From Penicillus capitatus (lineage: Eukaryota > Plantae > Chlorophyta), in the NCBI GenBank assembly GCA_965649825.1, contig OZ287695.1, forward strand, positions 1,221,081 through 1,285,080: a DNA stretch of 64,000 nt, given 5' to 3'. A program made the position numbers and the translations under genes. This document shows, piece by piece, positions 1-64,000 of this stretch. Numbering within the stretch: position 1 is the first letter of the stretch; every line of letters starts with the position of its first letter. The notes beneath the pieces are model-generated. The model was not told the DNA's origin. It ran no database searches and was given only the letters and a program-made list of their open reading frames with translations.

Positions 1-1404
1 CCGCTTAGAACGGCGACGTCTCTGTTAACCTCGACAGTATTATTGTCGGAAGAGACCAACGTGACCGTCTACGGAAAAATAATTCGGCGTGCCGCAACGG
101 ATGGCAAGCGACGCACTGTTTCACTACTCATCTCCGTCTAGCCTGGATGACAAAGATGAACACAAAAACGAAGAAAACACGGAAGAATCGATGGCGTCGA
201 AAGCGCGACGGTTTATCATGCCACGACACAATACGTGATGCGTTTCGTGGACGGCGGAATTGCCAGAGAGGCTGAAGGAGGAACGAAAGAGCGGAATCAT
301 GGGTCGAGAAGTATCTCCTCGAACAATCGACGATTATGTCACTCACACTTTCGGAAATCGCCGAAACATATCCTCCATTACATTCCTATTCATCACACAC
401 CATCCGACTGGCTTTCACTCAAGCGTCTTCCACATCTGTTGCTGTTCGGCTGACCTGATACCGGCAAGACTTCAGCGATACTGGCGGTGGCCCGATTCCT
501 TTATGGATCTCATCAAGTCTGCCTTCCATGTTGTTAGAGAGACCAACGGCAGCGTTATTGCGCGGAGAAGATGGTGGTTGGAATTGGATGGTTCGGATGC
601 TCGAGGAATCCACGTTCCGAGGCATGACGCATCGTCGCCGGCTCCCAGAAGATGATCAGCAGAAATTCCCTTGTTTGTGGTAGCCCATGATGGATATGTG
701 AAATCACCGACCATGTGGTCGAGATTTGGGATGTGTGCAGCAAATGGGTCATGGAATGCAGTCACCAGTCAACCCGTTTCTATTTTAGGATCCCCTTGGG
801 CAGAACCGATTTCCTACCTTGTTGCACACTCTTGCCTCGAAAGCGGTGTTTCTTGTCTGTTCAAAGGACAGGCAGGAGTCCTGCTTCATTGTTCGTTCGT
901 TGTGCGCGAGGACCACCTTCAACGGTTGGTCGCGCCAACGTTTTGCACACGCAGTTACGCGCCTAAGCGCACGAAATCTGTCCCGAGACACGAAATTTGT
1001 CTAGGAACTGTTTCGACAGGCAGAAATAACCAGTCCCTTTTCAAAAGAATAGTTTTCCTGCAGCTCTTGCTGATGTGGCGTTAAACACTTTCTCACACGA
1101 TGCATAAGATCATCGTAAATACGACAGAGGGCATGGCATTCGGCGGAAGGATCGGTACGAGGCCACAATCGTTATTCCTTAGTGCTTAGCGGCATTTCCA
1201 CCGATGATCGCGAATTCTGCCATCCGTTATGGCCGTGACCGGAAGTTCATACACCCACCGCCAATGATGACCACTCATTCCCGCGGCCTTAGTCTGTGGA
1301 ATTGTGGTGGTGTGTTATAAAACGGTTCTCTGCCTCGAGGTCCTTCACTCCACCATTTACTTGTGCGGACTTTTCACTCTGGTTTTGTTGTTTCTACCTT
1401 CATC

Positions 1405-4400
1405 ATGAATTCGCCCTCGGCTTCGTCGCAGAATGTCCATGGGCAAGATTCGCGGGAGGTGCACTTCCGTGATACGAAGGCGCACACGACACGTTGTCCA
1501 CTCGCAGGTCGAAGAGCTGTGCTACGGCGAGCCTCTACAGGTCACGGACTCTCTTCTGAAGGCACTCAACGTAAAGCAATGCATTTCTCTCTCCGCACTT
1601 AAGAAGAAGCTGCCGGTTATCGGTGTCTAGTTGGACAAATATCACCGCAAGCTTCATCCATTCTACACAGGACGCCGTAAAAGGGATAGAATCTTCCCCT
1701 TTGCCAAGACGTTGCTGCGCAAATTCCATCGCAATGCGGACGGAGGTGCGCCAACGTATGCGGTCAATGAGATGTTTACACACTCCACGGTGTGTCTTAT
1801 CCGCGCACGCGGTCGGCGGACTCAGACAAGGACGATGCGTAGGTGCTCCCAACGTCCATGCTCAAAAAAATGAAACGCCGTGAACGCAAACGATGCATCG
1901 TAATGTTCAACCATGTTCGAGCTTGGACATCCTGTAGCAACGGCGAGCGAGATGTGGAGGAGAGAAACCGTGAACGGCAGTGTATTGACCAGATTGTTCG
2001 ATCCAATCCACTAAAAAAGGATGAGCTTCTCCTGCAGCTCGTGAAACAGACGAGGGGCAACCCGAACCGCTGCGGAGAGAGGAACACGTGGAAGCTGCTT
2101 AAGCTCATCTGCAACACCTATGCCTTCTCTGATGTCGATCTCTCGTGCATCTCCACTGAGATCTCAGTCGACGCTTGTGTCTAGGACGTGCGGGACTTTG
2201 CTCTCGAGTACTTCCAGTCTGTGACGAATCAAGGACAGGGAGCAGATCCTGTCATCAAGCACATGGCTCTCGAGCTTCTGCAGACTCTTGGCAGAGGACT
2301 GTCGAATTTTCACTGTGCCGACCCAGGTACGAGTTCCAGACACGGCAGCTATTACGCAAGCACTCCAGAACGTACCGTTGTCCATTTCCTGGATAACGAG
2401 ACCATATCAGTGATCTACGATTCGCATACACTTGTGGAGGATGTTGTTCCCCAAATTGCATGGACCGTGGGTCTCCAGGATCATGACACGTTTGCACTGT
2501 ATGAGTGCTGCGGAGAGCAGCAGCACATACTAATGAATGGAAATTGTACGCTGACGATGGTGGTGAACGAGAAACGATTTTTGCACAACGAAAGTGGAAC
2601 GAGCCGATTGTTGATGAAGAAGAAAATCATCGGCTACGTCGAACAAGAGAAGAACGACCCGAGGGGATTTGTGTTGACGTACTACCAGGCGAAGAACCAG
2701 TACTTAAAGGGCGGCTATCCATTGGCAACAGAACACGCCATTCAACTGTTCGTCTTTATGGTCCATGCCGAAGGCCGTGTATCTACCGCCTCTGGTCACG
2801 AAGGGCTCAACAGACTGCTTGAAGAGTTTGTTCCTCCCGGGGTCTTGCCAGTCCTTCTCTTCAACTTGATTCAAAGGGTTGGTTGTCTGCTCTAGACGCT
2901 GGTCCAGAAGCATCGTGAATTTTGGTTGAGAAATGCACGAGAAGCGATGGGGAAATATCAGCGACTTGGTATCGGTGAAGCGCGATTTCGATTCGTTGAA
3001 CGTATGCAGTCCATTCCGTACGGCAATTGCCATTTGTTTGAGGTTCGCGAAGCAGAGAGTCAGGCCACCGTGCTTCCGGAACACAAACAGCTGCACTTGG
3101 CCGTCCACAGAAGCGGAATCTATTTCTTTCTGGACCCGTACGGAGAATCCTTGCTCAGAATCGATCTGGACGACGTCGATCAGATCTATGCCATAAATGT
3201 CGGCGTTGCCTTGGTGCCAAAGAGAACGACAGCTCATCGGACATTGTGGCTCAAGATGGAAGAGAGTGTGGTCTTCTGCGACACAGTGATGAATCACAAG
3301 AAGATCTTTGGCGGCGCAACCCGGACGGTTCGCCGGTCTAGAGGCTTGACGCAGTCTTCGGATGGCTTCGATTCCAGCAGTGTACCGCCGTATTCCTGGA
3401 GGGATAGCTGGAACATGCCACACTGGTCTCGTAGTTCGGAAAGAACGCCAGACTCGAGGTCTGGGATGGACGATATTTACGCGGCAGGGCCATCCAGACT
3501 ACCGAACCAGAGGGACGGTGGAAAATCCAGCAAGTCGTCTTCCTACATGGGGACGAGCTCGCAAAGCGGATCACAGCAAACATCTGAACTTCAGAGTACA
3601 ACGACCTCGTCGGGCAGTCGAAATGCTGAAGGACATTCAAACTGGCCACCGAAGTCAGACAAACGGAACTCAAGCAACCGAAGAGGTCAAAAACCGTAAG
3701 TGCGCTCTCGTAACAGTTCCATGGTTAGGAAATGGATCCAGGTCACGACCTGCGGCAGGAGCCCCACTTTCGCGATCTTGTGGTCTTGTGGCGGATACGT
3801 AAGCTCTTTCAACGTTTCCGACCTTTGACTGATGAGTTCTGCTTTCTGAAGGTATGAGGTGACAGGACCCTCCGACAACGAAGACAAGTCCATGGTCAGG
3901 GCCCTCGGCATCTACTGCAAAACGAAAGTACTTCTCAAATTCTGCGACACAGACAAGAGCTTCGAAGAAACAAAAGAGCGTCACGCGAGGCGCAGGAATC
4001 GAGGCCACATCTGCAAGTACGATCTGCGACCCCGTTCGCAATTCTCACTTATGTCACACACGTTAGACTTCTCCGACCGGTCAACGGCAACATCTCGACT
4101 CGATCGTGCCTGATCTTCGAGAGAGGAGACGAGACACTGGGAGAATGGATGACGAAAAAAGGTCACAGTATACAGGAGAGAGTGAAAGTCGCGTTCGAGG
4201 TTCGTTCCTCGTCGATCGCAGCCCTCTGACGGTTTTGGGGTTTAGATCTGCCGTCTCGTGAAGTCTCTGCACGACGAAGGGATCGTTCATGGAGATCTGA
4301 AGCCCAGCAACGTCTACCACTTCTGTGCAGATGACTCGTGGAAGATTCTCGAGACGGATACGGTGTTCGTTGAGGGCAAGCCGCCACCCGTCCACTACAA

Positions 4401-5528
4401 GTCCACTCCAGAGTATGCGGCACCCGAGGTTCTTTCTGCCGAATTCCGAGAGGAAGCTCTTGTTGCCGTGACAACCGGTGCCGATATCTACTCCCTGGGT
4501 GTCATACTCTATGAGCTGTTTCAAGGTTTGCCGTCGTATGTAGATCATTCACGAGGCTCTCTGTTACTGCCACAGGAACGAGATTCTACCCTCCGGAGAT
4601 GAGCCCTGATGTCATATACGCCTATTCGTCTAAAGGGAAACTGCCTAACAACACTGCCTGTATCCAAGACGACGCGATTCGCAGCACGATCGAGAAATGC
4701 CTTCACTCAATTCCCAATCAGAGATGGACAGCCACAGAAATGTGTGATACCGAGCTATTCAGGCCAGTGAGAGACGCCGGTCGTGAATCACTCCAGGAGA
4801 ATCTCGTGCGCCGCCGTCCTTATAGCGACAAACAGCAGACGCTGGCTGGTTTAAAACACCAGCCCTTTCAAGTTCATCCAGCATCCGTCGAGGAACCCAT
4901 CCCAGCGGATATCGACATCTCACTGTGCTTGGAGGAGTTCGCCGAGAGCAATCCTTCCACAAATCTGACAGAGGCAAAGGGGATAGAGGTTTTGACAACA
5001 AGGGACAGTCAGCTGGAGGGACAAACAATTTTCCTTCTAAACGCAGAACAGAAGGTTTATCGTATGCGGATGGTCGTCGACGACGTTGCATTCGACCGGA
5101 CACCATCCTTGGAAATCGTGCATATGGGCATTGTCTTACCCGACAACCATCCAGTGGAATTACAGATGTCGGCCGCCACGACAGTGTTCCAGCACGAAGC
5201 CATTGCCATTCTTAGGATAGAAGACCTCATCGCCAGAGATGCGCGTTCAACACTTGTGCGTTCTCATGGATCCAGTGGCGAATATCTAGAGCTAGAAGTA
5301 ATGGTGGATGTTCGAATTCCATCGACAACAAGAACGATGAGCGAAATGTTAACGATTCGAGGAAAGATCTACGGCAAGTTGCTCCAAAGCGATGCTCATA
5401 TCCTCAGTTGTCCGAGTAACATCGCATTGCACAAGACATCGCGTTACACGCCGCGCTGGGCGAGATTTACTGTGAAGAGATCGCGTGTTTCTGGTAGCAT
5501 GGCATTCTGGGAATCTGTTCCCTACTGA
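1405..5528 (+). CDS. MyTH4-FERM domain protein (KCBP-tail-like) fused to a divergent Ser/Thr-type protein kinase domain and a C-terminal unknown domain; multi-exon
   Basis: The MyTH4 motifs NEMF..LPTSMLK and KDELLLQLVKQTRGNPNR resemble KCBP. FERM segments include TVVHFLDNETISVIYDS and FALYEC. Kinase motifs are VLLKF, CLIFERGDETL, HGDLKPSN, TPEYAAPE and DIYSLGVILYEL. GT-AG introns of about 45-60 nt join all pieces in frame (e.g. a donor at 3696). ATG 1405, TGA 5526-5528. Confidence 0.75.
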
Positions 5529-6992
5529 TTTGGTGTTGTTGCATATTAGAGAATTTTTTGACCAACAATGCTTGGTTTGATCTGTGTTGCCTGTGAGCAA
5601 GCATCTGTCTTTCTTGCTCAATCTGTTTGTGCCAAAGCTATTGTGACCAGATATTAATCGTCTGGTGTTTATTTTTTTATTTAAGAGGATTGGCGAAATC
5701 GTGGGACTTCTCTGAATTTCTTGCGAAAACCAGCAAGTTTGAGAATTCAATGGGATGTAGATTGCGAGAAAACAGCGTCACCGACGTCACGTCGCTTGTC
5801 CCGTCTGCACTAAGACAGGGTTCTTAGTGAAACAGGGCGTCGTCTCAGTATGATGCTGTTCGGAAGTGCCATCGCGGACATCGGGAGACAATCGAGCGCC
5901 ATGCCGGTACTGTGACATGTCCAAAACGAACACCTCACAGTGCCGAACCTCGATCGAGTGACGAGGCACGTCGATGGCAAGTGTTCCTGATTGGTGTATC
6001 TGCTTCTTTTCGTCTGTGCTCTCCTTGGCCAGCGGACGAGAAGAGATCTCTGTGTTCATCCGACATTGTTGCTAGACCAAGAGAAGCTTAGGCTGTCCAC
6101 ATTCGAGGCTTAATTGTAGGATGTGGAGTTTTCGACCGAGATGCCGCGAGAAGGGATCGAGGAATGCTGGCAGTCACGGATAGATTCTCAACTGGCGTCG
6201 TAGATAATTCGCGGATTCGATCAAGACGATCCGTAAAGGGTATTCAATTGTTCCTCCCCTTTAGCACAGATCAACAGTGGAGTGCGCCATTTGACAGACC
6301 GCATTTGCTCAGCATGAACCAAAAAACGTTCCTGATCCAACTGATTCTTTCTTGCAGGTCGTTCCTGAGCGTTCATGCTCGTTGGATGCGACATCCAGCG
6401 ACGATTTGCTGTCATTTCGGCGATACGTCGATCCCGATCGCGTTTTAGATCGAAGTTGGCACATATCGATAAAATCAAACTACCGATAAAAGAACCATCA
6501 AACCGCCGTGTACGACTGGCGATTGTTCGATAATTCAGCGATCGATGCCAAATTGTCGAACATGGAGCTCCGAAGAATACTAAGATCTCCCTTCAATCAA
6601 TCGACAACGAAAACATCGAAGATCAATCCGCTGATTAACGATCGACGACCATTCCTTTATTAAACGCTTTCATCAAGAAACGCGAGAGTTGTTCGTTATG
6701 TCACACTTTTGGATTGCTACATCTTGTAGAAGCTGCATATTCGCATTTAATTTTAAGACATTATGTTTTGCGATAACCGATTCCAGACATTTCTATCGCT
6801 TCCAATCGAGAGCTTCGATGCGCGCGATCTTAATTCTAAGTTAGTTTCTATTGACAAAGTGTTGTATAGATGACCGAAGTCATTGAAACGAAGATTCCTG
6901 TAAAAGGCTCTTTCGACGGAAAAAATTTTAAAAGGTTACGTCTCCACAACAGGACACGCTTCTATAATCGTACTGTTTTTGTGAATTTTATG

Positions 6993-7056
6993 ATCGCTCC
7001 GATCTCTCCGATCATCATCACAACATCGCTCCGATCTCTCCGATCATCATCACAAC
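6993..7056. repeat. Perfect 2 x 32-nt tandem duplication
   Basis: atcgctccgatctctccgatcatcatcacaac occurs at 6993-7024 and 7025-7056. Confidence 0.9.
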
Positions 7057-7407
7057 AATTCCGTCGTTCTTATAACGGATGCGGTTCGATCGTACAGTTA
7101 TATATCGTTTAAATGTGTTTGCCAATGTCACAGCCGTCCACCTTCGCACAGCTGATCAAGGAGAGGCGGAGAGCAATGTGTGTATATTCGATGAAACTTG
7201 TGAGTTCGATCTCCGCCGATAAATCCAGACAACAAACGATTGAACAGTCTTTAAACGCTACACGGTTTCGTAGTCGTTTGCGTTTGTTATCGCGCTTCGA
7301 CGGGCGAAGCTGCGACAGTGTTGCTATCATGAGTTTGAATGATGTGTGTCCCCCCATTTGCAAAAACTACGCCTTCATTTTCGACAGTATATAGATCGGC
7401 TACTTTC

Positions 7408-7545
7408 GATCGGCCATCGCCGCATGTTATCGGCAGTGGCTGGCTTCCGATTGACACGTCTGCGTCAAATCGGCAGTGGCCGGTCGCCGATCGGCAATCG
7501 CCGTATGCGATCCGCAGTGGCTGGCTTCCGATCGGCACGTCTGCG
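7408..7545. repeat. Degenerate direct repeat, 81-nt period
   Basis: The ~57-nt block gatcggcNatcgccgYatg..atcSgcagtggctggcttccgat..cacgtctgcg starts at both 7408 and 7489. Confidence 0.75.
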
Positions 7546-9969
7546 GTAGATTGTTGTAAGTATCTATGACTCGATGACGGCGATATGCTCATGATGCCAA
7601 ACTACTGCCTGTATTCGCCGCCAGTTTTGATCCAAGCAACTTGATTTTTTTCTTTGAATGAGTTCTTGTTGCGAGAACGCAAAGTGTGGAAGACAAACTC
7701 TTTAAAACTTGTGTTTTGCAGCAGAGAATGCACATTTAAAAAAACGATGGTTCTCAAGTTTTATCTAGCACCAGCTTTTTTCGATCATCAGCTAGATCAT
7801 TTGCATCTGTTTAACCACCATATTTGCTTCGACATGTCTTTTGCTATTTTTCGGGTGGTGTGATGCCGAAAGAACGCAACCACAACAAACCTTCTTCTAG
7901 AAATAGTACGTCTTACATCAAAAGGGTCCTTTTAAGCCGGCGATGGTCATTAATTCCGAGTTCGGCCAGTCATGCGAGCCCATTCATAGGATTAGCAGCC
8001 AGCCCGTCACGCCGTAAACGTAGCTGCATCTTCTTCAACAGGTAGGGAGTCTTTATTATCACATTTCGAACTTAATCCACGCAACGGCCTCGTTATCGTA
8101 TCGATCGCCTTTTCACTGGACTGTCGCATTCAAACTGAGGGATCTATCGTTGAGTTAAAGATGTCCCTGAAAAAATCTACATGTCTGCTCTCTATTCTAT
8201 CAAGCTAGCCTAACATGCTGCGAGTGACCACGTGAGATTCGTTCATGCAGTGCACAACACAGGATTCTTCCGTGTTTACGAATAGTGGATCTTATTCGAC
8301 AGTCTCACTGCATCTAAGAAAGACCCGTGTACATCGATTAGCAGCTGTCGGTTATTACAAGATGCAAACCGCTAACTATCTTCATCCGAACGAATCAAGA
8401 GAAATGCTTACGGTGAACAGATACTTCTAGAAGGATAAAGCAAGAAATCTCATTGAACCATAGATCGATGCGCGATAGACTGATAGCGCATGAGATGTTA
8501 AAACCACTTGTGTACTATTGGAGTCGTGCGATGTGTCATCACAGTTCTTTTTTATGTCCAAAGCCACATGTTATCTAAGCGACCTGCTGATTGTTCAGCA
8601 GCACGTCGAAAGCAAATTATCGATAAGGAAAGCAGATATCCAACTTCACGAGACCATTTCCACAGACACGCAATTGCTTAGCAGTAGACGATAGAGACGG
8701 AACCAATAGTGGAGTGCTCAGAAATCGACTAGACTCCTTGATGAGTGGTGAGTGACATCATTGAAATGACACCTCATACTGATGCATGAATGGATTGATT
8801 TCTCATCCAGCTGCATAGATTTCTACTCTCCGTCTGCGGAGTAGATATAGCCTTGGCACCTCATCAGTTTAGCACACGAGTGCCTTGCAAGACCAAACAA
8901 ACAACCCTAATGAAGGACCGTGTCGACTTAGTTGGCGATGGGGCGGCACTTCTCTCGCATTACGTAGCGTATGACCCGCGGGTCAGCGTAGGAATTCCGC
9001 TAAAGGCAACATGGTAGAATTCGAGAAAGCAACAGTGGTGTTACGGATTACAACGAATCGGAGCTCCTTTAGGCGTTGTCCTCCGACTCCATCGCAAACG
9101 CTACTGAAAACGTTAAAAAAGTGTTCGTTCGTGCCCGCAACATCCATGACAAACACAACTGGTTTTGGCTGTTTGCATATCACGTCCAAGTTCACGTAGA
9201 TCATACCGTCGCGCAAGAAAGCAACTGGTCTTTCTAGACTATCGATCGGTGTCTACCCTCAACGATGATCGCGCTCATGTCGAATGATCATCACACCGAC
9301 GCACGCTGCGAAGAAAAATCCCATGCATACCCTAGCTTTTGCTGTCCGTGATGCGAAGGAGAATCCGCACAGAAAAGAAAGCCGTTCTGGGGATGAACTG
9401 TAACCCTCGAACCGGCTGTTCGAATGGAAGCGCCTTGTCGTTGCCCTGTGCGGAAGAGCACATTGTCGTCGTGCATTTCGCCTCGAGCCGCGGAGAGGAA
9501 ACGATCTCCTTCCTCACAGATATCACCAACGTCTTCCATACAGAGTCGCATCGACTGGACGCTGCTGCTTCAGTCAGCGATCAGAGGCCGCGGACGTCTC
9601 CGCACACGTGGCTCGCATTCCAGCTTCCTTCGAGGCAGGAAGCACCATTTGGCTTAATGCTAATTTTGCATTTAAGAGACAGCTGTTTTTGACAGTTGTT
9701 CGTTCACAGGTTCCGCTCATGAGCCCGCGGCAGTTGCATGACGACTGTCGAGCCCGCCTCGTATACTTTATTTGGTTTTCTCGCACGCGTGGCAGATTCC
9801 CGCTTCCATGCAGCGGGGACTGCTTGGACTATAAAAGGCGAACGATGCGCTAGGTTATCCACTCAATAACCTGTGTCTACGTTTCACTGTGTTATTCCTT
9901 CTAAGCCATCGTGGTTCGTTTGTCTGGTTTGATAACGCGACGTCTCTCTCTAAAAACAACTCATCGAAG

Positions 9970-10976
9970 ATGCAGACGAAAGCGCTCTCTGTCTTGTGCC
10001 TTTTGTTGTGCGCCCAAGTCTTTGCGGTCGTTTACGCAGCTGTCAAGTCACGACTGCCTTGAAGGGTGGTGGTGCTTAGGTGCGAAACTTAGCTGGTTCG
10101 GCACCGAGATTGTTGCTTCAGCAAAGCAGCAGTGCCTCTTCAGGCACGTCTTCCAGTGCTAGCAGCGATGCTGGTGGAAGCTCTAGTTCGTCGTCGAGAT
10201 CTTCTGCCACACAGATTGGCCCTGGTTCAATCATTGTACAGGCCAGCTCTTTCGCATCGGCTGTGGCAATTGCCCGAAGCGACTTCGAAAAAGCTGTGGC
10301 CGCCGCCATCGTCAAAGTTAGCGGTGGAACGGCTGCTGCCCTCTCCACAGCAAGGGCCGAGGCAGATGCTTTTGCATTAGCCATTGCAAACGCATTTGCC
10401 TCTGTGTTTATTTTCTCGAACAGTGATGGCGGTTTCGGCTGTGCTTCGTCGTCAGCCACTGCAAGGCAGTCAGCAGAAGCATTTGCCGAAGTTCTCGTTC
10501 AAGTATGCTCTCCTCAATGCGTATGTTCTTGTTGTCTCATTCTAAGAACTTGTGTAGGTTCTCGCAGCCGCGTCTAACAAAATCTCCTTCGCAGTTGCTG
10601 CTGCTGCCATCGATGTTATCGCGGACGTTACCGTCAATGCGTTCGCCACAGCACGAGCGAACGCATGTGTCCGTGGGGAAGGTCAAGCTAGTGCATTTGG
10701 TTCGCAGTTTACCAGAGCGTTGGCGGATGTATATGTCGAAGTCATCGCCCTGGCCTTTGCCCTCGTTACTCCTGGAGCTACCGTGTCAGCGATTCGCGTC
10801 TTTGTAGACGTAGACGTATTCACCGTCGTCACAGTTAGCGGATTCAGCGCTGCACGTGTCGTTGGAGACGGTAATCCCATAGAGGCCATGTTCGATTGCC
10901 ACTGACGAGCTGTTTTGTGTTTCCAGCAAACGCCAATGCCAATGCTTTTGGCAGTGGCAGTGCCAACGGACGTTAG
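9970..10976 (+). CDS. Secreted Ala/Ser/Val-rich protein of about 285 aa, 4 exons, unknown function
   Basis: Signal peptide MQTKALSVLCLLLCAQVFAVVYAA. Introns at 10042-10079, 10503-10557 and about 10871-10926 keep the frame. The mature part has an Ser-rich linker followed by repeated A-x-A-[FV]-A helices and two Cys. TAG at 10974-10976. Confidence 0.8.
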
Positions 10977-11045
10977 ATGATGAATGCTTTATAAGCATTC
11001 TGTTATTGGCGCAGTCATCCGCATGTGTTTTTTCTTCTGGTGTGC

Positions 11046-11378
11046 TCAGAGCGGGTCTGTGAGATCCATTGTTTTCTTCTCTGCATAAACCTCAGCTTTT
11101 CTTTCGGTGATTACGGATAATGGATTCGGCAGAAAGACATCTGTCAGCTTCCTCACCGGATGTCCAGAGCTAGCTATTTTCTGCAATGATTCCATTTTCT
11201 CGTAACCCGAACGGTATGAAACGGTTGTCGGTGAAGCTCTCCTTGCTTTAATGAACTCCCTCCGGTTTTCCGCCATACTACTATTCGACTTTAGTCGCAA
11301 TATCGAGAACTTGCCGATTTCGACGACAACAGGCAACAAATTCCTTTCAGAGTCTTCGAGGTCATGATTGCAGAGCAT
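11046..11378 (-). CDS. Hypothetical protein (76-110 aa)
   Basis: Open frame with protein-like composition from MAENRREF onward. No recognisable motif. Confidence 0.25.
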   Translation of the reverse strand: MLCNHDLEDSERNLLPVVVEIGKFSILRLKSNSSMAENRREFIKARRASPTTVSYRSGYEKMESLQKIASSGHPVRKLTDVFLPNPLSVITERKAEVYAEKKTMDLTDPL

Positions 11379-12240
11379 TCCTCGTTTGGTGAGTCACAGA
11401 ACGACGCGTTAGCCCACGACGGAGCTTGTCCGCGTCCTCTGAATTGCGACCGACAATTTCGTCTCCGCGTCGAGGCCGATCGAGGCAAACGTCACTTCAC
11501 CTTCACTAACACCGCCAGTCGGTGTGCGTGCCTCACACAGCCGGTTTCGCACAGCCGATTTTTAGGCTAAGGAACAGCACTCGGAAAACGATGGACTGCC
11601 GTTCCTCCCCGCATACACACTTTTCTATTCAGCCGTTCATCGCGGAACCGGCGACGCGTGGTGGGTATATTATCGACCCGATACGGTGTGGTTGACAGAA
11701 GACGTCGTGGCTTGTCCTTCTGGGCTCCTAAAACTCACAGCGCTTCTTGCTTTGTGATCTCTCATGAATGACTTCTATGCCGCGACAAAGTTCGCTCTAC
11801 CATTCAGGTGGGAAAGCGTCTCGCGATTCTTACCAAAAAACGACCCGCGTGTGAAGACGTCCGCGTTCGCGAAGTACTCTTTGATTCTTCTCACGCAATC
11901 CTTTACAGACTGAGTCAAGGAGAACAATGGCCGATGACGACAACAACCTGCTGAGAGCAAGGGAAAATGTCATCCACCGAAAATGCACGGAATTGTTCCC
12001 AAACAACGGCATTGCAGTGGCTTCAGATAAGGTCCTACCACCAGGATTGCTTATGCCGATTTTGGCATAAAAAGGAAAACTGCCATTTGTTTCAGGTTGA
12101 GATTTGGTGCCTGATAAACAACACAAACGCACACTGTGTTAAACAAAAACCGCCTAGCATCGAATGCTGACCAAGAACTTCAAATCATTTGGAATTTGGC
12201 AAACGATGGTTCTCTCTCAAAACGATCAGTAAGTGAAAGA

Positions 12241-14166
12241 CTAAATGTTAACACTGGCAGGAATCTCAGAAGGCAAAAGATAACGGTAAGCAAAAGAGCC
12301 ACGACTATTGTTGCGACGTTCGATGACAGTCTCGATCGCTTTAAGTTCCTGCCTAAAGGACGTCAAAGCGGGCTGCACTTTTTTCTCGAGCGTCCCACAG
12401 TATGGGAACTTGTTGGAATGGTATTCACCGAGGCGGCGATAGTACACGCTGCCGAGGAGATACACGGTGTTCAACTGTTCTACGGCGTTTGGGATGGGAG
12501 GCATCAATCCCAACCACTCCCGTTCAGTTGCCTGTTGGTCAGACGGAGGGAAGTTGCCCCACACTGCAGGGGCCATTGCAGGACAGAACGTCATGTCCTG
12601 GCCTTGTGGAAAGTTAATTGCAGCGTGCTGGGCAGACCCCACAAACATGATCATTGACAGAGTCTCTGACAGATGCTGCTTCGTCTTCGGCGCTTCGAAA
12701 TTCGTCAGATTCCCATTCGCCAGAAGATCTTGTGCCCAAGCTGCCAACTGAACATCTTTCTGCACGTCTTCATCTTTCTTGTAGTAGATTTCGACATAGT
12801 CTTCAGCCCAGTGCTGAATGGCATGCCAAATATCCAAGACATCGTCCCGATAAGGAAACATCTTGAGTTTGTTCACTCCGCGTGATGCGAGTTCTCTCTC
12901 CGGCATGTGACCCACGAAATCAAATGCCAGACGCGTGTGCGTCGCCAATTCCTGAAGCGAACGGAGGCGAGGTTCGTAATTGTTCGCAAAGCTCCCGTCG
13001 ATCGCACCGCCTGGAGCAATCAGATTGGTTGCGGCTCCGAAGTTAATGAGATGCGTTCCTTCGAAATGTGGCCTCAGCAGTCTGGACAATGGATGCTCTT
13101 CTTTCAAACAGCGCTCCGTCGCCACAGCGAAGGCTTCCATGACCAGATGTGTGTGTGCCAGATGCGCCACGAGTTCATGATGGATCATGTCGGCGGCTTG
13201 GACAGTCGTCTTCGCCATCTGCCAGCGGTAGCTGTCTGTGGTGTCAGCCATGATGATTTCGCTGTCCTTCTGATCCTGTCCCAGCTGAATGGCAACGGGC
13301 ATAATATGTTCTGTACCAGTCAATGGTTCCGCAAAGACAGCAATGGGATCTGGAACAAAGGAGCTGCCGAAGACGACGACAGGAATTGTCTTGGAAAGCT
13401 CATAGTAATCCACGACGCAGAGACGGCCTTCCTCTCCTGCTCTCTCGACACTATCTCCACTCGTCTTCAGGATGCTATTAAATTGCTGGTCTGTGATCCT
13501 ATCTCCGATACGATCGACCAATTCTGCCTTCGTCACAGATCGAATGACCATCGGATTGGGACCCGCCACTCGGAAACGGGCGAACGTCTCGTCGCTTTCG
13601 AAGGTCGCTTCCCATGCTGGAAGTGGAATCAAGCGAAAAATGTCTCTGTAATCTTGCAAGGTGTTGGGCTCTCTCTGAGCCGTTCGCGACGATGGTTGTT
13701 GCTCTTCTCTTTCTTTGGTGGCCTGTGCTTTTTTCTCTTGGAGCTCTCTGACGAAATCAATAATTTCTTCAAGCAGCTCTTCTGGATCGTCCACTTTGTC
13801 TTTCTTCTCATGGTGAAGAAGCTCGACTACGGTCTCTCCAATACACTCGATGCCGGAATGGATTGTACGATGATGGTCAATTGCTGCATGCAGACGCTTT
13901 TCAAATTCAGCCAACCTGACGGAAATGGGATGCGACTCTGGACTTTCCAGTTCTTTTTCAGTCAACATATTGTTCAGTAAGATCGTCGCCATCACTCTGG
14001 CGACCTGCAACACCCACACAGCCGTCGGCCACTGCCCCATGGTAAGCTCGTCTCCGAAGATAGGAACTCGTGCTGACAACGTATCCGCGTTACCCCATGT
14101 GGGCGACACGCTATCTTTGGCTTTGTCTTCATGACACGGCTGGTGAGCCGTGAGGATGCTGGTCAT
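12241..14166 (-). CDS. LOX: Lipoxygenase (non-heme iron, linoleate/arachidonate LOX), single exon, no PLAT domain
   Basis: 641-aa ORF with RVAGPNPM, WQMAK, the iron ligands HHELVAHLAHTH and QHAAINF, and C-terminal IPASVNI ending in Ile. Confidence 0.95.
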   Translation of the reverse strand: MTSILTAHQPCHEDKAKDSVSPTWGNADTLSARVPIFGDELTMGQWPTAVWVLQVARVMATILLNNMLTEKELESPESHPISVRLAEFEKRLHAAIDHHRTIHSGIECIGETVVELLHHEKKDKVDDPEELLEEIIDFVRELQEKKAQATKEREEQQPSSRTAQREPNTLQDYRDIFRLIPLPAWEATFESDETFARFRVAGPNPMVIRSVTKAELVDRIGDRITDQQFNSILKTSGDSVERAGEEGRLCVVDYYELSKTIPVVVFGSSFVPDPIAVFAEPLTGTEHIMPVAIQLGQDQKDSEIIMADTTDSYRWQMAKTTVQAADMIHHELVAHLAHTHLVMEAFAVATERCLKEEHPLSRLLRPHFEGTHLINFGAATNLIAPGGAIDGSFANNYEPRLRSLQELATHTRLAFDFVGHMPERELASRGVNKLKMFPYRDDVLDIWHAIQHWAEDYVEIYYKKDEDVQKDVQLAAWAQDLLANGNLTNFEAPKTKQHLSETLSMIMFVGSAQHAAINFPQGQDMTFCPAMAPAVWGNFPPSDQQATEREWLGLMPPIPNAVEQLNTVYLLGSVYYRRLGEYHSNKFPYCGTLEKKVQPALTSFRQELKAIETVIERRNNSRGSFAYRYLLPSEIPASVNI

Positions 14167-16357
14167 CTAGCAACACAGCCACGTTCATTTCAAACAGTCG
14201 GCCTGAAAACGCGTTCGTTCGTTGTGTCTGCCTCGCGGTTCCGTCGCGCCGTCGCATCGTCGCGCGTGGTAGCGTTCGCGTCGAACTTACGCTTTCCAGT
14301 TTGACGGCATGGACTCTTTGTTTGTCGGAAAAGGAACTGTGCGCACGAACTTTCGTGTCGACTGGTTTTACATTTCGTTTAAAACTTCGACCGGCAAAAG
14401 ACAAGTACGAATATTTGGAAGAGAGGGCGCCGTGTGTCAACATCTTTACCAGGCAAAGCAGTTTGGAAGAACGGGTTTAAATACTTTAGCTTTTTTTGCC
14501 TTTTCCGTTTTCGGCGCAACGCAGTTGCTGCTGTGCTGTACAACTCTTCTGCATGGCACCTTCTGCCACGCCTGCCACGCAACCGTCTGTCGAGGGTCAT
14601 TATCATCAACCCCTAAATTAGACGAAGGCAGAGGGAAATGGGAAAACCAAACAGTTCTGTGCTGAGTATCCATGTGATTATCTACGTATTTCTGCAGCGC
14701 TTCTTAGTGCCTTGGTTTAGCAGTAACCAAGAGTATTTCACGCTGAAAACTCAGAGTCGTTGTTGCCTCGTTAAACCTCATTGCAGTTCGATGTTTTCCC
14801 ATATTTTTCATTAAGGTAACGGTTTTTATCTATAACGGGCGCGATCTGCTATTTCTAATATAACCATGCCCTTTACAGCACCGACTTACTAGGCTTTGAA
14901 TCGCAGCAAACTGAACCACAGCAAGCTATGCTATGAAGTTGACAGCCGCAACAAATCTACTGGGCAAGACAGCACGCCGTGCTGTGAAGTGCACGAACAG
15001 CTACTGCAGCAAACCTACTTCCATTTCGCCCTCCCACAGCTACGTTGAAAACGGCAGGGCGGCAAGAGCATATCCTTGGCAGTAAGTCATTTCTGTTGGC
15101 AGAAACACCGAGGCCGACCACTGTTCGCCATCTCAATGGAGCATCACCTTATGCTAAGCTGCCTCCTGGAAGGATACTCACTTCATAGATTCTCCTTCAT
15201 GGACATCATCTGAGCAGTTAGCCATTGTCGTTCGATCAGAAGTTCATGAAACCGTGAGCAGGTCGATTGACGATTGATTCCTGATGACGTTCTAAAGCTC
15301 TATTCCAGCCATGACAGTCTCCTTGCCAAAGACCATCGCATGACTGTTCTTTTTTTGCCTAGCAGCTGTGCGTGATACTAACAGCAGATTGTTACGATTT
15401 TTGCGTAGGGATCTTCCCAACCTGCCTTCTTGTAGAGAGCAATCGTGAGACTCTTAGAAGGCTTTCCCCACAGCACATCGACCATTTGGGAATGGGATCA
15501 GTGTTTGGCTCATTTTCCTTGCATAGAGATTATGCCGCGGCAGAATACAAGCGATGAATTATCCGTGACGCGGAGTGAGAGTCTATTGTTCTGCACAATG
15601 CGTCACGGGCAGCCAAACAGTCGGATTGTGCAGTCGTCCACACAAATTCGTTGTCTGCTCAGTCGACGAATTCCATCAGTGTAAACGCATTCGTCGTTGA
15701 GCAGTGAATCAGAGGTTGCCGTACCTACCGCCTATCAACGGGACGTTCAGTAGGTTCTATCACTTTACACGAGTTTTGTTAGGACAGCATCGTCTTCCAT
15801 AACACACAAATCGGAAGTTCTGTACGATTGCTGGAGGATGGAGCTCTTTTGAATTCCACACGGCATACAAACTCAACTTGAATGGCCACGAAGATAACGA
15901 GAATAGAAAGCTATATGGATCGGTGCCATCATCGTCAATGGGTGGCACAGTTATAGTCTGCCGAACACACTTTTTTAAACGATCAAGTGACGGACATGGT
16001 AACATTAGACGCTGTAAGTTTCTAGATAAAATTTGGCACTGTGACATAGGTTGAAAAAGCAGGAATGCGATAGGTTCAGCTAGCGAAAGCGTAAAAGATG
16101 GCGGGAGACTTGTCAGTGATTAAGTACTAAAGGATAAACATCGACGATGCCGTCATTCTGCTTGTTCTTAGTTGTCTTGTTGACCCCCTTCCTAGTTCCA
16201 TCGACAACGTTTATTATAAGTAGCGACGTTAACAAGAGTAATTGACACTTGTCGTAAAGCAACGAATGTGTTTTCGTTGTCAAATCGTTGACAGTAGCCT
16301 GTCTTTCAGTATCGAATTGATCGATCGGTAAAACGATTTCACTTGATTGATTATTGT

Positions 16358-18453
16358 GATCGATCGCTGCTAGTCGAAATCGAATCGAATCGATCACTGA
16401 CAGTCAAAGCTGGATCGAACGATCTTTTCTTCAGTCGGCTTGGTCTTTTCCGAGAGACTGTTTGGAAGTGGTTTAAGTTATCTGGCTGACTACATCGAGT
16501 CGACGAATTCGATTCCGATCTGAATGATTGTTATCGATCGACTTCGATTGAATCGCATCTTCGATTCGATAAGGTGTCCTCGATTGTTCAATTGTTTAGC
16601 AGGTTTTGATTGCACGCGATTTTGATCATCGTCGACTCAATGGCCGTCTGTTCATGTGAATTTCATCCATTCCGAAGACTGTTGGTATGACATGCAGAAA
16701 TAAAAGGATCGATGTTAGTTCCAATGGCGTAAAAGACAGAATCAACCGTCATCCAAACAATCACCCACTATGGTCGCAATCGATCAGAAGGTCTGGTGGT
16801 TTTTGATCACTGTGATGACAGATACCGCCGATTGTCATTTCGACTATTCGCGTAATAGTCGTTCTTTCAGATCCGGTGGATATGTTAGAGACGATGGACA
16901 GAGACAGACTCAATTTTTTCATAATATCTGTCGTTCTGTTGCCTGCGTTGCGACAAGATCTATCAAGTCTCACAATTTTCACAGAGTTTTTAAAGACCCA
17001 ACTTCTTTAATATTCTTTCGCAGCTTCGTTTTTGCAGATCGGAAGCAATCCGTAAAAAATTGAGGGAAATCATTGCAAGACAGATTTCAATAATGTGCTT
17101 TATGTTGAGGGTCTGCAGAGAAAAACTTAGAGCGTCGTCGATCGGTAATCGTCGAAAGTATTCGTCGAACTCATCAGTCATAATGTTTGATATGATCAAT
17201 CGTAAAGATCGATCGATTCAATCGCAAGTCTTACAAAAGAGTTCGCTGTGTGTAAATGAAACGTAATAAAACAGCCGCATGTGAACAATAAGTACTTGAC
17301 AACAAACAATAAATCAGATACGCTGTGTGATGATCGATTGCTCGTTTCGGTTGAACTAATCGAGTAGTATTGGCTGCAAAAGTGATCTGCATGGCCTTTC
17401 AGAAGAAAACCAAGCGATCGAGAATGGCGGTTCTTTCTCATGAGAAGGCGCACCCAGAGAGGTGTCAATTGGCAAAGGTCATCCGTGGCGTACAAAACAC
17501 GGAAGAGAAAACTGGATTGACCGAAATTGCATCTGGAAACAAATTGTTTGCGAGTTTGAGAATAATGATTTTTCAATCACTTTCCTACAGATGAAATCAT
17601 CACAGCATGAAGCACCGTCGGACGCGCAGATTGCATCGATTGACATTTTCCAACACGTTTAAATTCGTTCGTGTTGTTAGAGTCGGCCTGACGGCCGAGT
17701 CCTGACCGCATAGCGAGTCGCGCAGGGAACTCCGTCAGCAATGTATAATTAAACACTTAGATGGATAGAGCAGAACAGTTCCCGCATAAGTATTCAAAAT
17801 GACGTCAGTCTCTCTCATGCCAACGTCGTGCATGATAAGCCTCTCGCGCACCGAACGTCACACGTGTGCCCGAATACCTACGTGATCAGGCTCGATGATG
17901 ATCACCTTTTGATAGACGTAGGATCGTTGGTGTTTAAACTTCGATTCAATCTTCAAGTTTTTTATGATCGATTAGTTAGAAGGTTGCAACACGGTATTTG
18001 TCAATACGGAATCGAATGTTCGATTTTCGAGGAATATTAAATCACACTCAAGATGGCAATGGTTGTCGTGTCGTTGACTTGATTATTGACAGACTGAATA
18101 CATAGAGCCCGCTCGTCAAATTGCTTACTGTTCGGCAAAATCGAATACTTACATTCGACGACTGTCGACGTCTTTCATTCTATCGTAAGTAATTACATGG
18201 ATTTTGCATTGATCTCTGTTGTCGTTGTGTCAAACTCATTAGCCCTATCTTATAATATTCGTCGATGCGACACCAAAATCAATCAATTCTATGAATTCAC
18301 GAACTTCAAATATCGCACTGTAGACGACCACGTTTCTTGCCTTCTGAATCCATCACGCGACAAGAATAATCAACTACGATTTGCTGGCGGCTTACCTGAT
18401 CAGTTTCTGCAGGCGTCTTGAATCAATCAAATTCCGACTGGCACCGATCGATC
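16358..18453. repeat. Imperfect 34-nt inverted repeat pair (16358-16391 and 18420-18453)
   Basis: The left copy gatcgatcgctgctagtcgaaatcgaatcgaatc matches the reverse complement of the right copy at 26/34 positions. The sequence is low-complexity and TCGA-rich. Confidence 0.35.
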
Positions 18454-19490
18454 GATTCGAAAGTCGAAGGAAAATCAACATCGGAAGTTTAGAGCCGACG
18501 AACACACTTATTCAGCGTCAAATGTGTGTGATTCTTATTGACATCGTCACTTTGCGGAAAAGTGTGACAAATGGATTTCTTGATGTCGTCCAGATGATTG
18601 TGTGTGTACATCGGTTACTTCTCATGCGTTTACAAGGCTTGACTACACAAGAAATACTGTCTTAACTAAAATCATGCTATTGTTTGAGAAATCTCCAAAG
18701 CTCTCGCACAAAGAAGATGTGTTAACTGAAAGTCAACTTATCCACGTCTTTCCGTTTTCAATGCAACGATTTCTCTCATTCAACTGCATGAAACGTTTCC
18801 CTGTTTATCACAGATAACGATAATGCGACAAGAATCAAAGCATTCTATGCCTGTGAATCCGAGCTCGACAACGAGCAGGACAGAGAAGGCACGTTTCCAA
18901 GCGACGCTTACACATTAAACACAACGAAGTAAATGTCGCGACCGATTCGACCGTTGTGCCGAATGAAAGACGACGACATCGAAGTTGCTGTTCTGGTCCC
19001 GTCGACGCTAGGTCCTCCGACGCAGAGTAAGGTCTGACAGCCTTCTCAGCCGCACATGCCGAATTTTTACGAGCGTGTTCGCAACAGGGAAAACAAATTG
19101 AAATTCCACTACGGGTCGAATCCATCCCGTCATACACAGTACGACCGGTCCTCTGCTCGGCTGCTTCTACGTCAGAGAAATGGATTCAGGGTGACCATTT
19201 CACAGACATCAGAAGACAGTCGTGGGGTATGCAGACGGATTCTGGTTCAGCGTAGCTTACCCGTCTACGGAATATTCGCATGGAAGGTGTCAGTCATTTC
19301 AGGGAAGCTCGAAAAATGCGTGAAGAACCACACTGATCCATCGTTCGCGGCGAACACAGCCAATAAAATGAATGATATCAGTGCGGTCATCACTCCCTGG
19401 AAAAGAGCAATTAGTTGTTTGCAGTTAGACAACACAGCTGGCGAATATTCTGCAGATTATAAAAACGCGACTTCGCGTGTTGGCTAAAAG

Positions 19491-22400
19491 ATGCATTTCT
19501 CACTCGTCTTTCTTCTTTGTCTGTTCGCCCACGAAGCCCACTCCACAGAACAATCTGCGGCGTGCCGAAAATGGCACTCTGCGCATGCAGAAGACATCTA
19601 TCGCCTGCCTCGAAAAGGCACCCGCCACTTTTGTTGCCGGCGACTGTTTCCACATGCTGCAGAATTGAACGCGACAGGCATGAACGAGACAGAAGACAGG
19701 CGTAGACTGATGTTTGAAAATGCAACATCGTCTTTCTCCTTCTACCGAACCGTACGCATCGCGGCTCTCTTCATCTGTACGGAAGTCGCTGACTTGTACT
19801 GCGAACAGGGGAGAGTGGAGAGACGTTCTTTGCTTCAGTCGACGGACTCGAACACTGCGACAAAGACAGGTTCGTCTCGTCTTTCTGACGGGTCCGAGGG
19901 ACACCATTGCGACGGTACAGGAGAGGGATGTTCGCTGAGGCGAGGACAGGTCGACCGTTTCGTCGACGATGAGACTGGAGTGTGGCTGGTGACCGACGCC
20001 GTCCTCGACGAGATCAATAGCGACATCCAAAGAATAATCGACTGTACGAATGCAGGGGACACGCTCCTCTTCGACGTTACGAAGACGATCAAGCCGTCAG
20101 CACCCATCATCGTCTCCCGACCGCTGACGTTGAGCGCGTACGTGGAGAACCCGAAGCTCGAGGGCGGTGCGTTTCCTCGAGCGGCCGATCGGACAGCGTT
20201 CACCTGTCCGCGGGAGAATGAAGGTCTTCTCTCTATCAGGTGGTCTGCCCCCGACTCGTCTCCTGTTCATTCTGGACCTGTCGCGCAGGACCGGCAACGT
20301 GACTCTGGCGAATATCGACGTCGACGGATGCTCATTCGACAACTCCAACGGGACTCGCGCCATCGTCGACGTCGAGTGTGGTCACGAAGATGCGAAAGGC
20401 GCTGTTCGATTCGATCACTTGGGGTTCAGCCACAACAGACTCCTCGGATCCGTCGCCATAAGAGCGAATTCCGGGCACTGCTCTGTCTTGAGGATCAGAA
20501 GTTTCTCTTTCCGCCACAACACCTGCGGTGGGCTGTGCGGTGCACTCTTGTCCGAAGATAACTCGCTCCACGGACTCACTGTCGTGAAGAACCAAGCGGC
20601 AAAACAATCGGCACATAACCCTGTCATGTTTCGAATGCCTCCTGGATCCAGAACTCATGCAAGCCAGATTCATGCAGCGAAGAATCCTTTTTCGCTTTTT
20701 GAAGTCGTCGAAGGACGTTTGAACTTATCAGATTCGACATTTTCGGGAGCTTCTGGCCGCGAAGCAGGAGACAATGCCGATTCCTGCATGAAACTCACAG
20801 ATGCAAACGTGTCTATTAAAGAATGCGATTTTCAAAGGAATGGAGGCGATGATGGTGCGGCAATCAAAGCCACTGGATCGAGAATCATTGTTGCAAAGAG
20901 CACATTCGAAAAGAACATTGCGCGCAAGAGAGGGATTCTTTCTGTCAGGGATGGAGGATCTCTCGAAATCCACTCATGCCACTTCATATCAAATCGAGCA
21001 GGAGAATCTGGGGGTGCCATTGATGCTAGGAAGACACACATCGTTATCACGAAATCGACCTTCAGGAACAACGAAGCTGGTTTGGTGGCCAGTGCTCGAC
21101 GTCCTTCTAGTGGACAACACCTCATCGAGAGAGATGCAAGGGAAGAGACTTCTCCGTCCTCGTCATATGGAGGGGCTGCGTATTTCGATCGTGTGACAGG
21201 AGAGATCGAAGACTGCGAGTTTCAATCAAACAAGGCTCGCAATGATGGCGGTGGCATTTACGTCGAAGAATCGACGATGGACATTGTCGGAGGAAATGTT
21301 GATAATAACCGTGCTTCCAACGGTGGTGGCGTTTATGTACGACGCTCAAGAGTTGTCATAAGCGAAGGAGACTTTAAGGGAAACAATGCGTCTGAAGAAG
21401 GTGGAGGCATCAAGGTATATGAAGGCTCCGATGTTACTATAAAGCAAACGTCTTTCAAAGCAAACAGAGCCGGAGATGAAGGAGGAGGCATCATAGCAGG
21501 CAAGTCGTATGTTCGTGTGATGGGTGCCACCTTTGAAGGAAACATTGCCAAAGACGAAGGCGGTCGAATCTCTGCAGACTTCGGCACCGAACTTCACGTG
21601 CACCAATCGTTGTTCAAAAAGAATCACGCAGGAGATGGTGGAGCCGTTGAGCATGGCGAGAAAAGCGCAGGATACTTCAGCAGTGTGACTTTTGAAGAGA
21701 ACACCGCGTTAGGCTACGGGGGCTCGGTGGCTGCAGAGTACGCAAAACTGAGCTTTATCGATTCGGCGTTCAGGAATGGAGCAGCTGGTTTGGGAGGCAG
21801 CTTCATCTCTCTGTCCGAAAACTGCGATGTACACATCGAGAGCACATCCATGACCCGCGGCAGTGCTAAAAGAGGAGGGGCAATTGATGTCCTCACTTCC
21901 GTACTGAAAGCAAGGGGTCTGGATGTCTCAAATTGTTCAGCAGAGACACATGGCGGTGCACTGATGTCGACATACTCGGCAATCGTATGTGTCGACTGCT
22001 CCTTGCAGAAGAACTCGGCGAGAGAGACTGGTGGTGGCATTTCATTCGAAGCGGGCGAGAAGGACAAGAATCTGGTGCTCCAACTGGAAGGGACTTCAGT
22101 CTCGCGCAACACGGCCAAGGTCGGAGGTGAGTTCTCTCTTCAATGGCAGCAAGTCGGCGATCGATGTATCATCTCCCTCTAGGCGGTCTGCGTTTCGTGA
22201 ATCCCTTCGTTTCCACAGAGTGTCTGGAGTACGGCGAGGGTTGCATCTTCGCAGCGATCATTAACACTCGATTCGAAGATAACAACGCAACTTCGGCTGG
22301 AGGGGCAATTTTTGCTCACTATCTCGAAGCCATCCGTTTCCGTTGCTCGGCAATGCAGAAAGACTCGAATCTGGAGTTTTTCGATGAAGAAGACATCCAG

Positions 22401-25400
22401 TCTTTGGATAATCTGACATCTCAAGAACAGTTCTGCGATACATGGGAGAAGAACGAAGCTGCTGAGTATGGTCCTGTTATCGGATCATATCCTACGAAAG
22501 TGAACTTTACGATCGATCACGCGAAGCACGTAGAGATGGACAGTGAACATGAGTACATCATCAAGAGATATCGCGCCGGCGAAGACCTTCCAGAATAATA
22601 ATAATAATAAATTTGGTGCTTCTTACATCCCCTTTTCAAGTTAAACATCAGAGGAGAGGGCTTAATCAATGTTCAGACAAAGCAGAGCGAACCCAAATCA
22701 GAAGCATGCATGAAATGAGATGTGGATCAGGGAACTCCTTGAGGGACCCTGGGAGACCGTGTAAATGAGCGGATTGGTAGAACCATGTAGTCCAGCGTCG
22801 CGAACGCCGACTTGGGGTCCTTCAGTATCTCGAAGAGAGTCTTCGACACGAAGACTTTCAGGTTTCTGCTCGGTGTCCATTCGGGAAGGGGCTGTCCTGA
22901 GGCATCGCGCTTCCGGCGATTCAAACGGTGTGGGGCGGCAAAGTGCGATTCTTCGAGTTCAGTTGCCGGTATCTTCCAGCGGGTTGTGTTCTGTTCTGCA
23001 ATGGCGGTGATGGCTGCTTCTGGATCAATGTCTGTGTCGACGTTGCTGATGACGACGGGGACTTTGTCTTTTGTGGGCGAGAGGTACGGGTTGTTCACTG
23101 CGAACGTACCGATCTCTGGCAGCTCGAGATCCCAGGCGTCTCCTGAACATTCCAAGCAGCGATCCAATGACTTCTCGAAGGACTCACGCCACTCGGCACG
23201 GATTTGCACGTAGAAACGGCCTCCGTGATCGGTGCGGATGTCTTCAACGTGTTCCTTCAGGTTCTTGATTTGGAGCTTTCGCTCCAGACTGATTCCGAGC
23301 TGGCGGAAGGACGGTCGCTCTCCCTTCAGCTTAACTGGGCAGAACTGAAAGCTGCGCTCATCACAGCGGATCTGGGCTTTGAGCTCTTGGGTTTTCTTCC
23401 GAAGCTCTCTGGTCTGGGCGTTTCGTTGCTTCTGTGCAGGAGTCTGTGTGGTCGGGGCCTTTCGTGCGGCGTCCCGGTACGATCTGGGAGCAGCACTGCC
23501 AGGATCTGTCGCTGCCGGGTCCTTTGCCGTGGGGGCGGGGGACGTGGGGTGAGCGGCGGGCGATGTCCAATCCGTGATGCTGTGGTAGAACAGCATGCAG
23601 TTCTGGACCTCCTGTAACCTGGAGATGGCCTGGATAGTCGGCTTCTCAAGGGCTTCGAGCTCGAGCGTCTCTATGATGTACTCGAAATGTCCGACGGAGG
23701 CGCGGATGTCATCTGAGCATGCTCGGAGGAGTTGGCTCGGCGGAACGGAGTGGCGGGTGCGGCAGAGAGCAGACGTGTGCGATTCTCCCGATCGTGGCAG
23801 TTCTGGGGCTTCGGGCGCCAGAAGGAGCTGGTTGCGCATGTTCTCGAGTCTGTTCACTAACGTCAGCTGGGCTGTGTCTTTAGCTTCGTGAGCTGCCAGG
23901 TAGTCCCGGATCTTCGAGATGAGCGTGGCGGGTTCCACGGTCGCAGCGATGTGCGTGGGGCAGGCCAGGAGGGCGGTGTTCACGAGGATTAGCTCCTTCT
24001 TGCTCATCGCCTCGAGCACCTCGGGGGTCCGGCGCAGATCGCGACGGTACCGGACCGTGTGGGCCGCTTGAGCCACCGCCGTGCGCACTGGGTCGGGGGC
24101 GGTGTCAGGACCTACGGACGTCGAACCGGAGGGCAGCATCGTACGTAAAGCGCGCGTTCGGGCACCGTCGTTCGGCAAGGGTTTTTAACGAAGCAGAACG
24201 AAAGTGTCGTACAGAGAATATATGAAGACCTTCCAGAAATGACTCTGCAGTTCATCGACGGTCTCGACCAGGTCACTTCTGTTGATTATTCCCCTAATAC
24301 CACAGCAATGGCACCACATGTCGAGTTCACCTTGGCCAATACCTCACCGCAAGTGCATGAACACAATATTACTTTCTCAAACATGGTTGGAACTGGAACC
24401 CCGGGCACTTACGAGTTAATGATCGTGTTCGAAAGTGAAGTCATCGAGAATTTAACAGTCGTTATCGAGGTACGGGAATGCATCATTGGAGAAGTGATCG
24501 ATCCTGGCACGGAGATGTGCAAAAACTGCAGCTACACAGGGTACAGTTTCAATCCCGAAGAAGACAGATGTCGGCCGTGTCCTGCAAACGGCATCTGCGA
24601 AACGAGGGTGATCGTGCCAGATGAAGGATACTGGCAGAGCAACCCATGCTCTACACACATCAAAAAATGTCTGGCGGCGCACGCCTGCACGTCTGAGAAT
24701 CGTTCTGGCGCACTGCATAACAAAACGGATGACATGGAGAGTTGTGACATGAGCCATAACGATGTACTGGAGTACAGACGAATGCAATGTGCCGAGGCAA
24801 GGCATCCCGTCCACAGACGTTGAGATAATAAGTCATTTCTTCTGTTCCCAGGGACATTCTGGTCCATTGTGTGGATCCTGCGACACTGGATATGGAAGTC
24901 TTTTCTCTTCGAGATGCAAGAAGTGTCCAGTTGACTTTGTCAGCATCTTTATGATAGGCATCTCCGTTGTGATTGTCTCTGGCTTGACAGCCATCACGAT
25001 ACAAGGGACATTGAGCACTGTTAACCACAGACGGGCAGTGCTTTCTGGTCGTGGAAGACGTTCTTTGTCCAACATCTCTACCCATTCAGCACCAGATAGC
25101 GCGGAAGACATAGAAACGCAAGGCGGTCTTCAAAGAGAACAAAATAAAACGCCATCTGAGCAGATGGATGGAGTGCCTACCAGTGAAAGAATGCTCGCTA
25201 AGTGGAAGGGCATTGAGATGCTCAAGGTATGAAACAATGAAGTCTGCTGTCTCTTCATTTCTGGCAATGGCAGATCCTGTTGAACTACATCCAGATCACT
25301 GTTTTGATCTTTTCGGTGAACGTCGGATGGGCGTTCTCTATTCGTGTCATGGCACACGTGGGAGGTGAGCCATCCCGGTGGCAATGTCATCTGAAGACTG

Positions 25401-26446
25401 CCTTCGTGGTTGTAGAGTTCTTGGGCGGACTTGCATCGGATACGATCCAGCATTCGGCAGCGTGTCTGTCTATCGGAGACCATTTGTTGCATCCGACAGC
25501 CATCGCTTTCCTGATCAGTGCGTGTGTTGTTCCGACTTTGGTGTTCATTCTCTTCAGTCTGTTCTGGATCGCAGTCACTCTTTTCAAGCGCGATCAGCAA
25601 CAGCGGTTGTCGTTCTTGGGAAAGAGAACGCTGATTTCGCTGATGGCGATTTGGTACATCACCTCGGTGCCAGTGATGAAAACGGCGTTCAGCACAGGAC
25701 TGTGCACGGACGTTTTCATGTCCCGGAATGGCACAGAAGAGGAGAAAATCATGTACTGGGCAGTGGATACAAGCTTGGAGTGCTTGAAGGCCGATCATCT
25801 GACACTGGCTGAAGTGGTGTGGATCTTTGTTGGTACCGTCTACGGTGGCGCACTCATTCTCTTTGTCTTCGTCATCGTCGGCCCAGAAGATCGACTTCTG
25901 GACACCGACAGCATTGGCTATCAGACAATGGGATTCCTGTATCGTGGGTACAAGCTCGGAGCTCGACGATACTGGGAAGTCACTGTCGCCTTGAGGAAAG
26001 CATTCATTGCACTCCTGATGTTCTGTGCACAGCGCTTTGACAGTCAGTTGGCCATCGTCGGCTCCACTGCCCTCATTGCTCTCGTCATCGTGGGGCACAT
26101 CGCAGCGAAGCCTTATCGCAAGAGATTCGATGAACTGAACAGGATCGAACTGGGTTCGCTTTTTGTCTCTCTCCTGACGACTCTGACTGCCGCCTCATTG
26201 AAGAGCCAGAGTTTTACGGATGATCTAGGCCGCTTGATTATCTCAGTCATGTGTGGTATGCTTAACATTATCGCTTTCGTTGTCTTCGTTTGTTTCCTCT
26301 TTGTCTATTTCATCGACTACTTGAAGCTCGAGATGGCAGAAGAAGGGAAACCTTTCGAATCCAATACAACAAGTTTGCGAGTACTCGCGTTGTGGATTCG
26401 CCACAAACGCGACAGCATCATTCAATGCTTGGAATGGGGCTCTTGA
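19491..26446 (+). CDS. Large cell-surface protein: signal peptide, Pmp-like/pectin-lyase beta-helix repeats, Cys-rich region and multi-pass TM domain; this copy is interrupted by a retroelement at 22596-24223
   Basis: Signal peptide MHFSLVFLLCLFAHEAHS. Many GGA[IV]/F..N.A repeats. Cys-rich segments CKNCSYTGYSFNPEEDRCRPCPANGIC and CAE/GHSGPLCGSC. About 7 hydrophobic helices in 24890-26446. Removing the insertion and one TSD restores RYRAGEDLPE-MTLQFIDG in frame. Confidence 0.85.
22596..24223 (-). mobile_element. Non-autonomous non-LTR (LINE-derived) retroelement, 1628 bp, ORF1 only
   Basis: Perfect 15-bp TSD gaagaccttccagaa at 22581-22595 and 24224-24238. A (TTA)5 tail lies at the 3' end of the element sense strand (plus strand taataataataataa from 22596). 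TGTAA sits about 12 nt before the tail. The element is GC-richer than its flanks and has no RT or endonuclease ORF. Confidence 0.92.
22727..24178 (-). CDS. LINE ORF1p/gag-like nucleic-acid chaperone, truncated before the CCHC knuckle
   Basis: Intact 483-codon frame; the first ATG is at 24139. It has the SYRDAA motif, a coiled coil, an RRM-like VVISNVDTDIDPEAAI..RLNRR..PSRNLKVFV segment and LDYMVLPIRSFTRSPR, the point where zinc knuckles normally follow, then a stop after 6 residues. Confidence 0.85.
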   Translation of the reverse strand: MPNDGARTRALRTMLPSGSTSVGPDTAPDPVRTAVAQAAHTVRYRRDLRRTPEVLEAMSKKELILVNTALLACPTHIAATVEPATLISKIRDYLAAHEAKDTAQLTLVNRLENMRNQLLLAPEAPELPRSGESHTSALCRTRHSVPPSQLLRACSDDIRASVGHFEYIIETLELEALEKPTIQAISRLQEVQNCMLFYHSITDWTSPAAHPTSPAPTAKDPAATDPGSAAPRSYRDAARKAPTTQTPAQKQRNAQTRELRKKTQELKAQIRCDERSFQFCPVKLKGERPSFRQLGISLERKLQIKNLKEHVEDIRTDHGGRFYVQIRAEWRESFEKSLDRCLECSGDAWDLELPEIGTFAVNNPYLSPTKDKVPVVISNVDTDIDPEAAITAIAEQNTTRWKIPATELEESHFAAPHRLNRRKRDASGQPLPEWTPSRNLKVFVSKTLFEILKDPKSAFATLDYMVLPIRSFTRSPRVPQGVP

Positions 26447-27197
26447 GACGTCCCTTCTCTTGTCGACACATGAGAATCTCTCACATTCGATTTGACAGTT
26501 TTCTGTTTCGAGTCCATCTTGCAACACAAAAACAAATGCGTCAAACGCATAGTGGTATTGTCTGTCTGCTTGTATCGGCATTAGAGATACTGGTATCGAT
26601 CTGCCTGTGGGTCAGCAAAGTCCATCTGTGTTTTACATCTTACCTACCTTTTTTGATTTGCCATCGCATTCCTAACGAATTCGATGTACATGACAGAAGA
26701 CGCAAGTGGCTACTGGATTGGTGCTTTCGAACTCATGAATAAGCATCAAGATATCCAGATTATTTTCCCTGTTGCCATGTGCCGAGACTGGATAATTCGC
26801 CCTGCATATCTGTGGGATAATAAAATACGATGGTTTTCCTCATGCCGACGTAGACACATCGGAACAGGCGAATAAAAAAGAACGGACAAAGCACTCTGCA
26901 GTCTCTTTCTTTCGAGTATGCAATACTTGTAAGAAATTGACAGTCATGCTGTAGAAAGAAATCTGCGCTTAACCACTGTCCTCGACGTCCTTCTATCGTC
27001 CAGTCTTTGTCAAAGGCACTCGATCGAGGCTTCGAGATCACGATTGCTCTGATCACGATCGTTTTTGTCAGTGACACGGCCTCGTGTTTCTTCTGCCCTC
27101 ATTGAACACAATCGCTCAACGTTCGAAGCGCTGAGGCTGAAGGTCCGTCAGGTTTCGAGGTGATCGTCACGATGCGACGTCACCTTTCGGCGGAGCG

Positions 27198-29050
27198 ATG
27201 TTGCGATCGCTTCATGGTTCGACGCTGCGTTCCTTCGCTTCGACCAAAAGTCCACGAAGCATTGCTTTACTTCGACGTATTTCCCGAATCTCTTGTTCAC
27301 GACGTCCAACGCGCCGCTCTCCTAAATCTGCGATCCGCGCCGTGGCGTCGAAGGAAGCTCTCGACGTCGTCTCAAAGAAAAGCGTCGGCGAAGTACTTGA
27401 CGAGAGCTACGACAAAATCTTCACAGAAAACGAACACGTCCGTCGAGTAGGCATCGTCTTACATCCCACCTCGCTACCAGGTCTGTCTTCTTTGACAAGA
27501 CAGCTTCTTTTAGCTTCTTTAGGTCCTTATGGATGTGGAGAAGTCGGTCGCGAGGCTCTTCGATTTATCGATTGGCTCGAGAGTTGTGCCTGCCAATGTT
27601 GGCAGGTCTTGCCACTAGGACCGCCCGATCAGATGTTCTACTCTCCCTACACAGCACTCGATACCAACTGCGGCAATCCTTTACTGATTTCGATCGATTC
27701 GCTGATCGAAGAAGGACTTCTGCAACAGCACGAAGCGCCAGAACATATTCCGATGGGTCATGCCAATTTCAAACTGGCAGCAGAACGCAAAGAGCCACTA
27801 CTGAAGCTGGCAGCGGGTCGATTGCTGGACGAACAGAGATTTCATTACCTGAGAGACGAAATGTGGAAATTCCGTTCCGAGAATGTATGGATCGAAGATT
27901 CGGCATTGTTCGAAGTATTGAGATCGACGCCAGAACTGATGTCAAAGGTGTGGTGGCAATGGCCCGAACCCATTCGTTTCCGTACACCCGAAGCCATGCA
28001 AGGAAGCAGAGAGCAACACCAACGTGCCATTGACGAATTCGTGGCCATTCAGTTTCTGTTCAACCGTCAGTGGTCAGCTGTCAAACAATACGCCAATGAC
28101 AAGGGTATCAAGATCATTGGTGATATGCCCATCTATGTTGGCGGCCACAGTGCCGATGTATGGGCCAATCAGAGACTCTTTGAATTGTCAGACTCTGGCG
28201 CACCTGCTTTCGTCAGTGGTGTGCCTCCAGATGCCTTTAGCAAAACAGGACAGCTGTGGGGAACACCTCTTTACCACTGGGCAGTGCACAGAGAGTCAAA
28301 CTATGAATGGTGGGCGCAGAGACTGGGACGTGCTTTTCAGTTGTTTGATGAGACCCGTATCGATCACTTCAGAGGTTTTGCAGGATACTATTCTGTCGAG
28401 GCCCACAGAGAGACAGCCATGGTGGGTCAGTGGAAGAAAGGACCTGGTAGAGAGCTCTTTGATGCACTGCGTCAACAACTGGGGCCAATTATTGATCACG
28501 GCATCATTGCTGAGGATCTCGGCGTCATCACACCTGATGTCTATCAACTGAGAGAAGAGATCGAGGCGCCAGGAATGGTGGTACTTCAATTTGCTTTTGG
28601 AAGTAATTCCAGCAACATTCATCTCCCACATCTACACAACAAAAACAGCGTTGTCTATCCTGGTACGCTTCAGTGGCCATTCTATCAGATTCGGATAGCG
28701 GATGTACAGGGACGCATGACAATCCGACGGCCGTTGGATGGTTTCAGGACAACAGTCAACCGAAAGAACGAGAATATATGATGGAGTACATTGGATGCGA
28801 TGAAAAAGATGCAGCGTGGTCTTTGATAAGAGAATGCATGAAATCTGTTGCTCAATCCTGCATCATCTGCTTGCAGGACATCATGCGCCTGGACAACGAT
28901 CATCGCATGAATTTTCCAGGCCGAGCCGAAGACAATTGGACATGGCGTGTGAGGGACAACGGCGTCTGGGATTCGCTGAAACAGGAAGCAAAAGATTTGA
29001 GACGACTGGCAAAGAATTACAATCGTTTGCCGAAGGGATTGTCTAAGTAA
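27198..29050 (+). CDS. DPE1: 4-alpha-glucanotransferase / disproportionating enzyme 1 (GH77), plastid-targeted
   Basis: Motifs GIVLHPTSLPG, WQVLPLGP, IIGDMPIYV..HSADVW, PPDAFSKTGQLWG, RIDHFRGF, IAEDLG and (Y)PGTHDN, with an Ser/Arg-rich transit peptide and two short introns. Confidence 0.95.
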
Positions 29051-29136
29051 AACGGTTAACGGCGAGGAATGATGATGTGAAGGACACGTGCCTTACTTAA
29101 TCAAACGAACGAACGTCTTCTGATGCAACAGACACT

Positions 29137-30360
29137 TCACCATTCCTCATCTGGAAGTTCTGGTTTAGACGGATCTTTAGGATCATTCGGCTTCAGTCTC
29201 TCAGCCAGCTTGCCTGCTGTCAATGTGTCACCCGTCTTGTAAGCCAGCTTCATTTGCATACGCAACAGCTCCTGTCACACAAGACATCTCAGAAGTGACG
29301 CGTAGTCGTCGTCTACACTGCATCGATGAACCTGTTGTTTCATAACGGAGGCTTTTTCAGTTGTCTGGAGCTCGTGGTAAGCTTCTTGAATACGTCGTTG
29401 ATGATCTTCCAGTTTCTTTCTCTCTTTCTCTTTTCGCCTCTCCTCTTCATCATTGAAATGGTAGTCCTCGACCACTGCCTTCTTCTTCTTCGAAGCCTTC
29501 CTCGATTTCTTCTTCTGATGATACGCATCCAAGTCGTAGTACTTTGGATGCGGCAACGTGCCTGGGATGGAACATGATGATGGGTGGCGAATAGACCTGC
29601 AAAGACTTTACCCGTGTTGTAGTCCTCTGCAAAATCTGCAAAGAGTTTCATCTCTTCTGTCCTGTTGAGCGACTCCGTGTCGATGCGTTTGGTATCCATT
29701 GCCCATTTCACAAATTCTGCTCGCTTAGAGTGGTAATCCGATTCCCGGATCACACCATATCGTCCAAAAGCACTCATCTCCTTTGATATCTTGTCCTTCC
29801 TTCTCTTCTTACCCTTCTTTGATCTGTGTTTCTTGGAGCGATGCTTCAAACGTCTGCCGGAATTATCCGATGCATCCGAGTCAGAAAGGGATATGTCATC
29901 ATCAGAGGATCCAGAAAAACTCCCAGATCGATGTGGACTCGCTCTACCTTCAGCAGATCTCGCCAGAGCATTCAAGATACGTTTCCTTTTCTGCATAGGA
30001 GGACGTTTAGCACAGATTCAGGTCGACACAGTGCCGCACTTTATGCAGACGGCTCAATCGAGATGCATTGGCTACTTGAAATCGTCTAAGCAACAGTGCT
30101 GCCTTCTGAGGCACCCAATCGCTCTCTTTCAAGGCCGCCGTTCGAACTTTTTGACCAAATTGTGGCATCAGAGCCTGTAACTTGACACTGGCTGCTTCTT
30201 CTTTCTCTTGCTGAAGTTTCTGAAAATGCTTTTCCACCTATGTGGCGATTTTGGCTTCACGAGCATACACAATGAGAGCGTTTCATACCATACTGGCCCC
30301 TCGATTTTCCGCATCCTTCTCTACGGCACTCCTCGTGCCGACGCTATGTGGCATTTCCAT
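29137..30360 (-). CDS. Conserved uncharacterised Lys/Arg/Ser-rich nuclear protein with an N-terminal CUE/UBA-like segment
   Basis: FGRYGVIRESD..KRAEF..W....K......EDYNT-GTLPHPKYYDLDAY block, which I recall from conserved plant/fungal uncharacterised proteins. Four GT-AG introns join the exons in frame. Confidence 0.75.
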
Positions 30361-30711
30361 TTCAAAGGACAGGCACAGATTCCGGAGCCGCGCGACTCGA
30401 TGTGACGTCACGCGTTTCGCCGAGGGCGGTGGCCAATGGACCACGTGTCCCCGGCCGAAGCAGCGCCCGATCGCGGCGATCTAATGGATATGCACCGTCA
30501 GCAGCGGCGCCGCTTGCCAATAAGATAATCTGCATGGCAGAATCGACGGAAGTTAGACTTCTCCGAGGGGGCACTGAGGTACTTAAGTCCCAACCATATG
30601 ACCTGCCTCCAGTCGAATTTGTCTGCTGTTTCAGTCGTCTCCTTCTCCCAGTTGCCGTATTGTCGACGTCTGTCACCGAAATCTGTCTAGCGGAAGAAAC
30701 GTAAACAAGTC

Positions 30712-31290
30712 ATGAAAGCTTCAAGTACTGTTGCTAAAACAATCTTCTTTCGGTCTTGAGTGGCATGCGTTTTAGTAACTTTGCTGTGCCTCTGCGTCTT
30801 GCTCGCTCGTCCGATGCCCCTTCTGTCGTTTGCCGACGCATACGACGTTGCCGCGCCGCCTAACGGCATTTACCTTGTGCGCATATGGGACATCGGAGTG
30901 AACGTTATGGATGACCCAACGTGGACAGGCCATGTCGATTTTCACAGCGAAGGAAACGGTGTGTTTGTCGGTGCGTCTATCTATCCCTTACCCATACATA
31001 TCTCAATCGTCGGTGCCTGTACAGGTGACTGGCTTGAATACAGCGATCACTTTAGCGCCTTCTATTCGTCCTCGACGCAGCTCTTGACGGGTGGTTGGTT
31101 TTCTCAAGGAAACCTCTTCTGGGGCGGTATTCACTTCCGCTGGGATGGTACGCGTTTGACAGGAAAGTGGACATGGTATGGACGTAATGGAACGGGATAT
31201 GAAGAATGGTTTCCTGTTGGTCCTGACTATGTCGTCCCAGCGCTGCCACCCCAACCACCCCATGATGAAGAATACGACGGAAGTCTGTGA
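30712..31290 (+). CDS. Secreted Trp-rich beta protein, unknown family, copy A
   Basis: 13-nt exon 1, then introns 30725-30760 and a 54-nt phase-1 intron. Signal peptide followed by PPNGIYLVRIWD...GDWLEYSDHFSAFY...LTGGW...WGGIHFRWDG...GYEEW and a Pro/acidic tail. Confidence 0.8.
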
Positions 31291-31336
31291 TGACAACCAT
31301 ATAACGAAAAGTCTGTGATGACAACCATACAACGAC
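31281..31336. repeat. 2 x 28-nt tandem duplication spanning the stop codon of copy A
   Basis: aagtctgtgatgacaaccataYaacga occurs at 31281 and 31309. Confidence 0.85.
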
Positions 31337-31839
31337 GCATCGTGTTATCGCCTCTCTGCTTTCGAGGCGAGTCGACGCGATATTTCTAGTGTTCATGCAA
31401 ATCAGTCAATCTTGTTTATGCATGACCAATGGATGGACTTCGCATGTTTTTTAGTCTTTTATGTGTCTTAAAAACAAAGAAACTTCTTATTTCGAGATCT
31501 CTTCGACATTCGTGTCTGTGCTGTGTTTTGATTGTTGCCCTTTATGCATCTGAATGCACCGTTCTGGACATTTCGCATGATCCAATAACGGTCCTGGAAG
31601 GACGGACTTGCCTAAGTACAACATGTGTTGAATGTAATTAACACTTCATGGTGGCATAGATGTTCATATCCCCTTCGCGTTCCACGACAAACGTAACAGG
31701 CTGTTACACAGAGAGATCTCGTCCTTTAGTAGACAGGCATTTTCATAATAGGGATTAGATACAAGAGTGTTCTTAACAATGAGGCGACCAATGGACACGA
31801 TACAGTCCTCAATCTGCAGATGACCCTCATCGGGAATCT

Positions 31840-32295
31840 TCAGTTCGCATGCTCCTCTGTCTGTTTCTTGGCCTCTGCATCGTGCGCTGCTCGGTTCGAT
31901 TTGTACAAAGTTGACGCTGCGGAATTTGCTGGGTCGTCCGGATTGGGATCCTGTAACATGGTGCTGATGGAGAGCAGGACTTTGCCAATAGTCAGAGCAG
32001 GGGTCCATTTGTTCTGAAGAATATCGAGACAGATCGATTTACTGGGATAAACATTGCAGTGATAGATTGGTGTCTTAAACTTGACACTTGGCGGCTTCAT
32101 GGGGTAGTCCTGAGGAAATGTGATGTCCAGTGTGAAAAAGCCTCCTTCGTATGGGGTGTCGGGAGGCCCAACCATAAAAGCTTGCCAAACGAACATATTC
32201 TCTTCGTCGACGGGTCCAGCGCTGCAATTGGGCGGTGGGTCCTTCTGAATCTCGGAAAGCTCTTTTTGAATGCGCTTGAGACTGACGGACGCCAT
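31840..32295 (-). CDS. UBC: Ubiquitin-conjugating enzyme E2 (UBC4/5-UBE2D/E class), single exon
   Basis: KRIQKEL, GPPDTPYEGG.F, FPQDYPMKPP and YHCNV...ICLDILQNKWTPAL with the catalytic Cys. True start is MASVSLKR at 32295. Confidence 0.95.
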   Translation of the reverse strand: MASVSLKRIQKELSEIQKDPPPNCSAGPVDEENMFVWQAFMVGPPDTPYEGGFFTLDITFPQDYPMKPPSVKFKTPIYHCNVYPSKSICLDILQNKWTPALTIGKVLLSISTMLQDPNPDDPANSAASTLYKSNRAAHDAEAKKQTEEHAN

Positions 32296-32628
32296 TTGAA
32301 ACGAAATGGGCCTCGTAGCCGTAAACGGAGACGCAAACAAAAACAAAGCCGTTAACGTCGGCGATGGACAGACACTCTTTGCTTCGAACACACCAACCAA
32401 CCAACAGTCGTTATCATTACCAGCGTTTTCCTAATGGGTCTTTTCACTGCCACATTTCTTGAAAGGGACAAAGAAGAGACGAAAAGCGCGTGTTCCATAA
32501 CAGATCGTGACAGAAAGGGACGTGTGCGTTTATTCCTCCCACACACACGTTTGGAATTTGTCCAATCGTTACCGTGACTGTTCTGTTTTTAAAGAATGTT
32601 AAAGAAAGAATACATATGGCCAGTTGAT

Positions 32629-33237
32629 TTAACTCAGAAAGCGTTCGGCGGCCTTTTCGTCTGTAAGCCGGCAGACATCTCTCATACCAAAGAGTCTATA
32701 TCGATTGTCTGCCATCCAGTCATATCCGTTGTCCCTGAGTGCTTTGGGCATCGGCCAGAGCAGAGCAGAGATCAAAGGGAAAGGCATCTGGAGCTTCTGT
32801 CCGATCCTTAGCGCTGCGTCGGATCGTAAGTAGAAGGCTTCTTTCTCGACGACGACCATGGATGAGATGTCATCTGGTCTCCGATTGCACTTTCTGAGAA
32901 GCTCTTTGCCTACTTCACTTTGCAAAGCGGCAAATCGAAACATCTCTTGGCGATCGAGCGATAAGACGAGATTGACTCCGGCGTTGCAGAAGTTGCAGAC
33001 GCCATCGAAGAGGATAACAGGACGAGAATCTTCGCTGAAGACATCGGTGACGACGGTACTCTCTGAGCGAGAGACGCTCTCGGTCGACACTCCTCGACAA
33101 AGACGTGCTAAACGCACACTCGGCGCGCTTGAACGCCGCGTCCGGCTACACCAAAAAGCATCATCGGTCAGTACACACCGTCTCGTCTGCGCGAGGAGCG
33201 GACGTGAGGCCGCACGAAGCACACGTGAAGATATCAT
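32629..33237 (-). CDS. DCC1-like thiol-disulfide oxidoreductase (DUF393), organelle-targeted
   Basis: ILFDGVCNFC (DxxCxxC), FAALQS, RSDAALRI and RD..YDWMADNRYRLFG, with an Arg/Ser-rich presequence. Confidence 0.9.
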   Translation of the reverse strand: MISSRVLRAASRPLLAQTRRCVLTDDAFWCSRTRRSSAPSVRLARLCRGVSTESVSRSESTVVTDVFSEDSRPVILFDGVCNFCNAGVNLVLSLDRQEMFRFAALQSEVGKELLRKCNRRPDDISSMVVVEKEAFYLRSDAALRIGQKLQMPFPLISALLWPMPKALRDNGYDWMADNRYRLFGMRDVCRLTDEKAAERFLS

Positions 33238-33298
33238 GCTTCAAAATAACCTGTCGGTAGATGGGATAGATGATCGTCTTTGTCTGACGATTGTCATC

Positions 33299-35580
33299 AT
33301 GGCGCCGAAGAAAGATCCGAAGTTAAAGAAGGAAGAGAGTAGCGAGTGGGTTTGTTCGGTTTGCCATCGAGGAATCGCGATTGGCACATGCAGGTCTCCG
33401 TTGCAGTCCAAGATCGATGCGATCGAGAAACAGAAAATCGATCTGGAAATGCAGATCGCTTTTCTCACAGAGAAACTGTCGAGAGCGTCCGAAGAACGCG
33501 CCGTCTATCAGAAACGCGCCGAAGAGTTTCGAACAACGCTCGAGGAGACAAAACAGAACTATGTACACTATCTGACTCCCGTTTTCGTCCTCTCCATCGT
33601 TCGCGAGACGACAGGACGATATCTTGGCGCACCATACATTACAGGCGAAAAGTGACGAAAAGAAGGCGGATGATCTGATACGACGGGTCGAGCAGCTGGA
33701 AGGACAGATGAAGGCGAAAGACGAACGCATTTGCGTTCTCGAGGTCCGATAACGCCATCGATCGGAAATCGACGCTCTCTGTGATCCAGGTCCAACGTCA
33801 AAAGGACAAAGAAATCCTGAAAGAGTGTGATTCGGCATTGGAAGACAGACAGAAGCTGGAACAATTAGTCAAGTCTCAGCAGTCGATGATCGAGAAACAA
33901 TCGAAAGAGATCGATCGCTTCGTCCACAAAAACGAAGATATCTTGGCCGAGAACGCAGCTTGTCGCGATCAGATATCCGATCTCACTTTACAGGCAGCGG
34001 ACAAAACGGACGTAAACATTCTGTTTGACGATGTATGCTTTATTACGCATCGTTGCCGAACGGTTGCTGGCGATATTCCATCCGATAGCAAATCGAGCAG
34101 CCTGGTCTGTGTTGGAGGTATGCCGGCGGGCGTATCGAGAAGTGATGTGACGCGATCGTGTTTTCGACGCAGGTGAGAAACTCGTCCTCTGTGGCGAAAT
34201 GGATGGCTTGTTCAAAATTCATTCGTTCGATCTGTCGACGTTTTCGTGGACGAAGCACGATCGAAACTCCAATCTGCCTTTCTTATCTCGACGGGGACAT
34301 GCTATGTGTCCATTTTCTCGATCGAAGCTCATCCTCTATGGCGGATTTCAAAACAGCGAGATCTGTTCGGACGTCTCCATACTGAACTCAGAGACTCTTA
34401 ACTGGCAGGTAGGTTGGCGGGTACCCTTGATCGTGATGATTGTGTCGAATCTCCGTGCAGCGTGTCGATCTGATACAGCTTGTCGCGCCAAAGCCGAGAC
34501 ACAAGCACGCGTGCTGCACATCGCGTGATCAGCTTTTCGTATTCGGCGGCGTCGTTGATGGAGAGTTGACGAATGAGCTGTGGATTCTCGATGTTGAAGT
34601 CTTTCAATGGCACGAACTTATCGGATACGAGGACGAACCGTCGCCGAGACGGGAATCGACGATTGCCGTTTCTGAAGACGGCAAACGGTAACCGAATGTT
34701 CCACGAAGACGACAATCGCAACTGATCTTGATCTCCTTACCAGACTGTACGTTTTTGGCGGATATGATGGACAGCAAGATCTCAATGATCTCTACACATT
34801 GGATATCGAGAAGCGAACGTGGACGGCGGTGCAGACCGAAGGGAGATTACCCGAGCCTCGTCGAAGTCACATCAGTTCAATACTCACGTCTTACTTGCTA
34901 ATCGCTGGGGGCATGACAAAGAAGAGAGACAGCGACGGTTGGCGGAATTTAGGCGACTGTCATGTTCTGGACCTCTCGACGTCTACCTGGGAAACGATCG
35001 ATGACGGGACGTGGATCGCCGAGTATCCCTGGATGCACACCGTCGGCAAAGTCCCTCGCTCAAGTCTCTTCCGAACGTGGAACAAAGCGTAGGAGGGAAG
35101 CTACATGACGTTCTGGGACAACCAACTCTTCACGCTCAGACCAGATCGACACAACCGACTTAGCCAGATTGGCATCGTGCAGTTTGTACTGCCGACAGAG
35201 ATTGCGAACATGCGCGTCACGAAGAAAAAAGAAAACCATATCCAATCGACGTGCGAATCGACGGAGGTAGATCGTGATGACGACGCCGATCGTCTTTGTT
35301 GAGTAGATTAGATATCGTGGCGATCAAATCGACGGCACACACGATGAGTGTTGAGTGGCGACCGCCGACGAAAAACGTGGAGCGCATCGACTACTACAAG
35401 CTCATGCTTGCGACACACACCGGCAGCGTCGCGTGCGTATATGAAGGCAAAGAGCGACAGTATAAGATCGTCCGTTTGCGCCAGAATGCAGAATACATTC
35501 TCTGCGTCAAAGCGGTATATGATGACGGATCTTTCGTGTGGAGCGAATCCAAAGCTCAGCGCACGCGGTGTGCCGCATGA
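33299..35580 (+). CDS. Coiled-coil + Kelch-repeat + C-terminal fibronectin type III protein
   Basis: N-terminal heptad-rich segment. Kelch motifs RRGHAMC...LILYGG, LFVFGGVVDGELTNELWILD, FGGYDGQQDLNDLYTLD and PRRSH. FN3 motif VEWRPP...YYKL...YILCVKAVY. Many short introns. Confidence 0.75.
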
Positions 35581-35687
35581 ACGAATGTATGCGTTAAGAT
35601 CTTCCGACGATATGGGAAGTCGCATTGAACGGCCTTTCGGCGATTGTCGGAAAAACGCGTCGGTAACGTGTTCTTGCCTTACGGACT

Positions 35688-36838
35688 TTAGAAATCGTCC
35701 GATGGGTCGCGATCACTCTCAGGGACATTGATTGTCGATCTTCCGTCCGGCAGATGTGTCATGCCACGAATCTCGTAATCCTTTCTCTGCTCTCGCAGAC
35801 GCGTGGCATAGTCCATCCGTTCTTTCAGCTGCGACAGCAGACGGGTGACGGCTTCTTCGACGGAGGCCAGGCCTGACTGCGACGATGGATCCTCTAGCGA
35901 CACTACGATGTCCGCACTTTTGTAGAATTTCTCTCTGCACTGCCGCTGCGTCGAAGAGAAATCGAGTATTGGATTTCACCTTTCTGCGTAGATGCGTGTC
36001 AGTTTCTCTTTGGCGATTTCGATCGGATTGGATGACGCTTCATCTGCCGTCTGCGATAGCAACGGGCGTTGACGCAATCCATCCTTGGCAACGCGCTGCG
36101 CCAGTTTTTCCGGAGGCGCGTTCAGAAACACCACAATTCCTTGATGGAGATAACTCCAATTCGCTGGACGCATAACGATGCCGCCTCCAGTTCCCACGAC
36201 TAAGTTCTTATACTGATGAAGATCTCGCAGCACCTAAGGCGCATTGCCAATTCAATCCTCTCAACAAAGAATGACGACAGTTGTTTCGAGTTTTCGGAAT
36301 GCCTCTTCGCTTTCTGTCGCAAAGAATTCGTTGATGGAGCATTTGGCCGCTTTCTCGATCAGACCGTCCGTATCCATGAAGAGATACTTCAGACTCTTGG
36401 CCAGGACCGATCCGACTGTCGTCTTGCCACTGAGACACGCCTCGCTCAGTTCACTCTGCAGCGGAGATCGGCCCACGGGGGACATACCTACCCATCATGC
36501 CCACGAGATACACATTCGTTCCGCCCAGTCCTTCGGCCACCGCATCCGCCGTGTCCTGTCTCGCGTATTTCGCTGCGAAAACGATCGCAGATATGCTGCA
36601 CTTGGTAACGCGGTTTTTGATGATCACTGTCGGCGCGTTGACAGAACAGTGGAAAGAATTCGCGACGTGGCGCATACCGACCGTCTTCGATACGCGCTGC
36701 CGACCGTTCTTTCATCACCCGTTTCCCACACCATCCCGCATTGCGATTCCGCAAGCGGTGGGCACAGCGCGATGGGTGCCAATTACTACCGACGTTGAGT
36801 GACGTCTCAGTCGAGACGAACGTGGCGCAGATCATCAT
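35688..36838 (-). CDS. SK: Shikimate kinase, plastid-targeted
   Basis: NVYLVGMMG-SGKTTVG (P-loop split by an intron), FMDTD.LIE, GEEAFR-like ESEEAFRKLE, VVGTGGGIV and RPLL. The start is uncertain (36838 or 36675). Confidence 0.9.
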
Positions 36839-36899
36839 CAAACCGCGAAAAGGACACGAAATCGAAGGGAACGACACTATTGCATGGGCATGTGTCCAT

Positions 36900-37887
36900 C
36901 TACTCCTTGTCTGCTTTGACAGCTCCTCGGAGGCGTCCCGTGCGCCGTGCGGCAATGAGACCGACTTTCTGACCAGCTGGAGCATCACGACGTACCGTCG
37001 ATGGATGGCCAATGTGTTGATGATTGCCGCCGCCGTGCGGATGCTCAACGGGATTCATGGCAACACCACGTACCTTCGGCCATCGATTCTTCTTCGCTTT
37101 GTTTCGGTAGTATGAGTTTCCCGCTTTCAGCAATGGCTTTTCTGTACGGCCTCCACCAGCCACTTGGCCAACCATCCCACGACAACGTGACGAAATGACC
37201 TGCCAGACATGCGTCGATCTTTCGACAGAGATCTGCGGCGATGGGGTGGACCTTTTTGGAACCGGAAGGGAGTTTGATGCGCGTCGTCCCGGCATCCGGA
37301 TTTTGAGCGACGATGATACAGTACTCTCCGGAGGCACGTGCTAACCGTCCTCGATCGCCGATCCTCTACACAGCACGCATCGCTCGTCCGAATAATCGCA
37401 TCGATCTCGATCGGTCACGTTAGACGCTTACCCCTTCGATGTTGTTAGCGATCGTTCCTTCTGGCATGCCTCCAACGGGCATAACATTTCCGATCTGTAA
37501 CACGGCTTTCTTTCCGCAGTAGACAAACTGAAAACAGCTGCCATCCGTCACGTCAAAACTGTAGCCGTACAGACCTGTCCAGTATACATTCCCTCGGTCG
37601 CAATCATCGTCTCTTTCTTCAATCCATTCTTCACAGGATTGCGAAATGTGATCTACAAGGACCAACCAATCAACCAGGCGATTTAGTAGGTTGTTATGAA
37701 TGGAGACCTTTGCAAGTGGAGCTCCGCGTCCCGGGTCATGTAAGATATCCGTAATGAGTCCACGAACGTAGCCCTTTCGCTCGATCGCATCCACAGCCCT
37801 GAGTTTTGCCGGTCCTTTCTTAAGATGCTTATGCGAACGGAAAACGCTTCCGCGTCCTTTGCGCTGTCCGCGAATGCGACGACCCAT
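36900..37887 (-). CDS. RPL8: 60S ribosomal protein L8 (uL2)
   Basis: [21 protein letters not shown] and [25 protein letters not shown], with short introns. Confidence 0.98.
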
Positions 37888-38040
37888 CTATTCACACGAC
37901 GATGATCTGCGATGCATGCAACGCCAGGTGAGATGGCACGAGACGATGCGGCCTTCGGCGGCGACGGCGCTAAAATGAACATACATTAAATCGCACGAAC
38001 ACACCATCTTCACAGAAACGAGACACCTCTGCAGCGCATC

Positions 38041-38919
38041 ATGGTCCGCGTGACGCTCTTATCGCGTTTAGAAGATGGTCTGCCGCTCGCCGAAGGCGTC
38101 GAAACCGACAAGGAACTCGGTGCGGACCTCGAAACGCTGAAGCCTCAGGCCAAAGTTGACCTACAGAATCATCCGTTCAAACTCATGTCTATGGATGCGT
38201 GAAATAGAGGTTGATGAAGAGGCTCTCGGAAGAGAGACAGGATTCCAACCGCCTGAGCATCGATTCCGGAAAATATGCGTTTCATGTGTTGATCGATAAC
38301 AGTGTCTGCTATCTCACTCTTGCTGAAAAGACGTATCCCAAGAAACTGGCATTCCAGTACTTAGAAGAGCTCAACCGCGAATTCTCCCGAATCTACGGTG
38401 CGAATGTGGACAGTGTCACGCGGCCCTATGCCTTCATCAAATTCGGTTTGTCGCTTTTTCTGGAAAAGAGACCAGAATGATGGTATGTGCGATTCTAGAT
38501 ACCTTCATCCAGAAGACAAAGAAACTCTACATCGATTCCCGGACGCAACGGAATCTGACGATGCTGAATCAAGAGCTCTCGGAAGTGCATCAGATCATGA
38601 CAAAGAGTATTCAAGAGGTCTTGGGCCACGGAGAGAAACTCGACAGTAAGAGATTCAGCGCCAGTACACGAACGGCCTCTCAAAGCCATTGCTGTTGCCT
38701 TAGCCATGACGCGCATGTCGACGACCCTGGCAATGGAATCGAAAAAATACGCTGGTCGTGCCAAAGATCTACACACTCAGGCAACACCCGCACCCTCCTC
38801 CCACATGGACAACAGATCCAAGCGGTGTTTTCCAGGCACTGATTCGAAAATACATGCCGATGGCAGTGGTCATTGGCATTGTGCTGTTGGTCTTATACTT
38901 AAGGTCGTGGTTGTTATGA
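38041..38919 (+). CDS. SEC22: Vesicle-trafficking longin R-SNARE SEC22
   Basis: [46 protein letters not shown] and C-terminal [29 protein letters not shown]. One GC-AG intron at 38781-38835. Confidence 0.95.
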
Positions 38920-39000
38920 CAAGGCACCAAGGTCCTCCCCTTTGCTCATGCTGTCGATCGATCTTGTTTAATTCATCTTCCTTCTCACTCTTTTCATTTC

Positions 39001-39398
39001 TCATGTTGCCATTTCCACTTCGTAAGGAGTGATGTCCACCGATTCGAACGTCCCATCTACGTTGGTAGGGGGATCGCGTTGAACAGAGGAGAGCATCATT
39101 TACCGCTGTTGCGATAGGAGAGTGCCAGAACCTCTTCGTTCTTAATTCCATCTTCCACGAGTTTCGTGGCATCTTCCATCACACACCATCCGTCGACTCT
39201 CTGTCTTAGCAACTGCAGTTCCTCGGCCGGCTAAGTCATGAAGCATGTTGTTGACTTGGCAATTTTTTCGTCCGCGACAGGGCGTACTTTGCTCGAGTAC
39301 TCTTCTATTTTCTGTTTGAGTTCCAAAACGGTCTCCGAGGGATGGACTAACAGAAAGTAGGTCGCCTTTTTGCGTTTAATCCGAACGCAGATGTCCAT
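39001..39398 (-). CDS. ELOB: Elongin B-like ubiquitin-fold protein
   Basis: Spliced product MDICVRIKRKKATYF...SETVLELKQKIE..PAEELQL...LALSYRNSDGTFESVDITP matches the Elongin B pattern. Confidence 0.85.
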
Positions 39399-39478
39399 TG
39401 ACGCCCTATAGTGTCGTACATTTTGTGGCGCGACTTTTGTTTCTGTAGCGAAGTCCGAACGGGATCGCCGCACACACC

Positions 39479-42400
39479 ATGTCATCGAAAGTGCGAATCG
39501 AGCAGTTCTGTCGTCGGCTGCTGAGACTCTACGCGACGTGGAAAGTGAGGACAATACTCGAGACAGCAACGATGAACGCTGGTGTCGAAACAGGACCAGC
39601 GAGAAGGTGCCTGGAAGAATGTCACCTCTCTTGCTGTCCTCTACGGTGTCAAACCCGACGCCTTGCTCTACCTCAAATCCATCTCGCTTCAGCTGTGGCT
39701 CTTTGGACTAGAGATTCCTGGTGGGCGCTGTTCATCGCGTGTTTCGCAAAAGTGTGACGTGACGTGTGTCTGTTAGACTCGCTGATTGTTTTCGGAAAAG
39801 AGACCATCCATATTGTCACCAGTCAGAAAAAGAGTGAGAACACTAGATCTTGGTCTTGCTCAAGTTGGAGAAATGTGTGACAGTTGATCAGCTTCAAGAA
39901 GTGGCAGAGACTTGTTTAAGGGAGACCAAGATCAAACTCGAATTTGTGCAGCGTCCCAAGTACTCCGATAATGCGGACTACCTGAACAAAACGCTGGACT
40001 TTATCCGATCTCCAGCCGATTCTTATTGTTTGGGCATCCTGCACAAAGAGAAGCATTCTGGCAAATTGGCTGATGATTGGACATCTGCCCTCAATCAGAT
40101 GCAAGACAAGACTGTTGATGTGAGCTCCGCCGTCGGTGCTCTCTTAGCATGCAAGGAAGACGAAGAGGTGGTGCTGATCAAGAAGGCGGCTTATCTGGCA
40201 TGCCGCGTGTGCGTGGAGTTTGTGGTGAAGAAATTGGAACGCTGTATGGAAGAGAATCTCAACATAAAACACTCTGAACTGTCGAGAGAGATCGAAAAGG
40301 TTGTCGACGACCCACGAAAGAACGGAATCAAATTGCTGCCAGAGAACTGTGACGTTGCTTTCGAACCTCTTTTCCAGAGTGGCGGCAACTACGATATCAA
40401 GCTTGGTATGCCGTCGGATGACAGAACGCTTAAGGAAGGCTGCATCGTGATGCTGCTGGGTGCACGTTATGATTCCTACTGCGCCGCCGTCGGCCGTTGT
40501 TTCTACGTTGATGCTCCGCCGAGAGTCAAGGATGAGTACAATGCCCTCCTGGCTGCAGAAGAGGCTGGTATTCGGGCCATGAAAGCAGGGACACCTCTGA
40601 AGGCTGTGCGAGAAGCGATCGTCCGTTTGCTGAACGAACGAAACATGGGACATCTGGCAGAGAAGCTAAGCAAGTCCGTCGGTTATCTAATGGGTACTGA
40701 GCTGCGCGACAATTACTATAATCTTAACGATAAGAACAAGCGCATCATCAAGCCACGCATGGTCTTTCACATTTCCTTGATGGTGCAAGGACTGGAATGG
40801 GAAAACGAGGAGATGAATAAGCGCCAGCCCTATGTTCTCTTCCTCATGGACACAGTGGCCATTGCAGAGAACGGACAGGAGGTAGAAGTACTGACGGCAT
40901 TATGCAAGAAAGAGTGGTCCGATGTGTCTTACTATAACGAGCGGGATGTCGAAGAGGAAGGCAAAGCCTCTCCACAGCATAACCCTGTCATCCTGGAGCA
41001 CCGTCTGCGTCGAAAAGACGGAAGGTCCGAGGATGAACACCTTAAAGAGAATCACAGGAAGGCTGTCCAGAGCGAACTGGAAGAAGTCAAGAACAAAGAG
41101 ACACTGGAGAGGTTGACAGGAGTGGCCCCTCTCTCGCGTTCCCGCAAAGTCAGAGGACGCAGCATCTTCGATGTGGAATCGTACACGCATATTCGCGACA
41201 TTCCTCCTGGGAAAGCCCGTTTGCCGCTTGTACAGATTGACAGAGAGAGGGAGTGTGTCCTTCTGCCTCTCTTTGGACTGGTCGTTCCGTTTCATGTGAT
41301 GGTGATTCGTAACATTATTAGTCAAACCGATGGCGAACGTGCTTACATCCGAGTCAATTTCAACTTCGGAGGAAGCTATGAGCCCAGTGCACGTCTGCCT
41401 CAGATCGCACTCTTAAAGGAACTCTCTTTCCGGACCACCAATGTACAACACGCCTCACAGGTAAGGCATCATGACTGACTGTCCGCTTTAAACATCGAGG
41501 CGTGTTCTGTGTAGACGGTGCAGGAAGTGAAGGCATTGAGGACTTATGTACTGAATCGCGATAAGGAACGCGCAGAACGGGCTACTTTAGTGACACAGGA
41601 GGAGCTCGTTCGTGGAAAGCGTGCATTCCGTTTGCCCGACATCTGGGTGCGTCCCACTCTTGGCACACAGGGGAGGAAAATGAGTGGAATCTTGGAAGCC
41701 CATCAGAACGGATTTCGCTATTTCACTCCGAAAGGAGCACATCTGGATGTGATGTACAGGTCCGTCAGTGCTTTTCATTCGCGATCGAATTGATATCTGC
41801 ATTGGACTGTCAGGAATATACGTTTTGCTTTCTTTCAACCGGCCTTCAAAGAACTGCTGACCATTTTGCATTTCCAACTGATCGATCCGATCATGGTTGG
41901 CAAGAAAAAGACATCTTACGTGCAATTCTTCACGGAGATCAGCGACGTCGTGCACACCGTTGAAGGTGGTCGCCGTTCTGCATTTGATCCCGATGAGATC
42001 GAGGAAGAAGTCCAAGAGAAGCTCCGTGTTCAAAAGGTCGATCATATCACTTCACTTTGTTTGACAAGACGTTTATGCATTCTTTAGATCAATCACGAAT
42101 TCCAGTTGTTTGCCAAACGTGTTCAGGAGCACTGGTCACGTGAGTTTGCTGAGCTGGAACTGGAATTTGATGTTCCTTTTCGTGAGATGGGCTTTTATGG
42201 AGTACCGCACAAATCTAATGTCTATATGATGCCGACCGTCAAATGCCTGGTGGAATTGACAGAGACGCCACCGACGGTTGTGCCGATCGAAGACGTGGAG
42301 ATCGTCAATCTGGAACGCGTCGGATTCAATCTGAAGAATTTCGACGTGACCATCGTCTTCAAAGACTTCGATCGAGATGTTCTCAGAATCGACACGGTGC

Positions 42401-42879
42401 CATCGAGCTACCTGGATACACTTAAGGAATGGCTGACATCGATGAAGCTAAAGTACTACGAGACCAAAATGAATCTGGCATGGCGACCCATCTTGAAGAA
42501 CATCATGGATGATCCGCAGCATTTCTTCGAGAGCGGTGGATGGAGTTTCCTAGACATGGATGCATCCGATGGCGACACCGATGATGAACAGGAACTCGAT
42601 AGCGAATTTAAGCCTTCAGAGGAATCGGGTGTCGAAGAAGAGTCGATCGAAGAAGGCAGCAGTGGCAGTGCGAGTCTTGTCGATAGTGATGAGACCATCA
42701 ATGAAACGGATGAAGAGGAAGAGGAAGAAGAGGAGCCGGGATTGACTTGGGATGAGCTCGAGGCCAAAGCCAGAAAAGAAGACAAACGATTCGAGCACAG
42801 CGATAGTGACAGCGAGTATCGTGCCAAGAAGAGAAAGGCGAGTTTCCGAGCCAAAGGAATGAAGAAGATGCGAATGTAA
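39479..42879 (+). CDS. SPT16: FACT complex subunit SPT16
   Basis: IEQFCRRLLRLYATW, peptidase-M24-like fold, VPFHVMVIRN, LEAHQNGFRY, VNLERV..LKNFD, WRPILKNIMDDP..FFESGGWSFL and an acidic tail. Confidence 0.97.
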
Positions 42880-42990
42880 CCGTCGGCGCATGATTTCTCC
42901 ATGCATGCAGGCGTGCAAGTATCAATACGACGAACACACGAACATTTTAGCATTCGCTCTGTTTTGCGTTTTCTCGAGAGCAATCGAACG

Positions 42991-43953
42991 ATGGCGAGCA
43001 GTTCGCATACGCATGCGTCGATGTCTACGACGACGGAGATCATAGCCGAAAGCGAAAGGGCGTTTCCGGCAGACGAAGGCTGTCCGTCGGAGGTCGGTGC
43101 TCAACCGTCGGACCCTCCGCCGAAGTATTTCGAAGAGAACGGCCTGCGATTTCGCATTCCGAGTGATGGACGCGATGACTACACACACCGTCGTATGTAT
43201 GACCTCAGTGTTACGCCGCCACAGTACGGCTTCTTCTTTCTGGACCCAATTCGACGTAATTGCTATGGTGAGCCGGATCCCAATCAGGGCCCCCTCCGTT
43301 CCAAAGAGGAAGTGCAGCGAAAGAGGGAGGAGAGACGCAGGAAACGCGAGGCGAAGCGGAAAAGGAGAGATGCCCCGGGTGAACGGATTTATATACCCGA
43401 TATCGAACCGGACGAACAGGGACTCGTGATGGGCTTGCCTTACTCCTACGGTTACCTAATCGATCCACCGCCCACCTTCGATATCAACACCAAACTGCGC
43501 AAACGACGACCACAACGACCGCCGCCACTTGAACCAGAGCTGAATTCAGAACCAGAATACGAGCCCATTCTGTTTGAGAGATCCAGTGATGAGGAAGAGG
43601 ACGATCGGCTCGAGGAAGAGAGGATCGAGAAACAGACGTTTGAGCAATTTCTCCAGGATGATTGGCAGCCCGATAGTGACTTAGCTATGTACCATCCGTA
43701 CATTCAAGATAACTGGCATATCAATATCGATGAAGAGACCTACCGTCAGTGTCTAGCACCATTTGGCAAAGACGATTTTGAAGAAGAATCTCTGCTTGAT
43801 GATGAGGCATCGAAGGAGGAGAGAGGCGTCACGAAAGATATCAAGAAACGTCGCCTCAATGATGGACAGTCCATAGGGAGCAAAGTGTTGTCGATTGCGT
43901 GGAGCATCAGCAAACGCGTCCTGAAATTGTTAACGTCACGAATGTCGAGCTAA
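42991..43953 (+). CDS. Unknown acidic/Pro-rich protein, 320 aa, single exon
   Basis: Long open frame with strongly biased, protein-like composition and a basic NLS-like stretch (KREERRRKREAKRKRR). No recognisable domain. Confidence 0.65.
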   Translation: MASSSHTHASMSTTTEIIAESERAFPADEGCPSEVGAQPSDPPPKYFEENGLRFRIPSDGRDDYTHRRMYDLSVTPPQYGFFFLDPIRRNCYGEPDPNQGPLRSKEEVQRKREERRRKREAKRKRRDAPGERIYIPDIEPDEQGLVMGLPYSYGYLIDPPPTFDINTKLRKRRPQRPPPLEPELNSEPEYEPILFERSSDEEEDDRLEEERIEKQTFEQFLQDDWQPDSDLAMYHPYIQDNWHINIDEETYRQCLAPFGKDDFEEESLLDDEASKEERGVTKDIKKRRLNDGQSIGSKVLSIAWSISKRVLKLLTSRMSS

Positions 43954-44874
43954 AGATGAGGATGGGGATGACTTGGATGTACAGGGAGGGTGGGAGGAAA
44001 GTTCTAGACAGGCATTGCAACGGTGCTAGGGGGATGGCACGATGGTTTGAGATGATCGATCTCGGCCTTAAGTCATCGATCTTGAGGTCTTTTTTGCCGA
44101 CCTGCCTGATCTGCTATCGTTCATGCATGGCCAGGCCTTATGTGCGACCATGATGTGACGTCCAAGTTTTAGCATTTGTCTTTCTCTTTTCAGATATCAT
44201 CGACGTGAATTCGCATAAAGGAGACATGGGACTTGTGAGACACTCTTTTTAACAAAGATCACAGACAGATGCGTCCTTTCTCGCCCATCTCGTGCGATAC
44301 GGACAGTTCTGAGCTGACAGATCCATGCGTCATTGCGGTCATTCCTTTGCCTTTGTGCTGGTGGATGCCATTGTAAGAATCAACCCAACGATACCCGTGT
44401 TGAACAGAAAGAAAATAATGGACTGACGGTTGAAGTTCTAAGCGCAATTGAGATTTCTGACAGTTCTCTGACAGAAAGATCCGCTTCTGATCACCACAGA
44501 GAGAGACGGATACAGTTATGACGACTAAAAAAACGTTGCATTTTAGTGTGTGCTTTAGACAGGATGACGACATCCAATCAGCTCAACGATCAAGTTGCAA
44601 ACTATTCAGATCAGCTAGGATAATTTACGTGACCTCTGGGCCTCATCTGGAAGTGTTGGCCTAAACAGTTGACTAGTATTCGGATAACAAGTCACACAGA
44701 AAGAGCAGCTGTCTCTGTACATGCAGTGACAGAATCAGTGTTAAGAAAGGAAAAACGTGAACAGTAAAGTGGCACATAGTAGACATCATGCAGAGAGAGG
44801 ACATGAACTAAAGGTCGTAGTGCCAGACTGAATTGGATGTATGGATGGATGGTGTGTGATATCCAGGGCTCGTT

Positions 44875-45452
44875 TCATGGCAAATCTCCATGGTACTCTT
44901 CCTCGGGAGGTGGCTGTGGAGGGAGAGGGGGAACGATGTAGTCAGGCCCGGCTGGGTACCATTCTTCGTATCCCGTCCCATTTCTGGGGTGCCACGACCA
45001 ATGACCAGTGAATCGATAGCCATCCCAACGGAAATAGATACCACCCCAAAAGAGATTGCCCTCAGAAAACCAACCGCCAGAAAGCAGTTTTGTGGAGTCC
45101 GAATAAAAAGCGCTGAAGTGATCACTGTACTCGAGCCAGTCGCCTAGAAACGCATTTCGTGCCTGCATTTTTCGAGGCATGATTCAACGGACCTGTATAG
45201 ATGCCATAGCCGTCGAGGCGCAAATTCACGTGTCCTGTCCACGTTGGCTCGCCCATAATATCGACGCCAATATCCCATATACGAACAAGGTAGATTCCTT
45301 GTGGCGGGAGAGAGTCGTACGGAGCTGACCAAGACGAGAATACAATCTGGAGTTTCAACAAGGCGAACAAAATCAACTGAGCGACTGGAAAAGAGAACGG
45401 TCTTTAACAACGGCACCACGGAGCAAAGGTAACCAACACCTGCGCTCTTCAT
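44875..45452 (-). CDS. Secreted Trp-rich beta protein, unknown family, copy B
   Basis: ATG 45452, 13-nt exon 1 and two phase-1 introns. Product MKSAVAQLILFALLKLQIVFSSWSAPYDSLPPQGIYLVRIWD...GDWLEYSDHFSAFY...GYEEWYPAGPDY, a close paralog of copy A. Confidence 0.85.
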
Positions 45453-45849
45453 TTTGTTCGCTCGGTGTGTGTCGTCAAGGCGTGAAGTGGTGCAGCAATG
45501 CGAGAAGAGTCGTTGAGAAGAGCTTATTGAATTTGAAAAGTGCTTAGATGTTCAAAGCCGATCCTCGCACCACAGATAACCGCAGCAGCCAGTCCAATTT
45601 ATCCGACGCTGAATGCGATAGGATAATATCGCGCCGTTCTGCAAACCGTTATGTCCTTTATCTCCGCGTCCGAAGTCGCGGAGCTATTCGTGGACATCAT
45701 GCGGCGCGGATTCACACAACAGAGAGCCCCACAGTACATTCTGCAGCAGACGAATGTCAAGGCACATCTCATATAACAACTCAACAACAGTCTGCATAAC
45801 GTATCCAATCATATCGCCTTCCATGTCATCCAGTCTGGAGACCTGAACG

Positions 45850-46355
45850 ATGGCGTTCTCTCTTCCTCCAAATTTTAAGCCCGGACGCGTAAGCAGTCGC
45901 TGTCGAAGCAGCGATTTGCAACGCGGCTCGACGCTGGCAGTCATTGAAGAAGATTGGCGAAGTAGGTCGATCAGGTTATAGTGTTCGACGTCTTGAGGGA
46001 TGCGGTGGCGACAGGCGATCATTCGTCGCTGTGCGACATCGAGAATCGACTGCGACGCGTTTCTGTTGACGACGGAGATGGGATGGATGGTCCCGTTGAC
46101 GCCGCGGATATGAACGCGTCGCGCGGTAAAGACATTTTGCAAAAGTTAGGCGTTCCATCGAGCGACATTGACCTGATGCTCACGGACCCGGACGCAAAAC
46201 TCGATCCACGATTCCAGCAGTTGAGAAGGGACTTGTCGCATTTTTCGTTAGAGCAGTCATGGATGAAACACTTGTCGGAAGAGGATAGACGGAAAGGAAA
46301 ATCAAAGCTCATGGCTTTGGGCTTGTCATCAAGCGACTGTGAATCGTTGTTGTAA
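45850..46355 (+). CDS. Hypothetical protein (about 140 aa, 2 exons)
   Basis: MAFSLPPNFKPGR, a gtaagc..tag intron, then VDQVIVFDVLRDA...CESLL*. Helical, protein-like composition. Confidence 0.45.
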
Positions 46356-46661
46356 TGACAGAGACGTATGAAACCCACTCACTCTCTGTTGCTGTCTGTC
46401 TGTCCATCCTTAAGAAAACAAGACTTAAAAATCACTCACGCTGAAAATACTGCATATATGCATCAGAAGTGAAATCTGTGGTGGAAGGATTGGTATCGGG
46501 TGTGAGGGAAGGACTGTGAATTCGGTTGTAAAAATGGACATCGACACGATGCGCGTTGTGTGAATGTTGGACAATGGGGAAAGTGACCCATCGGATCGGC
46601 AGTTTTCTTTCTTCAGCTTCTTTGAAACATCGGTCTGCCTCAGATAAGGGGCAACCGTTCT

Positions 46662-47632
46662 CTACTTCAGTGAAAGGGCAAACTCCGTGAGTCGAGTATT
46701 GAAAAGATCCGGATCCGTCAGGTAAGCAGGATGTTCTCCGTTCGTTATGATGAGCTACGAAAACAGACCGTGCACAACGTATGATGCCATCCATATCGTC
46801 GATCACCTACCTGATCGTACTTCTCGAAGTTCCTCTTGAAGATCGGCAAGTTCTTAACGGCCGATGTATCCCGCTCTCCCACGACAGCGAATACCGACAA
46901 CTGCATCAGATTCTGAAGTACTGAGCATAGAAGACCGATCACACTTTTTTTGAGGTCTTGGCAGACGGTGCCAGACTGCCAGTGCTCACTGGAGCCACCG
47001 GGACGTAACCGTCAATCAACTGTCCATGGCTGTTGATGAAAGGAATCGAGAAGTCTCTGCAGCCATACCTTCTCTATACACAAAACAAAAACTGGCGGCC
47101 ATACCCGCTCTTAGATGGCGACACAATGATCTTGACATCTCCCTGTACGTACTCAACGACTTCCTTAACAAAGGCTGCCGTGTTCGAGGTTGTTGCCTCT
47201 TTGCTCTTGCCGTATCCTGCATCACACATGGAACAGAGATCTCACTCTTTTTGACAGCTTGCCTGGGAGATCCAGAGCAAAGGCCAAGATTCCTTGGTCT
47301 GCCAAATGGCTCAGTGTGCCGATGTCTTCCCACGTCTGAGAAGAGAATCTCGCTCCGTGCAGCAATATCACTGTCACATCCGTTTCTACGCACATATGTG
47401 CTTTCTTTCTCATTGGTTTGTCAAACGTCACATCACCATTCTCCACAGGCTTGTACTGTTTGCAGTAGATTTGCTGTCCGTCGACGGTAAAGTACCCGTC
47501 GTTCGGCGTTTCTGTCTCTGGCTGCGCAGACATGATTGGCAAAAAGGCGACGCCGACAAGAGAACGCAAACAAACAAAGGCCGTTATCAATGGTATCAAA
47601 CAGAAATCGATTTCTCGTCGCATTCGCATCAT
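46662..47632 (-). CDS. ABHD14-like alpha/beta hydrolase, copy 1
   Basis: [33 protein letters not shown] nucleophile elbow, [13 protein letters not shown] and GEHPAYL. The start is 47632 (with a hydrophobic leader) or 47533. Confidence 0.85.
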
Positions 47633-47798
47633 CTGTACACTGTCAGAAACGATAGACAATGACACGGCAGTTGAGCTGACATCGTCAACACTTCCCTCAA
47701 ACACATAACAACACGCTAAGCGAGCTGTCGAAAAGACGTCTATTATTTTTGCCTCTCCATGGGGTCGTCCATTCTCTTCTTTCTATTGCAGTCATTAG

Positions 47799-48545
47799 CT
47801 AAAACGTTTGTCTAAGAAACTTGAGCGAAAGGACAAATGCTGAGAGTCTTGTGTTGAACAGTTCTGGATCCGTGAGATAAGCTGGATGTTCACCATTTGG
47901 AACGATCAGCTGAGAAAGAATGCATTCCTTGACATGATGCACAAAGGGGATACGGGAAGGGACCTGGTCAAATCTCTCGAACTGTTTCCCGAAGATCGAG
48001 GACCTCTTCACGCCTTGTGCGTCGTTTTCACCAGCCACAGCTAATACATGCAACTGCAGCAGGTTTTTCGCCAATCCGGAGAGACAGAAATCTCACGCAC
48101 GTTTTTCTGGACGTCATTGGAAGGCGCCAGACGGTTTGTACCAACTGGAGCCACAGGGACATAGCCGTCGATCTCTTCACCGTACTTATTTATGTACGGG
48201 ATTGAGTATCCCCTACATCACCCCCAACAAACTCCAGCCATCGTATTGCCTTTTCTACCCGCTCACAGAGGGCGAGACAATGACCTTAACATCTCCTTCG
48301 ATACCATCCACGACGTCTTTGAGAAAGGCCGCTTTGTCGGATGTCGTGGCCTCTTTGCTTTTACCATATCCTGCTGTCCATTCCAGATCAGACGTTAACG
48401 TTGTCTCGGACCGTGCCTGGGAGATCCAGTGCGAATGCTAAGATGCCCTGGTCGGCCAAGTGGGTCAGTGTTCCGATCTCTTCCCACGTCTGAGACGAGA
48501 AGCTGGCACCATGTAACAGTATCACCGTCACACCCGTCACTGCCC
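47799..48545 (-). CDS. ABHD14-like alpha/beta hydrolase, copy 2 (exon 1 not found; possibly 5'-truncated)
   Basis: VILLHGASFSSQTWEEIG, DLP-GYGKS, VIVSPSVSG, VAGEND and GEHPAYL, with the same intron positions as copy 1. No equivalent of the first exon was found upstream. Confidence 0.7.
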
Positions 48546-48580
48546 CTATCTCTTATGACATGTGGAGAGGGTAGCGCAAG

Positions 48581-49712
48581 ATGTCGAGGAAAGGGCACTT
48601 TCAGCAGAGAGGTTAAAAAAGCCATTGCCTAAGAGAAGAGTGCTTTACCAAGGAGACGATGCGATCATCATCGAGATTTGTCGAGAGACCGAAGAGAGTC
48701 CAGTTGCGGCGGCATTGGTCCGTGCGCTGGATCATGCAAAGAAACAGAATATATCATTCTGCTGTCATACGCAGACAACAGCAGTCCCCCTTGGACGCAA
48801 ATGTATATCCTGGTTGCAAAAGGAACAACGGAAATCGCACTCAAAGACAGCGACCCACGGAATTATTCCCTATCGACTCATTCTCCTTGAAGTTTGTCTG
48901 TCTCCATCCGCGAGACGAGATGCTGGACTGTCACCTTTAGGCAGCGGAGCTCATGGAAGAGCTCAATAAAGACAAACTACAGAGTCTGTTGCGGAGAGTT
49001 TCGAGATTTTTTCCCGATTCCAAAGTGGGATTGATCATTATCGGACTCGAAGCCTATCTGAGAATCAAGAAAACGACGATGTCTGTGCCTTACACGATGG
49101 GACAGGTGGAGGCACGGATGGTAGACATTTTCGTCAACCTTACTGGTATTGTGTACCGCATGGTGATCAATATGACAGAGGCGGCTGACCATATCATTCA
49201 GCTCACTCGTGCCTTTCTCAGAATTGCGAACAATGATTACGATGTCTCATTCCTGACAGTCTTTGGCGGATGTAAGATGACGGAAGCGATCAAGATGGTG
49301 GATCTGAACCTAAGCAGAGAATCCCTGGAAGAGTCGCAAGACGAGATGCTCCAATGGATCAATATGTTGACGGCCGTTCCCAGCATCGGACCCAAAGATG
49401 CTCATGTAAGACATGCATGCATTTCTCACACTTCTGTGCTCACTCTTTTCAGGGCATTGCATTGGTCTACCCGACATTCTTGTCTCTCCTAGATGCCTAC
49501 GCCTCTCCTGACAGGTTCTCCGTCTCCTGCCATTTTCCATTCTAGGATGTGCGTGTGGCAGGACGGATGAGGAAAAGAGGCTGCTGGTGGCGGATATCCT
49601 GTTGCCCCCTCAAAATGATCGTCGAATAGGGGATGCCGCATCGACATCGCTATACAACTTTTTCAGCAACACAGATCCAAATGCAGCAATCCATGGAAGG
49701 AACATTTCATAA
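48581..49712 (+). CDS. EME1: Crossover junction endonuclease subunit EME1-like (ERCC4 domain + HhH)
   Basis: GLIIIGLEAYL, EAADHIIQLTRA, WINMLTAVPSIGPKDA-GIALVYPT..SLL, RRIGDAAS..LYNFFS.TDP. The start exon is uncertain. Confidence 0.85.
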
Positions 49713-49733
49713 CAATCCACAATAACATTGTCA

Positions 49734-51325
49734 TCAATTTGGTGTCGCCTTTGTCTCTTGTTTCGCAAAGGGGATCAGTTCCATGCCACCCATAAAAGGG
49801 CGCAACACTTCGGGAACGACAATGCCATCTGATGTCTGATAATTCTCAAGTATGCAGCACAAGGTGCGTTCTGTTGCCGTGAGGGTCGCGTTCAACATGT
49901 GCACATATTTCTTCTCTTGGGCAATGCCCTCCTGCTTAGCCGTGCGGATACGGGTGTCCAGTTTTCTAGACTGATAGTCCGTGCAATTGGAGCAGCTCAC
50001 AAGTTCTCGATACGTCTGCGATGCCGGAAACCACGCTTCGAGATCGTATTTCTTAGCCGCTGCATTGTTGAGATCTCCAGAGACGATGGCCACCACTCGA
50101 TAAGGGATCTTCAATGCCTGATAGAAATCTTCGGCATTCTTGATCATCTCTTCCAGGAGCTTCCATGATGCGTTATCATCTGGGGAACACACCACAAACT
50201 GCTCGACCTTCTCGAATTGATGCACTCTAAAGATTCCCAAGGTATCGCGTCCTCGAGATCCGGCTTCTTTGCGAAAACAGGTCGAGTAGCCTAGTTGCTT
50301 AATTGGCAGCTCATCCGGTTCAACCCATCTCTTGCGGTGCATTGCGCAGAGTGTCTGCTCGGATGTGGCAATGAGATACTTATCGTCTCCCTCTCCCGTA
50401 ACCTACTGGTGATCCCTTAATCACAAGGACCATCCACCATAAGAAATAATACCTTGTACAACTCTTCGTCATACTGCTGCAGTTCGGCACACTCGGCCAT
50501 AGCTTCAGTGGTCATGAAGAAGGGCGTCTGGATAATACTGTAACCGCGGCTTCGCCCAAACTGAAGAGCAAAGTTGATAAGGGCTTGATTGAGCAGGACG
50601 CCTTCATTCGTCAGGTAATAAGCACGCGATCCAGCCACACGAGATGCAGCTTCAAGATTCACGATATTGAGTTCATGGATCAGATCGAAATGGATCTTCT
50701 TGTGCACATCAGCATCGTGTTTGGCCTCTCCATACGTACGCAACAGCTCATTATTCTCCTGCGATCACTATCAGGACAAACGATCTGAGTGGACTGGCGC
50801 GAGCGGACCTCTTCTTCGCTGATAGGGACGGAATCGTGGACGAGATTGCCGATGAGATTTAGACAGGCATCTCTCGCTGTCTCTGCCTCCACGGATTCCT
50901 TTTCGGCGTCCTGGATTTCTTTCCGCATCGTTTTGGACTTCTCCTGCAGCTCAGATGTGTCTTCCTTTGCCTAGATGCGTTACATTGAGTGCTGAGTTTT
51001 CGTAGGCTTGTTCTTTACTTTGCGCATTTGGCCTATCTGTTTGTTCAGTGCATTGAATTCCTTCTTCAGCTGTTCCGTCTTGTACTGAACTGCAAAGGCA
51101 GAAATGGAGAAACTGCGTGCGTTCGGACAGGGGGTTACGGTTTCTCCATCGTTTGTCATGTTCGATAACTTGGTCCACGAGTCCCACATCTGCAAAACGC
51201 CGCCTCTGCGATTCTCGCACGCGCTCTGGGTCGCCGCCTTTCTCTAAGAAGACAGGCATCTGTTCGTCTCTCTCCAGCAGTGACCTTCAACACTTACCCT
51301 CTCGAAAGAGATTGATATCCAACAT
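49734..51325 (-). CDS. SARS: Seryl-tRNA synthetase, cytosolic
   Basis: [79 protein letters not shown] and HMLNATL.ATER. Confidence 0.98.
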
Positions 51326-51473
51326 TCTGAGAGATAGCAACACTGGATCCTTGGCGGCACGAATGGAGCCGTTTGTGGTCTGATGTGACGTGGATGCAGA
51401 AAAGGATAGGCGAATGAACGATAGTGTCTCGTCAATTGCTGTTTAAATAACGAAATGCGTCGTGTTTTAGGAG

Positions 51474-52815
51474 CTACAAGTTAAAATCGGACTGGTCAGC
51501 ATCGAATCGGCGAGCTCTCCTCGGTGATCGAGGCTCCTCGTCGACATCCATGTCCTCGAAATGCACAGGGACACGTCTGGCCAAATCCTCTCGCGTTTCG
51601 CGGAGAGCCAAAAGCGTTTCATTTACAGGACCTCCCATCCAGCTAGAGGTCACTTCACCCATCATCAGATCCGCATCGTCCTCCGATCCAGAAATCGAAC
51701 ACGCATCAATGCTGGAACAACCAGCAGCTGATGGATCGTTCTGCTGAGAGACACATCATCCACCAAAAATGACATTGGCTGGCCGGCTGACCTTGGGAGG
51801 TGTCGATGGCATTGTATCGGAGGCGTTTGTGCTTTCGCTGTCTTCCACATCTCTTGTCGGGAAGAGTGGGATCTGATGCAACTGGTCATAGATGTTCTCA
51901 GCCGTTACATTACACTATCACACAACACATGCCGAATGAGTGAGGAAAGTGTGATTATGCGTGAGAGATCTGACTTGGTTACGGAATGTTAGGTCGGCAC
52001 CGTGCCGTAAGAGTCGATGCATAACGATCGCGTGACCACCAGACGCCGCATCATGCAAAGGAGTATTGCCTTTGCGATCCACGACCATAACGGTGGCCCC
52101 ATAGTTCAGTAAAAGATACACAACAATCAAATGTCCTTCATAGCTTGCCAAATGAAGAGCAGTGGCTCCTTGCTGCACACAACAGGCAACCAATCTCACA
52201 TTTGTGCCGATAGATCTCAAATGGTCTCGCTTTGTCGGGGCGGTTCACATCAGCCTGTCGTTTGCAGAGAAACTTCACTGCTTCGTCGTGTCCCTCCAAT
52301 GCTGCTATATGTAAGGATGTCATGCCATTCTGTAGAAGAGATCACATTGAGTGGTTTTGGGATGGTTATCTGAGATGAGCTACGCGATCGGAGGCATTGA
52401 TTTCGGCTCCTGCCATTGTGAGGGAAAGCATGGCATCGACGTGTCCTCGTGATGCGGCCAGATGCAAAGCTGTTGATCCATTCTACGAAGACAGCCAAGA
52501 TACTGTCGTCATCACAGAGTCGCTGAAAAACGCACGTCGTCGGCCAAGTTGACATTCGCTCCAAATTCTGCCAAAATCTCAATGGCGCCGTCCTTGCCCA
52601 ACCATGCCGCCAATTGAATGGCACTCCATCTCTGTTGAAAGAAGGCGACGGCGACGTAGAAATTGACAGGTGCTGTGGGCACGTGTAGGGTTTCGTACTT
52701 GTAGGCTTTCTACTTGCTCAGTGATGTTTATATTGCGTGCACGCACGCATGTTGTTCGCAGCGTTTCAAGAGATCCCTGACGCACGGCATGGTGCAGACT
52801 TTGACACCCACCCAT
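51474..52815 (-). CDS. Ankyrin-repeat protein with a putative N-myristoylation motif
   Basis: Repeats such as ALHLAAW, TALHLAAS, TSLHIAALEGH, TALHLASYEGH and TPLHDAASGGH. It starts MGGCQS and ends in a low-complexity acidic tail. Confidence 0.85.
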
Positions 52816-53531
52816 CTCGGAGTTCCGAAGAGCGTGACAACAACGGCAGTGATGATGCGTACACGCAGAAATATTGATAGCAATCATTTAAATAGTCATC
52901 CATCAAGCCATTGATCCGATGGATTGATTCTACGGAACGCAGACGGACACTGAACGCGGCGCCTGTTAAGCGGAAAGGCATAGGCAATTTTTGGATCTCG
53001 CGATTCTAAGGCCAAAATTGCTCTCGTATAAACGCATTATTGATAAGCCATGTACGACAGACATTTAGGGAGATAGATTGTCTTCGACGGTCAATTGCTT
53101 CTTGCCTGTGCGATGCTCACTGAGAACTCGACATCGTTTGAATTGAACGTCGAGGTTTCGATAAACTCCGTTCTCTATTGAGGGTTCTCTCTTTTGCATG
53201 TCCACCATCATCGGACAGCAACAATGATCGAGCAGAAGCATTTGACGTCTTTGATTCGCAACGACCTTCTTTGCCAGAAGTTCTGCGCCCGACGTGCAAT
53301 TTCTGAGGAAATCTTTATTAAACGTCAACCGGGAGGCAAGGGATGGACACGGGAATGTCGACGAACCGTATTATGGAATGACTGAACGGATGGCAGCAAA
53401 GCACTGCGTACATGAGTGGATAATTTGACGGTCTCCTGGCGACAAAGATATCCGCCGCCGTTTTTGGACTTATCTAACGCGGTTTCCTTTCACCCTCCGT
53501 GTCGACTTCGCCACGTTATCGAACAAGCGCG

Positions 53532-54035
53532 ATGAATAAAACAAGTTTGCGTTCTTTCTTTTACGTGTTTTGGAAACGCGTTGTGTGTTGGTTCAGTTAT
53601 CGTCTTCGCATTCCTGCTTGCAGTTGTTGAGTTTCGGCTGGCGAGTCTCGTCGCTGCGCAGTGTCCTGCCGATTCGCCACCTCTCGGCACTTACCTCGTT
53701 CGCACCTGGAATTCGATGGATGATGTCTATGGCCCACCGTCATCGACTTCGTCCTTAGATGTGCGAACCGACGACTGTATCGTCTACAGAGGTGCGCCTC
53801 GTACATTCGCCCAATGATGAAACAAAACACCAGTGTAGGCGAATACCACGAATACAGCGACAGTTTTGTTGCATTCTACGCGCCGGCGACGAGAATGCTG
53901 ACGGGCGGTTGGGTCTCTGAAGATGGCAAATGGGGCGCCATCAGTTATCGCTGGACTGGTACTCGCGTCGGCGGAAGATGGGTGGCGTATGCGCAGACTG
54001 GAACAGGATACGAAGAGTGGATTCCACAGACTTGA
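53532..54035 (+). CDS. Secreted Trp-rich beta protein, unknown family, copy C
   Basis: 13-nt exon 1, introns 53545-53596 and 53792-53838. Product MNKTIIVFAFLLAVVEFRLASLVAAQCPADSPPLGTYLVRTWN...EYSDSFVAFY...LTGGW...WGAISYRWTG...GYEEWIPQT. Confidence 0.85.
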
Positions 54036-55140
54036 CTTTCGTGTTCACGAGCCGTACTCCAGGAAAATCCTCCCGACACTAAAACCTATCTATCATATCT
54101 CTCACGCTCCCATTCCCAGTTCAAATGGTCACTTGTCTTCTCGTATCCTATGCTGATTCATACATCATAAGTATAGAAATAAGAAAATGGAATGATTGGA
54201 ATACAATGATTGTGTGCTGCCACAACGGCAGACGCTGCAGGTGCCGTTGTCTACAATTCGTGTAATCAGACGAATCTGATGCTGTGACTCGTACCTGTTG
54301 TGCTTCCTCTCCGTTGATGGTGATTGGGTACTGTATCAGTAGTGTCTAGATATGTCCGAGATGTTCCCTGTCTTTGAGATGCCTGTCACATCTTCTTTCG
54401 GTTGTTCGAATGTACTGTTGTTCAGGTGGCATGTCGGACAGTTTAGAACGCATCCAATATGGCAATCCACTCAATTCATCAGCGATCGACTTCAATCGAT
54501 GAGGGCATTCTAATCGCAAGCCACATGGAGCGAAAAAATGGTCGCCGTTCTCATCTTAACTCGAGAGGTACTTGTTCTGAATTGCAATGATGCATTGCCC
54601 AGAATTGGATGCTTCTGTCAAAGACAATGGTTTTGTTTGTGTGGACAAGTCGCTTTATCGCACTTAGCTAGATCAGAGGCGGTTTTTTGCCGTCATGCAA
54701 TGAGTACAGATGTGAGGAATATCAGGCGCGCGCCACCCTTGATGTGCAGACAGACAAGACTTCCATTTCAGTGGATGGGCTAACGGCTGTGTTTGCCACA
54801 GATAGCTGATGTAATTAATGGTTCTTTAGCATTTCTCTCATCTCTTAGAACGGCAGGTTTATGTTACCAATATCAGAGGAGGTAAACGATGAACAGCAAT
54901 AGCTATCTGTGTCTATGATATCTAACGGTGCTTTACCGGTGGGTTGGCTTTCCTTTCGTTTGCGTCGTCAAACCGATATCTCAAAGAGTTTTTCTTCTAT
55001 TCGTTTAATGTCCGCGTCGGAATGCCTTTGGTGGTATTACGATAGAGAGGCGGCGCATATTGTCAGAATACTAATAAGGAAAACGACACTTAAACGAACG
55101 AAAGGGTTCAAGATCCGAAGAGACGCTTGTGGCGACAGGT

Positions 55141-55430
55141 CACCGAAACAGAAAGACTTCGCAGTGATGATACCGCCCTTTAGCAGTGAACGCAATGACA
55201 ACCACTCCGTCGCCAATGCAAAGCAGAGTAAAAAAAGACGCCGTACCGCGGCAGATCATTGAACTAGAAAGATTTCGCAATGATGATAGCGTCTTTTCAC
55301 AGTGAACGCAATAACAACCACTCTGTTGCCAATGCAAACAGGAGTCAAAAAAGATGCCGAGGCACGGCAGATCACTGAGACAGAGAGACTTCGCAGTGAT
55401 GGCGCTACGTCTTCGCAACGAAAACGATGA
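55141..55430. repeat. Degenerate tandem repeat, 116-nt unit, about 2.4 copies
   Basis: Unit starts cacYgaRacagaRagacttcgcagtgatg recur at 55141, 55257 and 55373. Shared internal blocks are agtgaacgcaatRacaaccactc and gccaatgcaaa. Confidence 0.8.
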
Positions 55431-55514
55431 TGACCACACTTCTGAGCCTATTTATTCGATTCCTCCTCCGTTTCGTCGCATCGACTTCGCCGCATTCTCA
55501 GCACGTTAACAAAC

Positions 55515-56030
55515 ATGAAGAGAACAAGTTCGCATCGCGTCGTTTGCGTGCGATTCTCCGAAAACAACGCCGTGTGTTGTAGTTGTCTCCCTCGCGCTCT
55601 GCCTTACTCTCACTCTCCAACTGGCGACCACTGCCAAAGCAGTATGCACAAGCAGTACCCCGCCTGTTGGTTCCTATTACGTGGAATCATGGTCAATGCA
55701 AGAATATAGATATACACAGAGCCCGTCGACTTCGAACATGACAATTCAGACCGAAGACTGCACTGTCTACACAGGTACTTCTTCGTCGACTTTTGTGGGG
55801 TCATCGCAAAGAACGACGTTCCCGTAGGTCACTACACCGGCTTTGACGATTACTTTGTCGCTTTCTATTCCTCCGCGACGGGTAAGTTGAGCGGAGGATG
55901 GAACGAAAGAACCTGCGACGGCAGTTGGGGTGCGATCGATTTGCGTTGGGATGGTAGGCGTTTCTCTGGACGCTATGTTCGGCACCCGGTCGTTGACATC
56001 GGCCATGAAATATGGACCTTACAGAACTGA
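55515..56030 (+). CDS. Secreted Trp-rich beta protein, unknown family, copy D (not represented in the ORF track)
   Basis: 13-nt exon 1, introns 55528-55582 and 55775-55827. Product MKRTIVSLALCLTLTLQLATTAKAVCTSSTPPVGSYYVESWS...DDYFVAFYSSATGKLSGGW...WGAIDLRWDGRRFSGRY...GHEIWTLQN*. Confidence 0.85.
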
Positions 56031-56839
56031 CTGACACTCGAGTCCTATCTTCTCAGAAAGAGTTGACGACATGCACTTACGCAATCAATAACGTTGTATC
56101 TCCCTTTTCGTCACATGTCGACATTACGATGAGTCGTTTTCCAAGCGCTGTTTTGCATTTTGGATGGCTCTCCGTGGCCAGATTGAAGAAATGGTTAACG
56201 CGTAAAGGTATCTATTTACCTTTTGTTTTTGTTTCTATTTCAAGGTTTCTCCTGTCAAGCACACATCTATTCTCCCTATCTTTCTTTCACTGTACACGAC
56301 AACATCATCTGTTGCCTGTCTATGCATGCCATTAACGTCTTTTTATCTGATAAACGATTTAGAAAACGTTGAATCCGCCACTCCTGTTAACCATGAAGTC
56401 GTCGATTCTCACCAACACAGATTTTGTTGCCCCGATCGCCATGCGATAATGCTAGCTTCTGTAGCACAGGACAGATGCAGCTTAATACAGAACAGGAGAT
56501 AGAACACCACCAGTCACATCGATTCCATCTCCGCTGGCTAGTAACCTTGTGTGAGTAAGGGAAGAAACATTCTTATTCTACTTTGACGATCGATCGCAAT
56601 AACTGGTGTCGATCTCCTCACGCTTTCAATAGACCACCGTCTGCTATTCTGTCATTGCAATCTCCAATTCGATTACTCCTCAAGACACTCACCTTTTTCT
56701 CTCAGCTTCGATCATGTCTTTGCGGAGACGGACACAGAAATGACGATTAATGTGAGCAGGCGTGAGTGATTATTACACAGAATGGGCGAGACAGTCCATC
56801 GACCGACTGTTTATCCTTTCTACTCTTCATCATCATACA

Positions 56840-57109
56840 CTAAACTTCAGTCTTTGCCTGTTCCGCCCCTGCTCCCATTGCCGAATTCTCCATCTGCTCC
56901 TTAAATGCCTTCTCAAAAACTTCAGCCGCTTGCTTCATGATATCTGGGTTGATATTTCCAAAGATATCGTCACCAAGACCCGCAGGGCTCTCTTTCTTGC
57001 GACGGGACATGATGTAGATAGCACTGAACGCCACGATGAGAACAACTACCAGAGTGACCCAGGCCTAACAGTGTACACCGCCTCTGTTCTATCTCACATA
57101 ACAATTCAT
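56840..57109 (-). CDS. Small single-pass membrane protein (about 78 aa)
   Basis: MNCY, a 33-nt intron, then AWVTLVVVLIVAFSAIYIM-SRRKK (TM followed by a basic stop-transfer cluster) and a helical tail. Confidence 0.5.
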
Positions 57110-57503
57110 AAAGGACCGCACCCACAGGACAAACCGATGCGCCTGTCGGTTTTCTGCCCGTCGTTGGCGCTTCTCAGCTGTCGACTCTTTCTTACCACTC
57201 TTAGCTGAATGAACGCACAGAACTCAAGAACCAGACATCAACAGAAAAGGGAGCTTACACGATGTAAAACGGGCCATGGATTCGAAACTAGACAAGTAAT
57301 GTTCGACGCGTAAGGTTGTGCGTCACATCGTCCATAAGAACGAAAGTAACAGCTGTCCAATGGTTCAGGCAGCTCACAGGATGACGCAGACGGATGCGCG
57401 CTGTCGGAATGCGCGGATCGTCTCGTATCGGAGGGACACGGAAACGAAATGCAGTATCTAACGTTAAAGGTCTGTCTTACTGTCGTCCAACGGCAGAGCA
57501 TAT

Positions 57504-59664
57504 CTATTTCATGCTGCGTGTCATTCGGCGCGGTTCTCCATCTGCCGAAGCCGCAACACCCTGAACAGTCAGCTCTTTCTTAAGGCGTCTGCGTTGTCTG
57601 TGAGGATTAGCCGGCCGGCCGCGTTTGTTTGTTGACCTGGACCCATCCAGTTCAGATTTCGAACGCTTTGGTCGATTGCGTAGCGCCATGCGACCTGACG
57701 ACAGATCATCATCTGCCGGAATGCTCGTCTCGCCGACCAGATGTCCATCCAGATGGGACATACTCCGACCTCTCTTGACACCCAACGGACTCGGCCGCAA
57801 CTCGAGGTCTGGAGATTCCACGATCACAGGCTCTCTGCGTCCTTCTTTGATATCCAGTCGCATAGCGCAATCGGGGCAGAGAAGGGATGTAATCTGAGGC
57901 TTCTCGTGTGGCCCCGTCGGGAGCTTTACTGTCAGCTTTCCAGCTGCCTTGCAGCACGGCACATGCATGACGGCGCCGCAGCCAGTCGTCTGACAAGGGA
58001 ACACTTTGCCTTTCAGTTTTCCACAGATGGAGCATTTCTTATGGACGGCTGTCGTTTTGAGAACGGGATCTGATAGCGCCACATTGCAGATGGTGTGGAT
58101 CCACCCTTTCGAATCCGGCGTCCTATCATAAGCTCCTCCCGCTTCTGGGCAGACTTTGCAATCGACAGAATGGGCGCCTCCAGATTCTCGTCTGGTGCTC
58201 TTGATCTGGAGATCTCGTTGTCGTTCATGATAGATACGGCACGGCAAACACCACCAATGACCATCTTCGGCTAAAGTACTAATACTGTAGCACAACGGAT
58301 GCACATGAATTCCACAATGGCAACATGTTTGGAGGGATGAAGAGGCATCTCGGGTCCCACACACATCGCAGACCTCAATGCATCTACGAACAAGGCGATG
58401 AGCATCGATCCAGCGAAATAACGGCATGCCGTTTTGATGCGACAGATTCTTTCTTGGGTACGGTTGGCGTGTGTGGGGTCTGTACTAAAAGAGAAGGGGA
58501 TTGCGGTGGCATCGTTGTGGAAGGGGTAGTAAACATACAAGGTGTCGTGGACGGCATCTCGTGCTTCAACCCGTCTGTAAGCGAGAGATTCTGTGGCAGC
58601 AAAGGTTCTTCGGTTTTGGGCATCTCTTCTTTCCGCTTCTTCTCGTGTGCCTCCACAATTTTCTGACATTTCTGAATCTCCCTCTCGATTCTTTCCTTTC
58701 TTGCGGACTGCTTCCGTTCGAACTTGCAATTTTTCAGTGCTGCTTTGCACAGGCCTCGTGCCAGAGAGCGATTCGATAGCATCTGTTGTAGCAGCGCCTC
58801 CTGGAGTTTCAGAATCTCTGCCACCACTTCGTCATCCGGTCCAATCGAAAGGCAATGCTTCGAATACTGATCGTTCTCCTCATCCAACAGCATCTCTGTC
58901 AACGGATGCATGTACTGAAATCTCTCTGAAGAAGGTGGTTTTGCATCGTCTGCAGTCGCGGTTGAATCGTTCAGTGACGGTTTCAGATCGTCAAGTATGG
59001 CATCGAGCTTTTCCACAATTGTGGGATCTTTGCAGATCTCTGTCGCATTGGTCTTGCCCTTGAGGAATTCTTTTGGCAGGCCCAGCCATTCGTCGCTTGG
59101 TGCGGTCGGAATTTCGAAACCCGCATGAAATGCCTTTTTCTCTGCCAGACGGCCACTTCGTCTCTGGATCGCCAAACAGCTCATCTCATCTCTGTCTTCT
59201 CTGTCGCTTCTTACCTCTTTCCTAAGGGTCTCGTACCCCAAAGACTCCCAGAACTCGGCAAGGGTACGTTTTCCATCTGACGTCCCGACAAGCGGTATTC
59301 GAAAAACGGGGTCTTTCCATGGGTCCAATTCTTCCTCTTTGGGCAGAAGATGTCGCAGGTCGCTGCGTCCAATCGGCCGAAAGAAATCCTGAAACAGATC
59401 GGTGAGCGAACATCGACAGTGGTGTAGTGGGAGAACCTCGGTGTACCACCACCAGGCAGTCGGTGGCCAACCCACTTTTCCACTCCCTTCCGCTAGACAC
59501 GCCATATCCATCCGTAAAGCGTCGACCAAACTCACGGGCCCAGAAAGGCCGCCCTCTCGGAACAGCTCTTTGTTCTGCAGAGCCTTTTGGACGTCATGAT
59601 ACGTTTTCTTGAACTTTCTGTGTCGATCCATCCCCGTAGAAGAGCGTCGTCGAATGGAGGGCAT
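57504..59664 (-). CDS. Chromatin protein: Ada3-like N-terminal region + PHD/extended-PHD (PZP) fingers
   Basis: WWYTE-DFFRPIG..DL..L.....FRIPLVG and DDEVVAEILKLQ..L (Ada3-like). CDVC..C.HC..HVHPLCY...W.CLPC, then C.VC...GGA...W.HTIC and C.ICG...C....C....H..C. Confidence 0.8.
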
Positions 59665-59689
59665 TAAGAAAACAAATGAAAAGCATTAT

Positions 59690-61186
59690 TTAATAAACGT
59701 ACAAGCCCAGGCCGATCCTGGTCGGTTCACTCTCTATTTGCCAAGCTGGACGATTCAGAACCAATCGCTGACATCCCTTCGAGGCTCTGTTCAGAAACGA
59801 TCGGCGATTCTGCATGGATTCCTTCTCCTCGGGTAACCAGACACCCGGTTGTGTCTCTCCTCTGAGCAGACATTGGGCAAAGGCATTGATACATGTACCA
59901 ATGCTCTCCGAGAGTTTTTCGTGGACGTAGATCCCAGCTGCTGTCTTGTCACCATCGAAGTCGAGATCGACACGCATTCCGATAGATTCTCCGGCAAACT
60001 GATCGACAAAGCGGATGATGGGTAGTGAGGTGGAGGCGAGGCGAGTCATGGCATCTTTATCGCGCAGCAGACTGGGTCTCAGATTCCGAGCCAATGCCCA
60101 GAGCAACCAATTCCAAAAGACAGGTGACGTTCCAAAACGTGCCGAAGTGTTTGCGGCGCCAAGGACTTCGTGGGCAGAGATCGTCTCTGGGAGATTTATT
60201 AAGTAAACGCCCTTTCTGCCGATGCCTAAGATGTAGATCTAGCAGAGCATAGGCGTATGCATACGAATGCCTACCAGGACCAAAGTCTACTGCGGTGGGT
60301 TGGCTCATAGGGGGTACGACGATAGGTTTGCCGTTCAGAAATGCAATCACAGGTTCGCCCAGTCCCATCAAACTCGTCACCATCAATGCCTTCCCAGCTC
60401 CACCGCTTCCAGCTGTGAAGTAGGAGTACCGAATCCGTTCGACGGACTGAATACCTGCAGCATTTTCCTTTGCCTCTCATAAGAGCTCGTTCCGCAGAGA
60501 TACCTGCATCGGGATCGGATTCCTGATAACAGCCATCTGCATCGTACTCTCCTCTGTTGGCAGAAATAATGTGCGCTGCCATAACATTGCTCAGTCCAGG
60601 ATACACACCGCCACCCACGATGGCACGCACGCCTTCTTGTACTGCTAGTGGATGGAGTCGCTTTGCCCTACACTCTAGCAATATACGGATCACACCCTTG
60701 TTTGCCTCGCAGTGATGGTGTTGATTCGCTCACAGCTTTGTCGTCGATGCATCGTCGCAGATATCGAGATAGGATGTCTTCGTTTCGATCGCAGCCTCCA
60801 AAACAGCACATCTGTCCAACTGCTGAAACGGCCCAGCTGTATGAATGACGAGATCTGCAGTGCCCACGGCATCCTAAACGCTCTCGTGAGCACAACGAGT
60901 GAGATAGTGTGAAGGTCACTCTCAAACGCGTCGCATCTTCAAGATCCACTTGTGTGAAACGCGTCTTCTCGAGTTGTTCAGTCGACTGGACTAACGCATC
61001 GAAGTTTCTCTGTTGTCTGCCGGCAAGTGTGATATGGAGGTCAGGGTCTGTCTTCAGCAAAGACAGAGCGGCAGATCTGCCGACGCGACCCGTTCCTCCA
61101 ATGATGAGGACACGATTTGATACCGGTCGGCCTTCCACAGCATGACACGTCACTGTCCATTTCCCTCGACGCGCTGCGCAAGACAT
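59690..61186 (-). CDS. Saccharopine dehydrogenase-like oxidoreductase (plant plastid-type NAD-binding family)
   Basis: VLIIGGTGRVG, GGVYPGLSNVMAAHII, YFTAGSGGAG and QPGVWLPEE, with several short introns. Confidence 0.9.
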
Positions 61187-61422
61187 GATGTCGCACAGTG
61201 AGTGGTGCTCGATGGAAACGGACAAAATGTTTAATATCGATCTTCTCAAAAATGATCCATCAAAAGCAACAAAAAAGCCAAGACGTCATTTCAACGACGA
61301 CCTCCATTGTCCCAACCACTTCCGCGCCTCCTCTTTATCTTTAGGCATCTGAAAGAAGACGGGATATTAGCACAGGTGATAGTGGAGAGAAAGGCGGATG
61401 GGGTGAGTTACGAGGGAAGTGG

Positions 61423-64000
61423 TTAATTTGCCTTGGAGCTGGACTGTTTTGCCTTCCAGTTCTGAATCCATTCTTTGACAGGTATTTCACTGTTTTGTTT
61501 GGCTCGCCATGCTTCGATCCACTCACTAGCTGTGGGTCTGTCTTCTTGTTCGACTGACTCAGGTGTCGGTGTCTGATCCCAAGGCGCTTTGAAATTGCCG
61601 AAGAGTTTGGCAAAAGGTTGTGCAGCAGTGTTTTGCGTAGCTAAGTCATGGAGTTGATGAAGGAATGAGGTTCAGAAGGGAAGTTACCAGTTTGGGATGC
61701 TCTTGCACGTGCTTCGGCCTCTTTTTGACGACGGGCTTCTTCGGCTGCTGCTGCCTTCGCTTTGGCCTCAGCTGCCGCCTTCGCGGCTTCTTCCTGAGCT
61801 TTCTTCCGAGCTTCAGCTTTCAATTTGGCCTCTTCTTCTGCCTTTTTCTTTGCCTCTGCCTCTGCTTTGGCTTTTGCTTCCTGTTCGGCCTTCTTCTTCG
61901 ATTCGGCTTCAGCTTTGGCTTTAGCCTCGGCCTCGGCCTTTATTCTGGCATCCTCTTCTGCCTTTTTCTTTGCCTCGGCTTCCTCCTTGGCTTTTGCTTC
62001 TAGTTCTGCCTTTTTCTTTGCTTCTGCTTCGGCCTTGGCTTTAGCCGCTGCCTTGATTCTTCCTTCCTGTTCGGCCTTCTTTTTCGCTTCGGCTTCGGCC
62101 TTTACTCTGGCTTCTTCTGCCGCCTTTTTCTTTCTCTCCGCTTCCGCAGCTGCCTTTATTTTGGCTTCTTCTTGTTTTTTTGCAGCTTGTTCTGCAGCCT
62201 TGGCTTTAGCTGCTTCCAGTTTGGCCTTCTTTTTCTCTTCCTACAAACACAGAATGTTTTTTTTCTGTCTACTGTCTGACAGGGTACTCCAGCACCTCTT
62301 CGCGCTTCTTAGCTTCAGCAGCAAGTCTGGCCTCTTCCTCTTGAGCTGCTCTGGCTGCTTCTGCCTCTTCTCTCCTTCTTCGTGCCTCTTCCTCCTCTCG
62401 CCGCTTCACGATCTCTGGATTGAGTACGGCAAATTCAATTTCTTTTTCCTCTTCTTTCGATAAGACACGGATTTCTTTTGACGCCTTTTGAGCTGCTGCA
62501 CACAGAGCTTTCGCAATTAATTCCTCTTTTTCCTATCAACAGAACCTCGACATCCAAAAAGCACTGCGCGAAACTGGACCTGATTTTCTAGATTCTGCCT
62601 TAGCGTATCCAACTGCTTCTCGATCTGCGAGGTACTTCTGAGCATTGAAGATGCTTCCGTGCGTTTTGTTTTCTGTACCGCCTGCACCTCTTTGATCCTG
62701 TCCTTTAGAGCAACTAGTCGTTCTTTGGCATCTTCTTCTTGCGCTTCAAGATCTTCCACTCTCGCAGCCATTGCCTCTACGGTATTTTTCAGTTCTTGCT
62801 TCTCCGCCTGTCTGGCAAGTTGTTCTTCCTAGTGTCACAGACTGTCGGCCAGCAGTCGATCATGGGAACGCCACTTTTGAGATGACAGCTTCTGTCTGGC
62901 TCAATAGATCTTCAAAAGGTTTGTATTCAGCCGACGCATCTGCACTTACGGAAAGCACTTTGTTCTCCGCTAGTCCACCATTGAAAAAACAACTGGCGAC
63001 CAACTCTGCCACTTGAAGCTTCGAGATCTGTCCACTCTTTCCCACAACGACGTTCATGGAACTGCCTTCTTCATCCGAGACCCTCATGTCTCCTGCATCG
63101 CGTTATTGTTATGGGAATACCGATGCTGTCTCTCTATAGATACCTGGCTGAATGACGGTAAAGGATAGAGTGCTGTTTTCTAAAAAGGTCTGCACTTGCT
63201 GCGTATTAGCTGACGGGCCAGAGAATCCACCGAACAGTGATTTAGAAGATCCAGATTTTGCACCGGTCCCGGAATTCACCAGGACAAACTGACTGACTCC
63301 TAATTCTTCACACGCCTCTACCAGTGCTATACAGGCACTGGGTGGTCCGCCTTCTGCCGTAAATACCACCTGCGTTGACAAAGCAGGATCGATAAGGCGA
63401 TGCTTTGCCCGCTGAGAAGTCAGACTTTGTCAGAGTTGCCGACAGATGCGAGCACTCCATCTTCTTCATTCCAATTCGCTTCGACAAAGGAGACATTTCT
63501 CGACTGATCTGCAGCCACGATGCCGTATCTGATGAGAACTCTCAGATCGTTCTCCGCCTCTTCGATGTCTGCACATCCGGCGCGTACTTTGAATCCAGCC
63601 GCCAGCAATTCTCTATCCATACACACCATTGCCAGTTGCACGCATCTATTTCACAGTGTCTTACCGCACAATACGTGATCCGAGCATACCAGTACCTCCG
63701 GCCACAAAAATCTATACCAGTAATGTCTCTGCATAGGGCAGTCGAGGTAAGCATTTGGAAGTGATACTGTTTTTGGATCTCTCTGTCTAGAACGCCCTCT
63801 CATGGAAGCTATTCCCTTCAACTGCACAGTTCCCTGTTTCTTCTGCATAGTTCCAAATGGTCCAAATCCAGCAAAGGGGCCTTCGGATAAATCTGGTGAC
63901 TTAAATTTCACCGTTCCTCCACCTAGATCCGTCAATCATCGTTTTTCTCGACTCTCACTCTAATCGACCTGCTAAGGATGACTTCTTCTGAGCCAAAACT
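61423..64000 (-). CDS. pTAC16/Tic62-like plastid NAD(P)-binding Rossmann protein with a long Ala/Glu/Lys coiled coil; 5' end outside the window
   Basis: FVAGGTGMLGSRIVR-ELLAAGFKVRAG, SKLQVAELVASCF....AENKVLSVSAD, about 200 aa of AEK repeats and a C-terminal EWIEAWRAKQ..EWIQNWKAKQ. TAA at 61423-61425. Confidence 0.8.

Follow-up and report, generated by a model that had tools for sequence, protein, structure and literature searches.

Results

The 64-kb window analysed here (by which we mean the whole stretch of DNA and not the feature under study) contains, at 22596-24223 and on the minus strand, a 1628-bp insert with a GC content of 57%, versus 49% for the window. The insert is bounded by a perfect 15-nt direct repeat, GAAGACCTTCCAGAA, one copy of which adjoins its 3' tail (22581-22595) and the other its 5' end (24224-24238); the repeat has no third occurrence in the window, even allowing one mismatch, and its chance expectation is 0.02. 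Pfam analysis of the large ORFs identified Chlam_PMP/NosD repeats in the adjoining ORF at 20167-22182, just upstream of the insertion. Two host ORFs on the plus strand flank the insert, one at 22143-22595, now terminated by a stop from the element's tail, and the other at 24239-24823, which is in frame with the upstream part after removal of the insert. Joining the flanks with a single copy of the target-site duplication (TSD) yields a continuous 345-codon host frame (...RYRAGEDLPEMTLQF...), in keeping with the original prediction of an insertion into a coding exon. Since the host frame is open once the insert is removed, the insert interrupts the open reading frame of the Chlam_PMP-repeat gene: the element sits antisense in an exon of this membrane-protein gene and truncates its frame.

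The sole other version of the locus, in an ENA assembly (L012), has the identical insertion, and its junctions, TSD and tail agree with those in the window. Its differences are deletions only and cluster around the element's 5' junction, so the local assembly quality is imperfect. A candidate second copy, identical and 5'-truncated (P0002), was rejected, since it turned out to be the ENA version of this very locus, damaged in its 5' region. Joining the flanks predicts the protein that an empty site would encode, and an exact search for it gave no match on record. A fresh insertion of the window element is plausible, given a perfect TSD and two intact ORFs.

Read on the minus strand, the element consists of an 84-nt 5' UTR (24140-24223), a single intact ORF (22727-24139) of 470 aa plus stop, which encodes a knuckle-less homologue of LINE ORF1p, and a 131-nt 3' UTR (22596-22726). 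The ORF length is counted from the ATG and would be 483 aa if the frame were begun at an upstream TTG. In the 5' UTR, 11 copy-specific nt come before the conserved start GTACGACAC (24204-24212); the 3' UTR is conserved, and common to LINEs, only in its last ~55-60 nt. These hold a hairpin with a 6-bp stem (TCCTCT/AGGGGA) and a 16-nt loop (22628-22655), identified by covariation, and, just 3' of it, a TGTAA(R)A motif (22621-22627) that is invariant in 9/9 element and LINE 3' ends. A further 12 nt separate TGTAA (22623-22627) from a (TTA)5 simple-repeat tail (22596-22610), which varies from two to six repeats in sister copies.

The length, 15-bp TSD, leader, ORF, TGTAA and (TTA)5 tail had been described earlier for this element, and all were confirmed in the sequence, as was the combination of a perfect TSD with a simple-repeat tail that is the signature of target-primed reverse transcription (TPRT). 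The description of the element as ORF1-only also held: it has one ORF, and neither tblastn with LINE ORF2 nor Pfam analysis of the large ORFs detected an ORF2-like sequence, with RT or endonuclease, in the whole window. No terminal direct or inverted repeats besides the TSD were found in the element, and Rfam and tRNA scans of it were negative. Self-BLAST revealed no second copy within the window, where a scan with the 3' motif returned the element alone.

The predicted protein has a helical N-terminal domain, a long helix and tandem RRM-like modules, and lacks CCHC knuckles. Its N-terminal domain (23573-24091, minus strand) is the more variable part, present in knuckle-bearing relatives and absent from ORF1 of the LINEs found. 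In the conserved C-terminal half (22820-23353, minus strand), an AF2 model of moderate quality (pLDDT 70) has two consecutive RRM-like α/β modules, and its best Foldseek matches were tandem-RRM proteins (probability 0.9-0.99), including 2cjk and 2ghp, with L1 ORF1p as a weak fold match; as modelled, the fold of this half is tandem RRM-like. Pfam searches with the ORF returned sub-threshold noise only and no Transposase_22 match, and a sequence profile search of the PDB gave nothing meaningful. By tblastn, residues 233-477 matched, at E 1e-17 to 1e-20, ORF1 of LINEs present in the same assemblies; in L007-L010 the matched regions are immediately followed by Exo_endo_phos_2 and RVT_1. Identity between the window ORF1 and that of these EN/RT LINEs, which likewise lacks knuckles, is only ~28%. 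The ORF had been proposed to stop where CCHC knuckles normally begin, and alignment with nine knuckle-bearing homologues agrees: their two knuckles start ~6 residues before the stop of the window ORF, and the ORF and the whole family end at most ~6-8 residues from the column where the nine relatives begin C-x2-C-x3-4-H-x4-C. The contig encoding one knuckle-bearing relative (P0032) had no match in the JGI scan.

The element is not a single copy. Six more (L001-L006), with the architecture, 5' start GTACGACAC and stop position of that in the window, were found in two metagenome assemblies. The seven have seven different perfect TSDs, of 14-15 nt each, and are dispersed at unrelated sites, namely a gene exon, intergenic DNA and, in one case, the inside of a Ty3/gypsy element; their tails are (TTA)2-6 or A-rich. 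No ORF2-like sequence was detected by tblastn with LINE ORF2 within 6-10 kb of any inspected copy (L001-L006). A word search gave 21 relatives of the ORF and a profile search 71, with ~13 full-length ORFs, and the genomic context was inspected for 7 of ~20 family ORFs. Family members are ~1.6-1.8 kb long and 42-89% identical in amino acid sequence across two genomes. The ORF1-only architecture and stop position are kept even at 42-60% identity and in the second assembly, which contradicts the original view of an element that was internally deleted and very recently mobilised. The other frame in the 3' segment, which had been read as the possible end of a lost ORF2, is rejected as such: in sister copies it is interrupted by stops and by indels that are not multiples of three, and it is unlike the C-terminus of LINE ORF2.

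Among the ORF1 copies, dN/dS is ~0.2 for the ORF as a whole and falls to 0.1-0.15 in the RRM half, clearly indicating purifying selection on the ORF, with dS between lineages ranging from 0.3 to >1. This selection, together with the several copies of the same structure and different TSDs, bears out the suggestion of a non-autonomous family that supplies its own knuckle-less ORF1p. Copies are mosaic, L006 combining an A-type body with a B-type end; 3' UTRs are lineage-specific, and 3'-module swaps are present on the ORF1-only copies themselves. Judged from these sequences, the family is old, and its several lineages recombine and exchange 3' modules.

Element and LINEs have in common a 3' module in which the hairpin is followed by TGTAA(R)A and, ~10-15 nt further on, by a simple-repeat tail. 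Across nine sequences, the hairpin stem is paired in 100% of cells, with compensatory changes at four of its six pairs among types A, B and C, and 0/500 shuffles reached its covariation score; this covariation comes from only 3-4 independent lineages. Thermodynamic folding gave the 3' end no unusual stability, and the hairpin is a short one, so the case for it is one of covariation only. TGTAA is depleted in the window, yet present downstream of host ORFs, and TGTAA(R)A may serve as a poly(A) signal of the host type, as part of an RT recognition site, or as both.

The type-B ORF1-only copies L004 and L006 have the same ~55-nt terminus as the L007/L008 LINE, and the window's type-A end (16-nt loop, (TTA)n) is homologous to LINE ends, with the same hairpin and TGTAA(R)A. 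In the LINEs found, the ends are of type B or C and the tails A-rich; regex scans of all retrieved loci revealed no RT-bearing element with a type-A (TTA)n end, and a JGI metagenome scan with a 29-nt motif of the type-A end gave 0 matches. In an RT-based protein search the lineage was represented only by fragments of at most 542 aa. All LINE copies examined are disrupted by one or more stops or frameshifts, and they are low-copy and degraded; no intact LINE partner was found among them, and the element's 5' end is not present in the LINE copies. The autonomous partner with both ends in common that had been envisaged was thus matched in one respect, there being LINEs with a homologous 3' module, and not in others, as the 5' end is not common and the type-A end was not found. 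Because every LINE copy examined is defective and no ORF2 product of this lineage longer than ~540 aa is on record, we infer, rather than observe, an active LINE partner for the family.

Discussion

The insert is very probably a full-length, intact copy of an established ~1.6-1.8-kb family of non-autonomous non-LTR retrotransposons, with the following proposed mechanism. Its transcript would be translated into its own ORF1p, which would coat the transcript in cis, and the 3' hairpin module would be recognised by the EN/RT of a related LINE lineage with the same module, such stringent recognition by the LINE enzyme being suggested by the presence of the module in both. The enzyme would nick the target and prime reverse transcription on the (UUA)n or A-rich tail, and a second, staggered nick would give rise to the 14-15-bp duplication. 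It is the TSD, itself directly observed, that points to TPRT. On comparison of the copies, the single-ORF, knuckle-less state is the family's normal state and not a recent deletion, because the family is old and diversified and its ORF is kept by purifying selection.

That a full-length LINE instead lost its ORF2 by internal deletion around the time of insertion, making the element a young one-off or a very young derivative, is highly improbable. The perfect TSD and intact ORF are compatible with such an origin, and the insertion itself may be young, but the junction-free architecture, the stop position and the ~1.6-1.8-kb length recur at 10-58% protein divergence and in a second assembly, with dS of 0.3 to >1 between lineages and dN/dS of ~0.2. 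Moreover, only ~55 nt of the 3' end are common with EN/RT LINEs, ORF1 is just ~28% identical to that of any LINE found, and sister copies do not preserve the frame taken for an ORF2 remnant. An assembly artefact, in which a collapse or mis-join removed ORF2, might draw on the deletion-only differences of L012 near the element's 5' junction; it is nonetheless exceedingly improbable, given that seven loci in two assemblies independently show the same structure, each with a clean TSD, and that the window and L012 concur on both junctions, TSD and tail.

The copies could also be retrocopies of a spliced or subgenomic ORF1-only transcript from an unseen full-length LINE master, as with spliced L1 retrocopies, an origin to which the inspection of just 7 of ~20 family ORFs in their context leaves some room. 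We nevertheless regard it as unlikely, since ORF2 lies near none of the inspected copies, which belong to several diverged lineages in two genomes, and since RT searches gave only low-copy, degraded LINEs, the ORF1 of which is very different and without the N-terminal domain; it is, furthermore, on ORF1-only copies that the lineage-specific 3' UTRs and 3'-module swaps are found. Were the ORF a host (domesticated) gene family with occasional mRNA retrocopies, and not a self-maintaining transposon, the strong purifying selection would fit and the invariant TGTAA might simply be a host poly(A) signal. However, all copies are intronless, with a common LINE-type hairpin and tail and a common 5' start motif, occupy unrelated locations (gene exon, gypsy element) and fall into many diverged, recombining lineages, and no copy among those inspected has a host-gene-like context (introns, no TSD), which makes a host gene very unlikely.

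As an established ORF1-only family, the elements invite comparison with several known systems. HAL1 elements, to which the original prediction likened the insert, are derived from L1 and have a type-II ORF1 (coiled coil-RRM-CTD, Pfam Transposase_22), a poly(A) tail and relaxed recognition. The window element, in contrast, has no Transposase_22 match and its homologues are type-I ORF1s with tandem RRM and CCHC; its structured 3' module ends in a (TTA)n tail, only ~55 nt are common with the LINEs found, and its host is not an animal but probably a green alga. The label is therefore apt as an analogy and fails as an identity, the element being neither L1-derived nor equipped with a type-II ORF1. 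HAL1 (half-L1) has had several origins among mammals, according to one source (PMC5753468, citing Smit 1999 and Bao & Jurka 2010). What the window family would share with it is the condition of a non-autonomous LINE derivative that encodes ORF1p only and depends on LINE ORF2p in trans.

HeT-A-type elements form telomere-specific head-to-tail arrays and have a Gag with CCHC knuckles, whereas the window family consists of single, dispersed copies and has no knuckles. HeT-A and other ORF1-only telomeric elements of the Jockey clade in Drosophila are long-lived, spawn ORF1-only lineages and borrow ORF2 from other families; in two species, nothing more than ORF2 fragments was found (bioRxiv 10.1101/2025.06.09.658640). 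For the window family, too, no intact ORF2 partner was found. SINEs are short and non-coding, usually with a pol III head (tRNA, 5S or 7SL), unlike the window element, which is 1.6 kb long, has a 470-aa ORF under selection and gave no tRNA/Rfam match. In stringent-type SINE/LINE pairs, such as UnaSINE1/UnaL2 of eel and SINEX/RandI or L1-1_CR of Chlamydomonas, sequence is shared over the 3'-terminal tens of nt only, including a simple-repeat tail; the 3' ends of such LINEs and SINEs typically form stem-loops that show compensatory base changes, and TAA repeats terminate the I element (PMC3747384). The window family resembles these pairs in that its type-B copies have ~55 nt, with the covarying stem-loop and a simple-repeat tail, in common with the L007/L008 LINE, and in that the window's own type-A end has a homologous hairpin and TGTAA(R)A. 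Type-I LINE ORF1p is found in the I, Jockey, R1, Tad1, L2 and plant L1 clades, and the window ORF resembles it in having, as modelled, at least one RRM and in its homology to the first ORF of APE and RT elements. As characterised in one account of the Khazina & Weichenrieder classes, a type-I ORF1 has its RRM(s) immediately upstream of CCHC (PMC4120745). The window ORF differs in that it is without this defining knuckle after the RRM.

To our knowledge, most documented cases of non-autonomous, ORF1-only derivatives of LINEs are HAL1 of mammals and the telomeric elements of Drosophila. The window family is a dispersed, intact, multi-lineage ORF1-only family outside animals, distinguished by a selected, knuckle-less ORF1 with predicted tandem RRMs, a covarying hairpin in common with EN/RT LINEs, 3'-module swapping and a gene-disrupting insertion. 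Its ~470-aa ORFs have no Pfam match; in annotation they should be masked as transposon genes and not taken for host genes. The family offers a compact natural system for testing the cis contribution of ORF1p to retrotransposition, and for studying how LINE parasites exploit stringent 3'-end recognition. More tentatively, and with some doubt, we consider it possible that the family is a long-lived, self-diversifying 'protein-coding SINE' that stays mobile through recombination and by swapping short 3' recognition modules (A, B) from whichever LINE lineage is active, and that is still transposition-competent, although no intact LINE of its own terminus type was detected, via the RT of heterologous or very rare partners. 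If so, an ORF1p supplied in cis would be what enables such an element, though non-autonomous, to outcompete its autonomous LINEs and perhaps to persist longer than they do, in a non-animal, probably green-algal genome.

An intact ORF1-only retrotransposon interrupts a host coding exon

The insert, on the minus strand, comprises the 1628 bp (window 22596-24223) between two copies of the perfect 15-nt direct repeat GAAGACCTTCCAGAA (22581-22595 and 24224-24238), and its GC content is 57% compared to 49% in the window. No third occurrence of GAAGACCTTCCAGAA was found in the 64-kb window with up to one mismatch allowed (0.02 expected by chance), and joining the flanks with a single TSD copy restores a host frame of 345 codons (...RYRAGEDLPEMTLQF...). 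An 84-nt 5′ leader, a single uninterrupted ORF (24139-22727; 470 aa counted from the ATG) and a 131-nt 3′ region with TGTAA 12 nt upstream of a (TTA)5 tail, all on the minus strand, make up the element, and no RT- or endonuclease-like sequence was detected in the 64-kb window. TSD, leader, ORF, TGTAA, tail and lack of RT and endonuclease are all as described in the original prediction, and we conclude that the insert is a real, well-delimited feature: an intact ORF1-only non-autonomous non-LTR retrotransposon disrupting a coding exon. Next to the interrupted host frame lies an ORF containing Chlam_PMP/NosD repeats (20167-22182), which overlaps the interrupted ORF (22143-22598) at 22143-22182 in a different frame, the two being separated by a short intron or by a frameshift.

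A second version of the locus, the ENA contig ctg340449_36x_l (L012; ~99.7% identical), has the identical insertion, TSD and (TTA)5 tail, with no substitutions relative to the window in 1310 bp of the element and 13 in 5869 bp and 20 in 5444 bp of the flanks. Its segment 5380-6080 differs from window 23850-24780 (the element 5′ end and adjacent host exon) only by clustered deletions of 1-118 bp, without any substitution. These deletions gave rise to an odd 399-aa gene call (P0002) and resemble a local error of assembly or consensus, perhaps at a heterozygous bubble. With a perfect TSD and with the element ORF and both halves of the host frame intact, a recent insertion is plausible. The source copy was not seen, since the nearest sister copy is only 90% identical to the window element, and no protein predicted from the empty site (joined flanks) is on record.

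The window genes include FACT/SPT16, a lipoxygenase and a plant-type plastidial DPE1, a GH77 gene (27198-28781) that matches potato and Arabidopsis DPE1 (E ~1e-131) far better than bacterial amylomaltases. The window contains about half the number of TGTAA motifs expected (63 versus ~129), and the motif occurs once, 245-480 nt downstream, at five of nine ORF ends tested (12241, 28781, 26446, 43953 and 57504), where downstream AATAAA is mostly missing. This distribution would fit a poly(A) signal of the UGUAA type, which green algae including Chlamydomonas and Ostreococcus use (PMC11529991, PMC1868727); together with the plant-type DPE1, it makes a green-algal host probable. The invariant TGTAA of the element may double as a polyadenylation signal.

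A family of ORF1-only copies with the same plan

A protein search identified 21 relatives of the element ORF, 47-89% identical and ~13 of them full-length at ~470 aa, all from ENA metagenome assemblies. Six loci were fetched, L001-L003 and L006 from ERZ25074695, which also contains the window's own locus, and L004 and L005 from a second assembly, ERZ26696514. At every locus there is one 1.62-1.79-kb element built like that in the window (a few copy-specific nucleotides, GTACGACAC..., the ORF, and a 3′ UTR with a conserved module and simple-repeat tail at its end), bounded by its own perfect 14-15-nt TSD, and no ORF2-like sequence was found within 6-10 kb of these copies. Several same-structure copies with different TSDs, which the original prediction had proposed as a check, were thus found at six loci in two assemblies, and refute a single copy, a deletion arising after insertion and an assembly collapse as explanations. 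DNA divergence among the copies is 10-20% within a genome and higher between genomes; because all TSDs are perfect, it lies between source lineages and is not post-insertion decay.

Some copies are mosaic. In sliding-window comparisons, L002 resembles L001 in its 5′ half (92-96% identity) and L003 in its 3′ half (91-94%), and the window element reaches 90% identity with L006 only near element nt 1200-1350, a pattern that, as far as the sequences tell, points to recombination or template switching among co-existing lineages. At L002:5160-11315, the ORF1-only element sits inside a Ty3/gypsy element, between its pol and gag-protease parts; Ty3/gypsy is likewise a target at L009:3200-12550, with a LINE inserted in its pol/integrase region. 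In every copy (window 24213-24223; L001-L006), 5-12 copy-specific, mostly T-rich nucleotides separate the TSD from GTACGACAC, and these could be untemplated 5′-junction additions or reflect variable transcription starts. This 9-mer recurs on the minus strand at window 39411-39419 and L005 ~13916-13924 (chance expectation ~0.5 per 64 kb), followed 3′ by sequence unrelated to the element, and these occurrences are probably coincidental.

The ORF1 protein ends where zinc knuckles normally begin

Pairwise dN/dS among copies, a test put forward in the original prediction, was ~0.2 overall, with lower values in the C-terminal half (0.1-0.15) than in the N-terminal half (0.3-0.7). Moreover, the stop position and a C-terminal motif (...LDYMVLPIR.[FY]...) are kept even where identity falls to 42%, in members from the second assembly. 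The element ORF is a predicted functional LINE ORF1. Pfam and PDB sequence searches with it gave no match; a profile search of 1.8 billion representatives yielded 71 relatives, with CCHC zinc knuckles in 11 of the longer ones. All nine knuckle-bearing relatives that were aligned run on into two knuckles at a column ~6 residues before the window's stop, bearing out the earlier claim that the ORF ends where knuckles normally begin. In another relative (P0056/P0090), the homologous region is followed by a LINE AP-endonuclease domain (Pfam Exo_endo_phos_2) and then, in the genome, by RVT_1.

AlphaFold models divide the protein into a helical N-domain, a disordered linker, a long helix and a pair of alpha/beta modules. 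Structure matches to the C-terminal half were nearly all tandem-RRM proteins aligned across both modules (UP1, CPEB4, nucleolin RBD12, HuR, Hrp1 2cjk and Prp24 2ghp; probability 0.9-0.99), with L1 ORF1p also among them. Type-I ORF1p is defined by RRM(s) directly upstream of CCHC (PMC4120745) and, given the knuckle-bearing homologues, LINE link and tandem-RRM fold, the element protein is therefore a relative of type-I ORF1p minus the knuckles. The knuckle-less state is common to the whole family, its distant member P0025 and the ORF1 of a near-intact LINE in L010 (...FDYQIKEVRRFEDSPGRHSMASSQ*), and is not a truncation peculiar to the window copy.

LINE relatives share a structured 3′ module

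LINEs with an ORF1 homologue, APE and RT are present in both assemblies, at L007/L008 (one locus, two haplotigs), L009, L010 and L011, and their ORF1 homologues, which are without the N-domain, are ~28% identical to window residues 233-477. L007:10001-14775 and L008:8001-12780, on contigs of 32x and 20x coverage, have one and the same degraded LINE insertion with CPSF_A and ParA-like genes as neighbours, and the assembly thus contains allelic haplotigs; in this LINE copy, ORF1 homologue and endonuclease share one frame. L010:1975-10600 is a LINE nest, with a near-intact copy (-; ORF1 of 290 aa, ORF2 of 676+634 aa with one in-frame stop), an abutting 5′-truncated copy (+) and a further ORF1 fragment. 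None of the LINE copies inspected is free of stops and frameshifts, the best being that in L010 with its one in-frame stop, and the ORF2 products on record for this lineage do not exceed ~540 aa.

The LINE 3′ ends carry the same module as the ORF1-only elements: a 6-bp stem, a loop starting with GAT and ending with AAA(A), TGTAA(R)A, ~10-15 nt and the tail. Type A, with a (TTA)n tail, is found in the window, L001-L003 and L005; type B, with an A-rich tail, in the ORF1-only L004 and L006 and the L007/L008 LINE; and type C in the LINEs of L009 and L010. In a comparison of nine sequences, every cell of the stem (100%) is paired and four of its six pairs change on both sides, a covariation score reached by none of 500 shuffles and collapsing in slid controls; folding energy by itself is unremarkable. 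Such a compensatory 3′ stem-loop pattern has been described for stringent-type LINE/SINE pairs, and a tail of this type has a precedent in the TAA repeats of the I element (PMC3747384). In L006, a type-A leader and ORF are joined to a type-B end, and L004 and L005 have near-identical ORFs and different 3′ ends, indicating that 3′ modules were swapped between lineages. The element's 5′ end is not shared by the LINE copies, and the exact type-A 3′ end was not found on any RT-bearing element.

Origin and relation to known elements

The proposal of a recent, internally deleted LINE is contradicted by the same-plan family copies, the ORF1 conservation and the LINE comparison. The supposed trace of a lost ORF2 in that proposal, LKEFPDPHLIS... 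in the +1 frame of the 3′ segment, is no ORF2 relic: in sister copies this frame is disrupted by a 5-nt insertion and early stops, conservation of the upstream 3′ UTR is weak, and LINE ORF2 C-termini (...EFVE.IS..W...GRRW...*) are unrelated. The same frame appears in P0013, a family member on a contig of 1,837,688 bp that is frameshifted near its C-terminus, so that the gene call reads on into it (...PPEEFPDPHFITFMLLIWV...).

The HAL1 label holds as analogy and not as family membership, HAL1 being derived from L1 with a type-II ORF1 (PMC5753468) and Pfam being silent on the element ORF. The element likewise falls outside the HeT-like elements, and its ORF, without knuckles, outside type-I ORF1 in the strict sense. 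Like HAL1 and HeT-A, it would supply its own ORF1p and borrow a putative ORF2p. Nonetheless, as in a SINE, only the structured ~55-nt 3′ module is common to the element and its LINEs and, on sequence comparison, its architecture is therefore closer to that of a protein-coding SINE.

Follow-up and report, generated by a model that had tools for sequence, protein, structure and literature searches.

Four putatively secreted, tryptophan-rich proteins of a siphonous green alga form a lineage-restricted family with a predicted eight-stranded beta-barrel fold

What do four related genes dispersed among housekeeping genes of the green alga Penicillus capitatus encode, and what could their products do? 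The window analysed here is a stretch of 64,000 nucleotides (assembly GCA_965649825.1, contig OZ287695.1, positions 1,221,081 to 1,285,080 of the forward strand), in which the original prediction, made from the sequence alone, had placed four paralogs of a secreted, barrel-like protein. All four genes were located where they had been claimed: g1 on the plus strand (exons 30712-30724, 30776-30970 and 31025-31290; introns of 51 and 54 nt; precursor of 157 aa), g2 on the minus strand (exons 45452-45440, 45384-45193 and 45143-44875; introns of 55 and 49 nt; 157 aa), g3 on the plus strand (exons 53532-53544, 53597-53791 and 53839-54035; introns of 52 and 47 nt; 134 aa) and g4 on the plus strand (exons 55515-55527, 55583-55774 and 55828-56030; introns of 55 and 53 nt; 135 aa). 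The proposed common gene structure is the same in each, with a 13-nt first exon (encoding MKAS in g1, MKSA in g2, MNKT in g3 and MKRT in g4) and two phase-1 GT..AG introns of 47–55 nt at homologous positions (gene offsets 13 and 259/260). For g1 intron 1 two acceptors are possible, because an in-frame AG also occurs at offset 49; its use would shorten the intron to 36 nt and alter the signal peptide only. Neighbours in the window were identified as housekeeping genes (GH77 glucanotransferase, E2 ubiquitin-conjugating enzyme, DCC1-like oxidoreductase, synaptobrevin, SPT16 and class II aminoacyl-tRNA synthetase), as the predicted interleaving implied, and tblastn with the g1–g4 proteins and 13 distant family members as queries found no fifth copy in the 64 kb.

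The four proteins resemble one another to a degree far beyond chance, with pairwise BLASTP identities of 33–65% (E 1e-16 to 1e-78) that are highest for g1/g2 (65%, E 1e-68 to 1e-78), intermediate for g3/g4 (41–43%, E 1e-31 to 1e-36) and 33% for g1/g4 (E 1e-16 to 1e-20). A four-way alignment confirmed that the four motifs quoted earlier are invariant, the first at P32, P33, G35, Y37, V39 and W42, the second at D77, F79, A81, F82, Y83, T87, L90, G92, G93 and W94, the third at W102, G103, I105, R108, W109, G111, R113 and G116, and the fourth at G127, E129 and W131. The ending GH[DE]x[FW]T, which had been put forward as a general feature, is instead confined to g4 (GHEIWT), g1–g3 having GYEEW[FYI]P. 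A signal peptide, called here from the hydrophobicity profile only, is suggested by the hydrophobic N-termini of all four proteins (Kyte–Doolittle 2.7–3.4 over residues 5–14), as had been predicted, and likewise by that of the Caulerpa homolog P0008 (isoform N-terminus MTRILVYLLFLFGVFGSRSQ); the same profile gave no transmembrane-like segment beyond the N-terminus in g1–g4.

The mature proteins are small (12–15 kDa), acidic (pI 4.3–5.1) and rich in aromatic residues (16–20%; 9 Trp, 8–12 Tyr and 6–8 Phe per ~132 residues), and they fall into two subtypes. The g1 precursor consists of the signal peptide, a predicted barrel domain of 8 strands and an acidic, Pro-rich tail at the C-terminus, PALPPQPPHDEEYDGSL, and g2 carries a tail of the same type, PPLPPQPPPEEEYHGDLP, with PPQPP...EEY conserved between the two; neither has a Cys in its mature part. 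The short subtype, g3 and g4, lacks the tail and has a Cys pair (C27 and C66 in g3, C26 and C64 in g4) that could link the N-terminus to strand 3, and the three Cys of mature g4, compared with two in g3, include one in the beta5-beta6 loop.

The fold was approached through two homologs from Caulerpa lentillifera, P0002 (54–61% identical to g1) and the divergent P0025 (~26%), both modelled with AlphaFold2 from shallow alignments of 14 rows. Each model (P0002: pLDDT 86.8, pTM 0.81; P0025: pLDDT 87.5) has eight sequential meander strands forming an up-and-down beta-sheet, and the top Foldseek matches of both are 8-stranded barrels (probability 1.0, TM 0.45–0.65), including Cap15, the de novo BB1/mFAP designs, NHBA, fHbp, TbpB, HpuA, hemophilin, nitrophorins and FABPs, with nothing at E <= 0.001 (best E 2e-3). 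A viral structure library returned uncharacterised barrels alone (best E 1.3e-2). These two independent models and their barrel matches support the 8-stranded barrel that had been proposed, and the mature part of g1–g4 is predicted to be a single 8-stranded up-and-down beta-barrel. The most variable segment, beta5-beta6 (entropy 2.23), lies at the same barrel end as the 11-residue beta1-beta2 loop, and the most conserved loop, the beta6-beta7 turn (entropy 1.48), at the opposite end, the gap in variability between the two ends being small (odd loops 1.8–2.2, even loops 1.5–2.0).

Calycin-type barrels (lipocalins, FABPs and avidin/streptavidin) are likewise small, often secreted, antiparallel up-and-down beta-barrels with TGxW/TGxY strand-end motifs in common with the family, and the predicted models have the antiparallel up-and-down barrel of 8 (or 10) strands by which calycins are defined. 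Nitrophorins, FABPs and a retinoic-acid-binding lipocalin are among the Foldseek matches (TM 0.37–0.46), but there is no sequence relationship, and FABPs are 10-stranded. The more specific links that had been drawn to lipocalins and to avidin were not upheld. Lipocalins have an N-terminal 3-10 helix with GxW in strand A and a C-terminal helix packed on the barrel, whereas no Pfam lipocalin model matched at E <= 10 and the models lack both an N-terminal 3-10 helix and a long C-terminal helix: DSSP assigns no helix before strand 1 of P0002, strand 8 of that model is followed by two 4-residue helices with falling confidence (block-mean pLDDT 78, then 53), and no helix follows strand 8 of P0025. 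For avidin, hhalign of a 20-sequence family profile against an avidin and streptavidin profile gave a probability of 0.4% (E 0.15) with the strands out of register, family strands 5–8 aligning with avidin strands 1–3; avidin had no Pfam match and was absent among the best 50 Foldseek matches.

The best geometric matches are the BB1/mFAP designs (6D0T, 6CZG, 6CZH and 6CZI) and the Cap15 barrel (7N34), with TM values of 0.57–0.65 (target-length normalised) and rmsd of 3.6–5 A over ~113 columns. Such minimal 8-stranded barrels likewise have ~110 residues, tight hairpins and glycines inside strands, and the upper barrel of the mFAP designs encloses a small ligand; these matches are, however, designed proteins or a bacterial defence effector with 4–13% identity to the family, and the resemblance is one of fold only, with no implied homology. 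The C-terminal barrels of the neisserial surface lipoproteins NHBA, fHbp, TbpB and HpuA and the hemophilin HphA, which are also extracellular, 8-stranded and of similar size, recur for both models (probability 0.9–1.0, TM 0.39–0.54, identity 9–20%), but their parent proteins are bacterial lipoproteins, mostly with several domains, whose partners are host proteins or haem, and they carry no sequence signal.

The original prediction named no family, and neither do the libraries: Pfam gave no domain in g1–g3 and a chance match alone in g4 (E 0.15), and NCBIfam and PDB sequence searches gave no significant match for g1–g4, the LigD phosphoesterase hairpin (E 0.3) and 4PW1 (E 0.39) being treated as chance matches. 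An exhaustive HMMER search of 1.84 billion protein representatives, with exon translations and database homologs as queries, yielded 27 matches at E <= 0.001, and the only named ones among them were Caulerpa lentillifera g4477 and g6849, which agrees with the predicted lineage restriction; the family has so far been seen almost only in siphonous green algae. Large multi-domain matches (P0020, P0022, P0029, P0034 and similar) consisted of several separate stretches, the best of those listed being mostly short, and were rejected as spurious, these proteins belonging to the PD40, cadherin-like and Peptidase_S74 families. A literature search with the DHFSAFY motif found no paper. What emerges is a sequence family without a name that evolves fast, is restricted to one lineage and has a known fold.

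Taken as a whole, the best explanation, in which we place roughly even confidence, is that g1–g4 are secreted, non-catalytic 8-stranded barrel binding modules. The proteins would enter the secretory pathway and reach the wall, apoplast or large vacuole, and would bind without catalysis, much as calycin barrels do. Their ligand, either a glycan or a small molecule of hydrophobic or aromatic character, would sit inside the barrel or at its mouth, towards the end where the long variable beta1-beta2 loop and the indel-bearing beta5-beta6 loop lie, and the paralogs may have diverged in specificity. That they bind something outside the cell is probable. Conservation across the family is almost wholly structural, the invariants being strand and turn glycines (G92, G103, G111, G116 and G127), a single acidic position (E129) and residues of aromatic or hydrophobic type in alternation, and the family alignment holds no conserved polar constellation suggestive of catalysis. 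NHBA, fHbp and TbpB, among the best structural matches, are closed barrels that bind proteins, an observation that runs against a small ligand.

A possible but doubtful alternative is that g1–g4 are lectins or wall-polysaccharide binders that make contact through Trp/Tyr platforms exposed to solvent on the outer barrel surface and use no internal pocket, for example to bind xylan, mannan or sulfated glycans of the wall or to serve a lectin-mediated wound response of the coenocyte. The aromatic content is very high, probably above the core needs of a ~100-residue barrel, and strand alternation in the DSSP assignment of P0002 suggests that the conserved W102, R108, Y121, E129 and W131 may share one outer face; this orientation is deduced rather than seen, and R108 and K117 vary across the wider family. 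The Bryopsidales are known for several unrelated, lineage-specific lectins (BPL-1/bryohealin, BPL-2, BPL-3/4 and HRL40), likewise small and restricted to siphonous green algae, but no lectin family was matched in either structure or sequence: soybean agglutinin reaches TM values of just 0.23–0.24 in Foldseek, and the Pfam models for F-type and H-type lectins, the classes of BPL-1 and BPL-3/4, respectively, are silent on g1–g4. BPL-2, a Bryopsis mannose lectin (BAI43482), has been modelled as MFP2-like, and published surveys report its homologs in Bryopsis only, not in Caulerpa or Ostreobium; indirectly, these descriptions would set it apart, as MFP2 is a different fold and the g1–g4 family occurs in Caulerpa. 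The Halimeda lectin HRL40, a disulfide-linked tetramer of 11.6-kDa subunits with 13 half-cystines, was rejected against the 0–3 Cys of g1–g4.

A broader proposal, which we regard as improbable, is that the family represents a new extracellular binding class (a lectin, or a scavenger of vitamins, haem or lipids) built on a minimal Trp-rich 8-stranded barrel, shared with a few LIC10280-like bacteria, possibly by horizontal transfer, and used in coenocyte biology or in interaction with the coral skeleton. The LIC10280 family (NCBIfam NF050085) comprises uncharacterised Leptospira proteins and has a curated cut-off of 100 bits, compared with which P0018 scored 28 bits (E 2e-6) and P0035 15.9 bits (E 0.013); algal family proteins had no match to it. 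On sequence grounds the LIC10280 family could be a distant bacterial branch, and its sole mention in the literature searched is in a vaccine-candidate screen. P0018 and P0035 are homologs of the algal family that are uninterrupted and may come from bacteria, and P0014 and P0019 share a contig. Metagenome, bacterial and archaeal genome contigs scanned with the family alignment, P0014, P0018 and P0035 gave no match. Uses that have been considered for such a class are wound-plug formation and cytoplasm aggregation in the coenocyte, and the dealings of an endolithic alga with coral skeleton and microbes.

It is quite improbable that g1–g4 lack a specific ligand and are secreted for a structural or self-assembling role, for instance as part of the wall or as a wound-plug substrate, cross-linked through Tyr/Trp or anchored via the Pro-rich tail. 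The conserved PPQPP...EEY tail, the abundance of Tyr and Trp and the unpaired third Cys of g4, which could form intermolecular bonds, would all suit such a role; on the other hand, g3 and g4 have no tail, the repeats typical of wall glycoproteins are missing, and a compact globular fold with purifying selection on barrel residues points to a folded functional domain. Very unlikely, in turn, is a function as secreted calycin-type protease inhibitors, comparable to bacterial metalloprotease inhibitors or triabin, that guard against the alga's own or microbial peptidases. Such inhibitors belong to the same general fold class, secreted peptidases are reported to be greatly expanded in Ostreobium, and fast evolution would suit an arms race, yet no inhibitor structure is among the best 50 Foldseek matches of either model, sequence similarity is lacking and the case is entirely circumstantial. 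An array of MORN-type beta-hairpin repeats in place of a barrel is hardly credible: the stretch xTGxW...WGxIxxRWDGxRxTGxW resembles the MORN consensus, and FAP227 (E 8.2) and MORN1 (E 2.9–3.5) turn up in PDB profile searches, but none of these E-values reaches significance, the MORN model of Pfam is silent, and both AlphaFold2 models match closed 8-stranded barrels with no MORN protein among the best 50 Foldseek matches.

Comparison with a related alga, in which g1, g2 and g4 have syntenic orthologs with the same introns, indicates that g1–g4 are nuclear genes of a siphonous green alga, both spliced and functional. Judged from the family's relatives in Caulerpa and in coral metagenomes alone, that alga would probably be an Ostreobium-like member of the Bryopsidales. 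The g1 ortholog (L002/L003; dN/dS 0.15) keeps both introns, and its intron 2, of 50 nt as against 54 nt and in frame in g1, causes a frameshift when read through, as in P0007; g1 intron 2 is therefore an intron and not coding. The g2 ortholog is syntenic in contig L001 beside SPT16 (dN/dS 0.375; 2-nt indel in intron 2), and the g4 ortholog lies at 227-666 of L001 on the minus strand (identity 61–64% by tblastn; dN/dS 0.42) with intron indels that are not multiples of 3; frame-breaking indels in these comparisons are confined to introns. The g3 gene sits in a 1.6-kb segment (53092-54706) absent from the otherwise collinear L001, and family gene content differs between close relatives. SPT16 and GH77 have dN/dS values of 0.014 and 0.06 at similar dS (~0.39). 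Compared with housekeeping genes nearby, the family proteins change 3- to 30-fold faster, and they nevertheless remain under purifying selection. The chance that g1–g4 are non-functional (chance ORFs, pseudogenes or bacterial contamination) is negligible, for although they are unannotated and database entries for family genes are truncated or mis-spliced, their spliceosomal intron positions are conserved across species, dN/dS stays below 0.45, and the genes are syntenic and surrounded by eukaryotic housekeeping genes within a contig of 792 kb.

The family is unrecognised by the libraries searched (Pfam, NCBIfam and PDB sequences), and gene callers without intron models truncate its genes or read through the introns, and therefore its database entries are fragments; the case shows how such families stay hidden. 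If g1–g4 are ligand or glycan binders, they may offer small protein scaffolds, disulfide-free in g1 and g2; otherwise, this would be a routine case of an orphan family that is specific to one lineage and has a common fold. In siphonous green algae, among them Caulerpa, Bryopsis and Ostreobium, a borer of coral skeletons, the organism is one giant cell, and its wound response and holobiont life rest on secreted proteins that are mostly still uncharacterised. For the secreted-protein biology of these algae, the family provides candidates that are defined, conserved and fast-evolving.

The window carries four paralogous genes, g1-g4, and reading the loci and testing candidate splice sites recovered all four as the original prediction had drawn them, each with three exons, a 13-nt first exon and two phase-1 introns: g1 (exons 30712-30724, 30776-30970 and 31025-31290, + strand, 157 aa), g2 (45452-45440, 45384-45193 and 45143-44875, - strand, 157 aa), g3 (53532-53544, 53597-53791 and 53839-54035, + strand, 134 aa) and g4 (55515-55527, 55583-55774 and 55828-56030, + strand, 135 aa). 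The first exons encode MKAS, MKSA, MNKT and MKRT, respectively, and the GT..AG introns, 47-55 nt long, lie at gene offsets 13 and 259/260. Four motifs described as shared are invariant in the four-way alignment; the ending 'GHExWT', also put forward as a family feature, is true of g4 only. BLASTP identity is 65% for g1/g2, 41-43% for g3/g4 and 33-44% for the remaining pairs, with E-values of 1e-16 to 1e-78. The paralogs are indeed interleaved among housekeeping genes, their neighbours encoding a GH77 glucanotransferase, an E2 ubiquitin-conjugating enzyme, a DCC1-like oxidoreductase, synaptobrevin, SPT16 and a class II aminoacyl-tRNA synthetase, and tblastn with g1-g4 and 13 distant relatives as queries found no fifth family copy in the window. 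Elsewhere in the window, one uninterrupted 641-aa ORF (12241-14166, - strand) is a lipoxygenase (Pfam E 3e-57), and a 671-aa ORF (20167-22182, + strand) contains repeats of the Chlamydia polymorphic-membrane-protein type (E 1e-14) together with a NosD-like beta-helix segment on this eukaryotic algal contig; the latter is kept in a related alga (L002 1466-3016).

The window sequence also lies within a 792-kb contig of ENA metagenome assembly ERZ25074695, and the related organism's collinear contigs L001-L003, from assembly ERZ26696514, served for comparison. The SPT16 exon is 99% identical at the protein level between the two, with a dS of ~0.39. The relative carries orthologs of g1, g2 and g4 at syntenic positions, and nucleotide alignments of these three pairs preserve the GT and AG boundaries, with indels that are not multiples of three confined to introns and exon indels keeping the frame. 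In the window, the 54 nt of g1 intron 2 are in frame and stop-free, and a prokaryote-style gene caller therefore read through them to give protein P0001. The relative's copy of this intron measures 50 nt and reading through it shifts the frame, garbling the C-terminus of the database protein P0007; the g1 segment is therefore an intron, and its reading as a coding insertion is ruled out. The dN/dS values between orthologs (0.15 for g1, 0.375 for g2 and 0.42 for g4, vs 0.014 for SPT16 and 0.06 for GH77) show that the family is under purifying selection, yet changes 3- to 30-fold faster than neighbouring genes. The g2 pair (44875-45452 vs L001 9750-10460) has a dS of 0.18, about half of the 0.39-0.53 of g1, g4, SPT16 and GH77, and the final ~45 nt of its coding sequence are nearly identical; gene conversion or extra RNA constraint may be at work. 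A 1.6-kb segment carrying g3 (53092-54706) is missing from L001, which is collinear elsewhere and runs directly from 1449 to 1428, so that gene content varies among close relatives. Because g3 is just 41-43% identical to g4, it is no recent duplicate, and a recent gain is a less likely explanation than loss in the relative or relocation. Directly upstream of g4, a 116-nt tandem unit is repeated 2.3 times with 81% matches (55136-55401), and its copy number seems to differ in the relative, judging by the overlapping pieces of the blastn alignment to L001.

The precursors of g1-g4 have signal-peptide-like N-termini (peak 10-residue Kyte-Doolittle mean 2.7-3.4, from residue 5), and the same profile reveals no transmembrane-like segment after the N-terminus. 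Together with a clear signal peptide in the Caulerpa lentillifera homolog P0008, this supports the signal peptides first read from the DNA. The predicted mature proteins are of 12-15 kDa and acidic (pI 4.3-5.1), with 16-20% aromatic residues and up to 9 Trp. Positions conserved in the wider family are glycines, alternating aromatic/hydrophobic residues and one acidic residue, a pattern that reads as that of a structural scaffold, not an enzyme. In g3 and g4, two paired Cys residues lie close to the N-terminus and strand 3; this pair has been lost from g1, g2 and their orthologs, which share a conserved Pro-rich acidic tail, PPQPPxxEEYxGxL, absent from g3 and g4. In the form PPLPPQPPxxEEYxGxL (31218-31287 in g1, 44878-44950 in g2), this tail is kept across paralogs, orthologs and coral-metagenome copies, and could possibly be a site of hydroxyproline or Tyr modification or a C-terminal sorting propeptide. 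A direct duplication of 20 nt, AGTCTGTGATGACAACCATA (31282-31301 and 31310-31329), has its start within the final codons of g1 and takes in the stop codon; only one copy is present in the relative.

Structure prediction was applied to two Caulerpa homologs of g1-g4. The AlphaFold2 model of P0002, correctly spliced and built on a 14-row alignment including the window exon translations, has eight consecutive beta-strands with tight turns between them (mean pLDDT 86.8, pTM 0.81), and the divergent homolog P0025 is likewise predicted to have eight strands (pLDDT 87.5). In the PDB, Foldseek found nothing at E <= 0.001; the weaker matches were consistently 8-stranded up-and-down barrels (probability ~1.0, TM 0.45-0.65), and a viral structure library gave uncharacterised barrels only. 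These two models and the Foldseek barrels bear out, as a prediction, the earlier guess of a small 8-stranded barrel. De novo BB1/mFAP barrels fit the models best geometrically (TM up to 0.65), and the other matches included the Cap15 barrel, the C-terminal barrels of NHBA, fHbp, TbpB and HpuA, hemophilin, nitrophorins, FABPs and one retinoic-acid-binding lipocalin, a range that, for the predicted structures, points to no particular family. The most variable segment, with indels, is the beta5-beta6 loop, at the same barrel end as the long beta1-beta2 loop, whereas the most conserved loop, the beta6-beta7 turn, is at the opposite end; the contrast between ends is modest.

Searching 5.8 billion proteins through a word index yielded seven matches only, and exhaustive HMMER comparison with 1.84 billion cluster representatives yielded 27 at E <= 0.001, about 20 of them small proteins or fragments that carry the family motifs; large multi-domain matches belong to unrelated families and were treated as spurious. 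The proposed lineage restriction holds in these searches, with the family mainly in siphonous green algae. Just two members are named, both from Caulerpa lentillifera: g4477 (P0002 and P0008; 54-61% identity to g1) and g6849 (P0025), a divergent subfamily. Coral-metagenome members match the third exon of g1 at 83% identity, Logan assemblies contain others (contig L009 preserves the short first exon and the intron 2 position), and a further member lies on JGI metagenome contig BBAY70_10048970, of a series that we take to be macroalgal-surface samples from Botany Bay. The window GC is ~49%, compared with the 52.4% published for Ostreobium quekettii and the 40.4% published for Caulerpa. Family membership and base composition, taken together, suggest a siphonous bryopsidalean source, probably an endolith of coral skeletons resembling Ostreobium. 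Database proteins that are ENA-derived or from the window's own contig (P0001, P0003, P0004, P0005, P0007 and P0013) were called without introns and are either cut at a Met codon inside the gene or continue across intron 2, which is probably why the family has escaped annotation. P0018 and P0035, two intron-less homologs that bear signal peptides and lie on Logan contigs of 6.3 and 16.3 kb, are possibly bacterial; a search for their placement in reference genomes found no match. Their Cys pair is similar to that of g3/g4, in nearby but not identical columns. Both match NCBIfam NF050085 (LIC10280 family, Leptospira, uncharacterised) weakly (E 2e-6 and 0.013, far under the family cut-off), which hints at a wider uncharacterised bacterial superfamily.

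We are highly confident that g1-g4 form a real family of secreted barrels, and a binding role is the somewhat favoured reading of their function. The products would act in the secretory pathway (wall, apoplast or vacuole) as binding modules without catalytic activity, with the ligand, a small molecule or a glycan, in the barrel or at its mouth and with specificity differing among paralogs; their fast evolution and variable presence between relatives are in line with a role towards the environment or other organisms. That the ligands are glycans, making the proteins lectins, is in keeping with their high aromatic content and with the novel lectins on record for Bryopsidales, and we consider it rather unlikely. 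Among known lectins, the domains of BPL-1 (F-type) and BPL-3/4 (H-type) are absent from g1-g4, HRL40 has 13 half-cystines per subunit vs 0-3 in g1-g4, and BPL-2, modelled as MFP2-like, is reported from Bryopsis only, whereas the present family occurs in Caulerpa. The specific likeness to avidin and lipocalins initially drawn was not supported: profile-profile comparison with avidin and streptavidin gave 0.4% probability and aligned non-equivalent strands, and the N-terminal 3-10 helix with GxW and the C-terminal helix of lipocalins are both missing from the models. MORN membership is rejected because the models are closed barrels; MORN1 and FAP227 appeared in PDB profile searches at a non-significant E of 3-8, and the likeness reflects a common hairpin pattern, xTGxW...G.

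The original prediction's failure to name a family is matched by the libraries: Pfam gave no match for g1-g3 and a chance match for g4, NCBIfam gave none for the algal proteins, and PDB sequence profile searches returned nothing significant (best E 0.3-0.4, unrelated proteins). The barrel genes g1-g4 thus constitute a genuine sequence family, unnamed in any library searched and with a fold of known kind. Unsurprising in kind, the family is a warning on intron-blind gene calling in metagenomes and is useful for algal cell biology.
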